A DNA stretch of 64,000 nt, taken from NCBI GenBank assembly GCA_965248925.1, contig CBDFLE010000006.1, forward strand, positions 4,960,001 to 5,024,000. The letters are read 5' to 3'. A program made the position numbers and the translations under genes. The stretch is from Candidatus Multivoradales bacterium (lineage in GTDB: Bacteria; Acidobacteriota; Thermoanaerobaculia; Multivoradales; J023). Positions 1 to 64,000 of this stretch are shown piece by piece (within the stretch, counting starts at the first letter, position 1; each line of letters opens with the position of its first letter). The notes below the pieces were generated by a model. The model saw only the letters and a list, made by a program, of their open reading frames with translations, did no database searches and was not told the DNA's origin.

Positions 1-7
1 CGAGATT

Positions 8-874
8 GTGCCGCCGCCGCGCCTGCCGCTGCTGCGCCAGGGAGGCGAGCCGCAACGCACCTTGAGCCGTAGCACGGTGATCTATGGCCTCGGGTTGCAC
101 TCCGGCACCCGCACCGGCATGGTGCTGCAGCCGCTGCCCGTCGACAGCGGCATCCACTTCCTCACTTTGCCGGCAGAGAAGATTCTGGCCGCCCATGTCG
201 ACCGCGTCGAAGACACGGACTACGCCACCACCCTCAGTCGCGAAGGGGAGAGCATTCGCACGGTCGAGCACTTGTTGTCGGCTCTTCATGCCTACGGTGT
301 TACCAACCTGTTGATCAAGGCGCATGGCGAGATCCCGGTGCTCGACGGCTCGTCATTCGAGTTCTGCAAGGTGCTCGAGGAAGTTGGCCTTGAAGAGCAA
401 GGCGTGCCGCGGCAAGAATTGGTGATCGATCGCTGTTACGAGATCTCGAGTGGCGGTGAGAAGAGCCTCAAGTTGGAACCCTACGATGGTTTTAGGGTGT
501 CATATCTGCTGCGCTACCCGCCCCCGGTCGGCGAGCAGTTCTTTGAACTCGACTTGAACTCGGCGGCGGTCTATCGGCAGCAGATCGCTAGTGCTCGCAC
601 CTTTGGTTTCATGAAGGACTTGGCGATGATGAACGAACTCGGTCTGGGCTCGGGGGGGCGGCTCGATAACTTCATTCTGGTGGGTGAGGACAACGTCATC
701 AACACCGAGTTGCGCTATCCCGATGAGTTCGTTCGCCACAAGATCCTCGACATCGTTGGCGATCTCTACTTGCTCGGCTATCCGATCCGTGGCCGGGTCA
801 CCGCCCGGCTGACCGGGCATCGCGACAACATTGCCATCTTGCGAGAGGTTCTCAGGCACAATCCGCCACGCTGA
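8..874 (+). CDS. lpxC: UDP-3-O-acyl-N-acetylglucosamine deacetylase (possibly 5'-truncated by the window edge)
   Basis: QRTL..GLGLHSG N-terminal motif, TVEHLLSAL and EFVRHKILDIVGDL zinc-ligand motifs, SARTFGF. The frame is open back to position 2, so the true start may lie outside the window. Confidence 0.93.
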   Translation: MPPPRLPLLRQGGEPQRTLSRSTVIYGLGLHSGTRTGMVLQPLPVDSGIHFLTLPAEKILAAHVDRVEDTDYATTLSREGESIRTVEHLLSALHAYGVTNLLIKAHGEIPVLDGSSFEFCKVLEEVGLEEQGVPRQELVIDRCYEISSGGEKSLKLEPYDGFRVSYLLRYPPPVGEQFFELDLNSAAVYRQQIASARTFGFMKDLAMMNELGLGSGGRLDNFILVGEDNVINTELRYPDEFVRHKILDIVGDLYLLGYPIRGRVTARLTGHRDNIAILREVLRHNPPR

Positions 875-912
875 GCCGCTAGTGGTAGCTGAGTCCAGAT
901 GGAAGGATAACG

Positions 913-2820
913 ATGACAGAGGAGCAAGAGCGGCGGCTGACCACTAGCTCGGCCCGTGATCAGGCGCTGGCCGCAGTGATGCAGCGGGTCTGGGGATATG
1001 CGGATTACCGGCCCTTGCAACATGCGGCGATGAGCGCCGTTCTGGAAGGGCGCGACACCGTTGTGGTGCTGCCCACCGGGGGCGGCAAATCGCTCTGCTT
1101 CCAAGCCCCGGCGCTGCTCGGCGAGGGGCTGGCATTGGTGGTTTCGCCACTGATCGCTCTGATGAAGGATCAGGTCGACGGATTGCGTCAGAACGGCGTC
1201 GAGGCGGCCTATTTTAATAGTTCGCTCGAGCCTGCGGAACGGGCTGAGGTACTTGCTGGCCTGCGGGCTGGGCGCTATCGTCTACTTTATGTGTCGCCCG
1301 AGCGCCTGGTGGGAGAGGGGGGCGAGCGCTTTCGCGCCTTGCTCGCCGGCTGTGATTTGCGCTACGTGGCGGTTGACGAAGCCCACTGCATCAGCCAGTG
1401 GGGGCATGATTTTCGCCCCGAGTATCGCCAACTTGGCTTGCTGCGCGATGTCTTTCCGGGCATTTCGCTCCACGCCTACACCGCTACCGCCACCGAGCGG
1501 GTACGCGGCGACATCGTCCACCAGCTGGCATTGCGTACCCCCGAGATGTTGGTGGGGTCTTTTGATCGCCCCAACCTGACTTTTCGCGCCTTGCGGCGCA
1601 GCGGCGCGCGGGCACAAATTCGCCGGGTGCTCAAGCGCCACCAGGGTGAGGCCGGGATCGTCTATTGCTTGTCGCGTAAGCAGGTCGACAAGACCGCCGC
1701 TGAACTGCGTGACGAGGGTTTTCGCGCGGTGCCTTACCATGCCGGCCTGGACCGAGATGTGCGCCGCCGACATCAGGACCTCTTCACCCGTGAAGAGGTC
1801 GACATTGTGGTGGCGACCGTCGCTTTTGGCATGGGCATCGACCGTTCCAACGTACGGTTTGTGCTGCATGTCGGTGCGCCGCGGTCCCTCGAGCACTACC
1901 AGCAAGAGGCCGGCCGCGCCGGTCGCGATGGCCTGGAGGCTGAATGCGTTCTGCTGTACTCCCCAGGGGACTTCGTCACCTGGCGACGGATGCTCGAAGC
2001 CAATTCCGAACTCGACGAGGCGGCGCGGCGCCAATTGAACGAGATGTCGCGCTATGCCGCCCAGACCCACTGCCGGCACAAGGCGTTGGTGGAGTATTTT
2101 GGTCAACCCTTCGAAACCGAGAGTTGCAACGCCTGTGATTGGTGCCTGGGCGAGCTCGAGCGAGTCGAGCAGCCGGTGGTGCTGGCGCAGAAGATCATCT
2201 CCTGCGTGCTGCGTTTGCGCGAGGGCTGGGGAGTCGGGCAGGTGATCGATGTGTTGCGCGGTCGCAGCACCGACAAAGTGACCTCGCGCGGTCATCATCA
2301 GCTGAGCACGTTTGGCTTGTTGGCGGAGCTGTCGGTGGACGAGCTGCGTGGCTACGTCGACCAGCTGACCGGTCTGGGCTTCTTGCGCGCCCATGGCGAT
2401 CGCTATCCACTGCTCGGCGTCACTCAGGAAGGTTGGCGGCTACTGCGCGGCGGGGTCAGTTGCGAGTTGTCGCGGCATCGGCGCCCCGAGCCCAAGAGCC
2501 GCCGCCAGAAGAAGGCGCGGGCGGCCCAGGGAGCTTCCTGGGCCGGGGTCGACCGTGACCTCTTCGAAGTGTTGCGCGAGCTGCGGCTGGGGATTGCTCG
2601 CGAGCGCGGGGTGCCGCCCTACGTGGTGTTCCATGACAGCACCCTGCGCCATCTGGCCAGCTTGCGACCGTCGAGCCGCGACGGGCTGCTGGCGGTGCCC
2701 GGCGTTGGTGAGAAAAAGGCTGACGACCTCGGGGGTCCCTTTGTCGAGGCGATCGCCGAACATTGCGCCGCTCACGACTTGGAGCTCGATGCCGAGCCGT
2801 TGCTAGAGGCCGCGGAATGA
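913..2820 (+). CDS. recQ: ATP-dependent DNA helicase RecQ
   Basis: LPTGGGKSLCFQ, VDEAHCISQWGHDFRPEY, ATVAFGMGID, QEAGRAGRDG, Zn-binding Cys cluster, RQC and HRDC (GVPPYVVFHD) domains. Confidence 0.97.
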   Translation: MTEEQERRLTTSSARDQALAAVMQRVWGYADYRPLQHAAMSAVLEGRDTVVVLPTGGGKSLCFQAPALLGEGLALVVSPLIALMKDQVDGLRQNGVEAAYFNSSLEPAERAEVLAGLRAGRYRLLYVSPERLVGEGGERFRALLAGCDLRYVAVDEAHCISQWGHDFRPEYRQLGLLRDVFPGISLHAYTATATERVRGDIVHQLALRTPEMLVGSFDRPNLTFRALRRSGARAQIRRVLKRHQGEAGIVYCLSRKQVDKTAAELRDEGFRAVPYHAGLDRDVRRRHQDLFTREEVDIVVATVAFGMGIDRSNVRFVLHVGAPRSLEHYQQEAGRAGRDGLEAECVLLYSPGDFVTWRRMLEANSELDEAARRQLNEMSRYAAQTHCRHKALVEYFGQPFETESCNACDWCLGELERVEQPVVLAQKIISCVLRLREGWGVGQVIDVLRGRSTDKVTSRGHHQLSTFGLLAELSVDELRGYVDQLTGLGFLRAHGDRYPLLGVTQEGWRLLRGGVSCELSRHRRPEPKSRRQKKARAAQGASWAGVDRDLFEVLRELRLGIARERGVPPYVVFHDSTLRHLASLRPSSRDGLLAVPGVGEKKADDLGGPFVEAIAEHCAAHDLELDAEPLLEAAE

Positions 2821-3038
2821 ACGCTTCCGAGCCCGATATCGGGCCTATGGTGGCGGTGGTGTTTGTCCGCTTGGAAGGCGACGATTTTGGCCTTCAGCTG
2901 GCCTGCTTCGTCACCGACGATGGTGCCTCTTTCATGCTCGATGCGGGTGGGTTGGAGTTGCGCATCAGTGCTTTGCAGATCGCAGGTTGGGGGGTGGGCG
3001 AAGAACGGCGTGCCTTGCGCTTGTTGGCGGCGGACTAG
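2817..3038 (+). CDS. Hypothetical small protein
   Basis: ATG overlaps the recQ stop (ATGA); no recognisable motif. Confidence 0.25.
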   Translation: MNASEPDIGPMVAVVFVRLEGDDFGLQLACFVTDDGASFMLDAGGLELRISALQIAGWGVGEERRALRLLAAD

Positions 3039-3041
3039 GCC

Positions 3042-3103
3042 GCGCCCCTACGCCTAGGCCGAAAACTTCCGCGACGGATGTAGGGGCGCACGGCGTGCAC
3101 CCT
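3042..3103. repeat. GTAG-type REP-like palindromic element between convergent genes
   Basis: gcgcccctac (3042-3051) is the perfect reverse complement of gtaggggcgc (3080-3089). The latter continues as the imperfect hairpin GTAG-GGGCGCAC-GGC-GTGCACCC. Confidence 0.6.
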
Positions 3104-3110
3104 CTTCGAT

Positions 3111-3992
3111 CTACCCGGCGCCGATCGGTCTCCGGAGCGGCTTCCAACTCACCAGGGCCGCGCCGGTGATGGTGATGGCGCCACCTGCGGCGGTCAATAG
3201 TCCCGGCGTTTCACCGAGAATTCCCCAGGCCATGATCGCGGTCAGGGGTGGCACCAGATAGAGAAACACTGCCTGCCGCGACGCTGGTAAGCGTTTGGCT
3301 GCTTGCGACCAACTCCACACACCGATAACTCCAGGGACAATGCTGAGGTAGATCACGGCGGTAGTCGCCGCCCGACTGGCTACCGCCAAGTCCTGGGCCA
3401 AAGAACCGGCGAAAGGCAGAGCCACGGCCGTCGCCAGCAGGAAGGTCCAGGCGGTGGTGCGGCCCGCGCCCACCCGACCGATTAGACTGCGCAACAGGAC
3501 GAAGTAAAACGCCTGGCAGATCGCTGTCATCAGGATGGCGAGAGCGCCAGCGAACTCGAAAGTGAAAGCCCCGGAACTAGATCCCACCAGGATGGCGCCG
3601 ACAAAGCCAAACCCGACCCCGCTCCAAGCCAGCCGTCCCAGGCGCTCGCGCAGCAATAGGCCGGCGAGAATGGCGGTCCATATGGGTACCGTATTGAGCA
3701 GTAGGCTGGCGCCGAGAGCGCTGACTGTCTTTTGGCCACGGGCGAGCAAGAGGTTGTACAGGACAGCTCCCGAAATCGCCATCAGCAGCAAGCGGCCGAA
3801 GTCGCGACCCGAGAGGCGGCAGAAACCGCGGATGCCTTGCCGTGGCAGGACCACCATCGACACCAAGATGGCACTGACCAAACATCTCAAGAGCACCAGG
3901 CTACCCGGCGCGAAGTCGGTGATGGCGATGCGCATGGCGACGAAAGCGGAAGCCCACGACAATAGGGTCAGAGTGATGTAGAAAGCTGTCAC
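3111..3992 (-). CDS. EamA/DMT family transporter
   Basis: About ten hydrophobic segments; LLNTVPIWTAILAGLLLRERL and FLYLVPP..WGILGE motifs. The GTG start at 3992 overlaps the upstream stop (GTGA). Confidence 0.9.
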   Translation of the reverse strand: MTAFYITLTLLSWASAFVAMRIAITDFAPGSLVLLRCLVSAILVSMVVLPRQGIRGFCRLSGRDFGRLLLMAISGAVLYNLLLARGQKTVSALGASLLLNTVPIWTAILAGLLLRERLGRLAWSGVGFGFVGAILVGSSSGAFTFEFAGALAILMTAICQAFYFVLLRSLIGRVGAGRTTAWTFLLATAVALPFAGSLAQDLAVASRAATTAVIYLSIVPGVIGVWSWSQAAKRLPASRQAVFLYLVPPLTAIMAWGILGETPGLLTAAGGAITITGAALVSWKPLRRPIGAG

Positions 3993-4474
3993 GGCAGGCC
4001 CTCTTGAGGTGTCGACGAGCGTGGTTGTAAGCTCAGCCGCAGGCGTGCTTTCTCGGTCAGGGTGGCACCTTGTCGCTGGTAGAAGCGCAGTGCCTGTTGG
4101 TTCCAAAGCGGGCTTTGCCATTCCAGATGAGCGAGACCGGCGGCGGCGCAGTCCGCGACTAGCCGCTGTAACATCCGGGCACCGATTCCTCGGCCTCTCC
4201 AGGCTGGCCGTAGGTATAGGCAATCCATGTGCAGGTACTCGCAGGCTTCCCAGGTGGAGAATTCGCGGCTCCAGGTGGTGTAGCCGGCCAGGCCGTTCGG
4301 AGTGGCGGCCAGCAGACAAGTTGCCCTGGGCGGGTCAGCGAAAAAGTAGCTGGCCAGGGCGTCGCGCTTGCCGTTGGGGGAGTAGGTGGCGCGTTCGTAG
4401 GCGGCGTGCTCGGCGCACAGCTCGACCAGTGGATCGAGTTCGGCTCGGGTCAGAGGGCGCAAGGTGATCGACAT
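3989..4474 (-). CDS. GNAT family N-acetyltransferase (diamine acetyltransferase-like)
   Basis: LYLRPAWRGRGIG acetyl-CoA motif; FSTW and WNQQALRFY motifs. Confidence 0.9.
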   Translation of the reverse strand: MSITLRPLTRAELDPLVELCAEHAAYERATYSPNGKRDALASYFFADPPRATCLLAATPNGLAGYTTWSREFSTWEACEYLHMDCLYLRPAWRGRGIGARMLQRLVADCAAAGLAHLEWQSPLWNQQALRFYQRQGATLTEKARLRLSLQPRSSTPQEGLP

Positions 4475-4480
4475 GGAAAC

Positions 4481-4882
4481 TCAAGCCTCGACCAGTGAGA
4501 AACCTTCATCTTTCCATCCTTCGATGCCGCCGATCATCAATTTCACTGGACGGTCGAGCCTGGCCAGCCGCACCGCCGCCTTGGCGGCGCCGTTGCAATG
4601 AGGGCCAGCGCAGTAGACGACGAAAACGTTATCTGGCGGGTAAGCGGTGAGTCGGTTGGCGGCAATTTCCCAGTTGGAAAGGTGGGTCGCGCCGGCGATG
4701 TGGCCACGGTCGAAGAGCGCCTTCGAACGCACGTCGAGGAGAACGAAATCAGGCTCGTCGCGCTGTAGGCCGGAGTGGACATCCCAGCAGTCGGTCTCGA
4801 AGACCAGCTGAGCTTCGAAGTGGGCCAGGGCATCGCGGCTGGTGGCGGGGGGGATACGCAGGACTTCGCTGTGTCTTTTCAT
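4481..4882 (-). CDS. Single-domain rhodanese-like protein
   Basis: LLDVRS..F.RGHIAGA, active-site VVYCAGPHCNGA, MIGGIEGW. Confidence 0.92.
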   Translation of the reverse strand: MKRHSEVLRIPPATSRDALAHFEAQLVFETDCWDVHSGLQRDEPDFVLLDVRSKALFDRGHIAGATHLSNWEIAANRLTAYPPDNVFVVYCAGPHCNGAAKAAVRLARLDRPVKLMIGGIEGWKDEGFSLVEA

Positions 4883-4918
4883 TCACCGAGCCTACGATCG
4901 GTGATGGGAGTCTTCGAG

Positions 4919-4932
4919 TGGCAGAAATGCCA
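4919..4932. promoter_or_regulatory. Palindrome TGGCA-GAAA-TGCCA upstream of the rhodanese operon; possible regulator site
   Basis: Perfect 5-bp inverted repeat in the divergent intergenic region. Function is inferred. Confidence 0.3.
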
Positions 4933-5044
4933 ATGATCGACACGATCCCGCCACAATTCGCAGCAATTGGTGACCTCTAGTAGCGCGGTGCTACGATCAC
5001 CCACGGCAACAGATCCCAACTTTTCTAGACCGGAGGTCGAATCC

Positions 5045-6403
5045 ATGCTCAGTGCTGAGTGCAGCCGTCGCCTCGCCTTGTGCTTGATCCTTTCGTGGCC
5101 ACCAGCCGTCTCGGCGGCCGACAGTGATGTGGTCGGCAGTGACGCGGTTGACGCCGCGGTGGCGCGGTATGAAGCGCAGATTGTCGGATTTCGCCATCAG
5201 ATTCACCAGCATCCGGAACTCGGCAACCGCGAGCACAAGACCGCGGCGTTGGTTGTCGAGCATCTGCGCAGCCTCGGGTTCGAGGACATCCGCACCGGTG
5301 TCGGCTACACCGGGGTGGTCGCGGTGTTGCGCGGCGGTCAGCCTGGGCCAGTGGTGGCGGTGCGGGCCGATATGGATGCCTTGCCGGTGACCGAGGACAC
5401 CGACTACTCCTTTCGCTCAATAGTTCGCACCGAGTATTTGGGCCAGGAAGTTGGGGTGATGCATGCGTGTGGCCACGACATCCACACCGCGGTGCAGCTC
5501 GGCGTCGCCTCGGTGCTGGCCGAGTTGCGCGACCAGCTGCCCGGAACGGTGAAGCTGATCTTCCAGCCCGCCGAGGAAGGACCGCCTCCGGGCGAGGAAG
5601 GTGGCGCTGAACTGATGCTCGCCGAGGGCGCCTTCGAAGACCCCCGTCCAGAAGTGGTGTTCGGTCTGCACACCTTCGCCGACATGGAAGTCGGTAAGTT
5701 GGGCTACACGGTAGGGCCGGCCTTTGCCGCGGTCGATCATTTCGTCGCCAAGATCGTTGGTCGCCAGGCGCATGGAGCGCAGCCCCAAGCGTCGATCGAT
5801 CCGGTGGTGATGGCGGCGCAGGTGATCACCGGCCTGCAGACCATCCGCTCGCGCAACCTGCACCCGTTGGAACCCAGCGTGGTGACGGTGGGAATTGTCC
5901 GCGGCGGTACGCGCTACAACATCATCCCTGATCAGGTCCACCTAGAAGGAACGGTGCGGACCTACAGCACCGCGGCGCGCAATCAGATCGAGAGGCGCAT
6001 GGGCGAGATCCTCGATGGCATCACCCATGCCGGCGGTGGCAGTTTCGAGCTCGACTACCAACGCGGCACACCGGCGACGATCAATGCCCCCGAGCTGGCC
6101 GCCCAGATGGCCCCCAGCCTGGCGGCGGTGGTCGGTGCTGACAACGTCGAGCTGCTGCAGCCAACCATGGGGGGCGAGGACTTTGCCTTTTTCGCCAACC
6201 AGGTGCCGGGTTTCTACTTCCGTCTCGGCATGGTGGCGCCGGGCGGCGAGTCGGGGGGACACCACACTCCGACCTTCGCTGCCGACGACAGCTCGGTCGC
6301 GGTGGGCATGCGGGCGATGAGTCGGTTGGTGCTCGACTATATGCAGGCGGCTGGCGGAAAAAATGCCGACCACCAGGCATCCTTGCCGTCGTTCGGTCGC
6401 TGA
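5045..6403 (+). CDS. M20D family amidohydrolase with signal peptide
   Basis: HQHPELGNRE, RADMDALP, MHACGHD, FQPAEEG, MGGEDF; GGAGG RBS before ATG 5045. Confidence 0.93.
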   Translation: MLSAECSRRLALCLILSWPPAVSAADSDVVGSDAVDAAVARYEAQIVGFRHQIHQHPELGNREHKTAALVVEHLRSLGFEDIRTGVGYTGVVAVLRGGQPGPVVAVRADMDALPVTEDTDYSFRSIVRTEYLGQEVGVMHACGHDIHTAVQLGVASVLAELRDQLPGTVKLIFQPAEEGPPPGEEGGAELMLAEGAFEDPRPEVVFGLHTFADMEVGKLGYTVGPAFAAVDHFVAKIVGRQAHGAQPQASIDPVVMAAQVITGLQTIRSRNLHPLEPSVVTVGIVRGGTRYNIIPDQVHLEGTVRTYSTAARNQIERRMGEILDGITHAGGGSFELDYQRGTPATINAPELAAQMAPSLAAVVGADNVELLQPTMGGEDFAFFANQVPGFYFRLGMVAPGGESGGHHTPTFAADDSSVAVGMRAMSRLVLDYMQAAGGKNADHQASLPSFGR

Positions 6404-6415
6404 TAGCATTCGCCA

Positions 6416-8749
6416 ATGCGGAGGAAGAGAACTTGGAGCCTGGTTGTTGGCGGATCCGTGGGCGGATTGTTGCTAGCGGTAGCAAGTTTGGCGCAGCTGC
6501 CTGACGCGGCTACCGCGGCGATGGTGGCGCGGCTGGCGAAGTTGGCTGATTCGGCCGATCCGAACCTCAACACTTTTCTCAATGGTGCTCGGGTCGAGCA
6601 ACTGCGCACTCTATCCGAGCCCGATCTACCCGTCGATCAAGTGCGTTATTTTTACGCCTTGGGCAATGAGCTGCTACTCGATGGTCAGGGTCTGCCGGCG
6701 ATCGAGGCTTTGCAAAAGGTCATGCAGTTGCTCGGTGGACAGCCACTGGGCTTCGACGCGGCTTTTGTCGAGCAGGCGCAGAGCCGTCTGGCCTTGGCTT
6801 TCCTACGACTTGGCGAGTTGGAGAACTGCGTTGCCGCGCACACGGTCGACCGTTGTCTACTGCCGATCAGCGGCAGTGGCGTGCACACCATCGAGCGCGG
6901 CTCACGGGCGGCTATTCGGGCCTATTTCCCGCTGCTGCAAGCCCATCCCGAGCGGCTGGACTATCGCTGGTTGGTGAACCTGGCTTTTATGACCCTGGGC
7001 AAGCATCCCCAGGCGGTGCCACCGGAGCTGCTGATTCCCGCTACGGCCTTTGCCTCCAACTACGATCTGGGGCGCTTTGTCGATGTCGCTGCTGGCCTCG
7101 GCCTCGACACTTTTGGCCTTTCTGGTGGCAGTGTGGTAGAGGACTTCGATGGTGACGGCCTGCTCGACTTGATGATCTCCGGCTGGGGCCTCGACGAGCA
7201 GATTCGGTTTTTTCGCAACCTCGGCGACGGTCGCTTCGCCGACCGGACCGCTGTCGCCGGCCTGACCGGATTGACCGGTGGTCTCAATCTGGTGCAGGCT
7301 GATTACGATAACGATGGCTGGGTCGATGTTTTGGTTTTACGTGGCGCCTGGTTGCGCGCTGGTGGCGATCACCCCAACTCCTTACTGCGCAATCTCGGCG
7401 GCCGATTTGTCGATGTCACCGCCGCGGCGGGGTTGCTGACTCTGCACCCCACCCAAACCGCGGCGTGGGGAGACTACGACAACGACGGCTGGATCGACTT
7501 GTTCATCGGCAATGAGCATTTGGCCGACGATCCCCATGCCTCTGAGTTGTTTCGCAACAATGGCGACGGCACCTTCAGCGATCAGGCGAAAGTGGCGGCG
7601 GTGGAGGTCGGTGCTTACGTCAAGGGCAGTGTTTGGGCGGATTACGACAACGATGGCCGGATCGATCTTTTTGTTTCTAATATGTCGTCGCCGAACCGGA
7701 TTTACCGCAATCTGGGGCCTGATGTGGCGGGGCGCTGGCGTTTTGCCGACCACACTGCGCAGGCTGGGGTCGCGGAGCCCCTGGCCAGTTTTCCGGTGTG
7801 GTTCTGGGACTACGACAACGATGGTTGGGAAGACCTCCTGGTAAGCGGCTACCAGGGTTCCCTGGACGATATCGCCGCCGAGTACTTAGGCCGTAGCTTC
7901 GCCGGCGAGAGGCCGCGGTTGTACCACAACAACGGCGACGGCACCTTCACCGACCGGGCTCGCCGATCCGGACTCGACACCCTGGCCAAACCGATGGGTA
8001 GCAACTTCGGTGATCTCGACAACGACGGCTGGCTCGATTTCTACTACGGCACCGGCGATACCGAACTCAGCTCGCTGATGCCCAACCGGATGTTTCGCAA
8101 CGCAGGCGGCGAGAAATTTCAAGATGTCACTACCTCGGGCGGCTTCGGCCATTTGCAAAAAGGGCACGGAATATCGTTTGGCGATCTCGACAACGATGGC
8201 GACCAAGACGTATACGCGGTGATGGGTGGCGCTCATTCCGGCGATGGTTTTCACAATGCTCTATTCGCGAATCCGGGCCACGGTGGGCGGTGGATCACTC
8301 TGCGGCTGGTTGGAAAAGCTGCCAATCGAAGCGCCATCGGGGCGCGTCTGAAGGTGATTGTCGAAGAGGCTTATGAAAAGGCCGACCAGGAGGTTGCCGA
8401 AGCGGGTGGCACCTCGCTTGGCACCTCGCTTGGCACCTCGCTTGGCACCTCGCTTGGCACTTTGCTTCGGCAACGCGAGATCCACCGCACGGTGGGCTCG
8501 GGAGGTAGCTTCGGTGCTTCACCGCTGCGCCAGGAGATCGGCCTGGGACGGGCCCGGCGGATCGTCCGGGTCGAAGTTCGATGGCCGGGATCGGCGCAGC
8601 CGCAACTGCTGGAAGATCTGCAACTCAATAGTTTCTATGAAGTTCAGCAAGCTCGGCCACCCCGCTTGCTGCACTTGCCGAGTTTTTCCTTGGTCAAGAC
8701 GGCGAAGTCCGGTGCGGAGGCTGCGCACCAGCCCCCATCCGGTCGTTGA
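6416..8749 (+). CDS. Secreted CRTAC1-family protein (FG-GAP/VCBS repeats plus ASPIC/UnbV domain)
   Basis: Repeated DxDNDGxxD motifs, NRSAIGAR..V, IGLG..VEVRWPGS C-terminal domain, N-terminal signal and helical region. Confidence 0.9.
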   Translation: MRRKRTWSLVVGGSVGGLLLAVASLAQLPDAATAAMVARLAKLADSADPNLNTFLNGARVEQLRTLSEPDLPVDQVRYFYALGNELLLDGQGLPAIEALQKVMQLLGGQPLGFDAAFVEQAQSRLALAFLRLGELENCVAAHTVDRCLLPISGSGVHTIERGSRAAIRAYFPLLQAHPERLDYRWLVNLAFMTLGKHPQAVPPELLIPATAFASNYDLGRFVDVAAGLGLDTFGLSGGSVVEDFDGDGLLDLMISGWGLDEQIRFFRNLGDGRFADRTAVAGLTGLTGGLNLVQADYDNDGWVDVLVLRGAWLRAGGDHPNSLLRNLGGRFVDVTAAAGLLTLHPTQTAAWGDYDNDGWIDLFIGNEHLADDPHASELFRNNGDGTFSDQAKVAAVEVGAYVKGSVWADYDNDGRIDLFVSNMSSPNRIYRNLGPDVAGRWRFADHTAQAGVAEPLASFPVWFWDYDNDGWEDLLVSGYQGSLDDIAAEYLGRSFAGERPRLYHNNGDGTFTDRARRSGLDTLAKPMGSNFGDLDNDGWLDFYYGTGDTELSSLMPNRMFRNAGGEKFQDVTTSGGFGHLQKGHGISFGDLDNDGDQDVYAVMGGAHSGDGFHNALFANPGHGGRWITLRLVGKAANRSAIGARLKVIVEEAYEKADQEVAEAGGTSLGTSLGTSLGTSLGTLLRQREIHRTVGSGGSFGASPLRQEIGLGRARRIVRVEVRWPGSAQPQLLEDLQLNSFYEVQQARPPRLLHLPSFSLVKTAKSGAEAAHQPPSGR
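8408..8460 (+). repeat. In-frame 12-bp tandem repeat (ggcacctcgctt, 4.4 copies) encoding GTSL
   Basis: Perfect repeats read directly from the sequence. Confidence 0.97.
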
Positions 8750-8875
8750 TCAGCGGATGACTCTTCCCTGAGGGGCCGTTGGCGGCAGCCAAAGACTGGG
8801 GAGCGGGTCAGGCCGAGAAGTTCGGTTCCTGGGATAAGCTCATTGCCAGCTCATCACTTAGGTTGAAATCACTTA

Positions 8876-9523
8876 TTGACAGAGAAATCACTACCGAGAG
8901 TGCTTCAGATGGATGGCGTTGAGGATTCCGGGTTCGACCAGAGTCTCGAGCCGGCGGAGAGAGTTCGCCGGGCGGTGCGGTGTTTTCAGGCCGGCCGCGA
9001 ACTCGAAGAGAGCTTTCGGGTGATCTTCGATGTCCACTACCCGGCAGTCGCCGCTTTCTTCGCCAGGCGAATCAAGTCACCCGAAGATCGTCTCGACCTA
9101 ACCCAAGAGACCTTTCTGCGAGTCTATAAAGGATTGAAGGGCTTTCGCGGCGACGCCCCTTTTGGCGCCTGGCTGTTCCGCATCGCGCGCAACGTGCTGC
9201 ATCGGTGTTTGGCCACCCGGGCACCGGCTGCGGAGCAGCTCAGTTGGCAGGAAGACGACACTAGGCCCGGCTCTTCGCAGTTGATCGTCACGGCAGACCC
9301 GGTGGTCGAGATCGTCGCGGCTGAGAACCGAGAGAAGTTGAAATTGGCGGTGCAGCAGTTGCCGCCCCAACGCCGGACTTGCATGGTGCTGAGGATTTAT
9401 CACGAACTCACCTACGTCCAGATTGCCAAGACCTTACGGCTGTCGGTCGGCACGGTGAAGGCGCATTTGGCGCAGGCGCGCAAGCAGCTCGAGGAGCTGA
9501 TGGTCGAAGGGGATCGAATCTAG
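8876..9523 (+). CDS. ECF RNA polymerase sigma-70 factor
   Basis: DLTQETFLRVY, FGAWLFRIARN (region 2); LPPQRR..IAKTLRLSVGTVKAHL (region 4). Start may be ATG 8909. Confidence 0.93.
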   Translation: MTEKSLPRVLQMDGVEDSGFDQSLEPAERVRRAVRCFQAGRELEESFRVIFDVHYPAVAAFFARRIKSPEDRLDLTQETFLRVYKGLKGFRGDAPFGAWLFRIARNVLHRCLATRAPAAEQLSWQEDDTRPGSSQLIVTADPVVEIVAAENREKLKLAVQQLPPQRRTCMVLRIYHELTYVQIAKTLRLSVGTVKAHLAQARKQLEELMVEGDRI

Positions 9524-9525
9524 CT

Positions 9526-10310
9526 ATGAGCAGAGTATCTCCCGAGTTCGAAGCGGCCCTTGGCGAGTCGATCGCCGCCCTACTGGCGGAGTCTCCAGAC
9601 CAAGAACTGGCCCATCCTTCCATCGACGATTGGCTAGCCTATCGGCGGGGAGATCCAGGGGAAGCCGAGAACTTGCGCTTGCAAGAGCATCTTCATGTTT
9701 GTCGGTCCTGCTTGGAAGAGCTGCTCGATCTGCAGGACTTTGTCGAGCCGGCCCCGCCATCGGACTCGAATATCTCGGACCTCTCCAAGGCAGCGGTTTG
9801 GCGGGAGTGCGCCGCCGGCTCGCGACGCCCCGCAGTTGGCCGCGCAACAGCTTGGTAGCGGCACTCTTTGTCGGCCTGATCGCCGCCGTTTCCTCCTCCT
9901 ACTCCAAGCACCAGCAGTTGGTCGCAATGTTGCGACCGACCACCGAAGCCAGAGTGCTCCACCTGGATTCAGCCAACGTACGCTCAGGCGGCCGCCCAGC
10001 GATGCCCAGCAATGCTCAGCAAGTAACGCTGGTCCTGCACCCGGAAGAGATCCGGGATTTTTCAGCTTTTCGAGCCGACTTGATCGATGCTCAGGGGCAG
10101 CGGCGCTGGCAGGGAGAAGTGCAGCGCGGAGCCTGTGAGATCGCCAGTGCGGATGCGGCCTACAGCTTCTGCATCGGCTTGCGTCGGGGGTTCTTGCCAG
10201 TCGGTGAATACAGAGTCGATCTCTGGGGACGCGACGACGAGGCATGGGAGAAGATCGACACCTTCCCCTTGGTGTCTAGAGAGCAGCACCCATCCCAAGG
10301 AAGTGGTTAG
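9526..10310 (+). pseudogene. Zinc-binding (HxxxCxxC) transmembrane anti-sigma factor, split by a 1-nt frameshift near 9803-9806
   Basis: 5' part EHLHVCRSC; 3' part in another frame begins VRRRL followed by a TM helix. One extra base restores a single ORF. May be a sequencing error. Confidence 0.75.
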
Positions 10311-10321
10311 ATATCGACTCG

Positions 10322-13300
10322 ATGACAGCACCCAGACTCACTCCAAGATCTTCAGCTCTGCTGTTGTTGCTGGCGTTCTGGCTGCTGCCATCCTGTCAGC
10401 CACCGACTGAAACGAGCCCAGCAGCGACGGAGCCGGTAGCTATCCCGGTTGCCGAACCCACCCAACTCCCTTGTCGGCCCATCAATCTGGTGGCGGATCA
10501 GCCGCTGACCCGGACCTTGCCCGAGAATGGTTGCGATCGCTTCGAGATCGAGTTGGAGGCCGGTAGCTTTCTGCAGATTGAGGCTCAACAGATCAGCGTT
10601 GACCTGAAGATCGAACTCTACGGACCGGGGGGGGCGGAGCCGTTGGTGGTTGTTGACAGCCATTTTGTCAGGGAGGGGGATTGGGGCGAGAATCTAGAGT
10701 TGCTCTTAAGGGTGGCCGAGGTCTCAGGGATCTACAGGGTTGAAATCATAGGATGGGAAGGGTCCTTTGGAGGATATCAAGCACGATTAAAGCAAGTGCG
10801 TGTCGCCGAGATCCATGATCGCGACGCCTCGAAATTATGTGAACTACTGTACAAGGCTGACTACGAATCTGACCACGAGAGATATAAGAAAGCGGAGAAG
10901 ATCTTAGGTGAAATGATGATACTTGCTCGAAAGAGTGGGGCTTTGCGTTACGAGGCAATTGCAGGCCAACGGCTTGGTCGCATTCATAGAAAATTTCTAG
11001 AGGATCTGACATCTGCGGAGCGTTTCTATAGCCAATCACTTATTGCCTACAGGAAGATTGATGACCTTTTCGAGCAGTCTGTAGTTCTCAACAACCTAGG
11101 TCGTATTCATCGTGCATGGGGAAGAATGGACGAGGCAGTTGAATTCTGGGAGCAGGCTCGGGATCTCAAGAAATTGGCAGGTGATAAACGTGGGGAGGCA
11201 AGATCTTTCGCCAACCTAGGGAACGCTTTCAGGTTTCACGGTCAATTTCAGCAAGCACTGACCGCCTATGACCAAGCCGTGCAAGTGCTCTCGGAAGGAG
11301 TGCCAGAAGTAGGCGTTGGCATTGTTCTGAACAACAGGGGAACGCTGTACTCCCTGCTTGGCGACGATCGTCAAGCTCTTGTGGATCATCGCCGGGCTTT
11401 GGATCTGGCCCAGCAAGTTTCGGACCTTCGGTTGCAGGCCGACTCAGAGACTGCGATCGGGCGGATTCAAGATCGTCTCGGGGAGTCTCAGGTAGCTTTA
11501 GGCACGCTCAAGCGAGCCCTCGATCTGCAAACAGAAGCTGGGACCCGACTTGGCAGAGCTAGAACCCTTCGAAGTCTTGCTTCAGCCTACGAGCAACTAG
11601 ATCGGGACACACAGGCCAGAGCGATTAGTCTTGAAGCGCTTACCCAGTTTCGAGACCTCGAGTCACCTCATGGAGTAGCTACTGTGCAATCTGGCATGGG
11701 TCGTATTTTGCTGAAGGAAGGGAACGGTAAAGGAGCCTTGGCATATTTTCGTGAAGCCTTAGACGGTTTCAGGCAGGTGAGTGATACCGGTGCCGAGATT
11801 GAAGTTCTAGCGGAGATCACCAAAGTAGAGCGTTTCTTGGGGCGTCCGGGGTCGGCTGCCCAAACAGCTAGACTAGCTCTGGAGGTCTTCGAGGAAGTTC
11901 GAAGTCAAGCGCCGGGATTCTATCTGCGTTCACAGTATGCTTCTTCTCAGAGGGGGCTGCATGACCTGTTGGTCGAATTGCATATGGAGCTTTCTAGAAA
12001 AGACCCGTCGGGAAAACACGACAGTGAAGCGTTACAGTTCAGCGAGAGATCACGAGCCCGATCACTACTGGATTTTCTAGAGTTCGACATCAGAGGGTCA
12101 CGCCAGAAGGCCGACTCTGAACTGCTCGAAGAAGAGGAGGCACTGATCGAGATGCTGAGCGTTCTCGAGTCTGAACGTCTGGGTTTGCTCGATAGTCCTG
12201 AATTGGGGATGGAGGATCTGAAAGCCGTTGAGGGGCGGATCGCTGAGCTTGTTCGCGAACTCCGCAGTGTGGGAAGCCAGATTGAGATTGGAGACTCATC
12301 CCACCCGCAGGACCGCAGTGCTGTGCTTACTGTTGACGAGATTCAACGGTTGGTTCTGGATGAAGAGACGCTTCTTTTGCAATACTTCCTTGGCCGCAAT
12401 CGGAGCTATCTCTGGGTGGTTTCAACGGATTCCATAGACACATTTGAGCTACCTTCTCAAGGGGAAGTTGAGCGCCTTGCACGACGAGCTTATGAGAAGA
12501 TAAGTAGTCGCCGCTCGCGTGCGACTCGTCAGCGCGAAGTGCTGTCGAGGTTGAGCGACGTTCTGCTTGGTCCTGCGGCCCATTTGCTGGCTGAGAAGCG
12601 TTTGTTAGTGGTTGCCGATGGGGCTCTTCACTATCTTCCCTTTGGCGTGATGCCTGAGCCACGGCATCCTAATGACGTTGGTGACCGGATGCTTCTCGTA
12701 CAACGGCATGAAATCGTTACAATGCCATCTGCATCGGCATTGGCGGCTCTTCGTCGCCGAATAGAAGACCGGCTTTTGCCGCGTGAAACCGTCGCGGTGC
12801 TTGCAGACCCCATTGGCCTTTTCGAGCCTGAGACAGAGCGAATGAGTAGCGGAACCCTAGAAGCAACTAGTAGACAATACAAGCCCTTGCCGTTCGCCCT
12901 TGAGGAGGCAGAGGCGATCATTCGGCTCTCAGGAGAAGAAGGGAGTTTTCTGGCAAGTGGATACGACGCTACTCTGGAGCTAGCTACCTCGGCACGATTA
13001 CGCGATTTCAAGATTGTTCATTTCGCTACCCACGGTGAACTCAATGCAGATGCTCCCGAGCTTTCACAACTTGTGTTCTCGCGTTTCGATCGAGAGGGGC
13101 GCGTGCTGCGAAACAGCTTGTTCGTGCATCAGGTGTTCCAACTTGATCTTCCCGTGGAGTTGGTGGTGGCGAGTGCCTGCAGCACGGCGTTGGGCGCAGA
13201 GGTTCGAGGAGAGGGCCTTATCGGTCTGACTCAGGGCTTTCTGACCGCCGGTGCCGCGCGAGTCTTGGTTAGTTTATGGCGAGTCGATGATCGTGCTACT

Positions 13301-13498
13301 GCTGAGCTAATGGAGCGATTCTACCGCTACTTGCTAGTCGAACGATTGGCTCCTGCTTCCGCACTCCGTTCGGCCCAGTTGTCGATCCGCAAGGACCCGA
13401 GATGGCGGGCACCGTATTTCTGGGCTGGATTCGTCCTGCAGGGGGAATGGCGCTCGTTCGAGGTAGGCAGGTCGCTCGGTGCTGCGTCGGCGCACTAA
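10322..13498 (+). CDS. TPR-repeat CHAT-domain (caspase-like protease) protein, putative lipoprotein
   Basis: Signal ending LLPSC, PPC-like beta domain, TPR repeats (LNNLG, FANLG), SERSRARSLLD, catalytic HFATHG and VASACST, SLWRVDD, PYFWAGF. Confidence 0.93.
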   Translation: MTAPRLTPRSSALLLLLAFWLLPSCQPPTETSPAATEPVAIPVAEPTQLPCRPINLVADQPLTRTLPENGCDRFEIELEAGSFLQIEAQQISVDLKIELYGPGGAEPLVVVDSHFVREGDWGENLELLLRVAEVSGIYRVEIIGWEGSFGGYQARLKQVRVAEIHDRDASKLCELLYKADYESDHERYKKAEKILGEMMILARKSGALRYEAIAGQRLGRIHRKFLEDLTSAERFYSQSLIAYRKIDDLFEQSVVLNNLGRIHRAWGRMDEAVEFWEQARDLKKLAGDKRGEARSFANLGNAFRFHGQFQQALTAYDQAVQVLSEGVPEVGVGIVLNNRGTLYSLLGDDRQALVDHRRALDLAQQVSDLRLQADSETAIGRIQDRLGESQVALGTLKRALDLQTEAGTRLGRARTLRSLASAYEQLDRDTQARAISLEALTQFRDLESPHGVATVQSGMGRILLKEGNGKGALAYFREALDGFRQVSDTGAEIEVLAEITKVERFLGRPGSAAQTARLALEVFEEVRSQAPGFYLRSQYASSQRGLHDLLVELHMELSRKDPSGKHDSEALQFSERSRARSLLDFLEFDIRGSRQKADSELLEEEEALIEMLSVLESERLGLLDSPELGMEDLKAVEGRIAELVRELRSVGSQIEIGDSSHPQDRSAVLTVDEIQRLVLDEETLLLQYFLGRNRSYLWVVSTDSIDTFELPSQGEVERLARRAYEKISSRRSRATRQREVLSRLSDVLLGPAAHLLAEKRLLVVADGALHYLPFGVMPEPRHPNDVGDRMLLVQRHEIVTMPSASALAALRRRIEDRLLPRETVAVLADPIGLFEPETERMSSGTLEATSRQYKPLPFALEEAEAIIRLSGEEGSFLASGYDATLELATSARLRDFKIVHFATHGELNADAPELSQLVFSRFDREGRVLRNSLFVHQVFQLDLPVELVVASACSTALGAEVRGEGLIGLTQGFLTAGAARVLVSLWRVDDRATAELMERFYRYLLVERLAPASALRSAQLSIRKDPRWRAPYFWAGFVLQGEWRSFEVGRSLGAASAH

Positions 13499-13567
13499 AC
13501 ATTCAGAAGTAACGCTGATCTTAATGCTTGAACGGTCTACTACCGGCACCCCGAATAGGAGCGAGCT

Positions 13568-13777
13568 ATGCCAGTGTACTTGGATGAAGAGGGCCATGGT
13601 GATTCAGAACTTGATCAGCAGGCTAGAGGCTTAAGCACTACCGATCTCACGGTCCGCTGCTCCTGCAGCCGAGAGATGATCCGGAGCGGGCTGCGTAAGG
13701 AGCCTGACCAACATGTCTACACTTATGGGTGTAAGCGGTGCAGTTATGAGATTGAGGTCTTGGTGCCATCGTTCTAG
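13568..13777 (+). CDS. Small putative zinc-ribbon protein
   Basis: AGGAG RBS; CSC...CKRC Cys pattern. Confidence 0.5.
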   Translation: MPVYLDEEGHGDSELDQQARGLSTTDLTVRCSCSREMIRSGLRKEPDQHVYTYGCKRCSYEIEVLVPSF

Positions 13778-13933
13778 GTCGCAATCTATCTTGACGTTCT
13801 CTATTTCTGAATGGAACACGGTTCCCTCTCGGTCCGCGGCGGTTCTTTGTCTGCCGGGATCGAGAGCTGCTGCTGTGGCAGAGCGGCTACTTTTTTCGTT
13901 GCCTTGTTGCAGCCTGACTTTTGGGGGATGGGT

Positions 13934-16555
13934 ATGCCCAGTATTGACGACTCACAGCTGGTTCCAGACCAGGTTCTAGACGAGCGCTACAAGATCTACA
14001 CCTTGCTCGGTGGCGGCGGGCAGGGTGAGGTTTACCGTGCCGATGATATGAAACTGGGCAAGTTTGTGGCGCTGAAGGTACTGCATGCTAAAGGCCGGGA
14101 GGAGCGGCGGCGGCTGCGCCTGGAAGCTAGGGTGGCGCAGGAGGTGTCGCACCCGAATGTCTGCCGAGTGCACGATATCGGTGCGTTTGGCAAGCATGTC
14201 TACCTGTCGATGGAATACGTCGATGGTGAGGATCTGGGCAGCATCTTGCACCGCGAGGTCGGCAGCCTGGGGGAGGGCGAAAAACTGTCGATCGCCTATC
14301 AGCTGTGCGCTGGGTTGCAAGCGATTCATGAAGCTGGGGTGGTCCATCGCGACTTGAAACCCGGCAATGTGATGATCGGCGGCCGCGGACGGGTGGTGAT
14401 CAGTGATTTCGGCCTCGCCGAGATCGGTGCTGGTATCCCCGATCCGAAGTCCGGTACTTGGCGCTACATGGCACCTGAGCAGTTGGCTGGGGAGGGGGTG
14501 TCGCAGAAGAGCGATCTCTATGCCCTCGGGCTGCTGCTGTTTGAGCTTTTCTGCGGCAAGAGCCCGTTCTCGGCCCGGTGTCCCGAAGAATTGATGGAAG
14601 TTCAGCGTCAGAAGCTCGCTTTCCCGGCGCAGCTCAAACCCGAGGTGAAGGAGGCGATTCGCCAATGCTTGCAGCCGCTACCGCAGCTGCGGCCGGCTTC
14701 GCCCTGGGCGGTCGCCGATCTACTACCCGGCGATATCGTGCAGATTCTGCACCCTGTGGACGGGCCGCCGCAGCCCGAGTCGTTGCTGCTTGTACCGCGA
14801 GGCAATCTCGGCCGCCGGGCAGCTTGGAGCTGCCTCTTGGCCATCATCGCCGCCTTGCTGCTGCTTGCCACCTTCGGCTCGCGAGCCCAAGTGGTGGGTC
14901 TGTCTGAGCTCTCCGAACCGCCAGCGGTGCTGGAGAGGCTGGCCCGTGAAGTGCTTGCTGAACTCGGCCGCAACCGCCCCGATTGGGACTCGATGAGTGG
15001 CTTCTCGTACGACGACAGAGCCGTGCGGCGGATCGCCAACCAGGATTCGTCACCGGATCGCTGGTCAGGGCTGGCCGGCAGTCGGGCTGACCCGGTCGAT
15101 TTCTGGTATCGCCAAAGTCCGGACAATCTTCTGCCTCTAGAGAGCGGCAGGATCATGGCGGCGGACGATGACCCGCCGGCTAACATTCCCGGAATGACCA
15201 CCGTCAGGCTGGATGTGCGGGGCCGGCTGCGCTCTTTTGAGGCTATTGTCATAACCCCCGCGTTGTCGTCGGTACCTACTTTGTCACCGGATCAGGAGCC
15301 GCCGCTTTGGTCGGCTTTGATGCCACCGTTGTTCACCGCGGCGGGGCTCGATTTCGAACCCTTCAGGAGGATCCTGCCGGTTGATCCTCTGCTGATCGAA
15401 GGGCACTTACCGGCCGCTTCCTGGATGGCTTGGGAGGGCCCGGACAGGCCAGAATCTAGCCATGCGATGCGGGTTGAAGCAGCCGTGGTCGGCAGCCGGG
15501 TCGTGGGATTTAGGGTTTTCGAGCTGCGCTCGCGAGAGACGCTCAGGGAACAACCCAGGCTGAGCAAGATCTTGGGACAAGTAGGGCAGTGGGTCACCAC
15601 CCTGTGGTTCACCATGACTCTGCTGCTGACCTTGGTGTGGACTCAGCACAACCTGCGCCGCCGCCGGGCGGATACCACTACCGCTCTGCGGCTGGTGATC
15701 CTACTGCTGATTATCAGGGGCGTGGTGTGGCTGCTGGGCGCCCATCATCTGCACGGCCTGGACGGGGTCCGGGTTTTTCGTGCTCAGCTAGCCTGGGCGC
15801 TCTACGATGGGGCTCTGGCGTGGCTGATCTACATTGCTTTGGAGCCCCATCTGCGGCGCCATTGGCCGGAGCGGTTGGCCTCGTGGGCGCGGTTGGTTCG
15901 CGGCCGGATCTTTGATCCGCTGGTAGGGCGCGATGTGCTGATCGGCATCTTCGGCGGCATCGCCGCGGTGCTCTCACAGCGTCTCTATGCGTTGGCCCCG
16001 GCCTGGTTGGGGATGCCACCACCTCGGCCCGATCTTCTGCAATCTCTGATTTGGCAACGCGGTTCGAGCTTCGGCGCCTTTAACGCCGAACTCGAAGCCC
16101 TACGCGGGTTTCGGCACGCACTGGCGATCGAGGTCTTAGTGCTGGAGAGGGCTCTGCTGTTGGCTTTCTGCGGGGTTGTGGGGGCGCTGATGCTGCGGAC
16201 CCTGCTGCCCGCCAGGTGGATGGCCCTGGTCTCGGTAATGACCTTGTTCACCGCTGTATGGTACCCAGTGGGTGCGGGGCATCCTCTGTTCGACCTGTTG
16301 ATGGCGGCGATCGCCACCGGTTTGTGGCTCTTGGTGTTGGTGCGGTATGGCTTTTTGGCGGTGGTGGTGACCACGGCCACCGCTTGGCTGTTGAACAGCC
16401 ATCCGCTGACCCTGGATTTCGAGAGTTGGTATTTCAATGGCTCAGCCGCGGTGTTGCTGACCATCGCGTTGGCTGCTTGCAGCGCTTTCTGGGTGGCGTT
16501 GGCGGGCCGCTCGCCTCTGCCTGAGATTGCGGTGATTCGAAACCGCGGGGAATAG
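13934..16555 (+). CDS. Hanks-type Ser/Thr protein kinase with periplasmic domain and polytopic membrane C-terminus
   Basis: GGGGQGEVY, VALK, HRDLKPGN, DFG, YMAPE, SDLYALG, then a TM helix, a soluble region and several TM helices. Start is uncertain (13811/13928/13934). Confidence 0.92.
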   Translation: MPSIDDSQLVPDQVLDERYKIYTLLGGGGQGEVYRADDMKLGKFVALKVLHAKGREERRRLRLEARVAQEVSHPNVCRVHDIGAFGKHVYLSMEYVDGEDLGSILHREVGSLGEGEKLSIAYQLCAGLQAIHEAGVVHRDLKPGNVMIGGRGRVVISDFGLAEIGAGIPDPKSGTWRYMAPEQLAGEGVSQKSDLYALGLLLFELFCGKSPFSARCPEELMEVQRQKLAFPAQLKPEVKEAIRQCLQPLPQLRPASPWAVADLLPGDIVQILHPVDGPPQPESLLLVPRGNLGRRAAWSCLLAIIAALLLLATFGSRAQVVGLSELSEPPAVLERLAREVLAELGRNRPDWDSMSGFSYDDRAVRRIANQDSSPDRWSGLAGSRADPVDFWYRQSPDNLLPLESGRIMAADDDPPANIPGMTTVRLDVRGRLRSFEAIVITPALSSVPTLSPDQEPPLWSALMPPLFTAAGLDFEPFRRILPVDPLLIEGHLPAASWMAWEGPDRPESSHAMRVEAAVVGSRVVGFRVFELRSRETLREQPRLSKILGQVGQWVTTLWFTMTLLLTLVWTQHNLRRRRADTTTALRLVILLLIIRGVVWLLGAHHLHGLDGVRVFRAQLAWALYDGALAWLIYIALEPHLRRHWPERLASWARLVRGRIFDPLVGRDVLIGIFGGIAAVLSQRLYALAPAWLGMPPPRPDLLQSLIWQRGSSFGAFNAELEALRGFRHALAIEVLVLERALLLAFCGVVGALMLRTLLPARWMALVSVMTLFTAVWYPVGAGHPLFDLLMAAIATGLWLLVLVRYGFLAVVVTTATAWLLNSHPLTLDFESWYFNGSAAVLLTIALAACSAFWVALAGRSPLPEIAVIRNRGE

Positions 16556-16694
16556 GGTAAGAGGTGCTGAATTTACCGCCGAGCCGGGTCTGCTCAGGGA
16601 TGCACTGCTGTCTGATCGAGTGGACGGTCGCCGGCAGCAGGAAAACGGTAGTCGGCGCTGAAGGGCTGGTGCGAGGCTTGCAGGTCGAACCGTC

Positions 16695-18488
16695 ATGATG
16701 CAAGCAAGCGCTGGCCGCTGCCTTCTCTTGATCTGTTGGGTCGGATTGACTTCTGTCGCGGCAACGCCCTGTCGGGCAGCTCCCGAACCCTCGCCGAAGG
16801 CAGTTTTCAACCAGCTCGATCGGCTCACCGCTATCGATGTCACCATCGAGGTCGCAAGGATCAAGGATCGCTGGAAGGCTGGCGAATGGCGACCGGGAGA
16901 CTTCCAAATTCTGCTGGATGCTCAGTCGCGGTCGGTGATCGGGGTGGAGCCAGTAGCTGCCGCGGGTGGCTGGCGGACGGTGATCTACTTCGATTTCGAA
17001 CTCGCAGGAGAACGCACGGTTCGCTGGGCTGCCGAGACTCTGGCCCAGCAGGCGAGCCGTTTGTTGGAGCGCGGCCAAGTTGAGGTTGTGGTGGCCGATC
17101 CGCTGCCCAGGCAGCTGCTACTGTCCAGTCGCGATCCCCAAGCCTTGCGCGCCGTCCTGAACGATCTTGCCTTGCGCCCTTCAGGCCGAGAAGTTCTGCT
17201 GCAGCTACGGACGGAGGTGTTGCAGGAGCTGGACCTCGGTGCTACTGAGCTGAGCGCCGACCAGCTGATGGGCTGGGCCAGCGGCGAAGAAGTGCTGCGG
17301 GTTCAGCGGCAGCAAGATCGACTGCTCGCTTGGTTGTTGCAGGCGGGCACTGAAGATGAGCGAGCTTTGTTCTTGGTCACTGACGGCTACGACCTGCGGC
17401 CAGCGGAATTTTACGCCTCTCAGGTCGACACCGAGGTGGCGACGGACCAGCAGGCATCGCTGGTGGTGGCCAGTAGCGAGCTGGCGCGGACTGTTGCTGC
17501 TTATGGCTGGCTGACGTTTCCGCTCAAGGCTCCGGCGGCGCAGCTTTCGGTGCCCGGCAAGCGGATAGGAAAGTGGCGGTTGCAGGGCTTGACGGCGGCG
17601 CGGGAAGCGGAGCGCGATCCGGAACTTGCCGAGGCCTACCTCGAACTCGGCGCGGCATTGCAAGTCCAAGGCAAGCTGGATGATGCGGAACGTGCCTATC
17701 GCAAAGCGCTGCACCACTTCTACCGCGACCCGCGCACCGCCGATCGGCAGGCGGCTGTGCTCGCCGGACTCGGCCGGGTGTTGCTGGCGCTGGACCAGGA
17801 GGCAGCCGCCCGTCGGGCTTTTCGCCAAGCTCTTGACCTCGATCCGCAGGTCGTCTTGCAGGAGGGTATTCCAGCTGCGATTTTGATCGCGCCTACAGTG
17901 CCGTTAAAGGAGTTGGCACAAGCCGCGGGCGGCCGTTTGTTGCGCCAAGCGGAGGCGGTGACTGAAGCGATCGACAGTTGGTCCCGCCGGGTGCGGTTGA
18001 GCTATCAAGTGGCGGGCGATCCGCTCGGCCGCTTGTGGCCGCTCGAGGTTCGCGGGCCGGGCGAGAAGGCGCTTATCGGTCCGGCCTGGGGGCGTTTCTC
18101 GACCCCCTTGACGGTGGCTAAAGCGCGTTTGCGACTGGCGCCGTCGACGATCGATGCCGCTGGCCTGTTGCCGTTGCGGGTCGATCTCTCTCTGCCTGCT
18201 TCGGCTGGCGAGCCGGCCAAGCTGCAAGTAGCGCTTGCAGAGGGCGCCGCCGATTTGTTGAGTGGCGGCGCGCTGCTGCGCACCAGTTGGGGAGCGGGTG
18301 TCGAAGAGCGGCTTCTGCGCAGCGAGCACCAACCTCCAGAATCACTGGCGGTGAGCGACCTCGTTGCCTGGCGAGACCATTTCGAAGTCGAGTCAAGGGT
18401 CGCCGAGGGCTGGGCGGCGGTGTTGGTCGAAGATCTTCTGAGTGGCCTCTGGCGGGTCGAGCTGGTGCCTTTGCAGCCGGACCTCTAG
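16695..18488 (+). CDS. Exported VWA-like/TPR-containing protein
   Basis: Signal peptide, VIYFD and LFLVTDGYD VWA-like strands, two TPR units (AEAYLELG..A..AYRKAL; A..AFRQALDLDP). Confidence 0.7.
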   Translation: MMQASAGRCLLLICWVGLTSVAATPCRAAPEPSPKAVFNQLDRLTAIDVTIEVARIKDRWKAGEWRPGDFQILLDAQSRSVIGVEPVAAAGGWRTVIYFDFELAGERTVRWAAETLAQQASRLLERGQVEVVVADPLPRQLLLSSRDPQALRAVLNDLALRPSGREVLLQLRTEVLQELDLGATELSADQLMGWASGEEVLRVQRQQDRLLAWLLQAGTEDERALFLVTDGYDLRPAEFYASQVDTEVATDQQASLVVASSELARTVAAYGWLTFPLKAPAAQLSVPGKRIGKWRLQGLTAAREAERDPELAEAYLELGAALQVQGKLDDAERAYRKALHHFYRDPRTADRQAAVLAGLGRVLLALDQEAAARRAFRQALDLDPQVVLQEGIPAAILIAPTVPLKELAQAAGGRLLRQAEAVTEAIDSWSRRVRLSYQVAGDPLGRLWPLEVRGPGEKALIGPAWGRFSTPLTVAKARLRLAPSTIDAAGLLPLRVDLSLPASAGEPAKLQVALAEGAADLLSGGALLRTSWGAGVEERLLRSEHQPPESLAVSDLVAWRDHFEVESRVAEGWAAVLVEDLLSGLWRVELVPLQPDL

Positions 18489-18501
18489 CTTGACTCCGCT
18501 A

Positions 18502-18534
18502 TTCGACACTACTGTTCGACACTACTGTTCGACA
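18502..18534 (+). repeat. 13-bp tandem direct repeat (ttcgacactactg, 2.5 copies) in intergenic DNA
   Basis: Read directly, upstream of the IOR gene. Confidence 0.9.
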
Positions 18535-18696
18535 TCGCCGCGGCGGAGCAGTGAGGGAAGGCCGCCAGCTCTGTCTGGCATCTTGCCGCTGCGGGCGTTT
18601 TTCTTGCAGCCGAAACTAGCGGACGGTACTCTCAGCAAACCTCTGAGATCGCTTGCCAATCCCTGGTGCAGTAGGGAGCAAGGTGGAACTACGACT

Positions 18697-21600
18697 GTGG
18701 GCCAATACTCAACAGACACTCGCTATACCGCCACCTCGGGTCGGGTCTTCCTGACCGGGGTGCAGGCGCTGACCCGAATTCTCGTCGATCAGCTGCGGGT
18801 TGATCGCGCCGCTGGCCGTCGCACGGCGGCTTTCGTCTCCGGCTATCCGGGGTCGCCACTGGGTGGCTTCGATCTCGAGATGAGCCGCTTGCTGAGTCGG
18901 GTAAAGGACCTGCCGATCGTCCATCAGCCGGGGGTCAACGAAGAACTCGGGCTGACCGCGGTGATGGGCTCCCAACTGGTGGGTGGCCAGGACGACAAGA
19001 TCTACGATGGGGTGGTCGGGTTGTGGTACGGCAAGGCGCCGGGCTTTGACCGTGCCGGCGATGCTATCCGTCACGCGGTTTTCACGGGTACCGATCCCGC
19101 TGGCGGCGCGGTGGCCCTGGTCGGCGACGATCCGAGCGCCAAGAGTTCGACCCTGCCGTCCTCCAGCGACGTCTCCTTTGTCGATATGAAGATGCCGGTG
19201 TTCTATCCCGGCTCAGTGGGGGAGATCTCCCGCCTCGGGCTGCACGCCGTCGCCGTGTCGCGGTTGTCCGGCCTGTGGTCGGCGATCAAGGTAGTCACAC
19301 CGGTGGCTGATGGCACGGCGGCGATTGAGCTCGATGCCCTGTCGTTCGCGCCGCGCATCCCGCAGACCGACTATCGCTGTCGTCCGAGCGCCATGTTTCT
19401 CGGTGCTCGCACCCTGGTCACCGAACAGGAGCTGTTTGGCATTCGTACCGAATTGGCGCTGCGTTACGGCATTGAGAACCAGCTCAACCGCATTGTTGTC
19501 GACTCGCCGGATGCCTGGATCGGCCTGCTGGCCAGTGGTTATACCTATCACCAGATGCGGGCGGCGCTGCGCCGTCTGGGGTTGGCCAGTGACCAAGACT
19601 TGGCCGCGGCCGGAATCCGTTTGCTGCACCTTCAGATGCCGGTGCCTTTTGACCGCGATTTGGTGCGCCAGTTCGCCCGCGGCTTGCAAGAGATCTTGGT
19701 GGTTGAGGAGAAGAATCCAACCCTCGAAGTCTGGGTGCGAGACGCTCTGTACGGGCGGAGCGATCAGCCTCTAGTGCTCGGCAAGTCGGGTGCCGACGGG
19801 GGGCCGTTGTTGCCGGCCCATGGCCAGCTCGATGCCGACGCGATGATTGCCGGCGTTCGTGCCCGGCTGGCCCAACGTCTGCAAGCTCGCCTGGCGCCTT
19901 TGCCAGCGGTCAGCAGGGTGGACGATCTACCGCTCACGGTGGCGCGCAAACCCTACTTTTGCTCTGGCTGTCCCCATAGCTGGGGAGTCAAGACTGTTGA
20001 GGGTGTGTTGGTAGGAGCTGGTACTGGCTGTCACGGCATGAGCCTGCTGATGGACGAAGGGAGGGTTGGGCAGACCCACGGCATCACTTGCATGGGCAAC
20101 GAGGGTAGCAATTGGATTGGCATGGCGCCGTTCTTGGAGCGCCAGCATAGTGTCCAGAATCTTGGCGACGGCACCTACTTTCATTCCGCCCAGCTAGCGG
20201 TGCAGGCGGCGGTGGGCGCCAGCGTCTCGATCACTTATAAGTTGCTCTACAACCATACGGTGGCGATGACCGGTGGTCAAGATCCGCCCACCGTGCTGGC
20301 AGTTCCAGAATTGGTGGGGACCCTGCTGGCTTTCGGGGTGAAAGAGGTGCTGATCACCACTGACGAGGTGGAAAAGTACAGCCACCTCGGGCTTCCCGAG
20401 GGGGTCCAGGTGTGGCCGCGGCAACGCATTGTCGAAGCCCAGGAGCTGCTGGCACAAGTCGCTGGGGTCACCGTGCTAATCCATGATCAGGCTTGCGCCA
20501 CTGAGCTACGCCGCGGGCGCAAGCGGGGGCTGATCGAGACGCCCCGGCAGCGGGTGGTGATCAACCCGCGGGTCTGCGAGGGCTGTGGCGATTGTGGCGA
20601 TGTTAGCGGCTGCTTGTCGGTGCAGCCCTACGACACCCCGTTCGGGCGCAAGACCCGCATCGACCAGGCGACTTGCAATCTCGACTACACCTGCCTCGAC
20701 GGAGATTGTCCGGCCTTCATGACCGTGACCGCGCCGCGTATCTGGCGGCGGCAGAAAGGCCGGCAGACCCGCCCCGCGCCCCCCGAACCGCCGCTGGTGG
20801 CCGCGCCGCGATCGAGCTTGATCGAGGCGGATCGGGTCGCCATTCGCATGGTGGGTATCGGTGGCACCGGGGTGGTGACGGTCGCCCAAGTGTTGGGAAC
20901 GGCGGCGACTCTGGCGGGGTGGCAGGTGGCCGGCCTCGACCAAACGGGCTTGGCGCAAAAAGCCGGCCCGGTGGTTAGCGACGTACTGCTCAGCCGTCAC
21001 GAGCCGCTTTTCAGCAACTTGATCGGCCGTCAAGAGGCCGACTTGATTCTCGCTTTCGATCTCTTGGCCGGTACTACCGCGGCCAATCTGGAAGTGGCCT
21101 CGGCGGCGCGGACCGTGCTGATCGGTTCGACGGTGATCGTGCCTACCGGCGATATGGTGGTCGACCCCAGTTTGGCGGCGCCCAACGTCGATCAGCTCAG
21201 TGGCCGCGCGGCGGCGGTGACCCGCGACGAGCACAATCGCTGGGTCGATAGCCCGCGGCTCGCACGGCGCCTGGCCGGCGAGCCCGCCACCGCCAACATT
21301 CTGCTCCTCGGAGTGGCTACGCAAGCGGGGCAGGTACCGATTCCACCAGCTGCCATTGAGCAGGCCATCGAACTCAACGGTGTCGCCATCGCGGCCAATC
21401 TGCGTGCTTTCCGCTGGGGTCGAGCCTGGTGGGCAGACCCGGAGGCGGTGGCAGCTCAGCTGCCGGCTGTGGCCCCGCCACTAACTCTTGATGAACGGGT
21501 CGATTTTCTGGCCGCCGACTTGTCTGCCTACCAGAACGCCGCTTACGCCAAGACCTTTCGCCAACGAGTGGCCGCAGTCAGCACCGCTGAAGACGAGGCG

Positions 21601-22107
21601 GTGGCGGGTTCGCGGCAGCTTGCATCAGCCTACGCCTCCTGCTTACACAAGCTAATGGCCTACAAAGACGAGTATGAGGTGGCCCGGTTGCTGCTGCTTC
21701 CCGAGGCTCGCCAGGCGGCCGAGGAAGTGGCCGGCGCCGGCGCCAGATCGAGTTGGAATCTACATCCGCCGATGCTCAAGGCGTTGGGAATGAACAGCAA
21801 GTTTCGCATCGCCAGGTGGTGGGGAGTGCCCTTGATGGGTGCGTTGCGGGCGGCCAAGAGAGTTCGCGGAACTCCCTTCGATCCTTTTGGCTGGATGGGG
21901 ATGCGCAAGCTGGAGCGTCAGTTGATCGACGAATACGTGGCGGCCTTAGACCAGGTAGTCACTCGGCTCAGCGCTGAGAACCTCGAGCAAGCCACCGCCA
22001 TCGCCGAGCTGCCGGATCAGGTGCGAGGATACGAAGAACTCAAACAGTGCCGCGCAGCGGCCTACCAAGTAGAGCTGGCCGCCAAGGTGGCGGCTTTCAT
22101 CGGCTGA
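18697..22107 (+). CDS. Indolepyruvate/phenylpyruvate:ferredoxin oxidoreductase family protein (fused alpha-beta)
   Basis: FVSGYPGSPLGG, PYFCSGCPH, TPP motif GDGTYFHS..N, CEGCGDC ferredoxin motif, GIGGTGVVT, KLMAYKDEYEVARL. GTG start at 18697 chosen. Confidence 0.93.
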   Translation: MGQYSTDTRYTATSGRVFLTGVQALTRILVDQLRVDRAAGRRTAAFVSGYPGSPLGGFDLEMSRLLSRVKDLPIVHQPGVNEELGLTAVMGSQLVGGQDDKIYDGVVGLWYGKAPGFDRAGDAIRHAVFTGTDPAGGAVALVGDDPSAKSSTLPSSSDVSFVDMKMPVFYPGSVGEISRLGLHAVAVSRLSGLWSAIKVVTPVADGTAAIELDALSFAPRIPQTDYRCRPSAMFLGARTLVTEQELFGIRTELALRYGIENQLNRIVVDSPDAWIGLLASGYTYHQMRAALRRLGLASDQDLAAAGIRLLHLQMPVPFDRDLVRQFARGLQEILVVEEKNPTLEVWVRDALYGRSDQPLVLGKSGADGGPLLPAHGQLDADAMIAGVRARLAQRLQARLAPLPAVSRVDDLPLTVARKPYFCSGCPHSWGVKTVEGVLVGAGTGCHGMSLLMDEGRVGQTHGITCMGNEGSNWIGMAPFLERQHSVQNLGDGTYFHSAQLAVQAAVGASVSITYKLLYNHTVAMTGGQDPPTVLAVPELVGTLLAFGVKEVLITTDEVEKYSHLGLPEGVQVWPRQRIVEAQELLAQVAGVTVLIHDQACATELRRGRKRGLIETPRQRVVINPRVCEGCGDCGDVSGCLSVQPYDTPFGRKTRIDQATCNLDYTCLDGDCPAFMTVTAPRIWRRQKGRQTRPAPPEPPLVAAPRSSLIEADRVAIRMVGIGGTGVVTVAQVLGTAATLAGWQVAGLDQTGLAQKAGPVVSDVLLSRHEPLFSNLIGRQEADLILAFDLLAGTTAANLEVASAARTVLIGSTVIVPTGDMVVDPSLAAPNVDQLSGRAAAVTRDEHNRWVDSPRLARRLAGEPATANILLLGVATQAGQVPIPPAAIEQAIELNGVAIAANLRAFRWGRAWWADPEAVAAQLPAVAPPLTLDERVDFLAADLSAYQNAAYAKTFRQRVAAVSTAEDEAVAGSRQLASAYASCLHKLMAYKDEYEVARLLLLPEARQAAEEVAGAGARSSWNLHPPMLKALGMNSKFRIARWWGVPLMGALRAAKRVRGTPFDPFGWMGMRKLERQLIDEYVAALDQVVTRLSAENLEQATAIAELPDQVRGYEELKQCRAAAYQVELAAKVAAFIG

Positions 22108-22199
22108 TTAGCCGCGCCAAGCGCCGCATCCTCAGCCCACGGCGGCGGTTACAGGGCGGTCTGTTTCGAGCTGACGAGCCACCAGCTCAGCGTACAATC

Positions 22200-22425
22200 T
22201 TTGCCGGCCCCCGAGCGGCCGACCAGGGCGACGAAGGTACCGGGTTTGACTTTCACCGCAACGTCTTGCACCACCATCGGCGAAGTTGGGCCGAACTGAA
22301 AACTCACCTGGTCGAGTGAGATCCGGCCCTTTAACCGGTAGGCGCTGGCCTTACCCTCGGACTGCTCCTTTGGAGTCTCTAGGACGTCGTTAATGCGATC
22401 GATATAACTCGCCAGCATCTGTCTG
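22200..22425 (-). pseudogene. Fragment of a peptidase-containing/type I secretion ABC transporter
   Basis: YIDRINDVLETPKEQ..LKGRISLDQVSFQF..VALVGRSGAGK (Walker A), then homology breaks off. Confidence 0.75.
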
Positions 22426-22427
22426 CT

Positions 22428-22740
22428 GCACAGCAGCGACAGGGTCACGCCCTTCTTCCTCAGCTCGCCATGCACCTTGGCCCAGTCGGGCAAGGTTCGC
22501 TGACCGCCTTCTGGCCGCGCCCGCGGCCGAGGAAACAGGCGCTCGTCCAGCTCAGCGTCGCTCAGGGCTACTACCTGCTCCCAGCTCAAGCCGCCGACCT
22601 TGGCTCGCAACGAATAGTCGCAAACTGTCCCGTGGCCCAGCCGCACCGACCGTTCGATCTGGCGGTGCGGCTGGGCCATGCTGCCAGTTCAGTCTCAGTA
22701 CCGCGCCTATCTCACGCATCGATGTCCTCACTCTCGGCAT
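22428..22740 (-). mobile_element. IS21-family IstA N-terminal remnant (frameshifted, truncated)
   Basis: MPRVRTSMREIGAVLRL / RQI..SV..G.GTV.DY..RA..GLSW..LSDAELDERLF..PDWAKVHGELRKKGVTL.LL matches the IstA N-terminus. Confidence 0.8.
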
Positions 22741-23470
22741 CCGATCCTCCTTCCGGGGAGGCTGGAATACCCCGTTTGCGAGGATCACGCAACCATCGAC
22801 CTCGGTCGCGGCCAGGATTCCGTCGGTGCAGGCAGCGAGACTCGTACCACAGGCTGTGGGGCCGCTGTGACCTCCGCCGCAGACCGAAACGGGCTCAATT
22901 CAAACACTTATGGCCGAGAAGCAGCAAGCTCTCGAGGTTCGGGGCGGAGATTGTTCTTCCGGCTGAGCAGCCGATCTCCGGCTCTCGCGCCAAATATCTC
23001 GGCGCGGTTGCCTATGCCGCAAAGTCTCCGGGTTCTTGATGCCTCGCCAGCCTCGCGGTATGTTTTCGCAACAGAGGCCTTACGCGAAATTGTGGCTTGG
23101 CGACAACGGTGCCGCGCCGCGCCGCCTGTCTTCGGTGCGATATGTCTGCTGATGGGGACAAGTAGAAGTTTGTAGAACGTAAGGTTATGCGGACTAGAGA
23201 GTGATTCAGGGCATAGGCGAAAGAATCCAGGTCGCTCGTGAGTCCAAGGGCTTGGCGATGATCGATGTCGCCAAGCTAATTGGGGTAACGTGGTCGCCGA
23301 CGGCGCCACCCATCATGTACAAATTAAGAGGAGCAGCAAACAGTGGGCCCACAAACCCAGCGACGACAGCAAGAGATTGAATCGGCACGGCAGCAGAGGG
23401 AGAAAGATCATGAAACGCGCAATGGCATGCAAGACAGTCCGATAAAATCAGGAGAAATCAAAGCTCAGGC

Positions 23471-23998
23471 TGTTTCCCCGCCGGAACCATGATATTGACT
23501 GCCATAGGGGCAGTTGATATCGCGTCTTTAAAGGAGGGAGACTCGATTCTGACGTTTGACATTCGCCGTGCCGCTCTGAATCCAGAGCGTATTTTGAAAG
23601 TCAGTGAGCACAGAGATTGCAGAATCTGGGAGATTACGTTTACGGATGGGCATCAGGTCCAGACGACTGCTGTTCACAGTTTTCGCCTTGCGCAAGGATG
23701 GAAAATGGCGAGAGATATCTCCGGAGGTGATACGGTTCGCTGTATGACCAAGGGTGAAACACTTTTGCGGAAAGTGTCAGAGTCAAGGCAAACGATGAAA
23801 GTCGGAAACGTGTTCAATCTAATTGTGGAGGGTCAATTCTCTTTCGTTGCTGATGATGCGGTTGTCCACAGTTTTTCATATTTCCGAATTCCAAGGATGC
23901 TGGCATGGGCTTTCTACGCAAAACTGAGACGACATCTTCTCGGCAGGATTACTAAACCACGCTCACGCAGTTGTAAGGCGCATCGGGTTTTTACATAA
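23471..23998 (+). CDS. Hint (intein-like) domain protein, 5' region disrupted
   Basis: CFPAGTMILT (Cys1 codon at 23471), VQTTAVHSF block B, VFNLIVEGQFSFVADDAVVHS block F/G. An in-frame TGA at 23411 lies upstream, with no start codon before Cys1. Confidence 0.8.
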   Translation, partial: CFPAGTMILTAIGAVDIASLKEGDSILTFDIRRAALNPERILKVSEHRDCRIWEITFTDGHQVQTTAVHSFRLAQGWKMARDISGGDTVRCMTKGETLLRKVSESRQTMKVGNVFNLIVEGQFSFVADDAVVHSFSYFRIPRMLAWAFYAKLRRHLLGRITKPRSRSCKAHRVFT

Positions 23999-24263
23999 GG
24001 CGCTCAGCGGAACGTAGTAGAGCAAAGCCGCAGAACAAAGCGCATTCAAGGGACGCCATAGCCGTCTCTATCGTCCGTGGTGGGCGTAGAGCGGGTAGCT
24101 TCGCTGAGTCTCAACAGCTGGTTGAGGGGGCGCTCCTGGTGCGCTTGCCGTTCAGCGCTATTGGTAAGTGCACAATGTCGATCGGAACGAAACGAAGGAT
24201 TCCAGACCTCCTGACCTACCCCTCCTAACCCTCTGAAAACACAGGACCGCCCCTCAGAGGTGG

Positions 24264-24941
24264 TGCGGACCCAAAACTGTCCGCTTTTTTCGGTGCCGAG
24301 GCATGATCGAGCATGGCACTGACGAGCGAGCACACCGTCCTGTTCCCAGACCACGCCGGGGTCCCCGATGGGGTTGTGGTGATCAACGACCGCTGCCGCC
24401 TCCAGCAGAGGGGCGGCTATCGGGTGGTGGTGGTCAGCGGCATGCCGCTCGCTCACTTCGCTGCCGGCGACAGGACAGGCGAGGCCCACGCGATGGTGAG
24501 TCTCGTTGAATTGGGCTGGGCACAGCAACGCGAGGTGGCCCTTGCGTTCGCTTGTGATGTGCGGACTGTGCGCCGGAATCAGCGCCGCTTCGAAGAAGGT
24601 GGGCTGGCTGCTCTGGGCCGGCCGCGCGGTTTTCCCCGGGGTCAGTCTCGGGTAGCGCAGGGCCGCCTGGACGCGGTCAACGGCTGGAAGGCCGAGGGTG
24701 TGTCGAATCGCGAGATTGGCCGGCGGCTGGGCATCGATGAGAAGGCCGTTCGCAAGCTCGCCAAGCGCCTGGGCTGGAAAGAGCGGTCGGTAGTGCAGAT
24801 GACGATGCCCTTCGAGAGTGCGGACCCAAAACTGTCCGCCTCTGATGAGCAGCAGGTCGACGGCCCCCTGAAAACTGCGGATCTTGCGCTCGACGCTGAG
24901 GGTGGCGGTGACCCAGCGGCTGCGGACCCAAAACTGTCCGC
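24264..24941. repeat. Three identical 21-bp palindromic repeats tGCGGAC-ccaaaact-GTCCGC inside the IS
   Basis: Copies at 24264-24284 (non-coding), 24819-24839 and 24921-24941 (coding ADPKLSA). Confidence 0.95.
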
Positions 24942-26706
24942 TTCTGCGTCCGAGCAAGATCAGGTTCCCCTCTCGCTGGACCTCGATCCAGCGGATCGCG
25001 CCAGCGATCGGCTGCTGGCGAGGCTGGGATTCCTCGATGATGCGGCGCCGATCTTCGGAGCGGCGACCCAGCTACCGGGCGCCGGTGCTCTGCTGGCGAT
25101 TCCCGCCCTGGTGGACAGCGGCGTGCTCTCCATCGCGCAGGAGCTGTACGGCAGCATCGGGCCGGCCTTCTATGGGCTGCGCACCACTCTGGTAACCCTG
25201 CTGCTGATGGCACTGTTGCGGGTCAAGCGACCCGAAGGGCTCAAGGAGCGCTCACCCCGGCATTTGGGTCAGCTTCTCGGGCTCGACCGAGCGCCGGAAG
25301 TGAAAACCTTGCGCAACAAGCTCGCTCGGCTGGCCGCGCATGGCCTGGCCGCGGATCTCGGTCGCGCCCTCGCTCAGCGCCGGGTCGCCACCAGGGGCCA
25401 TGCCATGGGCTTCCTCTACGTGGACGGGCATGTGCGCGCCTACCACGGTGGCCGAGAGATTCCCAAGACACACGTAGCGCGGATGCGGATCGCGATGCCG
25501 GCCACCACCGACTACTGGGTCAACGATGCTGAGAGCGAGCCTCTCTTCGTGGTCCCCACCGAGGCCAACAAGGGGCTTGCGACGATGCTTCCCCTCATTC
25601 TCGAAGAGGTACGAAAGCTACTCGGAGACCGGCGAGTCACCGTCGTCTTCGACCGTGGGGGTTGGAGCCCGAAGCTGTTTGCGAAGCTCATCGCCAAGAA
25701 GTTCGACATCCTCACATACCGAAAGGCCCCCTTTCGTCCGGTGCCGTTGAGCAAGTTCGGGCAGATCAAGGACACGATCCACGGGCGGAAGCTCGAGTAC
25801 CTCCTCGCCGATCAGCGTATCTACCTCGAGTATGGCCCGAGGAAGAAGCGCAAGCGGCTGTACCTGCGCCAGGTCACCCGCCTCTGCGACAACGGCCACC
25901 AGACGTCCATCATCACCTCCCGCCGCGACCTCTCCACACTCGAGGTCGCCTACCGCATGTTCGATCGTTGGAGGCAAGAGAACTTCTTCAAATACCTGCG
26001 CGAAGAATTCGCACTCGATGCCCTGGTGGACTATGGCACCGAGCCAGCGGACGCTGCCCGCGATGTGCCGAATCCCGAGCGCGGCAAGATCAATGCAGAG
26101 CTGCGCAAAGCTCACGCACATCTCGAGCAGCTTCGGGCCCACATCGGGATCGCTGCTCTTGAAAACCGCGAGGATCGGCGGCGCACGATGCGCGGATTCA
26201 AGATCGCCAACGCCGCCATCTCCGCCAGGGTCCGGGCAGCGATAGAGCAGATCACCGAACTCGAGAACCAGCGCGCGACCCTCCCCGTCCGCGTCCCCGT
26301 CCAAGAGGTCGTCGAAGCGGATGTCATCAAGCTGTCCGTCGAGCGCAAGCACCTCACCGATATTCTCAAGATGGTCGCCTACCAGGCCGAAGGTGATCTT
26401 CTCCGGCTCCTATCACCCCACTACCGCCGCACCGAGCAGGAGGGACGCACCCTGATCCAAAGCGCTTTCGCGGCCGGCGGCGATATGGAGGTTACCGACA
26501 CCGTGCTGCTCCTTTCCATCGACCCGCTCAGCTCTCCCCACAAGACGGCGGCGATCGCCGCCGTCTGCGAAGAACTCAACGCTACCGCCACCCACTTCCC
26601 CGGCACCGAGCTACGGATGCGGTTCGCGATCAAGAAGGCGCCACCCCGGAGCCTGGCCTTCCCAGGGCCTCGGAACACCTCCGGAGAGGCTCAACCGGAC
26701 ATTTGA
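24313..26706 (+). CDS. Large DDE transposase with two N-terminal HTH regions
   Basis: YVDGH, VVFDRGGWS, RWRQENFFK DDE-like motifs; HTHs QREVALAF and SNREIGRRLGI; lies within the TIRs. Confidence 0.9.
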   Translation: MALTSEHTVLFPDHAGVPDGVVVINDRCRLQQRGGYRVVVVSGMPLAHFAAGDRTGEAHAMVSLVELGWAQQREVALAFACDVRTVRRNQRRFEEGGLAALGRPRGFPRGQSRVAQGRLDAVNGWKAEGVSNREIGRRLGIDEKAVRKLAKRLGWKERSVVQMTMPFESADPKLSASDEQQVDGPLKTADLALDAEGGGDPAAADPKLSASASEQDQVPLSLDLDPADRASDRLLARLGFLDDAAPIFGAATQLPGAGALLAIPALVDSGVLSIAQELYGSIGPAFYGLRTTLVTLLLMALLRVKRPEGLKERSPRHLGQLLGLDRAPEVKTLRNKLARLAAHGLAADLGRALAQRRVATRGHAMGFLYVDGHVRAYHGGREIPKTHVARMRIAMPATTDYWVNDAESEPLFVVPTEANKGLATMLPLILEEVRKLLGDRRVTVVFDRGGWSPKLFAKLIAKKFDILTYRKAPFRPVPLSKFGQIKDTIHGRKLEYLLADQRIYLEYGPRKKRKRLYLRQVTRLCDNGHQTSIITSRRDLSTLEVAYRMFDRWRQENFFKYLREEFALDALVDYGTEPADAARDVPNPERGKINAELRKAHAHLEQLRAHIGIAALENREDRRRTMRGFKIANAAISARVRAAIEQITELENQRATLPVRVPVQEVVEADVIKLSVERKHLTDILKMVAYQAEGDLLRLLSPHYRRTEQEGRTLIQSAFAAGGDMEVTDTVLLLSIDPLSSPHKTAAIAAVCEELNATATHFPGTELRMRFAIKKAPPRSLAFPGPRNTSGEAQPDI

Positions 26707-26761
26707 GAAAAAGGGTATGTCAGGAGTTCTGGATTCTGGAGTTGCAAGATTCGAGAGGGTG

Positions 26762-27019
26762 CTACTTCTTGTAGACGTCACCCCGTGGGCCTACTTCGAG
26801 TACAAGGATGATCGAGTCATCGAGGTAGGCGAAGAGCACTCGCCAAGTGCCGACTCGAAGCCGGTAGGTATCGCCGGACGCTTCTCGCAGGCGGCGAACA
26901 TCGCCTTCGTTCGACTCAGCGAGAGTCTTGATTCCGGCGGTGATCCGATCTCGGGTCGGCCGATCGAGGCGGGAGATCGTCTTGAGCGCTCGTTTCGCCC
27001 ACTGAATCTGCCGGCTCAC
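26762..27019 (-). CDS. relE: RelE/ParE-family toxin
   Basis: GDVRRL..YRLRVGTWRVLF..ILVLEVGPRGDVYK. Confidence 0.9.
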   Translation of the reverse strand: MSRQIQWAKRALKTISRLDRPTRDRITAGIKTLAESNEGDVRRLREASGDTYRLRVGTWRVLFAYLDDSIILVLEVGPRGDVYKK

Positions 27020-27273
27020 CCAGTTTCGGAGAGGAGCCGCAGTGCCTCTCCGTGGGAGACGACGTCGCCTCGCTCGATGTCTTCTTGGCCTTGTCGTATC
27101 GCGACGAGATCATCGGGTGTTACGGGCTCATCGTCCCAAGGAGCTGCCTCGAGGACCGAGCGGAGGGTGTCAGCACCACGCAGACGAAGATTCTCCAGGA
27201 GTCGTCTTGCGGCCCGAAGTTCCGGGTCCGCCAGCTCGTCAACGAGCGTGTGGAGTGCTGCGCGGGTGGTCAT
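27016..27273 (-). CDS. Antitoxin of the RelE module
   Basis: Acidic C-terminus (DDEPVT..AIRQGQEDIERGDVVSH); stop overlaps the toxin ATG. Confidence 0.8.
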   Translation of the reverse strand: MTTRAALHTLVDELADPELRAARRLLENLRLRGADTLRSVLEAAPWDDEPVTPDDLVAIRQGQEDIERGDVVSHGEALRLLSETG

Positions 27274-27369
27274 GGGCAAATCCTACACCAGGTGTAAGAG
27301 GTCGCGCCAGGGGCTATTCGACCGCAGATGCGCTGTTTTCGGTTCGACGCTGAACCCGCGGTGGGGGGT

Positions 27370-27946
27370 GGACCACTTGCGAAGAAAAGAGTCGTAGGCT
27401 TTGCGGGCGGCCTTGCCGTTGCTCGCGTAGACGATCCGATCCCAGTCGCGTTTGAGCTCGGCGCGGGCGTGAGTCGGGCAGTGCTCGCTTAGGTTGCGCC
27501 ACTTGTGCTGGGTGCAGGTTTGAACGCGAACCCCCGGCCAAGCGGCGATGGCCTTGGTGAGTCCACCATGACCATCGGCGATCACCAACTCGGGTGTCGG
27601 TAGCCCTCGGTGGAGCAGATCTTCGATAACGCCCTGCCAATGTGTCGACGCCTCGCTGACGGCCAACCGCCTGATACTTCCGTGGCGGTAGCCCCTGCGG
27701 GCATCGCTGCGGTCGTAGCGAGAGCAGCCCAGGGCCTCCTCAAGCTCTTCTTCACGTACTACCTAAATTGCCTCGCGGATCCGGGACCGAAGCAAGGGGT
27801 TCAGGTCGCGACGAAACGCGAGGACCGGGTCGCTGGTCTTGGAGGCTTCCTGCATGGCGTAGCCTCCTTTCGTCGTCGTGGCGAAGTCTTTGGATGACTG
27901 GAGGTTACGCCATTTCTGCATTTTCTACAGGACTCGGGATAGATCC
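27370..27946 (-). mobile_element. IS256-family remnant (left end kept, internal deletion, nonsense codon, 3' truncation)
   Basis: The end GGATCTATCCCGAGTCCTGTAGAAA resembles the IS256 at 44316. Coding sequence jumps from GYRHG straight to LAVSEAS and stops after RKWST. Confidence 0.88.
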
Positions 27947-28137
27947 GACAGCAAGATCAAGCCGAGGAGGCGCCAGTCCCAAGCGCCTCGGAGGAGGTGG
28001 CCCGCCAGCAACAACCAACGGTTTTGAAGCCGCTGTCCACAGTCGCGATAGACAGCATAGACGATGACAAAAAAAGTGGCGACCTCCAGTTTGTTGAACA
28101 ACAAACCATCGCGATCTTGAGATGAAGAAGATGCAGA

Positions 28138-28875
28138 TCAGTTGGGCGGCTGGGGGAAGCGGGCGAAGATCTCTCCAGCTATCTGCGCCGCCCAAGTGGC
28201 ATAGCCCACCGGGGCGAGATGGAATCCGTCGGGGCCGAACAGCTCGCTCGGATCGCCTTGGTCGATCGGTGGCAGATACCAGACCCCGGTGCGATGCTCG
28301 GCGAGGTTGGCGGTAATGCGGTCGATCTCGACTCCACGATGACCGAGAATCGTCGCCAGAGGTCGTGGGAAGCCAGGGAAGCTGTCGACTGGAGGCATGC
28401 CGATGAGCAAGATCGGGACCTCTGGGAAGCGCTTTTCTAGACGGTTCAAGAGAGTCTCAAGGTGCCGCCGCCAGGTCGAACGCCGGGTCAGCCGGACAGT
28501 GTCGTTGACTCCCAGATTGAGCACCAGCAAATCCGCCTGGTGGTTGGCGAGGCGGGGCAGCAGTTCGCTGATCGCCTCTTTGGCGGTGATTCCGCAGCGG
28601 CCGATCGCCCGCCAGCGCACGGCCTGCTGCCAGTGTCGAGAGAGGCTGTCGCCGAGCTGACCGGCCAGCGCGAGTTCCAGGCGTGGCACACCCACCCCAG
28701 CCGCTGGTGATTCGCCGATCAGCAAAAGACGCACCGGATCGCCGCCGCTGCCGGCGATGGCTGAAGCAGGTCCAGCAGCCTCGACCAGCTCAGGCAGGCG
28801 CCAGCTCACCCAGGCGGCCTGGGCCGCCAGCAGGGGCAGCAGAGGTAGGGAAAGTGAGAGTAGGCGCAGAGACAT
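28138..28875 (-). CDS. SGNH/GDSL hydrolase
   Basis: IGESPAAGVG block I, LGVND block III, DGFH block V. Confidence 0.88.
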   Translation of the reverse strand: MSLRLLSLSLPLLPLLAAQAAWVSWRLPELVEAAGPASAIAGSGGDPVRLLLIGESPAAGVGVPRLELALAGQLGDSLSRHWQQAVRWRAIGRCGITAKEAISELLPRLANHQADLLVLNLGVNDTVRLTRRSTWRRHLETLLNRLEKRFPEVPILLIGMPPVDSFPGFPRPLATILGHRGVEIDRITANLAEHRTGVWYLPPIDQGDPSELFGPDGFHLAPVGYATWAAQIAGEIFARFPQPPN

Positions 28876-28896
28876 GATCAGAGGTCTGGAGCCGTC

Positions 28897-30174
28897 TCAG
28901 CCGAGCCGTTCGATGATCGTTGCCTCTCCCTGGCCGACCCCGACACAGAGGGTCGCCAGGCCGTATTTCATCCCTTGACCTTGGCTGGCTCGGCGTTTCA
29001 TCTCGTGGATCAGGGTGGTCAGGATGCGGGCGCCGGAGCAGCCCAGGGGGTGGCCGAGGGCGATAGCGCCACCGTTGACATTGCAAATTTCCTGGCTTAG
29101 CCCGAGCCCTTGCAGCACCGCCAGGCTCTGAGCGGCGAAGGCTTCGTTGAGTTCGGCGAGGTCGATGTCGCTGATGGCCAGGCCGGCGCGGCCGAGAGCT
29201 TTGCCGGTGGCGCTGATCGGGCCGATGCCCATCACTCGCGGATCGACTCCGGCAACCGCTGAGCAAACCCAGCGGGCCAGGGGGCGCAGGCCGAGTTCGA
29301 CGGCCTTGGCGGCGGAGGTCAGCACCAGGGCGCAGGCGCCGTCGTTGAGGCCGGAGGAGTTTCCCGCTGTCACCGAGCCACCCTGACGGAAGGCTGGGCG
29401 AAGTTTGGCGAGCTGCTCGGCGCTGGTGGCCAGCTCGTAGCCGTTCTCGGTGCGGCGGTAGCGGGGGTGCTCGTCCACCGCGAAGACGATTGGCTCGCCC
29501 TTGCGCTGGGGGATTTCCACCGCCACGATCTCGTCGTCGAAACGGCCGGCGTTGATCGCCGCGACGGCTCGCCGTTGGCTTTCGAGAGCGAAGGCATCCT
29601 GGTCTTGGCGGCTGATCGGCTGGCCACCGTAGGCTCCTCGGTGGCTAGACTCAACCACATTCTCGGCCGTCTCGCCCATGCCTTCGAGCGGAAAGAGTTT
29701 GGCCAGCTTGGGGTTCGGGTAGCGCCAACCGAGGGTGGTGTCCCAGCCGGTGATATTGCCCGATGGACCAAAGCCCAGTGGATTCTTGGGCATCGAGTAA
29801 GGGGCTCGGGTCATCGATTCGACCCCACCGGCGACGTAGACCTCGCCCTCGCCACAGCGGATCGCCCGCGCCGCCTGGTTGACCGCGTTCAGGCCGCTGG
29901 CGCATAGCCGGTTGAGGGTGACCGCGCCGACCTCTTGCGGCAGGCCGGCGAGCAGGGCCGCCATTCGGGCGACGTTGCGGTTGTCTTCGCCGGCTTGGTT
30001 GGCGCAACCCAGATAGACCTCCTCGATGGTCGCCGGATCGACCCCGGAGCGTTCGACGGCAGCCCGGATCGCCAAGGCCGCCAGGTCGTCGGGCCGTACT
30101 TGCGACAAGGCGCCGCGGATGCGGCCAATGGGGGTGCGGATGGCACTGACGATGACGGCTTCGTTGGCTTTCAC
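28897..30174 (-). CDS. paaJ: 3-oxoadipyl-CoA/PaaJ-like thiolase
   Basis: [39 protein letters not shown]; paa context. Confidence 0.85.
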
Positions 30175-30223
30175 GAGAGCTTGCTCCTGGGATTGAAGTC
30201 GCTGACAGAAAAGGGTAAGTGGC

Positions 30224-30997
30224 CTATTTACCGCTGAAAATCGGTTGCCTCTTGGCTTGGAAAGCGCCGATACCCTCGGCGTAGTCGGCAGTGCGCGAGG
30301 CGGCACCCTGAGCGCTGGCCTCGGCGGTGAGGACGGCGCCGAGGCCCATGTGGTGAGTGTCCATCTGCCGCACCAACCGTTTCGATAGCAGAAAAGCCGC
30401 GGTCGGCCCTTGGGCTACACGCTGGGCCATTTTGGTGACCGTATCGACCAGGTCCTCGGCCGCCACTGCGGCGTTGACTAAACCTAAAGACGCGGCATCT
30501 GTACCGCTCAGCAAGCGGCCGGTGTAGATCAACTCCAGCGCCCGGTGCGGTCCCAGACGCTCAACCAGGTAGCGGTGACCGCCGCTGTCGAGCACTGCGC
30601 CGATGCGGGCGAAAGGGGATCCCAGCTTGGCCGACTCGGCGACATAGACCACGTCGCAAGCCAGCGCCAGGCCGAGGCCGACGCCCAGGGCGGCACCCTG
30701 GACGGCGGCGAAGGTCGGGGCCGGGAACTCGGCAACGCGACGCAGTAGGGGGTTGAAGGTCGTCGCTAGAATCGCTTCGGCATCCTCGCTGCCGGGCTCG
30801 GCATCGGCCAGATCGCGGCCGGCGCAAAAGGCCCGCCCTTCGGCGCGTAGCATCAGCGCCCGCACCCCGGCCGCCTCTGCTCGGTCGAGCACCCGCAGCA
30901 GGTCGGCCACCATCGCGTTGCCCATCGCGTTCATCTTGTCCGGCCGATTGAGCACGATATCGGCGAAATGGTCGTCAAGGTCGAGCACGACAGTCAT
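30224..30997 (-). CDS. paaG: Enoyl-CoA hydratase/isomerase, PaaG-like
   Basis: [26 protein letters not shown] (Asp of PaaG-type isomerases), DYAEGIGAF; paa context. Confidence 0.75.
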
Positions 30998-31055
30998 CGA
31001 AGGCTCCTCTACGGGGTGGTTCAGCAAGTCGGTGGCTGTTCGCCAGCGGTTGTTT

Positions 31056-31095
31056 CGATACGATAGCGGCGGTTGAGCAAGTCATATTTGTATCA
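31056..31095. promoter_or_regulatory. Putative PaaX operator CGATAC-N28-GTATCA between divergent paaG and paaX
   Basis: Inverted half-sites with long spacer; same pattern upstream of paaZ. Confidence 0.65.
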
Positions 31096-31137
31096 TAAGG
31101 TGCGGCGTTGAGCCGGCGGTAGGAGGCCGCGGTATTC

Positions 31138-32067
31138 GTGGGCAATCCAGACATCACAGAACGAGCCCGCCTCTTTGGCGCCAAGGCGGATATCTCGGCG
31201 CGCTCGGTGCTGGTGACCATCTTTGGCGACTCGATAGCCGCTCTCGGCGGCGAGGTGTGGCTGGGTGATCTGATTGCTTTGACTCGGCCGTTCGGCTTTA
31301 GCGAGCGGCTGATCCGTACCTCCCTATTTCGGCTGGTGGCGGAAGGTTGGTGCGCCACGACCCGCGTCGGCCGGCGTAGCCGCTACTCCCTGACCCCCTA
31401 TGCCAGCGCCGAGTCCGCCGATGCCGACCGACGGATATACCAACCGCGAGCAGCCGAGTGGGATGGCGGCTGGACGATCGTTTTCAGTCGTGCCAGCGAC
31501 CTCGGCAGCGAACAGCGAGGGCGCTTACACGAACATCTCGGCTGGCGAGGTTTTGGCCGTCTCAGTATCGGTGCTTGGGCATTTCCCGATGGCGACACCA
31601 GCAGCGCGCATGGGGTGCTCGAACGGCTGGGTCTGGCCGGCCGAGTGCCAATCGCCAGTGCTCGTTTCGACCAACTGCCCCGGCTGGTGGGGGATGGGCT
31701 GCTGACGGTCGGCTTCGGTCTCGATAAAGTCGCCAAGAGCTATCGCGATTTTGTTGAGCGCTACACTTGGACCGCCGACCTCGATGCCGGGTCCTTGGCC
31801 ACCGAAGACGCCTTCGTCATCCGCACCATGCTGATCCACGAGTTTCGTCGCCCGCGTCTTCATGACCCCGGTCTGCCGGCAGCCCTGCTGTCCGCAAGCT
31901 GGGTCGGTCGCCAAGCCTTCGACCTCGCCGCCGCCACCTATCGCCGGGTTGATCCCATGGCTTGGGCCTGGCTGGCGGAGGTCACCGCACTTGGGCCGCC
32001 AGATCCTGTTCAACTTGCCGAGCAGCGGTTCCCAGCGCCCTCGGTACTGACCACTGAGGAAGAATAG
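31138..32067 (+). CDS. paaX: Phenylacetate degradation repressor PaaX
   Basis: ARSVLVTIFGD, SERLIRTSLFRL..EGW, RIY..WDGGW, LIHEFRR..DPGLP. Confidence 0.93.
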   Translation: MGNPDITERARLFGAKADISARSVLVTIFGDSIAALGGEVWLGDLIALTRPFGFSERLIRTSLFRLVAEGWCATTRVGRRSRYSLTPYASAESADADRRIYQPRAAEWDGGWTIVFSRASDLGSEQRGRLHEHLGWRGFGRLSIGAWAFPDGDTSSAHGVLERLGLAGRVPIASARFDQLPRLVGDGLLTVGFGLDKVAKSYRDFVERYTWTADLDAGSLATEDAFVIRTMLIHEFRRPRLHDPGLPAALLSASWVGRQAFDLAAATYRRVDPMAWAWLAEVTALGPPDPVQLAEQRFPAPSVLTTEEE

Positions 32068-32069
32068 CC

Positions 32070-32585
32070 ATGAACTCAAAAGACTTGCTGCGCCAGAATT
32101 TAGAAGTAAACGGCAAACGCGTCCTCAACCTGCTGCAGACGATGCGCGAGCAACCCTTGACCTTCCCGACCCCCAACGGCGGCTGCCACCCGCTGTGGAT
32201 TCTCGGCCATCTGGCCTACACTGAGAGCTACGTCGTCCGCACGGTGATGCTCGGCGAGCCCAATCCGTTGGCGGAGATGCAAGAGCAGTTCGGGAACGGC
32301 TCGCAGCCAGTCGCCGACGCTTCGGTCTATCCCTCTTTCGACCCGCTGATAACCCGCTGTCGCGAAGTCCGCGACGCCACCTTGGCGACCCTTGAGTCGA
32401 TGAGCGAAGAGGATCTCGATCAGCCCGGCCAGAAAGTACCAGAGCGCATGGCCCGCACATGGACCAGCTGCCGCAGCTGTTTGCAATTCACCGCCGACCA
32501 TTGGTACATGCACTTCGGTCAGGTGCTCGACGCCCGCCGGGCCAGCCGTGGGGTGGGAGGTCGAGAAGATGAACTGCAACAGTGA
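32070..32585 (+). CDS. DinB/YfiT family protein
   Basis: HPLWILGHLA and HWYMHFGQ His motifs. Confidence 0.85.
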   Translation: MNSKDLLRQNLEVNGKRVLNLLQTMREQPLTFPTPNGGCHPLWILGHLAYTESYVVRTVMLGEPNPLAEMQEQFGNGSQPVADASVYPSFDPLITRCREVRDATLATLESMSEEDLDQPGQKVPERMARTWTSCRSCLQFTADHWYMHFGQVLDARRASRGVGGREDELQQ

Positions 32586-32616
32586 CTTAGTCCACTGCTT
32601 TGTTTAGTCTTTTTGC

Positions 32617-32847
32617 ATGACCCAGGTCAATATCCACGAAGCCAAGACTCATCTCTCGCGGTTGTTGAAGCGCGTTGTAGCTGGCGAAGAGATCGTGATC
32701 GCCAAGGCTGGAATGCCGGTCGCTCGCTTGGTGGCGGTCGACAAGCGGCCGCACCGTGTCGTCGGGCAGGACGCCGGCCTGTTCGAGGTGCCCGAAGACT
32801 TCAACGACCCGCTGCCCGAAACGGTGCTCGCGAGTTTCGAGGGATGA
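32617..32847 (+). CDS. Phd/YefM family antitoxin
   Basis: VNIHEAKTHLSRLL..GEEIVIAKAG.PVARLV..FNDPLP. Confidence 0.92.
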   Translation: MTQVNIHEAKTHLSRLLKRVVAGEEIVIAKAGMPVARLVAVDKRPHRVVGQDAGLFEVPEDFNDPLPETVLASFEG

Positions 32848-33236
32848 GGATTCTGCTGGACACCCACTGCTGGCTCTAGATGCAGGTGTCGCCGCAGCGA
32901 TTCTCCGCCGACGCACTGGCCCTGGTGGCCGACTCCGACCACGAGTTCTACTTGTCGGCGGCAAGCGCCTGGGAAATTGCCTTCAAGTGGACTCTGGGCA
33001 AGCTCCCCTTGCCTCAGCCGCCGGCGGAATACCTGCCGCGCTGCCTGGAGCGACAGGGCGTTCTGGGACTACCGCTTCAGCTTCGCCACGCCTTGCATGT
33101 GGCTAGTTTGCCACCCCACCACGGCGACCCTTTTGACCGACTTCTCGTGGCGCAGGCGCAGATCGAAGAACTCACTTTCCTCACCGCCGATCGCCAGTTG
33201 GGGGCCTACGAGGAAGTTGAAATCCTGTGGGCTTGA
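32844..33236 (+). pseudogene. vapC: VapC (PIN) toxin with premature TAG at codon 12
   Basis: MRILLDTHCWL then TAG (32877-32879, likely from TGG). Continues in frame with SAASAWEI and HGDPFDRLLVAQA. Confidence 0.9.
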
Positions 33237-33239
33237 TAC

Positions 33240-34298
33240 TCAACGATCGTAATCCACCACCACCCACCCGCTCAGCGGCTCGGCTTGGCAGGTGAGGATG
33301 TAGCCGCGTTCGACGTCGTCGGGTTCGATGCCGTGGACGGTGTCCATCTTGACTTCGCCTTCGCGCAACAGGGCGCGGCAGGTGGCGCAGACGCCAGCGC
33401 GGCAGGAGTAGGGGGCGTCGCGGCGCACGCGGGCGACGGCGTCGAGGATGCGTTCGCCGGCTCGGACTTGTAAGTCGGTGGTGCGGCCGCCCAGGGTGAC
33501 GGTACCGCGAGCGATGACATCGGCATCTTCGGCAGCTTGGCGGCGAGGAGCTGGTTTGCCAGCGTAGAACAGCTCGCGGTGGATCTGGTCGTTGTCGGCA
33601 CCGGTGGCGGTGAGCACGGTGGTGACGTTTTCCACCAACTCCATCGGGCCGCAAGCGAAGTAATGATCGGCGTCTGGGGGCAAGATGCCGTGTTCTAGGA
33701 AGGCCTCTAGGCGTTCACGGTCGGGGCGGTCGGAGAGTAAAGGCAGCAGGGTGGGCTCGCGGGTGAAGACGTACCACAGCGATAGTCGGCCGAGATGGCG
33801 GTTGCGAAGCCCTTCGAGTTCATCGAGCAGCATGGTGCTGGCGGTGTTCTGGTTGATGTAAATCAGGCTCGCTCGTGAGTCGGGTTCGTGCTTCAGGATG
33901 GTGGATAAGATCGACAGAATCGGCGTAATGCCACTGCCGGCGGCGACTAGGCCATAGCTGCGGCTGCTGGCCGGCTCCAAGGTGTGGGTGAAGGAACCTG
34001 CGGGGGGCAGCACGTCGACTGAGTCGCCTGCTCTGAGCTGGTCATTGGCCCAGTTTGAGAACAGCCCCCCTGCGATGCGTTTGATGGCGACTCGCAAGGG
34101 ACCGTCCGGCGCCGGGCTGCACAGCGAGTAGCTGCGCCGGGCCTCTTGCTTGCCGAAGGAGCGGCGTAGGGTCAGATGCTGGCCATGGGCGAAGGTCCAG
34201 GGCTCACCAGCGGGTGGGTCGAAGGTCACCACCACGCTATCGTCGGTATCGCGGTGGGTCTCGGCGACCCGCAGGGCTTGAAATTTTCCGCTCGCCAT
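33240..34298 (-). CDS. paaE: Phenylacetyl-CoA epoxidase reductase subunit
   Basis: GQHLTLR, RRSYSLCS, AAGSGITP, FACGP, CRAGVCATC..LTCQA [2Fe-2S]. Confidence 0.92.
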   Translation of the reverse strand: MASGKFQALRVAETHRDTDDSVVVTFDPPAGEPWTFAHGQHLTLRRSFGKQEARRSYSLCSPAPDGPLRVAIKRIAGGLFSNWANDQLRAGDSVDVLPPAGSFTHTLEPASSRSYGLVAAGSGITPILSILSTILKHEPDSRASLIYINQNTASTMLLDELEGLRNRHLGRLSLWYVFTREPTLLPLLSDRPDRERLEAFLEHGILPPDADHYFACGPMELVENVTTVLTATGADNDQIHRELFYAGKPAPRRQAAEDADVIARGTVTLGGRTTDLQVRAGERILDAVARVRRDAPYSCRAGVCATCRALLREGEVKMDTVHGIEPDDVERGYILTCQAEPLSGWVVVDYDR

Positions 34299-34311
34299 CA
34301 GGGAAGCCTCC

Positions 34312-34797
34312 CTACAGGATCTTGAAACGCTCGAAGGGTTCTTTGCAGCTCTCGCACACACACGGCGCTTTGCAGGCCGTGCCACCGAAGCAGGAGATCT
34401 GGCGCACCTGCCGCGAACCGCAACGCGGGCAGGCGACGGTCTCAGCCGCCGCCTCGGCGCTGCCGCACTTGGCCGGAGGTGCAATGCCGGCCGCGGCCAG
34501 CTTTTCGCGACCTCTCTGGCTGATGTCGTCGCTCGACCAAGCTGGCGCCAATAGAAAACGAATCCGCGGCTGGTAACCGGCCGCCACCAAGCTGGCCTCG
34601 ACATCGGCGCGGATCTGCTCGGTTGCCGGGCAGCCGCTGTAGGTCGGAGTCAGATCGACCTCCACTTGCTGACCCTCGCAGCGCACCTCACGCACCATTC
34701 CCAGTTCGCCTATGGTGACCAGCGGCAACTCTGGATCGAGCACGTCTTCTACCAGGCGGACGGCTCGGGTGCGGAATGGCGCGGCGCTGTTGCTCAC
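34312..34797 (-). CDS. paaD: Phenylacetyl-CoA epoxidase subunit D
   Basis: DPELP..LGMVR, TPTYSGCPA, CPRCGS..TACKA..C.SCKEPF. Confidence 0.93.
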   Translation of the reverse strand: MSNSAAPFRTRAVRLVEDVLDPELPLVTIGELGMVREVRCEGQQVEVDLTPTYSGCPATEQIRADVEASLVAAGYQPRIRFLLAPAWSSDDISQRGREKLAAAGIAPPAKCGSAEAAAETVACPRCGSRQVRQISCFGGTACKAPCVCESCKEPFERFKIL

Positions 34798-35567
34798 CAA
34801 CTGGCCCCAGGGTGGGCGCGGGCCACCACCTGCAACTCGCCGAGCAAGTACGACAGATGCTCACTGTGGAGGCCTCGCCGGCCGCCGGTGGCGGTGGCAG
34901 CGGTCTCGGGGATCCTCAAAGTGGCTTCTCTCATGGTGTCGGCGAGGGTCCGTCGCCAGGCTTGGCGGATCTCGGCCGGATCGGCTGCCACACCGGCGGC
35001 GATCAGCTGGACTTCGACCGAGTCGGTTTCGAACAGCTCGGTGTGATAGCGCCACAGCCAGTCGAAGGCTTCTTGGCAGCGGCGGTGGCTCTCCTCGGTG
35101 CCATCGCCGAGGCGCAGGATCCAGCCGCGGGCGTGGCGCAGATGGTAGCTCGATTCCTTGACCGCTTTGCCGGCGATCGCCGCCAAGGCCTGGTCGCGGC
35201 TGCTGGTCATCGCTTGCCAGTAGGGCAGGGCGAAGGCGTCGTGTAGCAGCTGGCGCACCATGGTGTGGGCGAAATCGCCATTGGGCTGCTCGACCAGCAG
35301 TGGATTCATGAACTCTTGGGCGCCACGTTGGTAAGCGTAGAAGTCCTCGTCGCGGTTGCTTCCGGGGGACTCTGAGTTTTCGATCTCGCTGGCGTATTGA
35401 TAGAGCAGCCTGGCTTGGCCGAGGAGGTCGAGGGCGATGTTGGTCAATGCCATCTCCTCTTCCAATTCGTGGGCGTGGGCGGTCCATTCGCCGAGGCGCT
35501 GCGAGAGCACCAGCAGGCGGTCGGCCTGGCGCAGGAGGTAGGTGAGGAGGGGCTGTGCTTGGCTCAT
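34794..35567 (-). CDS. paaC: Phenylacetyl-CoA epoxidase subunit C
   Basis: LEEEMALTNIALDLLGQAR, EQPNGDFA, KESSYH, RLGDGTEES, HPGASW. Confidence 0.95.
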   Translation of the reverse strand: MSQAQPLLTYLLRQADRLLVLSQRLGEWTAHAHELEEEMALTNIALDLLGQARLLYQYASEIENSESPGSNRDEDFYAYQRGAQEFMNPLLVEQPNGDFAHTMVRQLLHDAFALPYWQAMTSSRDQALAAIAGKAVKESSYHLRHARGWILRLGDGTEESHRRCQEAFDWLWRYHTELFETDSVEVQLIAAGVAADPAEIRQAWRRTLADTMREATLRIPETAATATGGRRGLHSEHLSYLLGELQVVARAHPGASW

Positions 35568-35586
35568 GGTGGTGCTACCTGCTCAG

Positions 35587-35877
35587 CTACATGTTGGAGA
35601 CTTCGTCTGGCAGCCGGTAGTCCGCGGCGTGGCGGTAGCTCTTGTCGGCGGCCGGATCGAAGAGTTCGTCGTGATTCTCCGGCTGTGAAGCGATGATGTG
35701 CGCGGAGCGCACCACCCACAGGCTCTCGCCCTCTTGGCGCCGGGTGAAGAGGTCGCGGGCGCCCTGCAGGGCAAGTTCGCCGTCGGCGGCGTGGACGGTG
35801 CCGACGTGACTGTGGCTGACTCCGCGATGGCTGCGGACGAAGACCTCCCAAGCAGGCTGGCCACTATCGCCGCTCAT
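35587..35877 (-). CDS. paaB: Phenylacetyl-CoA epoxidase subunit B
   Basis: [36 protein letters not shown]. Confidence 0.95.
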
Positions 35878-36830
35878 GCCGCCGCCCTTTCGCTGGCGCG
35901 TTTTTCGGCGTAGGCAGCGGCCGCATCTCGCACCCAAGCGCCATCGTCATGAGCTGCCACCCTGGTGCGCATACGTTCGGCGTTCAGCGGTCCGTCGCCC
36001 GCCACCACACGGGCAAACTCGTCCCAGTCGATGGCGCCGATCTGGTAGTGCCCGGAAGCTGAGTCAAGGCGCAGGTCGGCGTCCGGCACTTGCAAGTCGA
36101 GCAGCTCGGCTTGGGGCACCGTGGCGTCGACAAAGCGCTGTCGCAGCTCGTCGTTGGAGAAGCGCTTGATCTTCCACGCCATGCTCTGGCTGCTGTGGGT
36201 GGAGGCCGAGTCCGGCGGCCCGAACATCATTAGCGATGGCCACCACCAGCGGTCGAGGGCGTCTTGAGCCATCGCCTTCTGCGCCGCGCTACCGTTGGCC
36301 AAGGTGAGCATGATTTGGTAGCCCTGGCGTTGGTGGAAGCTCTCTTCCTTGCAGATCCGCACCATGGCGCGGGCGTAGGGGCCGAAGGAACACCGGCATA
36401 GCGGTACTTGATTCATGATCGCCGCCCCGTCCACCAACCAGCCGATAGCGCCGACATCGGCCCAGGTTAGGGTGGGGTAGTTGAAGATGCTGGAGTATTT
36501 CTGCCGCTGGCTGTGCAGCCGCTCCATCATTTCGTCGCGGCTGATGCCGAGGGTCTCAGCCGCGCCGTAAAGGTAGAGCCCGTGGCCGGCCTCGTCCTGC
36601 ACTTTGGCTATCAACACTGCCTTGCGCCGTAGCGAGGGCGCGCGGCTGATCCAGTTGCCCTCGGGTTGCATGCCGATGATTTCGGAGTGGGCGTGCTGGG
36701 CGATCTGGCGGATCAGGGTCTTGCGGTATCTCTCCGGCATCCAATCGTTGGGCTCGATCGACTGATCGGCGGCAATCAGGGAGTCGAAGCGGGCTTGCGC
36801 CGCGCTAGGCTGAGCGGTGGTGTCAGTCAT
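35874..36830 (-). CDS. paaA: Phenylacetyl-CoA epoxidase subunit A
   Basis: [43 protein letters not shown] di-iron motifs. Confidence 0.97.
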
Positions 36831-38868
36831 CGAGATTCTCTCCTTCGTAATTGGCAACCATGGTCAGGACGTCGTAGGCGGCGACGATCTCGTCGTTCTG
36901 ATTTAACACCTGGGTGTCCCAGCGCACTTCGCCATAGCCGGCGCCCACCCGCAGCGATTTCTGCTTGCAAGTGAAGATCACTCGCAGTTCGTCGCCAGGG
37001 TAGGCCGGAGTGATGAAGCGCAGCTTCTCGAGGCCGGTGTTGGCCAGCACCGGCCCCGGATCGGGCCACACGAAGAGGCCGGCGGCGGCGGCCACCACGA
37101 AATAGCCGTGGGCGACCCGACCTTCGAAGATTGGGCTCTGCTTGGCGGCTTCCTCATCCATGTGGGCGTAGAAGCGGTCGCCGCTTAGGTCGGCGAAGCG
37201 CTCGATGTCTTCTAGCGTGATGCGTCGCGACTCGGTCTCGATCGAGTGGCCAATCTGCAACTCTTCGAAGTGAAGTTTGAAGGGGTGAGGGCCGTCGGTG
37301 TGGCGGCTGGCGCCGGTGATGTAGCGGCCGGTGACCGCCATCAGCGAGTCGGGCGAGCCCTGCACCGCGGTGCGTTGCATGTAATGCGTCACCCCGCGCA
37401 TACCGCCGAGTTCCTCGCCGCCGCCGGCGCGACCCGGCCCGCCGTGCACCATCTGCGGCAAGGGCGAGCCGTGTCCGGTGCTGGTTTTGGCGCAAGCCTG
37501 GCTGGCGACCAGCACCCGGCCGTGGTGGCAGGCGATGCCGAGGGTCAGCTCGACGCTCTCCTGGTTGGAGCTGGCGAACACCGAGGCCACCAGGCTGCCG
37601 CCGCCGAGGGCGGCCAGGTCGATGGCATCGTCGAGTGAGTCGTAGCCGATCAAGGTCGATACCGGTCCGAAAGCCTCGATCTGGTGCACTTCCGCGGCCC
37701 GCGGGTCGCGCGCGCGCAGCACGGTGGGGGCGACAAAGGCGCCGTGCTGGTGGTCGACCGCGCCAAAAATGTCGCGATCGGGAGACAACACCACGTCGGC
37801 GGCGTCGGTGATCGAGGCGATGGCCGCCGAGACCTCGTCCACTTGGTCGCGACTGGCTAGCGGCCCCATGTCGGTGCCCTTGATTCCCGGATCGCCCACC
37901 TGGACCCGTTCGAGCTTCATGGTCAAGGCATCACCGACTGCGTCGAGCAGGGAATTGGGGACGATGGCGCGGCGGATGGCGGTGCATTTCTGTCCCGCCT
38001 TGACGGTCATTTCCTGCACTACCTCTTGCACGAAGAGATCGAATTCGGCACTGCCAGGCGCTGCCGAAGGGGCCAAGATGGCGGCGTTGAGTGAGTCCGC
38101 CTCGGCATTGAAGCGTACCGAATTGGCGATCACCGCCGGGTGCTGGCGGAGCATCTGGGCGGTGGTCGCGGAGCCGGTGAAGGCGACCACGTCCTGCCCC
38201 CCTAGGTGGTCGAGCAGGTCGCCCGCGCTACCGCAGATCAACTGGATCGAGCCTGCTGGCAAGATCTCTGAGGCGATGATGTCGCGCACCATGGCCTCGG
38301 TCAGATAGGCGGTCTGGCTGGCCGGTTTGACAATCGCTGGCATGCCGGCAAGCAAGGTCGGAGCCAGTTTTTCGAGCATCCCCCAACAGGGGAAGTTGAA
38401 GGCGTTGATGTGCACCGCCACCCCCCGCCGCGGGGTGAGGATGTGCAAGCCCAAGAAACTGCCGTCGCGCGACAGCATGTCTGGCTCGCCGTCGACCCAC
38501 ACCTTGGTGTTGGGCAGCTCACGTCGGGCCTTGCTGGAGTAGGCGAAGAGCACGCCGATGCCCCCCTCGATGTCGATCCACGAATCGCGGCGGGTGGCGC
38601 CGGTGGCGGTCGACAGCTGGTACAGGGCAGCCTTGCGCTCCAGCAGGTACTTGGCCAGCGCCTTCAACGCCAAAGCCCGTTGATGGAAATTCTGCCGCCG
38701 CAGCGCCGGCCCACCGACCCGCTTGGCGTAGTCGACCGCGGCGGCGAAATCCACCCCGGAGGACGAAATATCCGCCACCGGCTCACCGGTCGCGGCATGG
38801 CGGAGGACCTTGCCGGGGTCTATCGGTGCCGTCCAGCGGCCGCCGACATAGCTTTCCAGAGTCTGCAT
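36823..38868 (-). CDS. paaZ: Bifunctional oxepin-CoA hydrolase/aldehyde dehydrogenase PaaZ
   Basis: [32 protein letters not shown]-terminal MaoC domain [15 protein letters not shown]; GAGGAG RBS before ATG 38868. Confidence 0.96.
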
Positions 38869-38913
38869 GCGGGTGTGCTCTCCTCGCGAATCAGGGGCTT
38901 GGGGTGTGACGGT

Positions 38914-38956
38914 CATGATACTCCATTCCTGGAGTCTGTTCCAGCTGCGTATCATG
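38914..38956. promoter_or_regulatory. Putative PaaX operator CATGATAC-N27-GTATCATG upstream of paaZ
   Basis: Perfect 8-bp inverted repeat with 27-bp spacer, the geometry of the E. coli PaaX operator TGATTC-N27-GAATCA. Confidence 0.8.
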
Positions 38957-39004
38957 TTGTGCTGGCGTAGAATCGCGGCTTTGCGGGGTAAGATGTTTAC
39001 TCAA

Positions 39005-39940
39005 ATGGTCCTCAACGCTGGCAACCTCAATTCCACCGCGGCTTGTTGCGCTAACTGCGGCCGGCCGTTGGCCGACGACCGCTACTGTGGTGACTGCGGC
39101 CAGCGAGTGATCGACCATCGGCGACCGCTGCGGCATTTGCTGGGTGAGTTCCAAGATCAGGTCTTTGCTTTCGACGGGCGCAGTTGGCGTACTTTGGTGA
39201 TGTTGATCCGCCGCCCTGGCTTGCTGACCGCCGTGTACAACGCCGGCCGCCGGGTGCTCTTTGTGCCACCGCTGCGGCTCTACCTGCTGATCAGCTTCTT
39301 CTTCTTTCTCGCCATCCAGCTGACCGACCAGCAGATCGTCCAGTTCAGCAGCACGGTGGCTTTGGAAGACGCGGCAGAGGATGCGACGGCTGTGGCGGTG
39401 GAACCCGGTGACCCGGCCCTGCCCCAGGTGTCGAGCGCCAGGCCCGCGGAGCCAGCTACTGAGACCGAGGACGAATCACCTTTCTCGCGCTTCATCTCGA
39501 CTCGTCTCGAGCACGTCGAGCAGAGCTACGACGATCCGCAGGCCGAAATCAACGAGCTGGTCAGCCGGCGAGTACCACAGACCATGTTTTTCCTGGTGCC
39601 GATGATGGCACTGATTCTCAAGCTGGTTTATTTCCGCAGAGGCGTGTTCTACGTCGAGCACCTGATCTTCGCGGTGCATGCCCACGCGGCAATTTTCTTG
39701 GCCTTGCTGGTGGCGATCCTCCTCAACGTGGCGTTGGCGCCTTGGTGGGAGCAGTCGCGGCTGGTCGGATTGCCGATCATTCTGGCGATGACCGTGCACT
39801 TCTTCAAGAGCCTGCGCCGGGTCTACCAGCAGTCGCGGCTGATTTCGGCTCTCAAGTGGATAGTGATCGGAATCGCCTACGGCCTTTCCTTCTCGGTAGC
39901 CTTCCTCGGTGTCCTCCTGATCAGCCTGCTGTTGGTCTGA
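39005..39940 (+). CDS. DUF3667-domain membrane protein
   Basis: CANCG..YCGDCGQ, FDGR.WRTL..L.RPG.LT..Y.GRR..PPLRLYL, FYVEHLIFA.H. Confidence 0.9.
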   Translation: MVLNAGNLNSTAACCANCGRPLADDRYCGDCGQRVIDHRRPLRHLLGEFQDQVFAFDGRSWRTLVMLIRRPGLLTAVYNAGRRVLFVPPLRLYLLISFFFFLAIQLTDQQIVQFSSTVALEDAAEDATAVAVEPGDPALPQVSSARPAEPATETEDESPFSRFISTRLEHVEQSYDDPQAEINELVSRRVPQTMFFLVPMMALILKLVYFRRGVFYVEHLIFAVHAHAAIFLALLVAILLNVALAPWWEQSRLVGLPIILAMTVHFFKSLRRVYQQSRLISALKWIVIGIAYGLSFSVAFLGVLLISLLLV

Positions 39941-39988
39941 CGTCCCAAGGTTGAACGGGCCAGTGGCGCTGTGACCTGATAGCTGCGC

Positions 39989-41929
39989 TCAGCCATCGGC
40001 GACGAAGAAGAACTCGCCTCCTTCGTCACCGGCGTCGGTGATCGGCGCCAACTGGGGATCCTGCTCGACGCCATAGCGGGCGGCGGCCGCGACGACGCTG
40101 GCGCCGAGCTCCGAGAATACGGTCGCGGTGGCCAGCACGCCGGGGTTTTCGCTCAACACGTCGAGCAGCGCGGCGGAGAAAACCGAGTGACCACCGCTGC
40201 CCTGATCGAGCACCGGACTAAGGCCGCCAGAAGTCAGCGCCAAGCGCGAGCGCCGTTCGAGGGCTTGTTCGATGGCATCGTCGTCTCGAGGAGCCTCCAG
40301 GATGCCAGCTGAAGGGTCGGTCAAGGCGCCGGCGTAGCACGAGTCGGCGATCACCAGCAGTTGTCGGGCGGCGCTTGCCTCCAGTACCGCGGAGATCTCG
40401 TAGCGGGTGGAAATCCAATTGGCGGTGCTGTCGATCTCGGCATCCACCGGCTGCCAGTAGCCGCTCTGGCTGCGTTCATCGAGCCAACCGTGGCCGGCGT
40501 AGTAAATCAACAGATTGTCGGTCCGGGTCAGACTCTGGGCGATATCGGTAATGGCGTTGAGAATCTGGCTGCGGGTAGCGTCGGTTAGCAGAGTGACTTG
40601 GAACCCGTATTTCTGCTCCAGTACTCGGGCGATCTCTCTGGCGTCGAAGACCGCGGTTTCGAGGGTTGGAAGATGCGCGTAGGCGTCGTTGCCGATGACC
40701 AGGGCGTGGTAAGTGCCGAAAGCGATTCCTGCCGGCACGCTGCTGGCGCTGGTGCTCGTCTTGGCCGCATTGGGGTTGAATAAGTCGGCCCGCCAAGCCA
40801 GCCCAGCGCCCAGGACGAGGAGCACAAGGGCAGCACCGAGCCACTTGGCGAGAGCGCCGCCTCTAGCTTGGTGGGTCACTGCCGGCCCGGTGGCGGGGTG
40901 GATGTCGGTCTGCTGCCGCGAAGTCAGGACGGTGGCGTCGGTGGTCGCCGCGTCGAAGGTAGCTGCGCCGGTGGTAGCTGTGGCTGGAAGCACGGTGGCG
41001 GCGGTCGATCCGCGCAACAAGACTGGCGCTGGATGAGCAGCAGGTAAGACGACCGGTAGCTCAGAGGTCTCTAACCCAGTGAGGGCGTTGGACAGCTCTT
41101 GGGCGCTTTGGAAGCGATCCTCGGGACGCTTGGCGAAGGCTCTCATCACCGTTGCTCGCAGCGGATCGGGGATCAGACCTTCGGGGTCCGATTCCGCGAA
41201 CGGCCGGGGTGGGTGAATCAAGTGGCCGGCGATCAGCGACATCTGGTCGCTGCCGACGATCGGAAACTGCCCGGTGAGCAGTTGGTAGAGCACCACGCCG
41301 AACGAGTAGAGATCGCTGCGCCCATCGACCCCGGCCTTCTGGTCGCCACCACCGAGCTGCTCGGGGGAGATATAACGCACCTTGCCGACGAACATGCCGG
41401 TGCGGGTCTTCCACTGGGTGTTGTCAAGTGGTTTGGCAATTCCCAGATCGATCAGCTTGACCAGCAGCTGGCCGTCGCTGTCGCGGGTGATCATGATGTT
41501 GTCGGGCGAAATATCGCGATGCACTATCTGCTGGCGATGCAAATAGCCAAGGGCGCTAAGGGTCTGGCGGCTGACCTCGATCACTTCTTCGATCGGCAGC
41601 GCGCCATCGCGCTCCAGCTGCTCGGCCAGGTTGAGGCCATCGATGAACTCCATCACTAGGTAAGCGGTGCCGTCCTCGGTGGTGCTGAAGTCGTAAATCG
41701 CGGCGACATTGGGATGGCGGAGCTTGGTCGCTACTCGGGCCTCGCGCAAGAAGCGGGCTTGCAGCTCGGGATCCTCGCGGAACTGTGAGCGGATCAGCTT
41801 GATCACCCGCACTTCGTCGAGCAGGATGTGGCGCACCTTGTAGATGGCCCCCATCCCACCCTCGCCCATCTTGTCGAGGATCTCGTATTTGCGGCGGATC
41901 TCCGCGACGCCGATCAGTTCATCGCTCAC
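39989..41929 (-). CDS. Ser/Thr kinase - TM - caspase-like (peptidase C14) fusion
   Basis: GEGGMGAIY, HRDISPDN, DLG, YISPEQ; Thr/Ala-rich linker; TM helix; HALVIGND.Y, YYAGHG, IADSCY, GHSVF. Confidence 0.92.
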   Translation of the reverse strand: MSDELIGVAEIRRKYEILDKMGEGGMGAIYKVRHILLDEVRVIKLIRSQFREDPELQARFLREARVATKLRHPNVAAIYDFSTTEDGTAYLVMEFIDGLNLAEQLERDGALPIEEVIEVSRQTLSALGYLHRQQIVHRDISPDNIMITRDSDGQLLVKLIDLGIAKPLDNTQWKTRTGMFVGKVRYISPEQLGGGDQKAGVDGRSDLYSFGVVLYQLLTGQFPIVGSDQMSLIAGHLIHPPRPFAESDPEGLIPDPLRATVMRAFAKRPEDRFQSAQELSNALTGLETSELPVVLPAAHPAPVLLRGSTAATVLPATATTGAATFDAATTDATVLTSRQQTDIHPATGPAVTHQARGGALAKWLGAALVLLVLGAGLAWRADLFNPNAAKTSTSASSVPAGIAFGTYHALVIGNDAYAHLPTLETAVFDAREIARVLEQKYGFQVTLLTDATRSQILNAITDIAQSLTRTDNLLIYYAGHGWLDERSQSGYWQPVDAEIDSTANWISTRYEISAVLEASAARQLLVIADSCYAGALTDPSAGILEAPRDDDAIEQALERRSRLALTSGGLSPVLDQGSGGHSVFSAALLDVLSENPGVLATATVFSELGASVVAAAARYGVEQDPQLAPITDAGDEGGEFFFVADG

Positions 41930-41941
41930 CGCGGTAGTTTG

Positions 41942-42361
41942 TCAGACAATCGCCTGTCGGCGTACCTCTAGCGGTCGGTCGGCGTGGCGACGAGTGCCGG
42001 TGAGGTGCCATCCGCTTGGCCGCGGCTCCTGCAGGTCATATTGACTGGCGCGAGTCCAATTCGGCGCGGCGAAGCCACAGGGGTGACGGATGTTCAACTT
42101 GTTGTCCTGAAACTCAGGATTGTCCCAGGTGCATTCGATGCGAAAGCCGTCTTCAATGGCGACGAAGGAGGGGGTCGCGGAACGGGGCAGCCAGGTCTCA
42201 CAGGCGTCGTCCAGGTAGCGAACGTGGCCGATTCCCGCTGGCAGCGGGGCTTGCATGATCTGGCCACTGAACGGGCTCCAGCCAGTAACTGGTACCCAGG
42301 AGGTAAAAACCGGCGTCGCGCCCGGAGCGGCACGCAATGTGCTCTGATATCCTCTGTACAT
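41942..42361 (-). pseudogene. Probable gene fragment (resembles N-terminal part of beta-helix carbohydrate-active proteins)
   Basis: RAAPGATPVF..VPVTGW..I.QAPLP motif only; weak recall-based similarity. Confidence 0.3.
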
Positions 42362-42587
42362 GGCGAAATCGAGGTTTCAAGAACAGGCTGCAAGGCGGCT
42401 GAACCTGTGCTTTGAGATGTTCGACTTCGGCGCGGACATGATGCAGCAGAAGCTTCGGCGAGATCATCCTGGGGCCACGGACGAGGAGATCCGAGTTCTT
42501 CTCTCGGCTTGGCTACACCACCGACCGGGAGCGGAACACGGTGATGGGCAAGGACGTCCGGGAGCCTGGCCGCGGTCGCCGAAATGA
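42360..42587 (+). CDS. Small partner protein (putative antitoxin) of the nucleotidyltransferase
   Basis: LRRDHPGATDEEI motif; stop overlaps the next ATG. Confidence 0.7.
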   Translation: MAKSRFQEQAARRLNLCFEMFDFGADMMQQKLRRDHPGATDEEIRVLLSAWLHHRPGAEHGDGQGRPGAWPRSPK

Positions 42588-43156
42588 GCCTCAAAGAGGT
42601 TCTACGATATTTAGCCTTCGAGTTGCAGGGTGTGGCGTGGGCTTTGGTCGGCGGCATTTCTATTTCCGTCCGCATCGAACCTAGATTCACTCGAGACATC
42701 GATCTGGCTATTGCCACCCTTGACGATGCCGGAGCCGAATCGCTGGTCAACCGGTTCCTTCACCAGGGCTTCAGCGTCCACATGCTCCTCGAGCAGGAGA
42801 CGACCGGAAGGATGGCCACCGTTCGTCTCCACACGCCCATGGCTGAAGATGGCCCGCTCGTTGACCTGCTCTTCGCCTCGTCTGGGATTGAGCCAGAGGT
42901 AGTCGCAGAGGCGGAGCCTGTCGAGATAGCGTCAGGACTCATTGTCCCGGTAGCCCAACTGGGTCATCTGCTGGCGATGAAGATCCTGGCTCGGGACGAC
43001 CAGCAGCGGCCGCAAGATCTTGTAGACATCCGGGACATCTTGGCCGTTGCCCCGCCGGAGGAGTTCGAACGAGCGAGGGATGCTCTGCGATTGATCGCCA
43101 AACGAGGCTATCAACGCGACAAGGATCTATTGAAAGAACTCGCAGACTTCGAGTAG
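42584..43156 (+). CDS. AbiEii/AbiGii-like nucleotidyltransferase toxin
   Basis: ALVGG.S..PRFTRDIDL, VDLL, LLAMK..RPQDLVD. Confidence 0.85.
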   Translation: MSLKEVLRYLAFELQGVAWALVGGISISVRIEPRFTRDIDLAIATLDDAGAESLVNRFLHQGFSVHMLLEQETTGRMATVRLHTPMAEDGPLVDLLFASSGIEPEVVAEAEPVEIASGLIVPVAQLGHLLAMKILARDDQQRPQDLVDIRDILAVAPPEEFERARDALRLIAKRGYQRDKDLLKELADFE

Positions 43157-43319
43157 ACAGAGTTTGGGCGGTGCTCGCTGGGGTGCCCCTCGGGTTGCTG
43201 TTTCCTTGCTGCCGAGAAGTGACTAGCACCGAGCAGAGGCGGCGGGCTTGCCCGAGTTTCGCGGGGTTGCCAGGCCCTCGGCTGTAGCGCGCTTCCACTA
43301 CGACGAGAGCTTTTCTGGT

Positions 43320-43502
43320 TCAGGCGGATCGCACGGATGACTGGAACCTGGCCTTTCTTGGCCGCGGATCTACAAGCTCCCTGTCGCCGCACTCTTCCTT
43401 CAGGCGGAGATCTTCAGTGATCGCCTGCAAGTCATGATCGAAGCGCTTCGAGTAGGCATCTCGAATCGCTCGAACCTCCTCGACGACTGGATCGCGCCAC
43501 AT
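43320..43502 (-). CDS. Small partner protein (putative antitoxin) of the PIN protein
   Basis: MWRDPVVEEVRAIRD..F.HDL.AI..DL; GGAGGAG RBS at the end of the PIN gene. Confidence 0.75.
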   Translation of the reverse strand: MWRDPVVEEVRAIRDAYSKRFDHDLQAITEDLRLKEECGDRELVDPRPRKARFQSSVRSA

Positions 43503-43504
43503 AA

Positions 43505-43975
43505 CTACTCCTCCATTAGCTCTATAGGTGTACAGATCACCGGCGGTTCGTAGCCGCCTGTTCGACACACCGCCTCGATTCCGTATCGGGTGGCTGCGTT
43601 GGCAATGTGTTTGCAGTTCCACGTCAGCAGGTAGTCAACACCGCCGACAACCGAGATAGCTATGTGCAGAGCGTCCGCTGTCGCTTTGTCTGGTAGCGGC
43701 ACCCCTGCCACCAACCGGCCGGCCAGTGCTGTTGCCTCCTCAGAGGTCCTTAGACTGGGTACACCCACCATGGCTCCCAGACGCTCCTTCGCAGCCTGTG
43801 GATCGCCACCGCTAGACTCTTCGATCACCAGTTGTGAGATTAGGAGATCGAAGCGGTCCCGTGTTTGCCACCATTCTCTGGTGATCTGCTGCTGGGCTGC
43901 CTTGATGAGATCGCGGCTTGGTCGGGCGGTAAGGTAGCTCGGGATCGTCGTTTCGATGTAGACCTTGAGCTTCAT
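43505..43975 (-). CDS. PIN-domain (VapC-like) toxin
   Basis: VYIETTIPSY, SQLVIEE, DALHIA, DYLLTWNCKHIAN, ICTP.EL. Confidence 0.9.
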   Translation of the reverse strand: MKLKVYIETTIPSYLTARPSRDLIKAAQQQITREWWQTRDRFDLLISQLVIEESSGGDPQAAKERLGAMVGVPSLRTSEEATALAGRLVAGVPLPDKATADALHIAISVVGGVDYLLTWNCKHIANAATRYGIEAVCRTGGYEPPVICTPIELMEE

Positions 43976-44115
43976 GGCGTGGTTCTCGGCGGTTCTCGAC
44001 GCCAGCCACCTGGCGAAGACTCTCCAAGACATGATATCGCACCATCAGGAGTCACCGGGCCATTGCCGGGCATGGCGAACTGATGGCCGCCGATCGCTCA
44101 GCCTGCGAAGACCTC

Positions 44116-44176
44116 GTCTAGCGTCGAAGTATTGGTTCAGCCGCAGCGGGAGACTGCGGACCAGCAGCTATTAGAG
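44116..44176 (-). other. Degenerate attC-like hairpin
   Basis: Minus strand CTCTAAT...GCGGCTGAAC...GCTAGAC with internal stem ccgcag/ctgcgg. Both core sites deviate from the RYYYAAC/GTTRRRY consensus. Confidence 0.4.
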
Positions 44177-44194
44177 GAAGCACCTCGCCCTCGT

Positions 44195-44315
44195 CCTCAC
44201 AAAATCTCCACCACCACCGCCCCCCGCACCTTCGCCATACAAGCCAGGCGGCAGGAGCCGGCTTCGAGATCGCAGATGTCTTCCAGAGTCTCGGCTTCGC
44301 CGTCGGTGGCTTCGG
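44195..44315 (-). repeat. 121-bp duplicate of 46668-46788 (3' end and stop codon of the oxidoreductase-ferredoxin gene)
   Basis: 120/121 identical by eye; single G/T difference at 44266/46739. Confidence 0.95.
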
Positions 44316-45682
44316 GGATCCGTCCCGAGTCCTGTAGAAATTGCAAGAATGGCGTAACCTCCAGTCAGACAATGACTTTGCCACATCGGCGAAAGGAGGC
44401 TACGCCATGCAGGAAGCTACCACGACCAGCGACCCGGCCCTCACGTTTCGTCGCGACCTGAACGCCTTGCTTCGGTCTAGGATCCGTGAAGCAATTCAAG
44501 TAGTACTTGAGGAAGAGCTCGAGGAGGCGCTGGGCTGCTGTCGCTATGACCGCAGCGATGCCCGCATGGGCTACCGCCACGGCAGTATCGAGCGATGCGT
44601 GACGACTGCCAGCGGCCCGCAGACGCTAGATGTCCCGCGGGGCCGGCTGGTTAACGAGAACGGCGAGGAAACGGAGTTTCGCAGCAAGATCCTGCCTCGC
44701 TACGGGCGTCGGAGTCGTGAAGTCGATGAAGCCATCTTGGAGACCTACCTGGCGGTTGCCAACAGCCGCCGAATCCGCAAAGCGCTGGCGCCGCTTCTGG
44801 GCGAGCAGCACTTGTCGAAGAGTGCGGTTTCTCGTGTGGTCGGTCGCCTGAAGACCCACTTCTCCGACTGGCAGACTCGTGATCTCAGCGACGATCACTA
44901 CTCGATCGTCTACTTGGATGGCATTCACCTGAAGGTCCGGCTGGCTCGTCGCGTCATTTCCGTACCGGTTCTCGCCGTGATGGGGTCGATGGCGACGGCC
45001 GTAAGATACTGGTATCGCTACAGTTGGCCGTCAGTGAGGCGTCGCTACATTGGAAAGGCGTCATCGAAGACCTGCTCCGTCGAGGACTACCGACGCCCGA
45101 GTTGGTGATCGCCGATGGTCATGGCGGACTCACCAAAGCCATCACCGCTTGGCCGGAGGCTCGCGTCCAACGCTGCACCCAGCACAAGTGGCGCAACCTA
45201 AGCGAGCACTGCCCGGCTCACGCCCGCGCCGAGCTCAAACGCGACTGGGATCGGATCGTCTACGCGAACAACGGCAACGCCGCCCGCAAAGCCTACGACT
45301 CTTTGCTTCGCAAGTGGTCCACCTTGGTGCCCAGCGTGGGGCGCAGCCTCGAGGAAGCTGGGCTCCAACTCCTGACCCTCTACGAGTTCCCCAAGTCGAT
45401 GTGGAAGTCGCTGCGTAGCACCAACGCTGTGGAGAACCTCAACCGCGAGTTCCGGCGACGCACCAAGACCCAGGGATCTTTCTCGACCGAAGCCGCAGCA
45501 GTGAACCTTCTCTGGGCTCTCGTCGCATTCGGTCAGATCACGCTGCGCCGCATCGCCGGGCATCGGGAAGTTCAACTTCTCACTGACCAGCAACGCCAGG
45601 CGGCAGCCTAGAAAGTACAATCAACGCTACAGCTGGAGGCTTGGCGCCAGATCTACTTTTCTACAGACTTCGGGACACATCC
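44316..45682 (+). mobile_element. IS256-family element, no target-site duplication
   Basis: Ends GGATCCGTCCCGAGTCCTGTAGAAA and TTTCTACAGACTTCGGGACACATCC form imperfect TIRs; flanks differ. Confidence 0.9.
44407..45611 (+). pseudogene. IS256 (mutator-type) transposase with 1-nt frameshift in G-run 44982-44985
   Basis: GYRHG, VPRGR, YLDGI, IADGHGGL, QRCTQH, RSTNAVENLNREFRRR. One extra G gives VMGVDGDGRKIL. Confidence 0.9.
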
Positions 45683-45914
45683 AGAATCTGGCGGGCGGGT
45701 ACTCCGGCGGCTTGAGTGTATGTGCGAACAGGTCTCCGTTGACGAGATGCAAGATCTCGCGGGCTATGATCTGACGTTCGTGGAGTATCTTATGAAGTCG
45801 GCAATCAAGACGTGTATCGTAGGCGATCCGCGCCAAGCCACCTACCTGACGAATCGCTCACCGAAGAGTTCCAGGTATCGAAAGCTTGGACTTCTCCAGT
45901 GGGCGGAGGAGTGA
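45683..45914 (+). pseudogene. UvrD-like (GajB-like) helicase fragment truncated by IS256
   Basis: VDEMQDLAGYDL (Walker B) and VGDPRQATY (motif III); Walker A missing. Confidence 0.7.
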
Positions 45915-45968
45915 GTGAAAGCGGGGCACGCAGGAAAACGAACGTCAGTAGAAGGGAAAAGAGGAAAA

Positions 45969-46244
45969 GTGGCCGGCTATATATTCGAGTGGGACGCGGT
46001 AAAGGCCGCGCGGAACAGGCGGAAGCACCGGGTCACGTTCGATGAGGCCACGACGGTCTTCGCCGATCCGCTGAGCATGCTTCGGGCCGATCCCGACCAT
46101 TCTCACACCGAGCAACGGTTCATTGTACTTGGTATGTCAAGTCAGCACCGGTTGCTTGTGGTAGCCTTCCTTGAACGATCTCCTCGCACCCGCCTGATTA
46201 CCGCAAGGCGGGCGACGCGGAAGGAGCGGCGGCAGTATGAATAG
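45969..46244 (+). CDS. brnT: BrnT family toxin
   Basis: FEWD..K..N.RKH.V.F.EA..VF.DP..HS..E.RF..G..RLITAR.AT..E. Confidence 0.93.
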   Translation: MAGYIFEWDAVKAARNRRKHRVTFDEATTVFADPLSMLRADPDHSHTEQRFIVLGMSSQHRLLVVAFLERSPRTRLITARRATRKERRQYE

Positions 46245-46458
46245 AAAATCTAGCGGTCGTACGAGCCCAGCTGACCGTGACACCATGCGCCCCGAGTATG
46301 ACTTCTCGGGCGCGAAGCGCGGCGTCACTGCGGCCCGGTATGCCGAGGGCACAAACGTCGTCGTGATCGACCCCGAGGTTCTCGATGTGTTCCCTGACAG
46401 CAAGACCGTGAATGCGGCTCTTCGGGCATTGGCACCAGTGATCCGCAGGCAGGGCTAG
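46237..46458 (+). CDS. BrnA-like antitoxin
   Basis: MRPEYDFS..RG..IDPEV..FPDS..VN.ALR; overlaps brnT. Confidence 0.85.
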   Translation: MNRKSSGRTSPADRDTMRPEYDFSGAKRGVTAARYAEGTNVVVIDPEVLDVFPDSKTVNAALRALAPVIRRQG

Positions 46459-46669
46459 CCGGGACCAAGGCGTAGCGCCAAGCCGTCGGATGCAGCGGCC
46501 TGGCCTGCGACCGGTCGACTATCGAGCAGGCCGCTCCGGCTTCACCGACTACCTGATCGGACAGCAGAATGCTGGGGCAAGTACTCGACTGTAACCCATG
46601 CGCCAGGGCCTCCCGCCGCCAACGGCTCTGCGGCCAAGCCCTTTCTGGTCAGTGCCGACCGCTCCACCC

Positions 46670-48922
46670 TCACAAAATCTCCACCACCACCGCCCCCCGC
46701 ACCTTCGCCATACAAGCCAGGCGGCAGGAGCCGGCTTCTAGATCGCAGATGTCTTCCAGAGTCTCGGCTTCGCCGTCGGTGGCTTCGGCGGCCAGGTTTT
46801 CTTGGCCGCTGAGGATGCGGATGGGGTCGCTGCCGCAGATGCCGGCGTGGCATTCGGCGGAGATCTTGATGCCGTTGGCTTCGGCGATCTCGCAGATGGT
46901 CTGGCCGGGCTCGGCGGCGCAAATTTGGCCGCTGGGTTGGAAAGTGACCGAGGGGCCATCGCTGGTGACGGCTGGCGGAGTTGCTGGCAGGGGCTGGATG
47001 GCGGTGACGTGCTTGGCCGGGCCTTGCTCGCTATCGTGGACGGTGTCGCGATTGGTGGTGAAAAGGAACTTCTGGCTGCCGGCGCGGAAGCGGTCACCCT
47101 CTTGCAGGTGGACGGCGTTGCGCACTCGCAGGAAGGTGCCGTTGACGCTTTTCAGGTCTTTGGCCAGCAGCTGGCCGCCGCTGACGGTCAACGCTAGCTG
47201 GCGGCGGGAGAGGGTGCCGTCGTCGGCGTCGAGCACGAAGTCGGGGGCGCGGCGGCCGAGCACGCTGGTGCCGGGGCGTAGGATGTGTTGGCCGAGTTCG
47301 CGGCCGCTGGAGTCGTAGTGGGTGAAGGCCCAGCTGTCGCCACTGCCGGCGAAGAGCAAGAATTGCCGGCCGGCGCGTAGCAGGTCACCGTTCGACAGGG
47401 TGATCTTGCGCTGGCTCGGCAGGTAGAGGAAGAGGCCGCTGTCGGAACCGTCGTCGCGCAGCATGCAGCCTTCTTCGGTGTGAGTGACCGAGGCGTGGCG
47501 CGGAGCTAGCAGGGTGTCGGTGGGGAAGTCTAGATCGCAGCCTGAGCGACCGATGGTGCAAACGTCGTGCGGCTCGATGCCGTGTTCGGATCCTTCGACG
47601 CCGCCGGGCAGGAGGCGGATCAGCCAGGCGACGGCGCTGCTCGGCCGGCGGTCGCGCTCGAGGCTGGCCGGCGGCGGGCCTGACGATGCCTCGGGGGCGA
47701 GGGAGGGCAGGGCGGCGAGGTCGTATTCGGGCTCTTCGGCGTCTTCTAGCGTGACTTCGATGTCGGTTTTGCCAGCCAGGCGTTGGGCCACCACTTCGGC
47801 GACGAAGACGCCGTCGCGCAGCGCCGATTTGATGTTGCCACGGTGTTTGACCTCGCGGAAATCAGCCGGGTCGGCGGCGAAATCCTCGGTTTCGAAATAT
47901 GCTTGGCTGAGCATGTCACCAATCAGATAGACGTTGGCTTGCTCGCTCTCGAGCAGGCGGTTGACCACCATGCGCCGGCGGTTGCGGGGGCCGCCCTGCG
48001 CCATGTGGATGCCGAGTTCGGCGAGCAGCTTTTCCGGGATGTCTTCGCCGATGCAAGCGATGCAGCTCTCTTTGGCAAGTTCGAGATGGACGCTCTCCGC
48101 CGGCCGATCGGCCATCTGGCGTCGGTCGATACGAATCGACAAATAGTCGCGGCGATCTTCGCCGGTGACCACCGCGGTGGGTTCGCTGCGCGGGTAGTAG
48201 CGGATGTTGCCGTTGCCGATGTAAGCCTCGAAGAAAACCTCGGCCAATGCCTTCGAGACTCGTGGCATGCGGTCGCCGCGGTAGCTCCAATAGACCGAGG
48301 TCTTGTCGTCGGCGGCGAATTTGGCTTGGGAGATGGCGATGACCGATTCGGCGGCTGAAGTACCGCCGCCGATCACGCAGGCGGGCTGGCCAACAAAGCG
48401 CTGGGGATCGTCGAGGCGGAAGGCGATGCCATCGGTGTTGCCCGGAATGTCGAAGCGGCGGGGCACGCCGCGGCCGATGGCCAACACCAGGTGGCGGGTC
48501 AACAGGGAGACCTCGCGGCGCTCGCCGTGGTGCCAGGCGATGACTCGCAGCAGACCGTCGTCGCGGCGCTCGAGGCCGGTGAGTTCGAGGCCGATCTGGC
48601 GCGGAACTTGGTGGCGCTGGTAGGAGGCTTTCCACTCGACGCACATATCGTCTTTGTCGATCGGCGCAAAACACAGGCAGTCGATCAGTTCACCCGCCTT
48701 GGGGAAGCACATGGCGTCGCCACCACCGAAACTGGGCAGGATCAGCTTGTCTTTGGAGTAATCGCGGATACGCTTCATCAAGTCGTCGAATTCGATCACC
48801 ATCGCGTCGAGGCCGAGTTCCTTGGCGCGGAAGGCGGCGGCGGTGCCTCCAGGGCCGCCACCGACGATCAGCAGATCGTGTACCGCTGGCTGCGGTGGGT
48901 CGCTGTTCGGGGTCTCAGTCAT
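46670..48922 (-). CDS. FAD/NAD(P)H oxidoreductase (TrxB-like fold, no CxxC) fused to two FHA domains and a [2Fe-2S] ferredoxin
   Basis: IVGGGPGG, VIGGGTSAAE, WSYRG, VYLIGD; TIGR..PRHA and LGRR..LSRRQ..SVNGTF; CHAGICGSD...CRLAC. Confidence 0.88.
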   Translation of the reverse strand: MTETPNSDPPQPAVHDLLIVGGGPGGTAAAFRAKELGLDAMVIEFDDLMKRIRDYSKDKLILPSFGGGDAMCFPKAGELIDCLCFAPIDKDDMCVEWKASYQRHQVPRQIGLELTGLERRDDGLLRVIAWHHGERREVSLLTRHLVLAIGRGVPRRFDIPGNTDGIAFRLDDPQRFVGQPACVIGGGTSAAESVIAISQAKFAADDKTSVYWSYRGDRMPRVSKALAEVFFEAYIGNGNIRYYPRSEPTAVVTGEDRRDYLSIRIDRRQMADRPAESVHLELAKESCIACIGEDIPEKLLAELGIHMAQGGPRNRRRMVVNRLLESEQANVYLIGDMLSQAYFETEDFAADPADFREVKHRGNIKSALRDGVFVAEVVAQRLAGKTDIEVTLEDAEEPEYDLAALPSLAPEASSGPPPASLERDRRPSSAVAWLIRLLPGGVEGSEHGIEPHDVCTIGRSGCDLDFPTDTLLAPRHASVTHTEEGCMLRDDGSDSGLFLYLPSQRKITLSNGDLLRAGRQFLLFAGSGDSWAFTHYDSSGRELGQHILRPGTSVLGRRAPDFVLDADDGTLSRRQLALTVSGGQLLAKDLKSVNGTFLRVRNAVHLQEGDRFRAGSQKFLFTTNRDTVHDSEQGPAKHVTAIQPLPATPPAVTSDGPSVTFQPSGQICAAEPGQTICEIAEANGIKISAECHAGICGSDPIRILSGQENLAAEATDGEAETLEDICDLEAGSCRLACMAKVRGAVVVEIL

Positions 48923-49938
48923 CGCTCACTGCCTCCGCTACTGGCTGGGTCTTTCTCGGCTAGGTCCTTCTCGGTCGGATCGGCCTCGATCCAAATCAGC
49001 CGAGCTTCGAGTTCGCCGAAGTGGATCTCGCTGCCGACCTCTACCACGGTGGGTTGGTCGATCGCCTGGCCGGCGACAAAAGTCTTGTTCTGACTTCCCA
49101 GGTCGCTCACCGTCACCTGCTCGCCCTGGCGGTGGAGGACGGCGTGGCGGCGCGATAGGGAAGGACTGTCGAGCTGGATCTGTGCCTTACGGCCGCGGCC
49201 GAGCAGATTGTCGCCCGGCTCCAAGATGAACCTCTGGCGGCTGCTGTCAGCGGTTTGAATCTCCAGAGCGGGGACCCGTGTCGGGGGTTCTTCGGCAGGG
49301 GAGTCGCTGCTGGCGAGGCCCTCGCTGAACAGCTCGTCGAGCCCTTTCTTGGGTTTGGCAAAGGGCGAAGTCGGCGGGTCGGTCGGCCCTGTGGATGGCT
49401 CTGTGGTCGGTTCTGTGGATGGCGCCGTGGCCGGGGCGCCTAGGTTCTGTGGTATCTGGAAGGGGAGCTGTTCAATGCGGGTGCCTTCCTGGTCAACCGG
49501 CTTCTTGGGCAGCGGGATCATGCTGGGAACTTGCAGCGGCTGCTGCTCGATCTGGGTGACCCCGAGAGGGTCGCTGGGGGCGGTGCCCGCAGTGGGCTCG
49601 ACCACGTCGGCTCGGGCGCTCGCCGGGGCGCTGGTGGGTTGCAGGTCTTGGAAGACGAAATCGAGTTCCTTGGCCAGGGTGATGACATGCAAGTGACCGA
49701 GGCGTTCGGCCCTTTGCACCCGCAGACCGTCGAGTTCGGTGCCGTTCAGGCTGTCGAGGTCTTCGAGGCGGTAGCAGCCGTTGTCGCTGTCCCACTTCAG
49801 GCGCGCGTGGTGGTTCGAAATCAGGCCGCTGTCGAGCGCTATTTCGTTGTCCGCGGAGCGGCCAATACGAGCTTCGCTGGCGATTTCGAACGAGGCTCCG
49901 GCGTGTTCACCCACTTTGCAGAACAGCCTGGCACGCAT
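48919..49938 (-). CDS. Double-FHA-domain protein with Pro/Thr-rich linker
   Basis: IGRS..ISNHHA..DLDSLNGT and LGRG..LSRRHA..DLGSQNKT. Confidence 0.9.
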   Translation of the reverse strand: MRARLFCKVGEHAGASFEIASEARIGRSADNEIALDSGLISNHHARLKWDSDNGCYRLEDLDSLNGTELDGLRVQRAERLGHLHVITLAKELDFVFQDLQPTSAPASARADVVEPTAGTAPSDPLGVTQIEQQPLQVPSMIPLPKKPVDQEGTRIEQLPFQIPQNLGAPATAPSTEPTTEPSTGPTDPPTSPFAKPKKGLDELFSEGLASSDSPAEEPPTRVPALEIQTADSSRQRFILEPGDNLLGRGRKAQIQLDSPSLSRRHAVLHRQGEQVTVSDLGSQNKTFVAGQAIDQPTVVEVGSEIHFGELEARLIWIEADPTEKDLAEKDPASSGGSER

Positions 49939-49967
49939 GATTCTTGGGCCCCTCTCAGATTTTCGTT

Positions 49968-51542
49968 TCAGTCCAGATAGAGCAGCAGGTCGGCGTGGTG
50001 GCTCTTGTCCGGGTGGAAACTGTGGCAAGTGATGCAGCTATCAGACGCCAGCCGCGGATTGTGACACTGCTGACAGGTCTCGATCGGTGGCAGGTTGTGC
50101 ACCGATGCCAGATCGCCGCTGGTGTCGACCTCGCTGTCGGCCAAAGCAGCGGCGATGGGAATCTGCGAGTGGCAGTCCAGGCAGCGCAATTCGAGGATGT
50201 GGGCGCCGTGGTTGAATTCGGCGCGGCGCAGGGTCTGCTGGTTCTTTTGTACCCGCACCAGAGTGCCGTCCCGCAGCTGGTGGCACTGCTGGCAGGGCTG
50301 GCTGATCTGGCCGATCAATTCTTCGATCTCCGCGGCTCGCTCGGCGCTGACCTCGTCGCGCCGCGCGCGGCTTTCGGCGAAGAGGAACTGACTCTCGTCG
50401 AGGGGGGTGAAGGGATCGCGCAAGGCTTGTCGCAAACTGCGCAGCTGGGCGTCGATCTGGCTCAGTTCTTGTTGGATCAGCGGTTCCGGGCGACCCCGCA
50501 GGACGAGGGCGAGCAGCTCCAGATTGTCGATCGCTTCCTGATAGAGCTCGCCGAGTTGGTGCGGTGCCACGTCGGCGGTGGTGGTCAGCAGGTCGGCGAG
50601 TTCGGAGCTTTGCCACAGTTGGTCGCGCAAGTGGCGCAGGTTGGTCAGGATCCATGGGTCGCGGTGGTGGATGACTTTCTTGATCACCCGCGAGCCCACC
50701 TCTTGGAATTCGGCCGCGCTGGTGTAGTCGGCCCAGCGACTGGCCGGGTCGTGGCGCTGGCGGATCATCGCCAAGGTTTCGACTCCTGGAGGCTGATCTT
50801 CGGCGCGGCCGATCGGCAGGCGAGGGGTCCGTACCGCGGTATCCAGATGGCAAGCATCGCAGCTGCGATCGAAGTCGATCGGTGCGAAGTTCTTACCGTC
50901 GGCGAGGGGCTGGTGGCAAGCCAGACAGCTGCGTTCGACATCGATCCATCCCTGGCGTTCGCTGATCTCTCGCACATGGCGGATATGGCCAAAGCTCAGT
51001 CCAGCGCCGTCGGGGATGTTGTCGGCGATGACATCGAATTGGGGGTGCTGGTCGCCGAACGAGCCGAATTGGTGGCAGTCGAGGCAGCGCGAGTCGGCCA
51101 CCTGAGTGATGTTGGCGTCGCGACCCCGATGCTCGGGATGGCAAGCGGCGCAGGGGCTTTCACCGTCGCGACTCTCGAGACGCTGGAAGTCGTTTGAACG
51201 GTAGAGGTAGTGAGCCGAGAAAGTGTAGATGCCGAGCTCGTCGCCGGTTTTTTCGTGGCAGCTGGAACATGCCTGGTTGGTGACCCGTGAATCCTGGTGG
51301 CAGGCGGCGCAGTCGTTTTCCAACACCGCATGATTCGACGATAGGGGGCCACTGGAGACGAATTTTGCCTGACCCAAGAAGAAGTCGGTTGCCGCCCACG
51401 CGAGCAGCGCGACCGCCAGCAGAGCACCCAGCCATAGCAATTTGGATGTCGAGGCCAGTCGCGGGTAGCGAGTGGCCACCGGCAGCCGGGCCTTGCCGAA
51501 AGTGCCTTTGCGCCCGCGTTGATTGTTGGAATCACTCATCAC
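49968..51542 (-). CDS. Membrane-anchored decaheme cytochrome c (c3/c7-like)
   Basis: Ten CxxCH motifs; N-terminal TM; SSGPLSSNH, FGHIRH and FNHGAH distal-His motifs; helical insertion between hemes 6 and 7. Confidence 0.92.
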   Translation of the reverse strand: MMSDSNNQRGRKGTFGKARLPVATRYPRLASTSKLLWLGALLAVALLAWAATDFFLGQAKFVSSGPLSSNHAVLENDCAACHQDSRVTNQACSSCHEKTGDELGIYTFSAHYLYRSNDFQRLESRDGESPCAACHPEHRGRDANITQVADSRCLDCHQFGSFGDQHPQFDVIADNIPDGAGLSFGHIRHVREISERQGWIDVERSCLACHQPLADGKNFAPIDFDRSCDACHLDTAVRTPRLPIGRAEDQPPGVETLAMIRQRHDPASRWADYTSAAEFQEVGSRVIKKVIHHRDPWILTNLRHLRDQLWQSSELADLLTTTADVAPHQLGELYQEAIDNLELLALVLRGRPEPLIQQELSQIDAQLRSLRQALRDPFTPLDESQFLFAESRARRDEVSAERAAEIEELIGQISQPCQQCHQLRDGTLVRVQKNQQTLRRAEFNHGAHILELRCLDCHSQIPIAAALADSEVDTSGDLASVHNLPPIETCQQCHNPRLASDSCITCHSFHPDKSHHADLLLYLD

Positions 51543-51573
51543 TCATCTTTCGCTCATCAGTAGAGCACTACCC

Positions 51574-52425
51574 TCAGTAGAGCACCACCATCGCAATGTG
51601 CAGAACGATCAACGCCAACACCGCCAGGGAAATCGGCACATGCAGGTAGAGCCAGACACGCAGCACTGGTTGCAGAGTGTAGTGGGCGTCGATCTCGAGT
51701 TTAGCGCGGTAGAGGTGTTCGAGTTCTGCCAGGCGTTGACGCTCTTCACCGGCCAGGAAGCGCGCCAGGTATTCGAACTCCTTGAGCTTGTTGTTGAGAC
51801 CGCCGGTGATGTCGACAAAGTAGGCCAGCCGGCGCCGCGGCTGGCTCAGGGTGGCGGCGACCTGGTGTTCGTAGAGCCGCCGCACCGGCTCGCTAGCCGC
51901 CACCGCCAGAGCCTCGGCCTGGCGGCGAATATCTTCGGTGAGTTCGGGAATGCGCTGGTAGTTGATCTCGGTCCACAGGCCAGAGGACAGCACTTTGGGA
52001 ATCCACCGCTGCAGCACGACGCCTACCAGTCCGCTGAGAACGGTCCACAAGCTCAGCCCCCACAGCCAGAGATTGAGAGCGCCGGTGGGCAGACGGAAAG
52101 CGCTGTGCATCAGCAACAGCAGGGCGAAGAGCAGACCGCCGTAAAGGTGAAAATCCAGCCAAGCACGGGCGCTGCCCAGCCGCCGTCGCGACACCCAGCG
52201 CATCAGCCGCCGGCGAGCGCCATAGAGCGCCACCCCGAGGCAGAGCAGGGCAGCGGCGATACCCCAGCCGATACCCCAGGCATTGCCCGGACGCACTTCA
52301 CCGAAGCCAAGCTGCCACAGGTAACTCAGCACGCAGAGCAAGGAGACCACGCCGAAGGTGAGTAGCGAATTCCGCGATCCGCCCAAGCCGTAGCGCTGGC
52401 CAAGTCGCCGCGGAACTTTGTTCAT
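51574..52425 (-). CDS. Polytopic membrane protein with His-bearing helices (possible heme b)
   Basis: WLDFHLYGG..LLMHS and WLYLHVP..VLHI; about five TM helices; ATG 52425 overlaps the upstream stop. Confidence 0.85.
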   Translation of the reverse strand: MNKVPRRLGQRYGLGGSRNSLLTFGVVSLLCVLSYLWQLGFGEVRPGNAWGIGWGIAAALLCLGVALYGARRRLMRWVSRRRLGSARAWLDFHLYGGLLFALLLLMHSAFRLPTGALNLWLWGLSLWTVLSGLVGVVLQRWIPKVLSSGLWTEINYQRIPELTEDIRRQAEALAVAASEPVRRLYEHQVAATLSQPRRRLAYFVDITGGLNNKLKEFEYLARFLAGEERQRLAELEHLYRAKLEIDAHYTLQPVLRVWLYLHVPISLAVLALIVLHIAMVVLY

Positions 52426-54062
52426 CGTTCCTCCCGGGCGAGGTCGAGCAAATTGGTGACCTCTTCCAGAGAGCCTACTCGGGTGGCGCAGCCTTGCGGA
52501 CAGTTGCTGACGCAGGCCGGCTCGTGACCGGTGTCGTGGCAGAGGTCGCATTTGCTGGCCACTCGCCGGGGCTGACCGCGCAGGGCTTGGGGCAGCATGT
52601 CCCCAGGCCAGGTCTCGCCGGTGTCGTGCATGAGGATGGCGTCGTAGGGGCAATTGCCGCCACAGGTGCCGCAGCCGATGCACAGCAGGTCGTCGATCTC
52701 GATCACTGCCTCGATGCCGGCGCGATGAATGGCGCCGGTCGGACAGCCAATCAGGCAAACTGGGTCGCGGCAGTGGTAGCAGGAGCGGGCGATCAAGATG
52801 TCGCCGTGTTTGGCCCCCTCGCGGACGAAACGGGCGCGGCCGCCGTGAGTATCGGCACAGGCTCGCACACAGTCGTCGCAGCGGGTGCAGGTTTCGAGGT
52901 CGATGGCGAGCATGCTGGTGCCTTGCACTAGGCCGCTGCTGAGCGCCGCGTTGGTGAATTTCGCGTGGCCGATGTCGCGGCGACTGTAGCCGGCCTCTTT
53001 GATCCGCTGGATAGCGCTGCGCCACAGCTCTTGCTCGATCTTGGGTGAGCTGCCGACCAAGTCGGCAAACACCCGCGCCGGTATCTCCACTAACTCGGCA
53101 TGCTCCACCGCGGTGGCGGTGACCTGCCAGCCGTCCAGATCTTCGACCAGCAGCTCGACTTCGCCCAGAGTCATGCCCTTGGACAGATAGGACACCGCCA
53201 GATCACCCTCGCCGAAGCGTTGCGACAGCTTGACGAAGCCGGAGCGCATCAGGTAGAGCGCCGCCACCGGCTCGCCCTGGCGGACGATGGGCTCTTCGGG
53301 CTCGCAGGAGCGCAACGCGACAACTTCTTTGATAGCGCCCAAGAAGAGATCCGAGCAATGGCTGAACAGCGGAGTGCTCTTCAGCTGCGAGAGTAAGGCG
53401 CGGTCGCGATAGAGCGTGTCGATACGCTCTTTCAAAGCTGGCGACCTGCGCTTCATCGCCCGCAGCGCGGGGAGTCTGATCTGTACCAACTGACAGCGGC
53501 CAGTGGCGCGGGCGGTGACCGACTGCGGCCAGCCCGAGAGGGCGCCAATCTCGCCGAAAAGCTCGCCCTTGCCAAGCCGGGCGCCACTGCCGCGAGGCAG
53601 GTTGAAGTCCATGGTGGCGAGAAAGGTAATCTCGCCGTTCGCCGCTGGCCGAGGCAAGAAGCCACTGGCAGGGGCCAGCAGGTTGCCAGTGGGCGGCGCG
53701 GCGGGCTCGATGACGGTGCGCGTCAAGTCGAAGACCGGTTGGGAGACGGTGTGGTCGTCGATTCCGCTCAAAAAGAGATCGACAGTACCATCAGCGACAA
53801 AGAAGGCGAGGTCGAGATAGCTGCCTTCCTCGAACAGCACCGCCCCTGGCTCCCACACCGCCACCGAGATGTCGGGACTGATCTTCTCCAGAAAGCGGTC
53901 GTCATAGTCGGCGAAGATCTCGAACGCCCGCAACTCTTCGGCCTTCAGCCGGTCGGAGATCGACTCAATGCCCCCTTGGTCGCCATACGAGGTCCAGCGG
54001 TCCCGATGTTGTTCCAGCCGCCGTTGCCTGGTGACCGTGTTCGGATCTGGGAGCTGACTCAT
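52422..54062 (-). CDS. Tandem cNMP-binding-like domains fused to a DmsB/NrfC-type 4x[4Fe-4S] domain
   Basis: LFEEG..FGEIGAL and IVRQGE..LGEVEL; CTRCDDCVRAC, CYHCRDPVCLIGCP, CIGCGTCGGNCP, CDLC..PACVSNCP. Confidence 0.92.
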   Translation of the reverse strand: MSQLPDPNTVTRQRRLEQHRDRWTSYGDQGGIESISDRLKAEELRAFEIFADYDDRFLEKISPDISVAVWEPGAVLFEEGSYLDLAFFVADGTVDLFLSGIDDHTVSQPVFDLTRTVIEPAAPPTGNLLAPASGFLPRPAANGEITFLATMDFNLPRGSGARLGKGELFGEIGALSGWPQSVTARATGRCQLVQIRLPALRAMKRRSPALKERIDTLYRDRALLSQLKSTPLFSHCSDLFLGAIKEVVALRSCEPEEPIVRQGEPVAALYLMRSGFVKLSQRFGEGDLAVSYLSKGMTLGEVELLVEDLDGWQVTATAVEHAELVEIPARVFADLVGSSPKIEQELWRSAIQRIKEAGYSRRDIGHAKFTNAALSSGLVQGTSMLAIDLETCTRCDDCVRACADTHGGRARFVREGAKHGDILIARSCYHCRDPVCLIGCPTGAIHRAGIEAVIEIDDLLCIGCGTCGGNCPYDAILMHDTGETWPGDMLPQALRGQPRRVASKCDLCHDTGHEPACVSNCPQGCATRVGSLEEVTNLLDLAREER

Positions 54063-56710
54063 GGGGTCTCTCCTTGGGAGCGAATCGCGGCGTAAAGCAG
54101 TTCGAGCCGACGTTTGAGCTGCACCAGAGCTTGCTCGATCGGCGTCGAGGAGTCGAGGGCGGGGAAGGGGGGCAGCTCGATGCTGCCCAAGCGTCGACTG
54201 ATCGGCTCGGCCCCGCCACCGTCGGCTGGGGGTGATGTTGGCCGCGGCTTGGGGATCTCCAAGATATTGCTGGGCTTTCGAGTGTTGAGTGTCCCTCGCC
54301 GCCGGCGGCCACCGCGCTTCTCCAGGGCGCGGTCAAAGGCCGCCACCAGTTCAACGGTCGGGGTCAGCGGCGCTTGCCAGTGGCGTACTGAGGCCATGCC
54401 CCCAGCGTAGTCGAAATCGGCGCCGGTCGGGTGGCCGGCCGAGACCAGGCGCTGTTCGGTGATGTAGTGGCAGCTGTTGCAGCGGGTGGCGCGAACCGGC
54501 AGATCCTTGAGCCTCACCATGCCGATCTCGAGGGCCTTCAAGTAGCCAGGGCGGCGCGTGCCGAGGGCCTTATCACCTTCTTGATGTGGTTCCAGATAGT
54601 CCCCCGCTGGACCGTGGCAACTCTCACAACCGACCCCGGCTTGCGCTTCGCGGCGCTCCTTGCCGGTGACCACTGAGCCGTGGCAATCCATGCAGATCTG
54701 ATTGCCGCGGGTGATCTCGCCGCTCGCCAAGCCGAATAAGCGAGCGATGCGAAGAGCCTTGGGGTCGCCGCTGAGGAGACCGTCAGCGGAGCTGTAGTGG
54801 CGATCGTCAAACCACCAGGCATTCTCCTCCTTGTGGCAACCGCTGCAAGCGCCAGGGCCTCGGCTGGCGTGGGGTGAGAGTGGATGAACGCGAGTGTTCT
54901 TGGCTCCCACCACCTTGGCTTGCACAGCTCTTTCGCTAGTCTGCTCACTGGTCGGTGGAGTCGCCGTGGCCGATTCGTCAGCTGGTTGGGTCGCTGGATC
55001 CTCGCTGGTGGCAGGGGCCGGCTCAGCCAGGGGGTTCAACAGCGTTGGATCGCGGGCTGGCACCGGTCCCCGCTCGGCCAGGGCGCTGCTGAAGGCGGCT
55101 TGCAGAACCGTCGAGGAGGCCAACGGGTGCTGCCAGTGGCGCACTCGCGCCATGCCGCCGACAAAGTCGAAATCGTTGCCGTCGGGATGGCCGGTGGCGA
55201 TCAGCTTGCGGTCGGTGATGTAGTGACAGCTGGTGCAGGTCTGGGCACGGCGTGCGTGATCCTTGAGTTCGGTCATGCCCAGGCCGAGGGCGGCGATGTA
55301 GCCCGGACGCTTCAGGCCGAGGGCCTTGTCGCCCTCGCGATGGGCTTCGATGTAGCCGCCGGCCGGGCCATGGCAGCTCTCACAGCTGGCGCCGTCCTGG
55401 ACTTCGCGGGCCAGTTTGGCCGAAGCCGCGGTGCCATGGCAGCCCATGCAGGCCGATGTGCCGCGGGCCATCTCCTCCGCGCTCAAACCATAGAGCCTGG
55501 CGATCTCCAAGTTGCGCGGCTCTCGATCGAGAAAGGGCTCGATCGAAGCAGCGTGCGGATCCTCGAGCCACCAAACGTTCTGCTCAGCATGGCAGCCGCT
55601 GCAGGCGGCCTGGCCCAGGGTCGGAAAGTCGTGGCTGACCGGGCGTGGTCCGATGCTTGGAGTGGGGGCGGTGGTAGCGCTCCGAGTGCCGCCAGAGCCG
55701 TTTTCGGCGCGGGCCACCGGCGCGGCGGTACCGTCGAGCAGTGGATCGAGGGCAGCGAGCTGTTGGCCGTCGTGGCGGTCGAGCAGGCGGCGGCCGGCCT
55801 GGTCGATGCGGTCGGCGGCGGCCAGCAGCGCGGTGCGGTTGTCGAGTCCGACGGTCAGGCCGCGTACCGCCTTCAGCATCTCATCGACTTCGCTGAGTTC
55901 GACGCTGGTCGCAATCGCCCGCAGCTCGGCGGCGGCATTGCGCTGGCGGCGGGTCATCGCTTTCAGGTAGATCCCCGGCCGGCTGGCGGCGGCCACCCCG
56001 CGCAAGCTGTACTCGAGGTCCAGGGTGCGGCCGACCACATACATCAGCCGTCGCCGCGCCGCGCCGCGCAGGGCGTTGTCGCTGCCGTCGCCGTTGAGAA
56101 AGCTGGTCAGGAAGTTGTGGCGGATGTCGCCCTGGGTCCACTCGACCAGCTCAAAACCGCCGCTGCCGCTGGTATGACCGCCAATATTGACCAGGCCCTC
56201 GTAGGGCACCGTGTGGCAAGCGAAACAAGTGGCCGCCACGTCGTAGAGGTCCGAGGGGCGCCGCATGCCAGCTTGACGGCTCTCAAGGATGCGCTGGGAG
56301 CGGTGCTCAGCGGTTTCGCTGCGGTGGTCAAGACCCTTGCCACCATAGTCGTTGTGCAGCTCGATCCACGACTTGCCGGCGCCGTGGCAGGACTCGCAGG
56401 ACACTCCCGATGCGGCCCGCACCTCATCCCCTTTCAGGGTCGGAGTGTAATGGCAATTCAGGCATAGGCTGTCGCGTTTGATCAGCTTGAAGCCCATTTT
56501 TTCGGCGATCTTGGTGGCGCTCTCTTTGCGGTGCAGAGTCTTGAAACCGGTGGCGTGGGGGGTTCGATTCCACACCTCGTATTCGGCGACGTGGCATTCG
56601 CCGCAAGCCTCGACTTGGGCGAAGTCCTGCGGCGGCTGGCGGGAGTAGGCTTCGGAACTCGGCTGAGCCAGGGCGCGGTGGGCGAGACCGCAGCCCAGCG
56701 CTAAGGCCAA
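54059..56710 (-). CDS. Exported dodecaheme cytochrome c made of three c554-like tetraheme modules
   Basis: Twelve CxxCH in three groups of four, each with CESCHG; signal peptide ending ALA. The start may be CTG 56755, overlapping the upstream stop. Confidence 0.92.
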   Translation of the reverse strand: MALALGCGLAHRALAQPSSEAYSRQPPQDFAQVEACGECHVAEYEVWNRTPHATGFKTLHRKESATKIAEKMGFKLIKRDSLCLNCHYTPTLKGDEVRAASGVSCESCHGAGKSWIELHNDYGGKGLDHRSETAEHRSQRILESRQAGMRRPSDLYDVAATCFACHTVPYEGLVNIGGHTSGSGGFELVEWTQGDIRHNFLTSFLNGDGSDNALRGAARRRLMYVVGRTLDLEYSLRGVAAASRPGIYLKAMTRRQRNAAAELRAIATSVELSEVDEMLKAVRGLTVGLDNRTALLAAADRIDQAGRRLLDRHDGQQLAALDPLLDGTAAPVARAENGSGGTRSATTAPTPSIGPRPVSHDFPTLGQAACSGCHAEQNVWWLEDPHAASIEPFLDREPRNLEIARLYGLSAEEMARGTSACMGCHGTAASAKLAREVQDGASCESCHGPAGGYIEAHREGDKALGLKRPGYIAALGLGMTELKDHARRAQTCTSCHYITDRKLIATGHPDGNDFDFVGGMARVRHWQHPLASSTVLQAAFSSALAERGPVPARDPTLLNPLAEPAPATSEDPATQPADESATATPPTSEQTSERAVQAKVVGAKNTRVHPLSPHASRGPGACSGCHKEENAWWFDDRHYSSADGLLSGDPKALRIARLFGLASGEITRGNQICMDCHGSVVTGKERREAQAGVGCESCHGPAGDYLEPHQEGDKALGTRRPGYLKALEIGMVRLKDLPVRATRCNSCHYITEQRLVSAGHPTGADFDYAGGMASVRHWQAPLTPTVELVAAFDRALEKRGGRRRRGTLNTRKPSNILEIPKPRPTSPPADGGGAEPISRRLGSIELPPFPALDSSTPIEQALVQLKRRLELLYAAIRSQGETP

Positions 56711-56751
56711 GCACCACAGAGCACGGGTCGGCGAAGCCAGGGACTCGTCGG

Positions 56752-58323
56752 TCAGAATTTCACCACCAACTCAAGGCGGCCGCCGAAGGGTGTTTGGTCG
56801 CCGCCGGCCCGCTGGCGTTGACTGATAAACGCGTCAGTGACCACCAGCACTCGACGACCGAAGGCGGCTTGGTAGCGCGCGGTCAGACCGTAGGAGTCCT
56901 CGACCGCGTCTTCCAGTCCCAGCCGAGCGGCAACTTCGACCACCAGCTGCCGTCGGCTGTGGCCGAGAAACTTCTGGTAGCCGATAGCTCCGCCGACCAC
57001 ATCTTGCGCCAGATTGCTCAGTGGAGCGCCGTAGCTACCCAGGCCGACCGCCGCGAAGTTGATGCCGACGCGGCCCAAAGGGCCACCGGCCGCGGGGCCG
57101 CGAGCTGCCGAGGAAAAACGGTCGAAGGCCACGAAGTTGTTGATGTAGAAAAGATCCGAAGTGTAGGCCGGGGTCCACGAAAGTTCACTCATCAACAGAG
57201 TGCCATTGCCGCTGAATGGGGTTTCTTCATCGATGGCGAACGAACTCAGCAGGCGGAACGAAGAGCTGGTCTTGCCGAAGCGTTGCACCGCCGAGATTCC
57301 GGCCACTGCCAGGTCGCCCGCCAGGCTGTCGGAGCGCACGTAGGCGAGGTCGACATCGAAGGTCGAGCGTGCGGTGTCGGTCGAGGTGAACAGGGCGAAG
57401 AGTTGGGCGTCCTTGTCTTCTACATTGCCACCTGCCACAGAGCCACGGTGAAGATTGTCCCAACCGTAGAAGAAGGTGGCGCGGAAGTTGGAAGTGTTGG
57501 CTGGCAGCAGGGTGTTGCGGGTGAAGCCGATACCGTCGATGGTGTCGGCGATCAACAATCCTTCCTGAAAAGATATCGGCTGGCGGCCGATCGAGAAGCC
57601 TACATCCAGCGCACCAAAATCCTCACGGTCGAGGTTGGGGAAGATCTCGCCGATGTCACCTTCGAAGTAAAGACTGCTGATTTCGGCATTGAGTTCGCTC
57701 TCGAATTCTCCGTCGAGATTGGCGTCGGGATGCTCGAAGAAGTAGCTGGTAAAGCGCCCGTCCTCGTCGAGAGCCCGCAAGCCCACCACCAGACGTTCGC
57801 TGCCCGACAGTTGCAGGTTGAAGAAGAGGTCGAGCCGATTGGCCCACTCAGTCACCCTCCCCTCGACTCCTTGCAAGTCCGGTTCGAAGGTCTGAATGGC
57901 GCTGCGAAAGGTGCCGAAGGCGAGCAGCGAGGGCTGCCAGACGGCACCGGTGGGCAGGCGAAAACCCGGTTTCAGAGTGCCTGTGCCGAGGAATGGCTCG
58001 CCGAGTTCCAGCAGTGGTTTCGGGCGCTGCGGGAAGCCTTCGAGCTGTAAGGGAATCTCCTCGTCGGAAAAGCGACTCGAATGTCCCCCTTTGCCGTGCT
58101 CCTCCCTGTCTTCTCCGCTATGTTCTTTCTTGGCCTGCTCCGCGTCGCCTTGATCATCCGCGGTCGACTCGCCGCTGTGCGGATCAGTGGAGGAGGGAGT
58201 GGGGTCGTTGGCGGCGTTGGTGGGAGCGGCGAGCAGCAGCAGAATCACCAGAGCAGCATCGATCCACAGCCAGCTCGCTGGCTGGCGACCGCGGGCGGCG
58301 AGAGAGTTGCCGCGATGCTTCAT
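56752..58323 (-). CDS. Putative outer-membrane beta-barrel (porin-like) protein
   Basis: Signal peptide, alternating amphipathic strands, IGRQ motif, C-terminal RLELVVKF with terminal Phe; ATG overlaps the upstream stop. Confidence 0.75.
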   Translation of the reverse strand: MKHRGNSLAARGRQPASWLWIDAALVILLLLAAPTNAANDPTPSSTDPHSGESTADDQGDAEQAKKEHSGEDREEHGKGGHSSRFSDEEIPLQLEGFPQRPKPLLELGEPFLGTGTLKPGFRLPTGAVWQPSLLAFGTFRSAIQTFEPDLQGVEGRVTEWANRLDLFFNLQLSGSERLVVGLRALDEDGRFTSYFFEHPDANLDGEFESELNAEISSLYFEGDIGEIFPNLDREDFGALDVGFSIGRQPISFQEGLLIADTIDGIGFTRNTLLPANTSNFRATFFYGWDNLHRGSVAGGNVEDKDAQLFALFTSTDTARSTFDVDLAYVRSDSLAGDLAVAGISAVQRFGKTSSSFRLLSSFAIDEETPFSGNGTLLMSELSWTPAYTSDLFYINNFVAFDRFSSAARGPAAGGPLGRVGINFAAVGLGSYGAPLSNLAQDVVGGAIGYQKFLGHSRRQLVVEVAARLGLEDAVEDSYGLTARYQAAFGRRVLVVTDAFISQRQRAGGDQTPFGGRLELVVKF

Positions 58324-60185
58324 CTTGTGCTCGCTGGCGCGCTGCCGCTTGTGGGTTGATGGTTGGTATTCGCTACCGGAATCTCCAGATCGGTTTCCCA
58401 CAGCACCTGATGCCCTTCTACCACCCGATCGGCCACTTCGCGGGGGCTCAGGAAGTAGTCAAAACCGACAATCTTGATCTCGTTCACCAGGTTGACCGGG
58501 ATCATTCCCGCAATCAGCTGGATGCGCGCCTTATAAGGTGCCTTGCCGGTCAGCTGCTCGGGCCGGATTCGGTACTTGCCGACCCGCTTGCCGCCAGGTG
58601 AAATGCCTCTCTTATGCTTGCGCACCCCAGCCGGTCGGCCGGTGAGAATGGTGGAAGAAGTAGAAGGGCGCAAGAAGGGCAGAGGGTCGGGCGAGTAATT
58701 CAGTGCCAATACTTGCTCGCGCTCGCCGCCGCGAGCCATGCGGGTCATGAATTTGGCTTGCAGACTCAGCAAGTCGCGATCCAGCGGTAGTTCGCCATTG
58801 TGAACATACAGCGAATGTAGGTCGCGAATGTCGCCGTTGGGGTCGAGGTCGCCAGAGCGGTAAACCACCTGGCCGTCGCTGTCGGCTACCGTGACCCGCA
58901 CAAACACCAGTCGTTCGGCGTCGAAGCCGGTTGGCACACTGTGGCCGTTGGTGGCGTTGAGCACCTCGACCTCGAACACCACTCCCCGTTTGGAGTCGGC
59001 CCGGCGGACGGAAATATCGCCGAATTGATAACCGTTTTGCAGGATCTTGAGCCGGTCGCGATCGGCTTCGGCGAGTAGCTCCAGATTGTCGTCGAGAATG
59101 TCGCGCGCATCATAGCGATCGTCGATCGCCGACCAGCGCGGGGGAAATTCGAAGTCCTCAGGCTTGCTGTCTTCGAACTCATCCGTACCCCAGCCGTCGC
59201 GCCACTCGAAGCTCAACCACTCGCGAATGGTGGCTAGCTCCGAAGCCTTGATGTTGTGCGGGAAGATACCGGGGTGGATTACCGAGTAGTCGGGGCCGAT
59301 GAACATGTGGTTGGTGCGTTTGCGCGGCGCGGTCGTCCGCGAGCCGACCAGCGCCGCCGGGGCTTCGGCATAGCCCGAATCGACCCCCGGCACAGTGCTC
59401 ATGTGGCAATCCTGGCAGGACACCCCTTCCTTCGCCGCCGGCGAATGTTTGAATTCGCTGAAGGCTTCCTCAAGGCGAAAACCGTTGACCAGGTTGACAT
59501 CGTGGCAGGTGCCGCAAAAACCTGAAGCGCTGAGTTGAAAGAACTTCTGCGCCTCGGTGTGGATCGCCCGCCCGGCCTTGCCGCGGACCGTGTTGACCCG
59601 GAACTCACTGCTGTTGATCACCCGCTCCAGTTCGTCATTGCCGCTGGGGCCGTACACCGGTTCGAAGAGATCTCCTTCGACAATCGCCAGCCGGCCGCTG
59701 AGCTTGCCGTAGGCCTTGTTGACCCGGTGGCAGACGATACAAGTGACCCCCTCGCGCGATGTTGGATGGCGGTCCATATTGCTCATGAACTCAGGTTCGC
59801 CCAGGTTCATCCCCACCGGCGTGTGGCAGCGGATGCAGAAGTCGCCGTTGGTGCCGTTGGTGATCTTCAGCACCGTGCCGTGAAAAGCGTTGAAAACCGG
59901 GCTCATCTGCGAGTAGGCGTGGGGCGAGACCGACCACTCACGGTAGTGATCAGGGTGGCAGGTGCCGCAAGTCGTAGCGGCTGGAAAGCGGTTCTCCAAG
60001 AACAACAGCTCGTGCTCCTGGTCGGTCGTCGTGGGGGTGTCGGCTTCACTGCTGTCCTGGGCCGCGACCCCTAGCACGAAGAGTGATGGCAGAATTAGCA
60101 ACAGCCATAGCCACCCCTCTCGCTGCTGCCCTGGGCCGCTCCTTGGGTGTCTTCCGTCGCCGCTCCGGATCGCCTGCTCAGTCAT
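58320..60185 (-). CDS. Exported pentaheme cytochrome c (c554-like N-domain plus beta-rich C-domain)
   Basis: CGTCH, CIRCH, CIVCH, CGTCH, CQDCH; W..SPHA, EGVTC, NH.F.G and GHSVPTG motifs; signal peptide. Confidence 0.92.
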   Translation of the reverse strand: MTEQAIRSGDGRHPRSGPGQQREGWLWLLLILPSLFVLGVAAQDSSEADTPTTTDQEHELLFLENRFPAATTCGTCHPDHYREWSVSPHAYSQMSPVFNAFHGTVLKITNGTNGDFCIRCHTPVGMNLGEPEFMSNMDRHPTSREGVTCIVCHRVNKAYGKLSGRLAIVEGDLFEPVYGPSGNDELERVINSSEFRVNTVRGKAGRAIHTEAQKFFQLSASGFCGTCHDVNLVNGFRLEEAFSEFKHSPAAKEGVSCQDCHMSTVPGVDSGYAEAPAALVGSRTTAPRKRTNHMFIGPDYSVIHPGIFPHNIKASELATIREWLSFEWRDGWGTDEFEDSKPEDFEFPPRWSAIDDRYDARDILDDNLELLAEADRDRLKILQNGYQFGDISVRRADSKRGVVFEVEVLNATNGHSVPTGFDAERLVFVRVTVADSDGQVVYRSGDLDPNGDIRDLHSLYVHNGELPLDRDLLSLQAKFMTRMARGGEREQVLALNYSPDPLPFLRPSTSSTILTGRPAGVRKHKRGISPGGKRVGKYRIRPEQLTGKAPYKARIQLIAGMIPVNLVNEIKIVGFDYFLSPREVADRVVEGHQVLWETDLEIPVANTNHQPTSGSAPASTR

Positions 60186-60367
60186 ACCAACACCGCCTTC
60201 CAGTGGCGCCTTCCAGTAGCGCCTCATATGCGATCAGCTGCATATCTAGTTGCTTATGTGGCTGGATGATAACGGCTTCCGCCCTCGTTGGCCAGATTGC
60301 GGAAGGACCATTTAGGCTCTATCGACGGCGAGTTGGTAGCTGCCCATATTTGTGCGAAGATGGTTTT

Positions 60368-60655
60368 ATGCGAACCACCATCGATTTGCCGAGTCGCTTG
60401 CTGCGCCAGGCCAAGGCTCGGGCGGCTCTGGATGGCACGACTCTCAAGCAGCTGGTGACGCGGTGGGTGGAGCAGGGCTTGAAGCGGGCAACGGATCCCG
60501 GCCTGGCCGCGCCCCAGCGCCAGCGGAGCGAGCTGCCGGTCGCCCGGTCGGCCACCGGCAGGCTACTGCCCAACCTGACCAATGCGGACCTCCACCAGAT
60601 TCTCACCGACGAAGAGATCGCCCGTAGTGAGACCACTGAGATCTCCGGTGGGTGA
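60368..60655 (+). CDS. Ribbon-helix-helix antitoxin (VapB-like)
   Basis: MRTTIDLP..LLRQAKARAA..G.TLK.LV..GL. Confidence 0.85.
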   Translation: MRTTIDLPSRLLRQAKARAALDGTTLKQLVTRWVEQGLKRATDPGLAAPQRQRSELPVARSATGRLLPNLTNADLHQILTDEEIARSETTEISGG

Positions 60656-61085
60656 AACCACCGACCTGCTCGACGTCAACGTCTGGTTGGCGCTCAGCCT
60701 ACCCGACCATCCCCACCACTCGCGGGCCAAACGCTATTGGTTCAACGAATCGGGACTCGAGCTGGCCTTTTGCAGAATCACTGCGGTAGGTTTTCTGCGG
60801 CTATGCACTCAGCCAGCGGTGATGGGAGGAAGGCCGCTCAGCGTGGGTCAGGCTTGGCAGGCCTACCGAGCTTTCTGCGGTTTGCCGGAAGTTGTATTCG
60901 CCGCCGAGCCGGCCGGTTGTGAATCGCGCTTGCAGGATTGGGCAATGTCAGGCAACCCTGCGGCACGCTTGTGGAACGACTCCTATCTCGCCGCTTTTGC
61001 GGTTGCCGGCGCCTTTCGCCTGGTCAGCTTCGATGGCGATTTCACTCGCTTTGCAGACCTCGATCTCTGGCGACTCGAAGGCTGA
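60648..61085 (+). CDS. vapC: VapC family PIN ribonuclease
   Basis: LLDVNVWLAL..HPHH, GFLRL.T, WNDSYLAAFA, LVSFDGDF. Confidence 0.9.
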   Translation: MGETTDLLDVNVWLALSLPDHPHHSRAKRYWFNESGLELAFCRITAVGFLRLCTQPAVMGGRPLSVGQAWQAYRAFCGLPEVVFAAEPAGCESRLQDWAMSGNPAARLWNDSYLAAFAVAGAFRLVSFDGDFTRFADLDLWRLEG

Positions 61086-61127
61086 GCCGCGAGGGGCTTT
61101 TGGGGACAGTTGGTCGACGCAAGAGCC

Positions 61128-61146
61128 CAGAACTCCTGACATACCC
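61128..61146. mobile_element. Orphan terminal inverted repeat of the same IS family
   Basis: CAGAACTCCTGACATACCC is the exact reverse complement of the IS right end (26713-26731); the sequence beyond it diverges. Confidence 0.8.
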
Positions 61147-61597
61147 CTCTTTGAAAAGGGGGGAATTACAGCGCCTCAGAGGCCGAAAATCCCGCCGATT
61201 TCTTCCACGCGCACACCCTGTAAGTGCTTGACCGGTCAGTGTTTAATCCCGTCGTGCCCATGATGGTGTCAGCTGACCATGCGGGGGCACTGCGATGTCA
61301 AGGGGGCACTGGCGGGGCAGCACTCTGCCCCGCTGCCCCATGCTTCTCAACGGCGGGCCACACGAAACCGGTTGATGCAGAAGTCTGCGAGCTTCCGGCG
61401 CATGTGGCGTCCGTCGATGCGGTGGACCACATTGAGACGTGCTGTCAAGGCACGCTGGCGGCCCAACGGGTCGGCAACAAAGCGACGTGCGCGGTGACCT
61501 GAAAGGGCAACCGCATCTAATCTGGGTCAGGCTCTCGAAAGACCAAGGAACCAGATTGCTACTCCGAAAGATTGTGCTTGACAGTACCGACCGACTC

Positions 61598-64000
61598 CAG
61601 ACCTCCTGACCTACCCCTCCTAACCCTCTGAAAACACAGGACCGCCCCTCAGAGGTGGTGCGGACCCAAAACTGTCCGCTTTTTTCGGTGCCGAGGCATG
61701 ATCGAGCATGGCACTGACGAGCGAGCACACCGTCCTGTTCCCAGACCACGCCGGGGTCCCCGATGGGGTTGTGGTGATCAACGACCGCTGCCGCCTCCAG
61801 CAGAGGGGCGGCTATCGGGTGGTGGTGGTCAGCGGCATGCCGCTCGCTCACTTCGCTGCCGGCGACAGGACAGGCGAGGCCCACGCGATGGTGAGTCTCG
61901 TTGAATTGGGCTGGGCACAGCAACGCGAGGTGGCCCTTGCGTTCGCTTGTGATGTGCGGACTGTGCGCCGGAATCAGCGCCGCTTCGAAGAAGGTGGGCT
62001 GGCTGCTCTGGGCCGGCCGCGCGGTTTTCCCCGGGGTCAGTCTCGGGTAGCGCAGGGCCGCCTGGACGCGGTCAACGGCTGGAAGGCCGAGGGTGTGTCG
62101 AATCGCGAGATTGGCCGGCGGCTGGGCATCGATGAGAAGGCCGTTCGCAAGCTCGCCAAGCGCCTGGGCTGGAAAGAGCGGTCGGTAGTGCAGATGACGA
62201 TGCCCTTCGAGAGTGCGGACCCAAAACTGTCCGCCTCTGATGAGCAGCAGGTCGACGGCCCCCTGAAAACTGCGGATCTTGCGCTCGACGCTGAGGGTGG
62301 CGGTGACCCAGCGGCTGCGGACCCAAAACTGTCCGCTTCTGCGTCCGAGCAAGATCAGGTTCCCCTCTCGCTGGACCTCGATCCAGCGGATCGCGCCAGC
62401 GATCGGCTGCTGGCGAGGCTGGGATTCCTCGATGATGCGGCGCCGATCTTCGGAGCGGCGACCCAGCTACCGGGCGCCGGTGCTCTGCTGGCGATTCCCG
62501 CCCTGGTGGACAGCGGCGTGCTCTCCATCGCGCAGGAGCTGTACGGCAGCATCGGGCCGGCCTTCTATGGGCTGCGCACCACTCTGGTAACCCTGCTGCT
62601 GATGGCACTGTTGCGGGTCAAGCGACCCGAAGGGCTCAAGGAGCGCTCACCCCGGCATTTGGGTCAGCTTCTCGGGCTCGACCGAGCGCCGGAAGTGAAA
62701 ACCTTGCGCAACAAGCTCGCTCGGCTGGCCGCGCATGGCCTGGCCGCGGATCTCGGTCGCGCCCTCGCTCAGCGCCGGGTCGCCACCAGGGGCCATGCCA
62801 TGGGCTTCCTCTACGTGGACGGGCATGTGCGCGCCTACCACGGTGGCCGAGAGATTCCCAAGACACACGTAGCGCGGATGCGGATCGCGATGCCGGCCAC
62901 CACCGACTACTGGGTCAACGATGCTGAGAGCGAGCCTCTCTTCGTGGTCCCCACCGAGGCCAACAAGGGGCTTGCGACGATGCTTCCCCTCATTCTCGAA
63001 GAGGTACGAAAGCTACTCGGAGACCGGCGAGTCACCGTCGTCTTCGACCGTGGGGGTTGGAGCCCGAAGCTGTTTGCGAAGCTCATCGCCAAGAAGTTCG
63101 ACATCCTCACATACCGAAAGGCCCCCTTTCGTCCGGTGCCGTTGAGCAAGTTCGGGCAGATCAAGGACACGATCCACGGGCGGAAGCTCGAGTACCTCCT
63201 CGCCGATCAGCGTATCTACCTCGAGTATGGCCCGAGGAAGAAGCGCAAGCGGCTGTACCTGCGCCAGGTCACCCGCCTCTGCGACAACGGCCACCAGACG
63301 TCCATCATCACCTCCCGCCGCGACCTCTCCACACTCGAGGTCGCCTACCGCATGTTCGATCGTTGGAGGCAAGAGAACTTCTTCAAATACCTGCGCGAAG
63401 AATTCGCACTCGATGCCCTGGTGGACTATGGCACCGAGCCAGCGGACGCCGCCCGCGATGTGCCGAATCCCGAGCGCGGCAAGATCAATGCAGAGCTGCG
63501 CAAAGCTCACGCACATCTCGAGCAGCTCCGGGCCCACATCGGGATCGCTGCTCTTGAAAACCGCGAGGATCGGCGGCGCACGATGCGCGGATTCAAGATC
63601 GCCAACGCCGCCATCTCCGCCAGGGTCCGGGCAGCGATAGAGCAGATCACCGAACTCGAGAACCAGCGCGCGACCCTCCCCGTCCGCGTCCCCGTCCAAG
63701 AGGTCGTCGAAGCGGATGTCATCAAGCTGTCCGTCGAGCGCAAGCACCTCACCGATATTCTCAAGATGGTCGCCTACCAGGCCGAAGGTGATCTTCTCCG
63801 GCTCCTATCACCCCACTACCGCCGCACCGAGCAGGAGGGACGCACCCTGATCCAAAGCGCTTTCGCGGCCGGCGGCGATATGGAGGTTACCGACACCGTG
63901 CTGCTCCTTTCCATCGACCCGCTCAGCTCTCCCCACAAGACGGCGGCGATCGCCGCCGTCTGCGAAGAACTCAACGCTACCGCCACCCACTTCCCCGGCA
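61598..64000 (+). mobile_element. Second copy of the 2529-bp IS, cut by the window end
   Basis: Near-identical to 24203 onward (offset 37395), preceded by GACTC; at least two synonymous differences seen. Confidence 0.97.
61708..64000 (+). CDS. DDE transposase, copy 2 (3'-truncated by window)
   Basis: Same ORF as 24313-26706. Confidence 0.93.
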   Translation, partial: MALTSEHTVLFPDHAGVPDGVVVINDRCRLQQRGGYRVVVVSGMPLAHFAAGDRTGEAHAMVSLVELGWAQQREVALAFACDVRTVRRNQRRFEEGGLAALGRPRGFPRGQSRVAQGRLDAVNGWKAEGVSNREIGRRLGIDEKAVRKLAKRLGWKERSVVQMTMPFESADPKLSASDEQQVDGPLKTADLALDAEGGGDPAAADPKLSASASEQDQVPLSLDLDPADRASDRLLARLGFLDDAAPIFGAATQLPGAGALLAIPALVDSGVLSIAQELYGSIGPAFYGLRTTLVTLLLMALLRVKRPEGLKERSPRHLGQLLGLDRAPEVKTLRNKLARLAAHGLAADLGRALAQRRVATRGHAMGFLYVDGHVRAYHGGREIPKTHVARMRIAMPATTDYWVNDAESEPLFVVPTEANKGLATMLPLILEEVRKLLGDRRVTVVFDRGGWSPKLFAKLIAKKFDILTYRKAPFRPVPLSKFGQIKDTIHGRKLEYLLADQRIYLEYGPRKKRKRLYLRQVTRLCDNGHQTSIITSRRDLSTLEVAYRMFDRWRQENFFKYLREEFALDALVDYGTEPADAARDVPNPERGKINAELRKAHAHLEQLRAHIGIAALENREDRRRTMRGFKIANAAISARVRAAIEQITELENQRATLPVRVPVQEVVEADVIKLSVERKHLTDILKMVAYQAEGDLLRLLSPHYRRTEQEGRTLIQSAFAAGGDMEVTDTVLLLSIDPLSSPHKTAAIAAVCEELNATATHFPG

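Follow-up and report, generated by a model that had tools for sequence, protein, structure and literature searches.

An acidobacterial, FHA-bearing version of the PCC4/Ptd multihaem system with a predicted porin-docked cytochrome

RESULTS AND DISCUSSION

The window, a 64,000-nucleotide stretch of contig CBDFLE010000006.1 from a Candidatus Multivoradales bacterium, holds eight genes (G1 to G8, Table 1) that make up the PCC4/Ptd multihaem system in an acidobacterial, Thermoanaerobaculia-like form, here a variant carrying FHA domains. The first-pass annotation had presented them as a candidate new system; the core, however, was already described from genomes: He et al. (PMC5566968) named it "PCC4" in 2017, and a 2023-24 preprint that terms the function 'completely unknown' called it ptdABCDEFG (bioRxiv 10.1101/2023.11.21.568154). 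Only the phosphorylation-linked parts look undescribed so far. What is new or sharpened here concerns the class of the porin and its docking to G1, the histidines of G5, the protein fusions, the cNMP pockets and the FHA branch.

We give roughly even credence to a reading in which a porin-docked cytochrome receives electrons that the system exports from NAD(P)H over the inner membrane, with phosphorylation as a probable switch. Electrons from cytoplasmic NAD(P)H would enter at the FAD of G8 and pass through its 2Fe-2S domain to the four [4Fe-4S] clusters of G4, docked at the cytoplasmic face of G5. They would cross the inner membrane via two b haems of G5, with H93/H262 and H107/H276 as ligands, and continue through the anchored decahaem G6 and the periplasmic 12-haem G3 to the pentahaem G1. 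The latter would be held below the 18-strand channel G2 with a long, haem-free beta-sandwich hairpin in the pore, and with the hairpin so placed the junction looks like the meeting point of an outside oxidant and the last haems. Flux or assembly would probably be under Ser/Thr phosphorylation, read by the FHA domains of G7 and G8 and involving the neighbouring kinase. We infer quinone independence, the acceptor and the regulatory logic, and, from thermodynamics only, the direction of electron flow.

Table 1. Features of the locus (positions within the window)
Feature	Positions	Strand	Description
G1, PtdA-like pentahaem cytochrome	58320..60185	-	signal sequence, five-haem cap, C-terminal beta-sandwich region
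G2, PtdB-like outer-membrane 18-strand beta-barrel (predicted)	56752..58323	-	fold model and structure matches
G3, PtdD-like periplasmic 12-haem cytochrome	54059..56710	-	three cytochrome c554-like tetrahaem modules
G4, PtdE	52422..54062	-	two cNMP-fold domains and a DmsB/HycB-type four-cluster [4Fe-4S] domain
G5, PtdF / PCC4 inner-membrane protein	51574..52425	-	five TM helices, conserved His motifs
G6, PtdG decahaem cytochrome	49968..51542	-	single N-terminal membrane anchor
G7, double-FHA protein	48919..49938	-	Pro/Thr/Ser-rich linker between the FHA domains
G8, flavoprotein with two FHA domains and 2Fe-2S	46670..48922	-	thioredoxin-reductase-like FAD/NAD(P)H part; ferredoxin-like C-terminal domain
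Mobile/selfish genes (AbiEii toxin, IS256-type transposase, BrnT toxin)	42094..46244	.	between G8 and the kinase
Ser/Thr protein kinase fused to a caspase-like domain	39989..41929	-	Pkinase 153 bits, Peptidase_C14 76.8 bits

The eight genes form a conserved operon

All eight open reading frames lie on the minus strand, where the first-pass annotation had placed them, and its count of 27 c-haems was reproduced, with five CXXCH sites in G1, 12 in G3 and 10 in G6; one more CXXCH, in G4 (CDLCH, residue 505), is part of an Fe-S motif. The four ATGA overlaps it listed were found at G1/G2, G3/G4, G4/G5 and G7/G8, and the suggested fifth, CTGA, may lie at G2/G3, where a CTG in the G3 frame (start 56755) overlaps the TGA of G2 and is a possible alternative start of G3. 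An alternative ATG start of G1 lies at 60227. Every domain named earlier agreed with Pfam and, in keeping with the first-pass annotation, the eight proteins gave no Pfam or NCBIfam match to a molybdopterin or other catalytic family.

Synteny of the genes across many genomes puts the arrangement far beyond chance, and they are a real, widely conserved operon. All eight were found in order at nine of 12 loci of relatives, and the complete set occurred at 13 of 27 fully flanked foreign loci from several phyla (foreign loci being counted where G4 was at least 49% identical, with more than 6.5 kb of flank), in line with the earlier view of the genes as one system. Lineages with the cluster include Thermoanaerobaculia, Bacteroidota, Ignavibacteria and Gemmatimonadota. 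Among close foreign loci, G3 was present at 28/29, G5 and G6 each at 34/37, G7 at 31/37 (absent from 6) and G8 at 29/37 (absent from 8). G1 and G2 were recovered at 16/29 and 17/29, respectively, and were jointly present or jointly absent at 28 of the 29. The identity of G1 to its relatives, 60-79%, was the highest among the eight proteins.

A cytochrome is predicted to dock into a solute-class porin

Neither G2 nor G5 matched a family in Pfam or NCBIfam, and none of 981 G2 homologues carried a Pfam family or a name. The AF2 model of G2 (pLDDT 77.5, pTM 0.72) places strands at residues 128-522. The N-terminal region is charged and disordered, a segment ahead of the barrel (about residues 83-125) is conserved, and the C-terminus reads ...VVKF. 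Foldseek gave E 1.6e-11, and VIA-align to OccK/OprD, MOMP and AlgE gave Z 25-28.5 with rmsd 2.7-3.3 Å over 317-340 residues, consistent with the original beta-barrel call. By its model, G2 is an 18-strand porin of the OprD/AlgE class, a small-solute class.

G1 matched a pentahaem cytochrome c552 (PDB 5ze8, E 8.2e-12) in three stretches, including residues 396-452. The protein contains seven invariant non-motif His and no Cys outside its CXXCH motifs, all five of which fall within residues 73-261 (numbered from the start at 60185). Structure prediction supported the proposed pairing of barrel and cytochrome: the predicted G1-G2 complex scored 0.86 versus 0.01 for the best of three controls, where 116 of 157 solved complexes and 2 of 215 mismatched pairs attain the mark for this score. 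Prediction runs had at least 83% of contacts in common and partner pLDDT of at least 85, and G1 is thereby predicted to bind G2. Residues 482-534 of G1, which lack CXXCH, are contiguous in the predicted interface, and G2 contributes every second residue on many strands together with its N-terminal segment 90-128. With the geometry read from the interface list of a protein-only model, a haem-free G1 hairpin seems to fill the G2 pore. This junction looks different from MtrAB, which is a haem wire through the outer membrane.

These features bear on whether the system is a full trans-envelope conduit that reaches Fe(III)/Mn(IV) minerals or electrodes through G1-G2, as MtrCAB or Pcc does. The adjoining, co-inherited porin and cytochrome genes (28/29 loci), the strong predicted complex and the chain of 27 haem sites would suit such a conduit, and a porin-cytochrome role is proposed in both naming papers (PMC5566968; 10.1101/2023.11.21.568154). 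We nevertheless regard it as unlikely, as G2 aligns with 18-strand solute channels and not with a cytochrome-sheathing porin, the haem motifs of G1 lie away from its predicted pore stretch, and Pfam found no extracellular cytochrome encoded in the cluster. Moreover, the MtrC/MtrF models scored 24.9-28.9 bits against a cut-off of 30, and the DmsE-family model 32.5 bits against 192.2.

The haem chain and input end are consistent with export from NAD(P)H

In the export reading, the haems between G5 and G1 are those of G6 and G3. The G6 count of ten CXXCH is kept in 54 of the 57 relatives listed, and across 45 sequences ten non-motif His show a conservation of 0.98-1.00, so that every one of the ten haems could have bis-His ligation. 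G3 matched Cytochrome_C554 (116.1 bits, three stretches), its modules 2 and 3 being 56% identical over 179 aa. Relatives of G3 have 7-10 haems, mostly 8, at loci where G1-G2 were seen, and mostly 3-4 at loci where they were not.

G5 contains five TM helices, two WX3HX13H motifs, an SGXXG motif and a cytoplasmic helical insert, and it fits the motif description of the PCC4 membrane protein given in PMC5566968. H93, H107, H262, H276, G132 and G135 are invariant in 54 sequences (23-53% identity), and the five-helix model is confident (pLDDT 93.5). Judged from these motifs, G5 is probably a dihaem b cytochrome. The nearest language-model clusters, which at a score of 0.98 provide no more than a lead, were labelled 'ferric reductase like transmembrane component'; the ferric-reductase family of Pfam did not match G5, and Foldseek returned nothing at E <= 0.001. 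Fold matches to CybB (5oc0, Z 8.4), STEAP4 (Z 7.7) and FdnI (Z 7.4) fell in a range generic for helical bundles. G5 could contain a quinone site, making the path quinone-linked; the quinone bypass suggested earlier is plausible.

On the cytoplasmic side, G8 matched Pyr_redox_2 (62.7 bits), FHA (57.4 bits, two stretches) and Fer2 (25.7 bits, cut-off 21) and contains FAD and NAD(P)H motifs (GGGPGG and GGGTSAAE). The [2Fe-2S] assignment is weaker: across 29 sequences, conservation reaches 90% or more for only three Cys (C691, C696, C737) and lies at 60-90% for a fourth, C733. G4 matched cNMP_binding (89.5 bits, two stretches) and 4Fe-4S dicluster families, with PDB matches to HycB4 (E 2.2e-16) and NrfC/PsrB (1.3e-11). 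It has 16 Cys arranged as four ferredoxin-type groups, all without variation across 25 sequences, and therefore four [4Fe-4S] clusters, as originally annotated, are a fair reading. G4 carries no export signal and is presumably cytoplasmic.

Natural fusions link the flavoprotein to the Fe-S protein, and the Fe-S protein to the membrane protein. At L107, a Fer2, FAD_binding_6, NAD_binding_1, cNMP and Fer4 series forms a single 868-aa ORF; some of the 1700 G5 homologues have cNMP and Fer4 ahead of the G5 domain in one protein, as in P0242, P0276 and P0356. In the Planctomycetota loci L105 and L108, G8 is replaced by an unrelated FNR-type flavoprotein (NAD_binding_1 and Fer2, with FAD_binding_6 also at L108). 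The first-pass annotation had envisaged a wire from NAD(P)H to the cell surface. Its inner part was supported, the HX13H motifs and fusions pointing to a flavoprotein/Fe-S input joined to a two-haem-b membrane protein and periplasmic haems, whereas the stretch to the surface is less likely, with a barrel of small-solute class and no haem site in the predicted pore part of G1.

The same observations weigh on two quinone-linked schemes. Geobacter Cbc-type complexes combine a membrane b-type cytochrome, an Fe-S protein and a multihaem cytochrome, a make-up resembling the present one, and G5 might act as a quinol dehydrogenase (the role of CymA, ImcH and CbcL) feeding G6, G3 and G1. G4, G7 and G8, which look regulatory by their cNMP fold and FHA domains, would then be a redox- or phosphorylation-dependent brake and not the electron source. 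This arrangement appears quite unlikely: recruitment of two unrelated NAD(P)H flavoprotein types with 2Fe-2S in different lineages is hard to explain without electron entry there, and the four clusters of G4 resemble a wire-like chain.

Flow in the opposite direction, into the quinone pool from a donor outside the cell, is proposed in PMC5566968, which describes PCC4 from Zetaproteobacteria Fe(II) oxidisers, Hyphomicrobium and water-filter bacteria and states that HX13H dihaem proteins, e.g. cytochrome b, trade electrons with quinones. Here, an Fe(II)/Mn(II)-type donor, outside or periplasmic, would feed G2/G1, G3, G6, G5 and then quinone, the cytoplasmic Fe-S and flavoprotein parts serving regulation or reverse flow to NAD(P)+; the weak G5 fold matches to FdnI and CybB would agree with this. 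However, some genomes encode the flavoprotein, the Fe-S protein and the membrane protein as a fused chain, and the cytoplasmic parts would therefore be the natural end of the path; the cluster is also common in the four lineages named above, for which Fe(II) oxidation is not known. Driving electrons into the cell as far as NAD(P)+ would also oppose both the redox potential and the membrane potential. Inward flow is thus distinctly improbable.

FHA domains and a neighbouring kinase mark this branch

Returning to NAD(P)H-fed export, cyclic nucleotide control of G4 is unlikely in this clade because its pockets lack the phosphate-binding Arg. Gln occupies the PBC Arg position in both cNMP domains here, and 50 of 69 relatives share this Gln in domain 1, which argues against the cyclic-nucleotide gating first proposed.

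This branch is marked by its FHA proteins, by a linker Thr that is conserved and by a Ser/Thr kinase nearby. G7 matched FHA (116.8 bits, two stretches); R248, S262 and H265 of its FHA2 are invariant and N284 is 0.97 conserved (30 sequences), and the column of linker Thr153 is conserved in 28 of 30. The second FHA domain of G8 retains GR, SR and NG, and the first is degenerate, without the canonical Ser and Asn. In 17 of 33 rows, corresponding to 16 of 31 distinct contigs, a kinase was located no more than 3 kb from the G8 end; in the other 16 rows none was found adjoining G8. By context, these observations favour the link to Thr phosphorylation made in the first-pass annotation.

The dense signalling domains, with kinases or cyclases adjoining the cluster, might also suggest that the haem chain reports the envelope redox state to the FHA/kinase/cNMP-fold proteins with no net flux, but this is very improbable, since 23 to 27 haems, four Fe-S clusters, a porin and a complete flavoprotein would exceed the needs of a sensor, the fixed decahaem count (54/57 relatives) is expected of a wire, and Pfam found no output domain (DNA-binding, histidine-kinase) fused to any of the eight proteins.

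On the G4 tree, Arg-bearing pockets occur without FHA genes and Arg-less pockets with them; this complementary pattern is without statistical weight because it reflects a single split.

The kinase of the window lies about 4.7 kb from G8, in a 7.98-Mb genome where Pkinase matches number 82 and average about one per 97 kb. Its kinase domain shares 53% identity with the G8-adjoining kinase of L021 and 45% with that of L019; the protein is probably an accessory of the operon. The mobile/selfish genes in between are outside the system but interrupt it, and the transposase among them is split over two ORFs (Pfam Transposase_mut profile positions 21-188 and 205-369).

An eight-gene operon with a conserved core

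Eight co-oriented ORFs (G1 to G8 in transcription order) were observed on the minus strand, as described in the first-pass annotation. ATGA overlaps lie at the four junctions G1/G2, G3/G4, G4/G5 and G7/G8, and the proposed fifth overlap (CTGA) is a fair description, as a CTG in the G3 frame overlaps the TGA of G2. The earlier count of 27 c-haems was reproduced, with CXXCH occurring 5 times in G1, 12 times in G3 and 10 times in G6; an additional CXXCH in G4 belongs to an Fe-S motif. Each of the annotated domains was matched in Pfam and NCBIfam: cytochrome families in G1, G3 and G6, two cNMP_binding stretches and 4Fe-4S dicluster families in G4, two FHA domains in G7, and Pyr_redox_2, two FHA domains and Fer2 in G8. 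The barrel protein G2 and the membrane protein G5 had no family match in either database. None of the eight proteins matched a molybdopterin or other catalytic family in Pfam or NCBIfam, in agreement with the annotated lack of a terminal catalytic subunit.

The genes are conserved together. A full-length G4 orthologue (58-66% identity) was found in 21 of 40 related genomes searched, and all eight genes were detected in the same order by tblastn in 9 of 12 regions around G4 orthologues. At locus L023 G2 alone was missed by tblastn and a 537-aa ORF occupies its place; L025 is without G1-G2; and L029 (identical to L035) contains only G3-G5, followed by a gene for an 1805-aa kinase-ATPase. This protein (2074-7491, minus strand of L029) combines Pkinase and AAA_16 domains with a 590-aa N-terminus and stands in place of G6-G8.

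In a survey of a one-genome-per-species collection, at least 545 of the 579 stretches matching the pattern encoded a G4 relative, and 79 of the loci were retained. Judged by record titles, the carriers belong to Acidobacteriota (Thermoanaerobaculia, Holophagae, Vicinamibacterales), Bacteroidota including Rhodothermales, Ignavibacteria/Chlorobi, Gemmatimonadota, Nitrospirota, Nitrospinae, KSB1, Calditrichia, Zixibacteria, Myxococcota and Planctomycetota, the last including one cultured carrier, Aeoliella sp. SH292 (L108). Among close loci (G4 at least 49% identical, with more than 6.5 kb of flank on the side concerned), G3 was present in 28 of 29, G5 and G6 each in 34 of 37, G7 in 31 of 37 and G8 in 29 of 37, while G1 and G2 were found in 16 and 17 of 29, respectively. 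The latter two were jointly present or jointly absent in 28 of 29 close loci. Of the 27 loci flanked on both sides, 13 have the complete set G1-G8 and 19 have G3-G8. At distant loci (G4 below 45% identity) both G5 and G6 were always found (14/14), G7 in 6 of 14 and G8 in none of 14. By these counts the cluster consists of three layers: a near-universal core (a short c554-type cytochrome, G4, G5 and G6), a cytoplasmic module that varies, and an outer module (G1-G2) that is facultative. Approximately 3-4 kb of additional DNA was observed between G5 and G6 in L074 (KSB1) and between G6 and G7 in L087 (Calditrichia).

The core corresponds to the published PCC4/ptd cluster

The first-pass annotation had proposed a new system. 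Its observations stand and its interpretation finds partial support, yet the novelty of the system does not stand, as the core has already been described as PCC4/ptd. PCC4 consists of a porin and three periplasmic cytochromes (4, 5 and 10 haems), together with an Fe-S gene, redox genes that lie upstream of the tetrahaem gene, and an inner-membrane protein that is conserved. This protein has five helices, of which helices 3 and 5 bear WX3HX13H and helix 4 bears SGXXG (He et al. 2017, PMC5566968). The ptdABCDEFG operon was defined in bioRxiv 10.1101/2023.11.21.568154, where PtdE is a cNMP-domain protein with 4Fe-4S clusters, PtdF a ferric-reductase-like membrane protein and PtdG a decahaem protein; the literature searched held this operon name only in that preprint. 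Going by the published descriptions, we equate G1-G6 with PtdA, B, D, E, F and G, because G5 fits the PCC4 motif description exactly.

The features shared by PCC4/ptd and the window are a pentahaem gene (G1 being homologous to 5ze8 over cap and beta-domain) with the porin gene PtdB beside it; a c554-type tetrahaem unit (PtdD), tripled in G3; a cNMP and 4Fe-4S gene (PtdE/G4) directly upstream of the five-helix membrane protein; WX3HX13H twice and SGXXG in PtdF/G5; a periplasmic decahaem cytochrome (PtdG/G6); and an NAD(P)H flavoprotein within the cluster. The flavoproteins themselves differ. In ptd it is the FNR-like PtdC, encoded upstream of the tetrahaem gene, whereas there is no such gene between G2 and G3 of the window, and the flavoprotein at the 3′ end (G8) is thioredoxin-reductase-like with two FHA domains and a 2Fe-2S domain. 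The window also differs in its additional double-FHA gene (G7), in its cNMP pockets without Arg, in the tripling of the tetrahaem unit to 12 haems and in its acidobacterial host. Loci of the published architecture and taxa (L105 and L108 from Planctomycetota, L107 from Nitrospinae) share G5 and G6, with 31-33% identity to G4.

Several features are absent from the available text of the PCC4/ptd papers: the module of FHA domains and thioredoxin-reductase-like flavoprotein together with a kinase; the loss of the cNMP Arg in the window's branch; the tripled tetrahaem cytochrome; a predicted PtdA-PtdB junction with a hairpin in the pore; and fusions tying a flavoprotein to the Fe-S protein. FHA is not mentioned in the available text of the ptd preprint, whose supplementary tables might list such variants, or in that of PMC5566968, and the latter text does not mention 'Acidobacteria'. 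A literature search for an FHA-bearing multihaem cluster gave nothing beyond the ptd preprint. A preprint on extracellular electron transfer (EET) in peat (10.64898/2026.05.27.727921) describes other clusters, with no mention of FHA, cyclic nucleotide or 4Fe-4S in its available text.

G1 is predicted to dock a haem-free hairpin in the G2 pore

The pentahaem protein G1 is the best conserved of the eight (60-79% identity in most of the loci that hold it, 36-39% in three distant ones). It matches the pentahaem cytochrome c552 of Thermochromatium tepidum (5ze8; E 8.2e-12) in an alignment that includes the beta-domain stretch. 5ze8, Geobacter ExtKL and cytochromes of cable bacteria have been grouped as one pentahaem cytochrome family, and the Geobacter extKL genes are clustered with the outer-membrane gene extI (PMC11976967). 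With 5ze8 and ExtKL, G1 shares the five-haem helical cap, an Ig-like beta-sandwich and an extended hairpin, although at 621 aa it is longer than 5ze8 (435 aa). ExtKL of Geobacter sulfurreducens is the polysulfide reductase MccSep, which has a Cys-ligated haem 2 and selenocysteine and needs Sec/Cys in a beta-domain loop (bioRxiv 10.1101/2025.11.18.688581). In contrast, all Cys of G1 lie within its five CXXCH motifs, leaving neither a Cys ligand nor Sec/Cys, and an enzyme of the MccSep type was therefore rejected for G1. The NF040886 score of G1 was 45.9 bits, where the cut-off is 250. An NrfA-like enzyme was also rejected, the match being a 22-residue Pfam stretch at 15.8 bits (cut-off 24.1). 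Seven invariant non-motif His are available in G1 for its five haems, a number that is neutral on whether one of the haems has an open coordination site.

The model of G2 is a beta-barrel (mean pLDDT 77.5, mostly above 90 from residue 125 on), bearing out the barrel that had been proposed from the sequence. It superposes on 18-strand channels (Z 25-28.5), with VIA scores of Z 28.5 for OccK7 (rmsd 2.8, 324 aligned), 28.0 for OpdQ, 27.8 for MOMP, 27.0 for OprD and approximately 25 for AlgE, and Foldseek E-values as low as 1.6e-11. On this model the barrel is of the small-solute class. MtrB, a far wider barrel that encloses a decahaem cytochrome and pairs this cytochrome with one at the surface, was absent among the 50 G2 matches listed by Foldseek and VIA.

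The G1-G2 complex was predicted from our own alignments (51 and 25 rows) using residues 60-621 of G1 and 90-523 of G2. The score was 0.86 (runs of 0.83, 0.86 and 0.88), while the best of three controls reached 0.01. The mark for this score is reached by 116 of 157 solved complexes and by 2 of 215 mismatched pairs, a calibration that is rough given the use of our own alignments. The runs had at least 83% of contacts in common and partner pLDDT was at least 85, so that binding of G1 to G2 is supported by the predictions. We know of no solved look-alike of this complex; that the score comes from the memory of the predictor therefore seems unlikely.

In the complex model the G1 interface consists of residues 482-534 without a break, 571-581 and parts of the haem cap, and that of G2 of alternate residues along many strands plus a conserved N-terminal segment (90-128). 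We read these interface lists as placing the extended hairpin of the G1 beta-domain inside the G2 pore. The hairpin is among the most conserved stretches of G1 (consensus NYSPDPLPFLRPSTSSTILTGRP...) and has no haem site. Because the N-terminus of an outer-membrane barrel is, as a general rule, periplasmic, the haem cap would sit at the periplasmic mouth. On this reading, since the hairpin is haem-free, a substrate or product would cross the outer membrane rather than a haem wire. The N-terminal 100 residues of G2 form a disordered stretch with many His, Glu, Lys and Asp residues, and the region (approximately 30-125) ends in a conserved motif, consensus ...HSSRLSDE.IPLQLEGFP.RPKPLLELGEPFLGTGTL, which contacts G1 in the complex model; the region could be a metal binder or a tether.

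A true conduit to the cell surface, as envisaged in the first-pass annotation, is unlikely. With MtrCAB of Shewanella and Pcc/Ext of Geobacter the cluster has in common a periplasmic chain of haems and the adjacency of a multihaem gene to one for an outer-membrane barrel. However, its modelled barrel is of the 18-strand class, the inserted element is predicted to be haem-free and there is no surface cytochrome; in MtrAB haems cross the outer membrane, unlike in the hairpin-plugged junction proposed here for Ptd/PCC4. Scores for MtrC/OmcA-type surface cytochromes stayed below their cut-offs (PF22113, 24.9-28.9 bits against 30; TIGR03507, 15.9 against 209.3), as did those for the DmsE family TIGR03508 (G1 32.5 bits, G3 25.8 bits, cut-off 192.2), and the cluster contains no further cytochrome gene.

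The periplasmic cytochrome G3 varies with the outer module

G3 is composed of three cytochrome c554-like tetrahaem modules. Relatives from loci in which G1-G2 were seen have 7-10 CXXCH (mostly 8), those from the other loci mostly 3-4, and a longer periplasmic cytochrome alongside the outer module fits a bridging role. Modules 2 and 3 of G3 are 56% identical over 179 residues, and no direct DNA repeat of at least 30 nt was found in the gene; the duplication is therefore old, and a recent duplication or an assembly artefact was ruled out.

G6 has ten CXXCH in 54 of the 57 relatives listed, nine in two and four in one truncated fragment. Ten non-motif His are conserved at 0.98-1.00 across 45 sequences, and would thus suffice for bis-His ligation throughout. 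Its N-terminus holds one hydrophobic helix, as judged by eye. In-cluster proteins of 560-620 aa with HbpS-like (haem-degrading-like) domains were observed in the distant variants L092 (6914-8764) and L099 (13550-15226).

G5 has the His spacing of a two-haem membrane protein

A search of 1.84 billion representatives gave 1700 homologues of G5 (E <= 0.001). Across 54 of them (23-53% identity), H93, H107, H262, H276, G55, G132 and G135 are invariant and W89 and W258 nearly so, such that both HX13H pairs (H93-x13-H107 and H262-x13-H276) are kept throughout. The AlphaFold model is confident (pLDDT 93.5, pTM 0.84). In it, four helices (18-40, 49-73, 86-107, 116-149) are followed by an insert, also helical, at 156-221, and the last helix, a long one, spans 226-282. 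These modelled positions put the HX13H pairs on helices 3 and 5, fitting the layout of the PCC4 motifs. With one His of each pair near each face, the modelled placement is the classic arrangement for two b haems across a membrane.

The fold comparisons left the wider relationship of G5 neutral. Foldseek returned no solved relative in the PDB at E <= 0.001, and no Pfam match was found at E <= 0.01, PF01794 included. All VIA scores were in the range of generic helical bundles, the best being that of a chemoreceptor sensor domain (Z 9.6). Dihaem four-helix proteins were also among the matches: superoxide oxidase CybB (5oc0; Z 8.4, with 128 residues aligned at rmsd 3.3), a two-haem bundle of artificial design (Z 8.3), STEAP4 (Z 7.7), cytochrome b561 (Z 7.5) and FdnI (Z 7.4). 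STEAP1 scored Z 7.4. Dihaem proteins overall scored Z 7.0-8.4, which is neutral on an FRD or a cytochrome b fold. Neighbours in a language-model atlas are named 'ferric reductase like transmembrane component' (0.98), a lead rather than a test.

In NOX/FRE/STEAP ferric reductases, and in MsrQ with its flavin reductase, electrons flow outward from NAD(P)H through a flavin and two b haems held on two HX13H helices. We think that the inner-membrane part of the cluster may work by analogy with NOX/FRE/STEAP, with which it shares the spacing for two bis-His b haems (in G5, the motif only). It differs in that the flavoprotein is separate, a four-cluster Fe-S protein is interposed and the acceptor is a c-haem chain. 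NarGHI and FdnGHI share with the cluster a 16-Cys ferredoxin domain of the DmsB/NrfC/HycB type on a dihaem membrane protein (a putative one in the case of G5), whereas the cluster lacks a molybdopterin subunit and has cNMP-fold domains fused to its Fe-S subunit; between G5 and NarI or FdnI there is no sequence relation and at most a weak fold score. The Fe-S subunit NarH is cytoplasmic, and the same is taken to hold for that of the cluster.

G4 and the flavoproteins at the probable cytoplasmic end

G4 has no export signal and contains 16 invariant Cys in four ferredoxin groups. Its Fe-S part is closest to HycB4 (E 2.2e-16) and HycB3 (E 5.9e-15) of hydrogen-dependent CO2 reductase, and matches an NrfC/PsrB-type subunit at E 1.3e-11. 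Natural fusions of cNMP and Fer4 domains followed by the G5 domain occur in three homologous proteins (P0242, 828 aa; P0276, 771 aa; P0356, 856 aa), which places the Fe-S domain at the cytoplasmic, N-terminal side of the membrane protein. A paralogous second family, of ORFs approximately 810-850 aa long, was also observed (G006:C490, G012:C481, G020:C16, G026:C1 and G025:C24), matching G4 residues ~141-532 at 33-37% identity. These are probably of the same cNMP-Fe-S-membrane fusion type, in which case some genomes hold two systems.

G8 combines a thioredoxin-reductase-like FAD/NAD(P)H module with a C-terminal Fer2 domain (Pfam). Its 2Fe-2S cluster is the weakest of the cofactor assignments, with three Cys at least 90% conserved and the fourth 60-90%. 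The planctomycete loci L105 and L108 instead encode an FNR-type, PtdC-like protein with NAD_binding_1 and Fer2, joined in L108 by FAD_binding_6. In L107, where the flavoprotein is likewise of the PtdC type, a single 868-aa ORF carries Fer2, FAD_binding_6, NAD_binding_1, cNMP_binding and 4Fe-4S domains.

Arg-type cNMP pockets and the FHA genes G7 and G8 occur at different loci

Aligned to PKA, both cNMP-fold domains of G4 have Gln at the position of the phosphate-binding Arg (WPQSVTA and GWQVTATA, against P-R-A-A-T), and the canonical PR[ST]A Arg of the phosphate-binding cassette is absent from both. Q180 is invariant in 25 close relatives. The Arg column of domain 1 reads Q in 50 of 69 relatives, R in 10, V in 6, H in 2 and I in 1. 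The ten Arg-type loci (L098-L100 and L102-L108) have a canonical PR[ST]A, several of them in both domains; none of the ten has a G7 or G8 match, and in three (L105, L106, L108) a gene for a class III nucleotide cyclase adjoins the cluster. This complementarity between Arg pocket and FHA genes is one observation and not a statistic, because the split is a single change on the G4 tree, giving one independent pair.

In the double-FHA protein G7, the second FHA domain keeps R248, S262 and H265 invariant and N284 at 0.97, while the first keeps S41, H44 and N65 with its Arg unconserved. The second FHA domain of G8 keeps GR, SR and NG, and its first is degenerate. In the otherwise unconserved linker of G7, T153 (context EGTRIEQ) is conserved in 28 of 30 sequences and is a candidate phospho-acceptor. 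The actinobacterial FHA regulators (GarA/OdhI, FhaB/FipA) share the canonical Arg/Ser/His/Asn set, GarA and OdhI were PDB matches of G8, and a conserved Thr in a flexible segment, a possible kinase target, is likewise a trait of GarA/OdhI-type regulators. The NCBIfam scores were below cut-off (FhaB_Rv0019c, 103.8 bits against 125; OdhI, 68.5 against 200). Unlike in actinobacteria, the FHA domains here are embedded in, or encoded beside, an electron-transfer flavoprotein, and a literature search found no such arrangement. A 790-aa protein with three FHA domains is encoded 3′ of the decahaem gene in L092 (13125-15494, plus strand), among the distant acidobacterial/planctomycete variants.

In 17 of 33 rows a gene for a Ser/Thr kinase is located no more than 3 kb from the end of G8, equivalent to 16 of 31 distinct contigs as two pairs of rows represent the same contig twice. 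Two types of kinase are represented. Those of the first are convergent and share 52-58% identity with the window's kinase; those of the second are co-directional and linked to a receiver domain, with 33-38% identity. The genome of the window has 82 Pkinase matches in 7.98 Mb, hence chance adjacency would be a few per cent, and related genomes are not independent. The kinase domain of the window is 53% identical to the kinase of L021 and 45% to that of L019. Orthologous kinases adjacent to G8 bear other C-terminal parts, for example TonB_C in L019. Between the window's kinase and G8 lie the AbiEii toxin, two-piece IS256-type transposase and BrnT toxin genes.

A proposed outward path from NAD(P)H

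The cluster has recruited two NAD(P)H flavoproteins that are unrelated to each other, each with a 2Fe-2S domain, and one of them also occurs fused to PtdE. This recruitment and fusion are the strongest evidence for pyridine nucleotide as one end of the path. The reading that we favour, which we consider evenly balanced between right and wrong, is an outward flow switched by phosphorylation. Electrons would pass in G8 from NAD(P)H to FAD and 2Fe-2S, be taken up by the four 4Fe-4S clusters of G4, cross the membrane over two b haems in G5, and continue through the ten c haems of G6 and the twelve of G3 to the five of G1, docked under the G2 channel. In the window's branch phosphorylation would act as the switch. 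Outward flow is favoured because it is downhill in potential and aided by the membrane potential, as standard bioenergetics would lead one to expect. A path of this kind would not conserve energy, which would explain both the many control domains and the presence in many aerobes. An assimilatory or protective role, with Fe(III) chelates or another oxidant reached via G2, seems as likely as respiration.

Tentatively, this outward path may be developed into a bacterial counterpart of the NOX/FRE ferric reductases of eukaryotes: a quinone-independent reducer that spends NAD(P)H on an outside substrate. Here the cytochrome would plug a small-solute channel with a haem-free hairpin, forming a porin-cytochrome junction of a new kind, and the substrate would come to the haems. 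As the path would cost the cell reducing power and membrane potential, it would carry a switch, and this switch would have been exchanged in evolution, between cyclic nucleotide (Arg pockets with an adjoining cyclase) and Ser/Thr phosphorylation read by FHA domains (the window's branch).

Two readings would link the cluster to quinone. A branch fed by quinol, on which G4, G7 and G8 act as a brake, is rather improbable; it would give the cNMP-fold and FHA proteins a controlling part, and it would have to accommodate the repeated recruitment of NAD(P)H flavoproteins. Inward uptake of electrons from Fe(II) or Mn(II) is quite improbable, although PCC4 was modelled as carrying electrons inward to quinone (He et al. 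2017, PMC5566968). Inward flow as far as NAD(P)+ would be uphill in both redox and membrane potential by standard bioenergetics. A pure sensor, in keeping with the many control domains, is very improbable.

If the outward path from NAD(P)H is real, it would be a common quinone-bypassing route by which Gram-negative bacteria pass electrons into the envelope, with a bearing on iron acquisition or respiration, on redox balance and on the 'EET potential' read from metagenomes. The hairpin in the pore would then be a testable structural hypothesis for PtdA-PtdB, and perhaps for Geobacter ExtI-ExtKL, and the apparent exchange of cNMP for FHA/kinase a rare natural experiment on the gating of electron flow.

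Genomic surroundings of the operon

The operon is located between two patches of mobile or selfish genes, and three toxin-type genes (AbiEii, BrnT and PIN) flank it. In a search of sequencing runs this DNA was matched in four runs, all from a single study, and in no RNA run. The IS256-type transposase gene is probably frameshifted or uses programmed frameshifting, because its two ORFs cover successive parts of the profile.

Features of the window around and including the operon
Feature	Position	Strand	Remarks
PaaA/PaaC-family, aldehyde dehydrogenase and MaoC (PaaZ-like) genes	35874-38955	minus	
Ser/Thr kinase fused to caspase-like Peptidase_C14 domain	39989-41929	minus	
AbiEii nucleotidyltransferase gene	42584-43156	plus	
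IS256-type (Transposase_mut) transposase	44341-45611	plus	two overlapping ORFs; profile positions 21-188 and 205-369
BrnT ribonuclease gene	45915-46244	plus	
Eight-gene operon G1-G8	46670-60227	minus	eight co-oriented ORFs
PIN-domain protein gene	60582-61085	plus	
Transposase_29 gene with HTH domains	61708-63999		runs off window

The PaaA/PaaC-family, aldehyde dehydrogenase and MaoC genes suggest an adjoining phenylacetate catabolic cluster. Two further segments of the window, 10001-14000 and 22001-24000, have a G+C content of 0.54-0.57, compared with approximately 0.63 elsewhere, and may be foreign.
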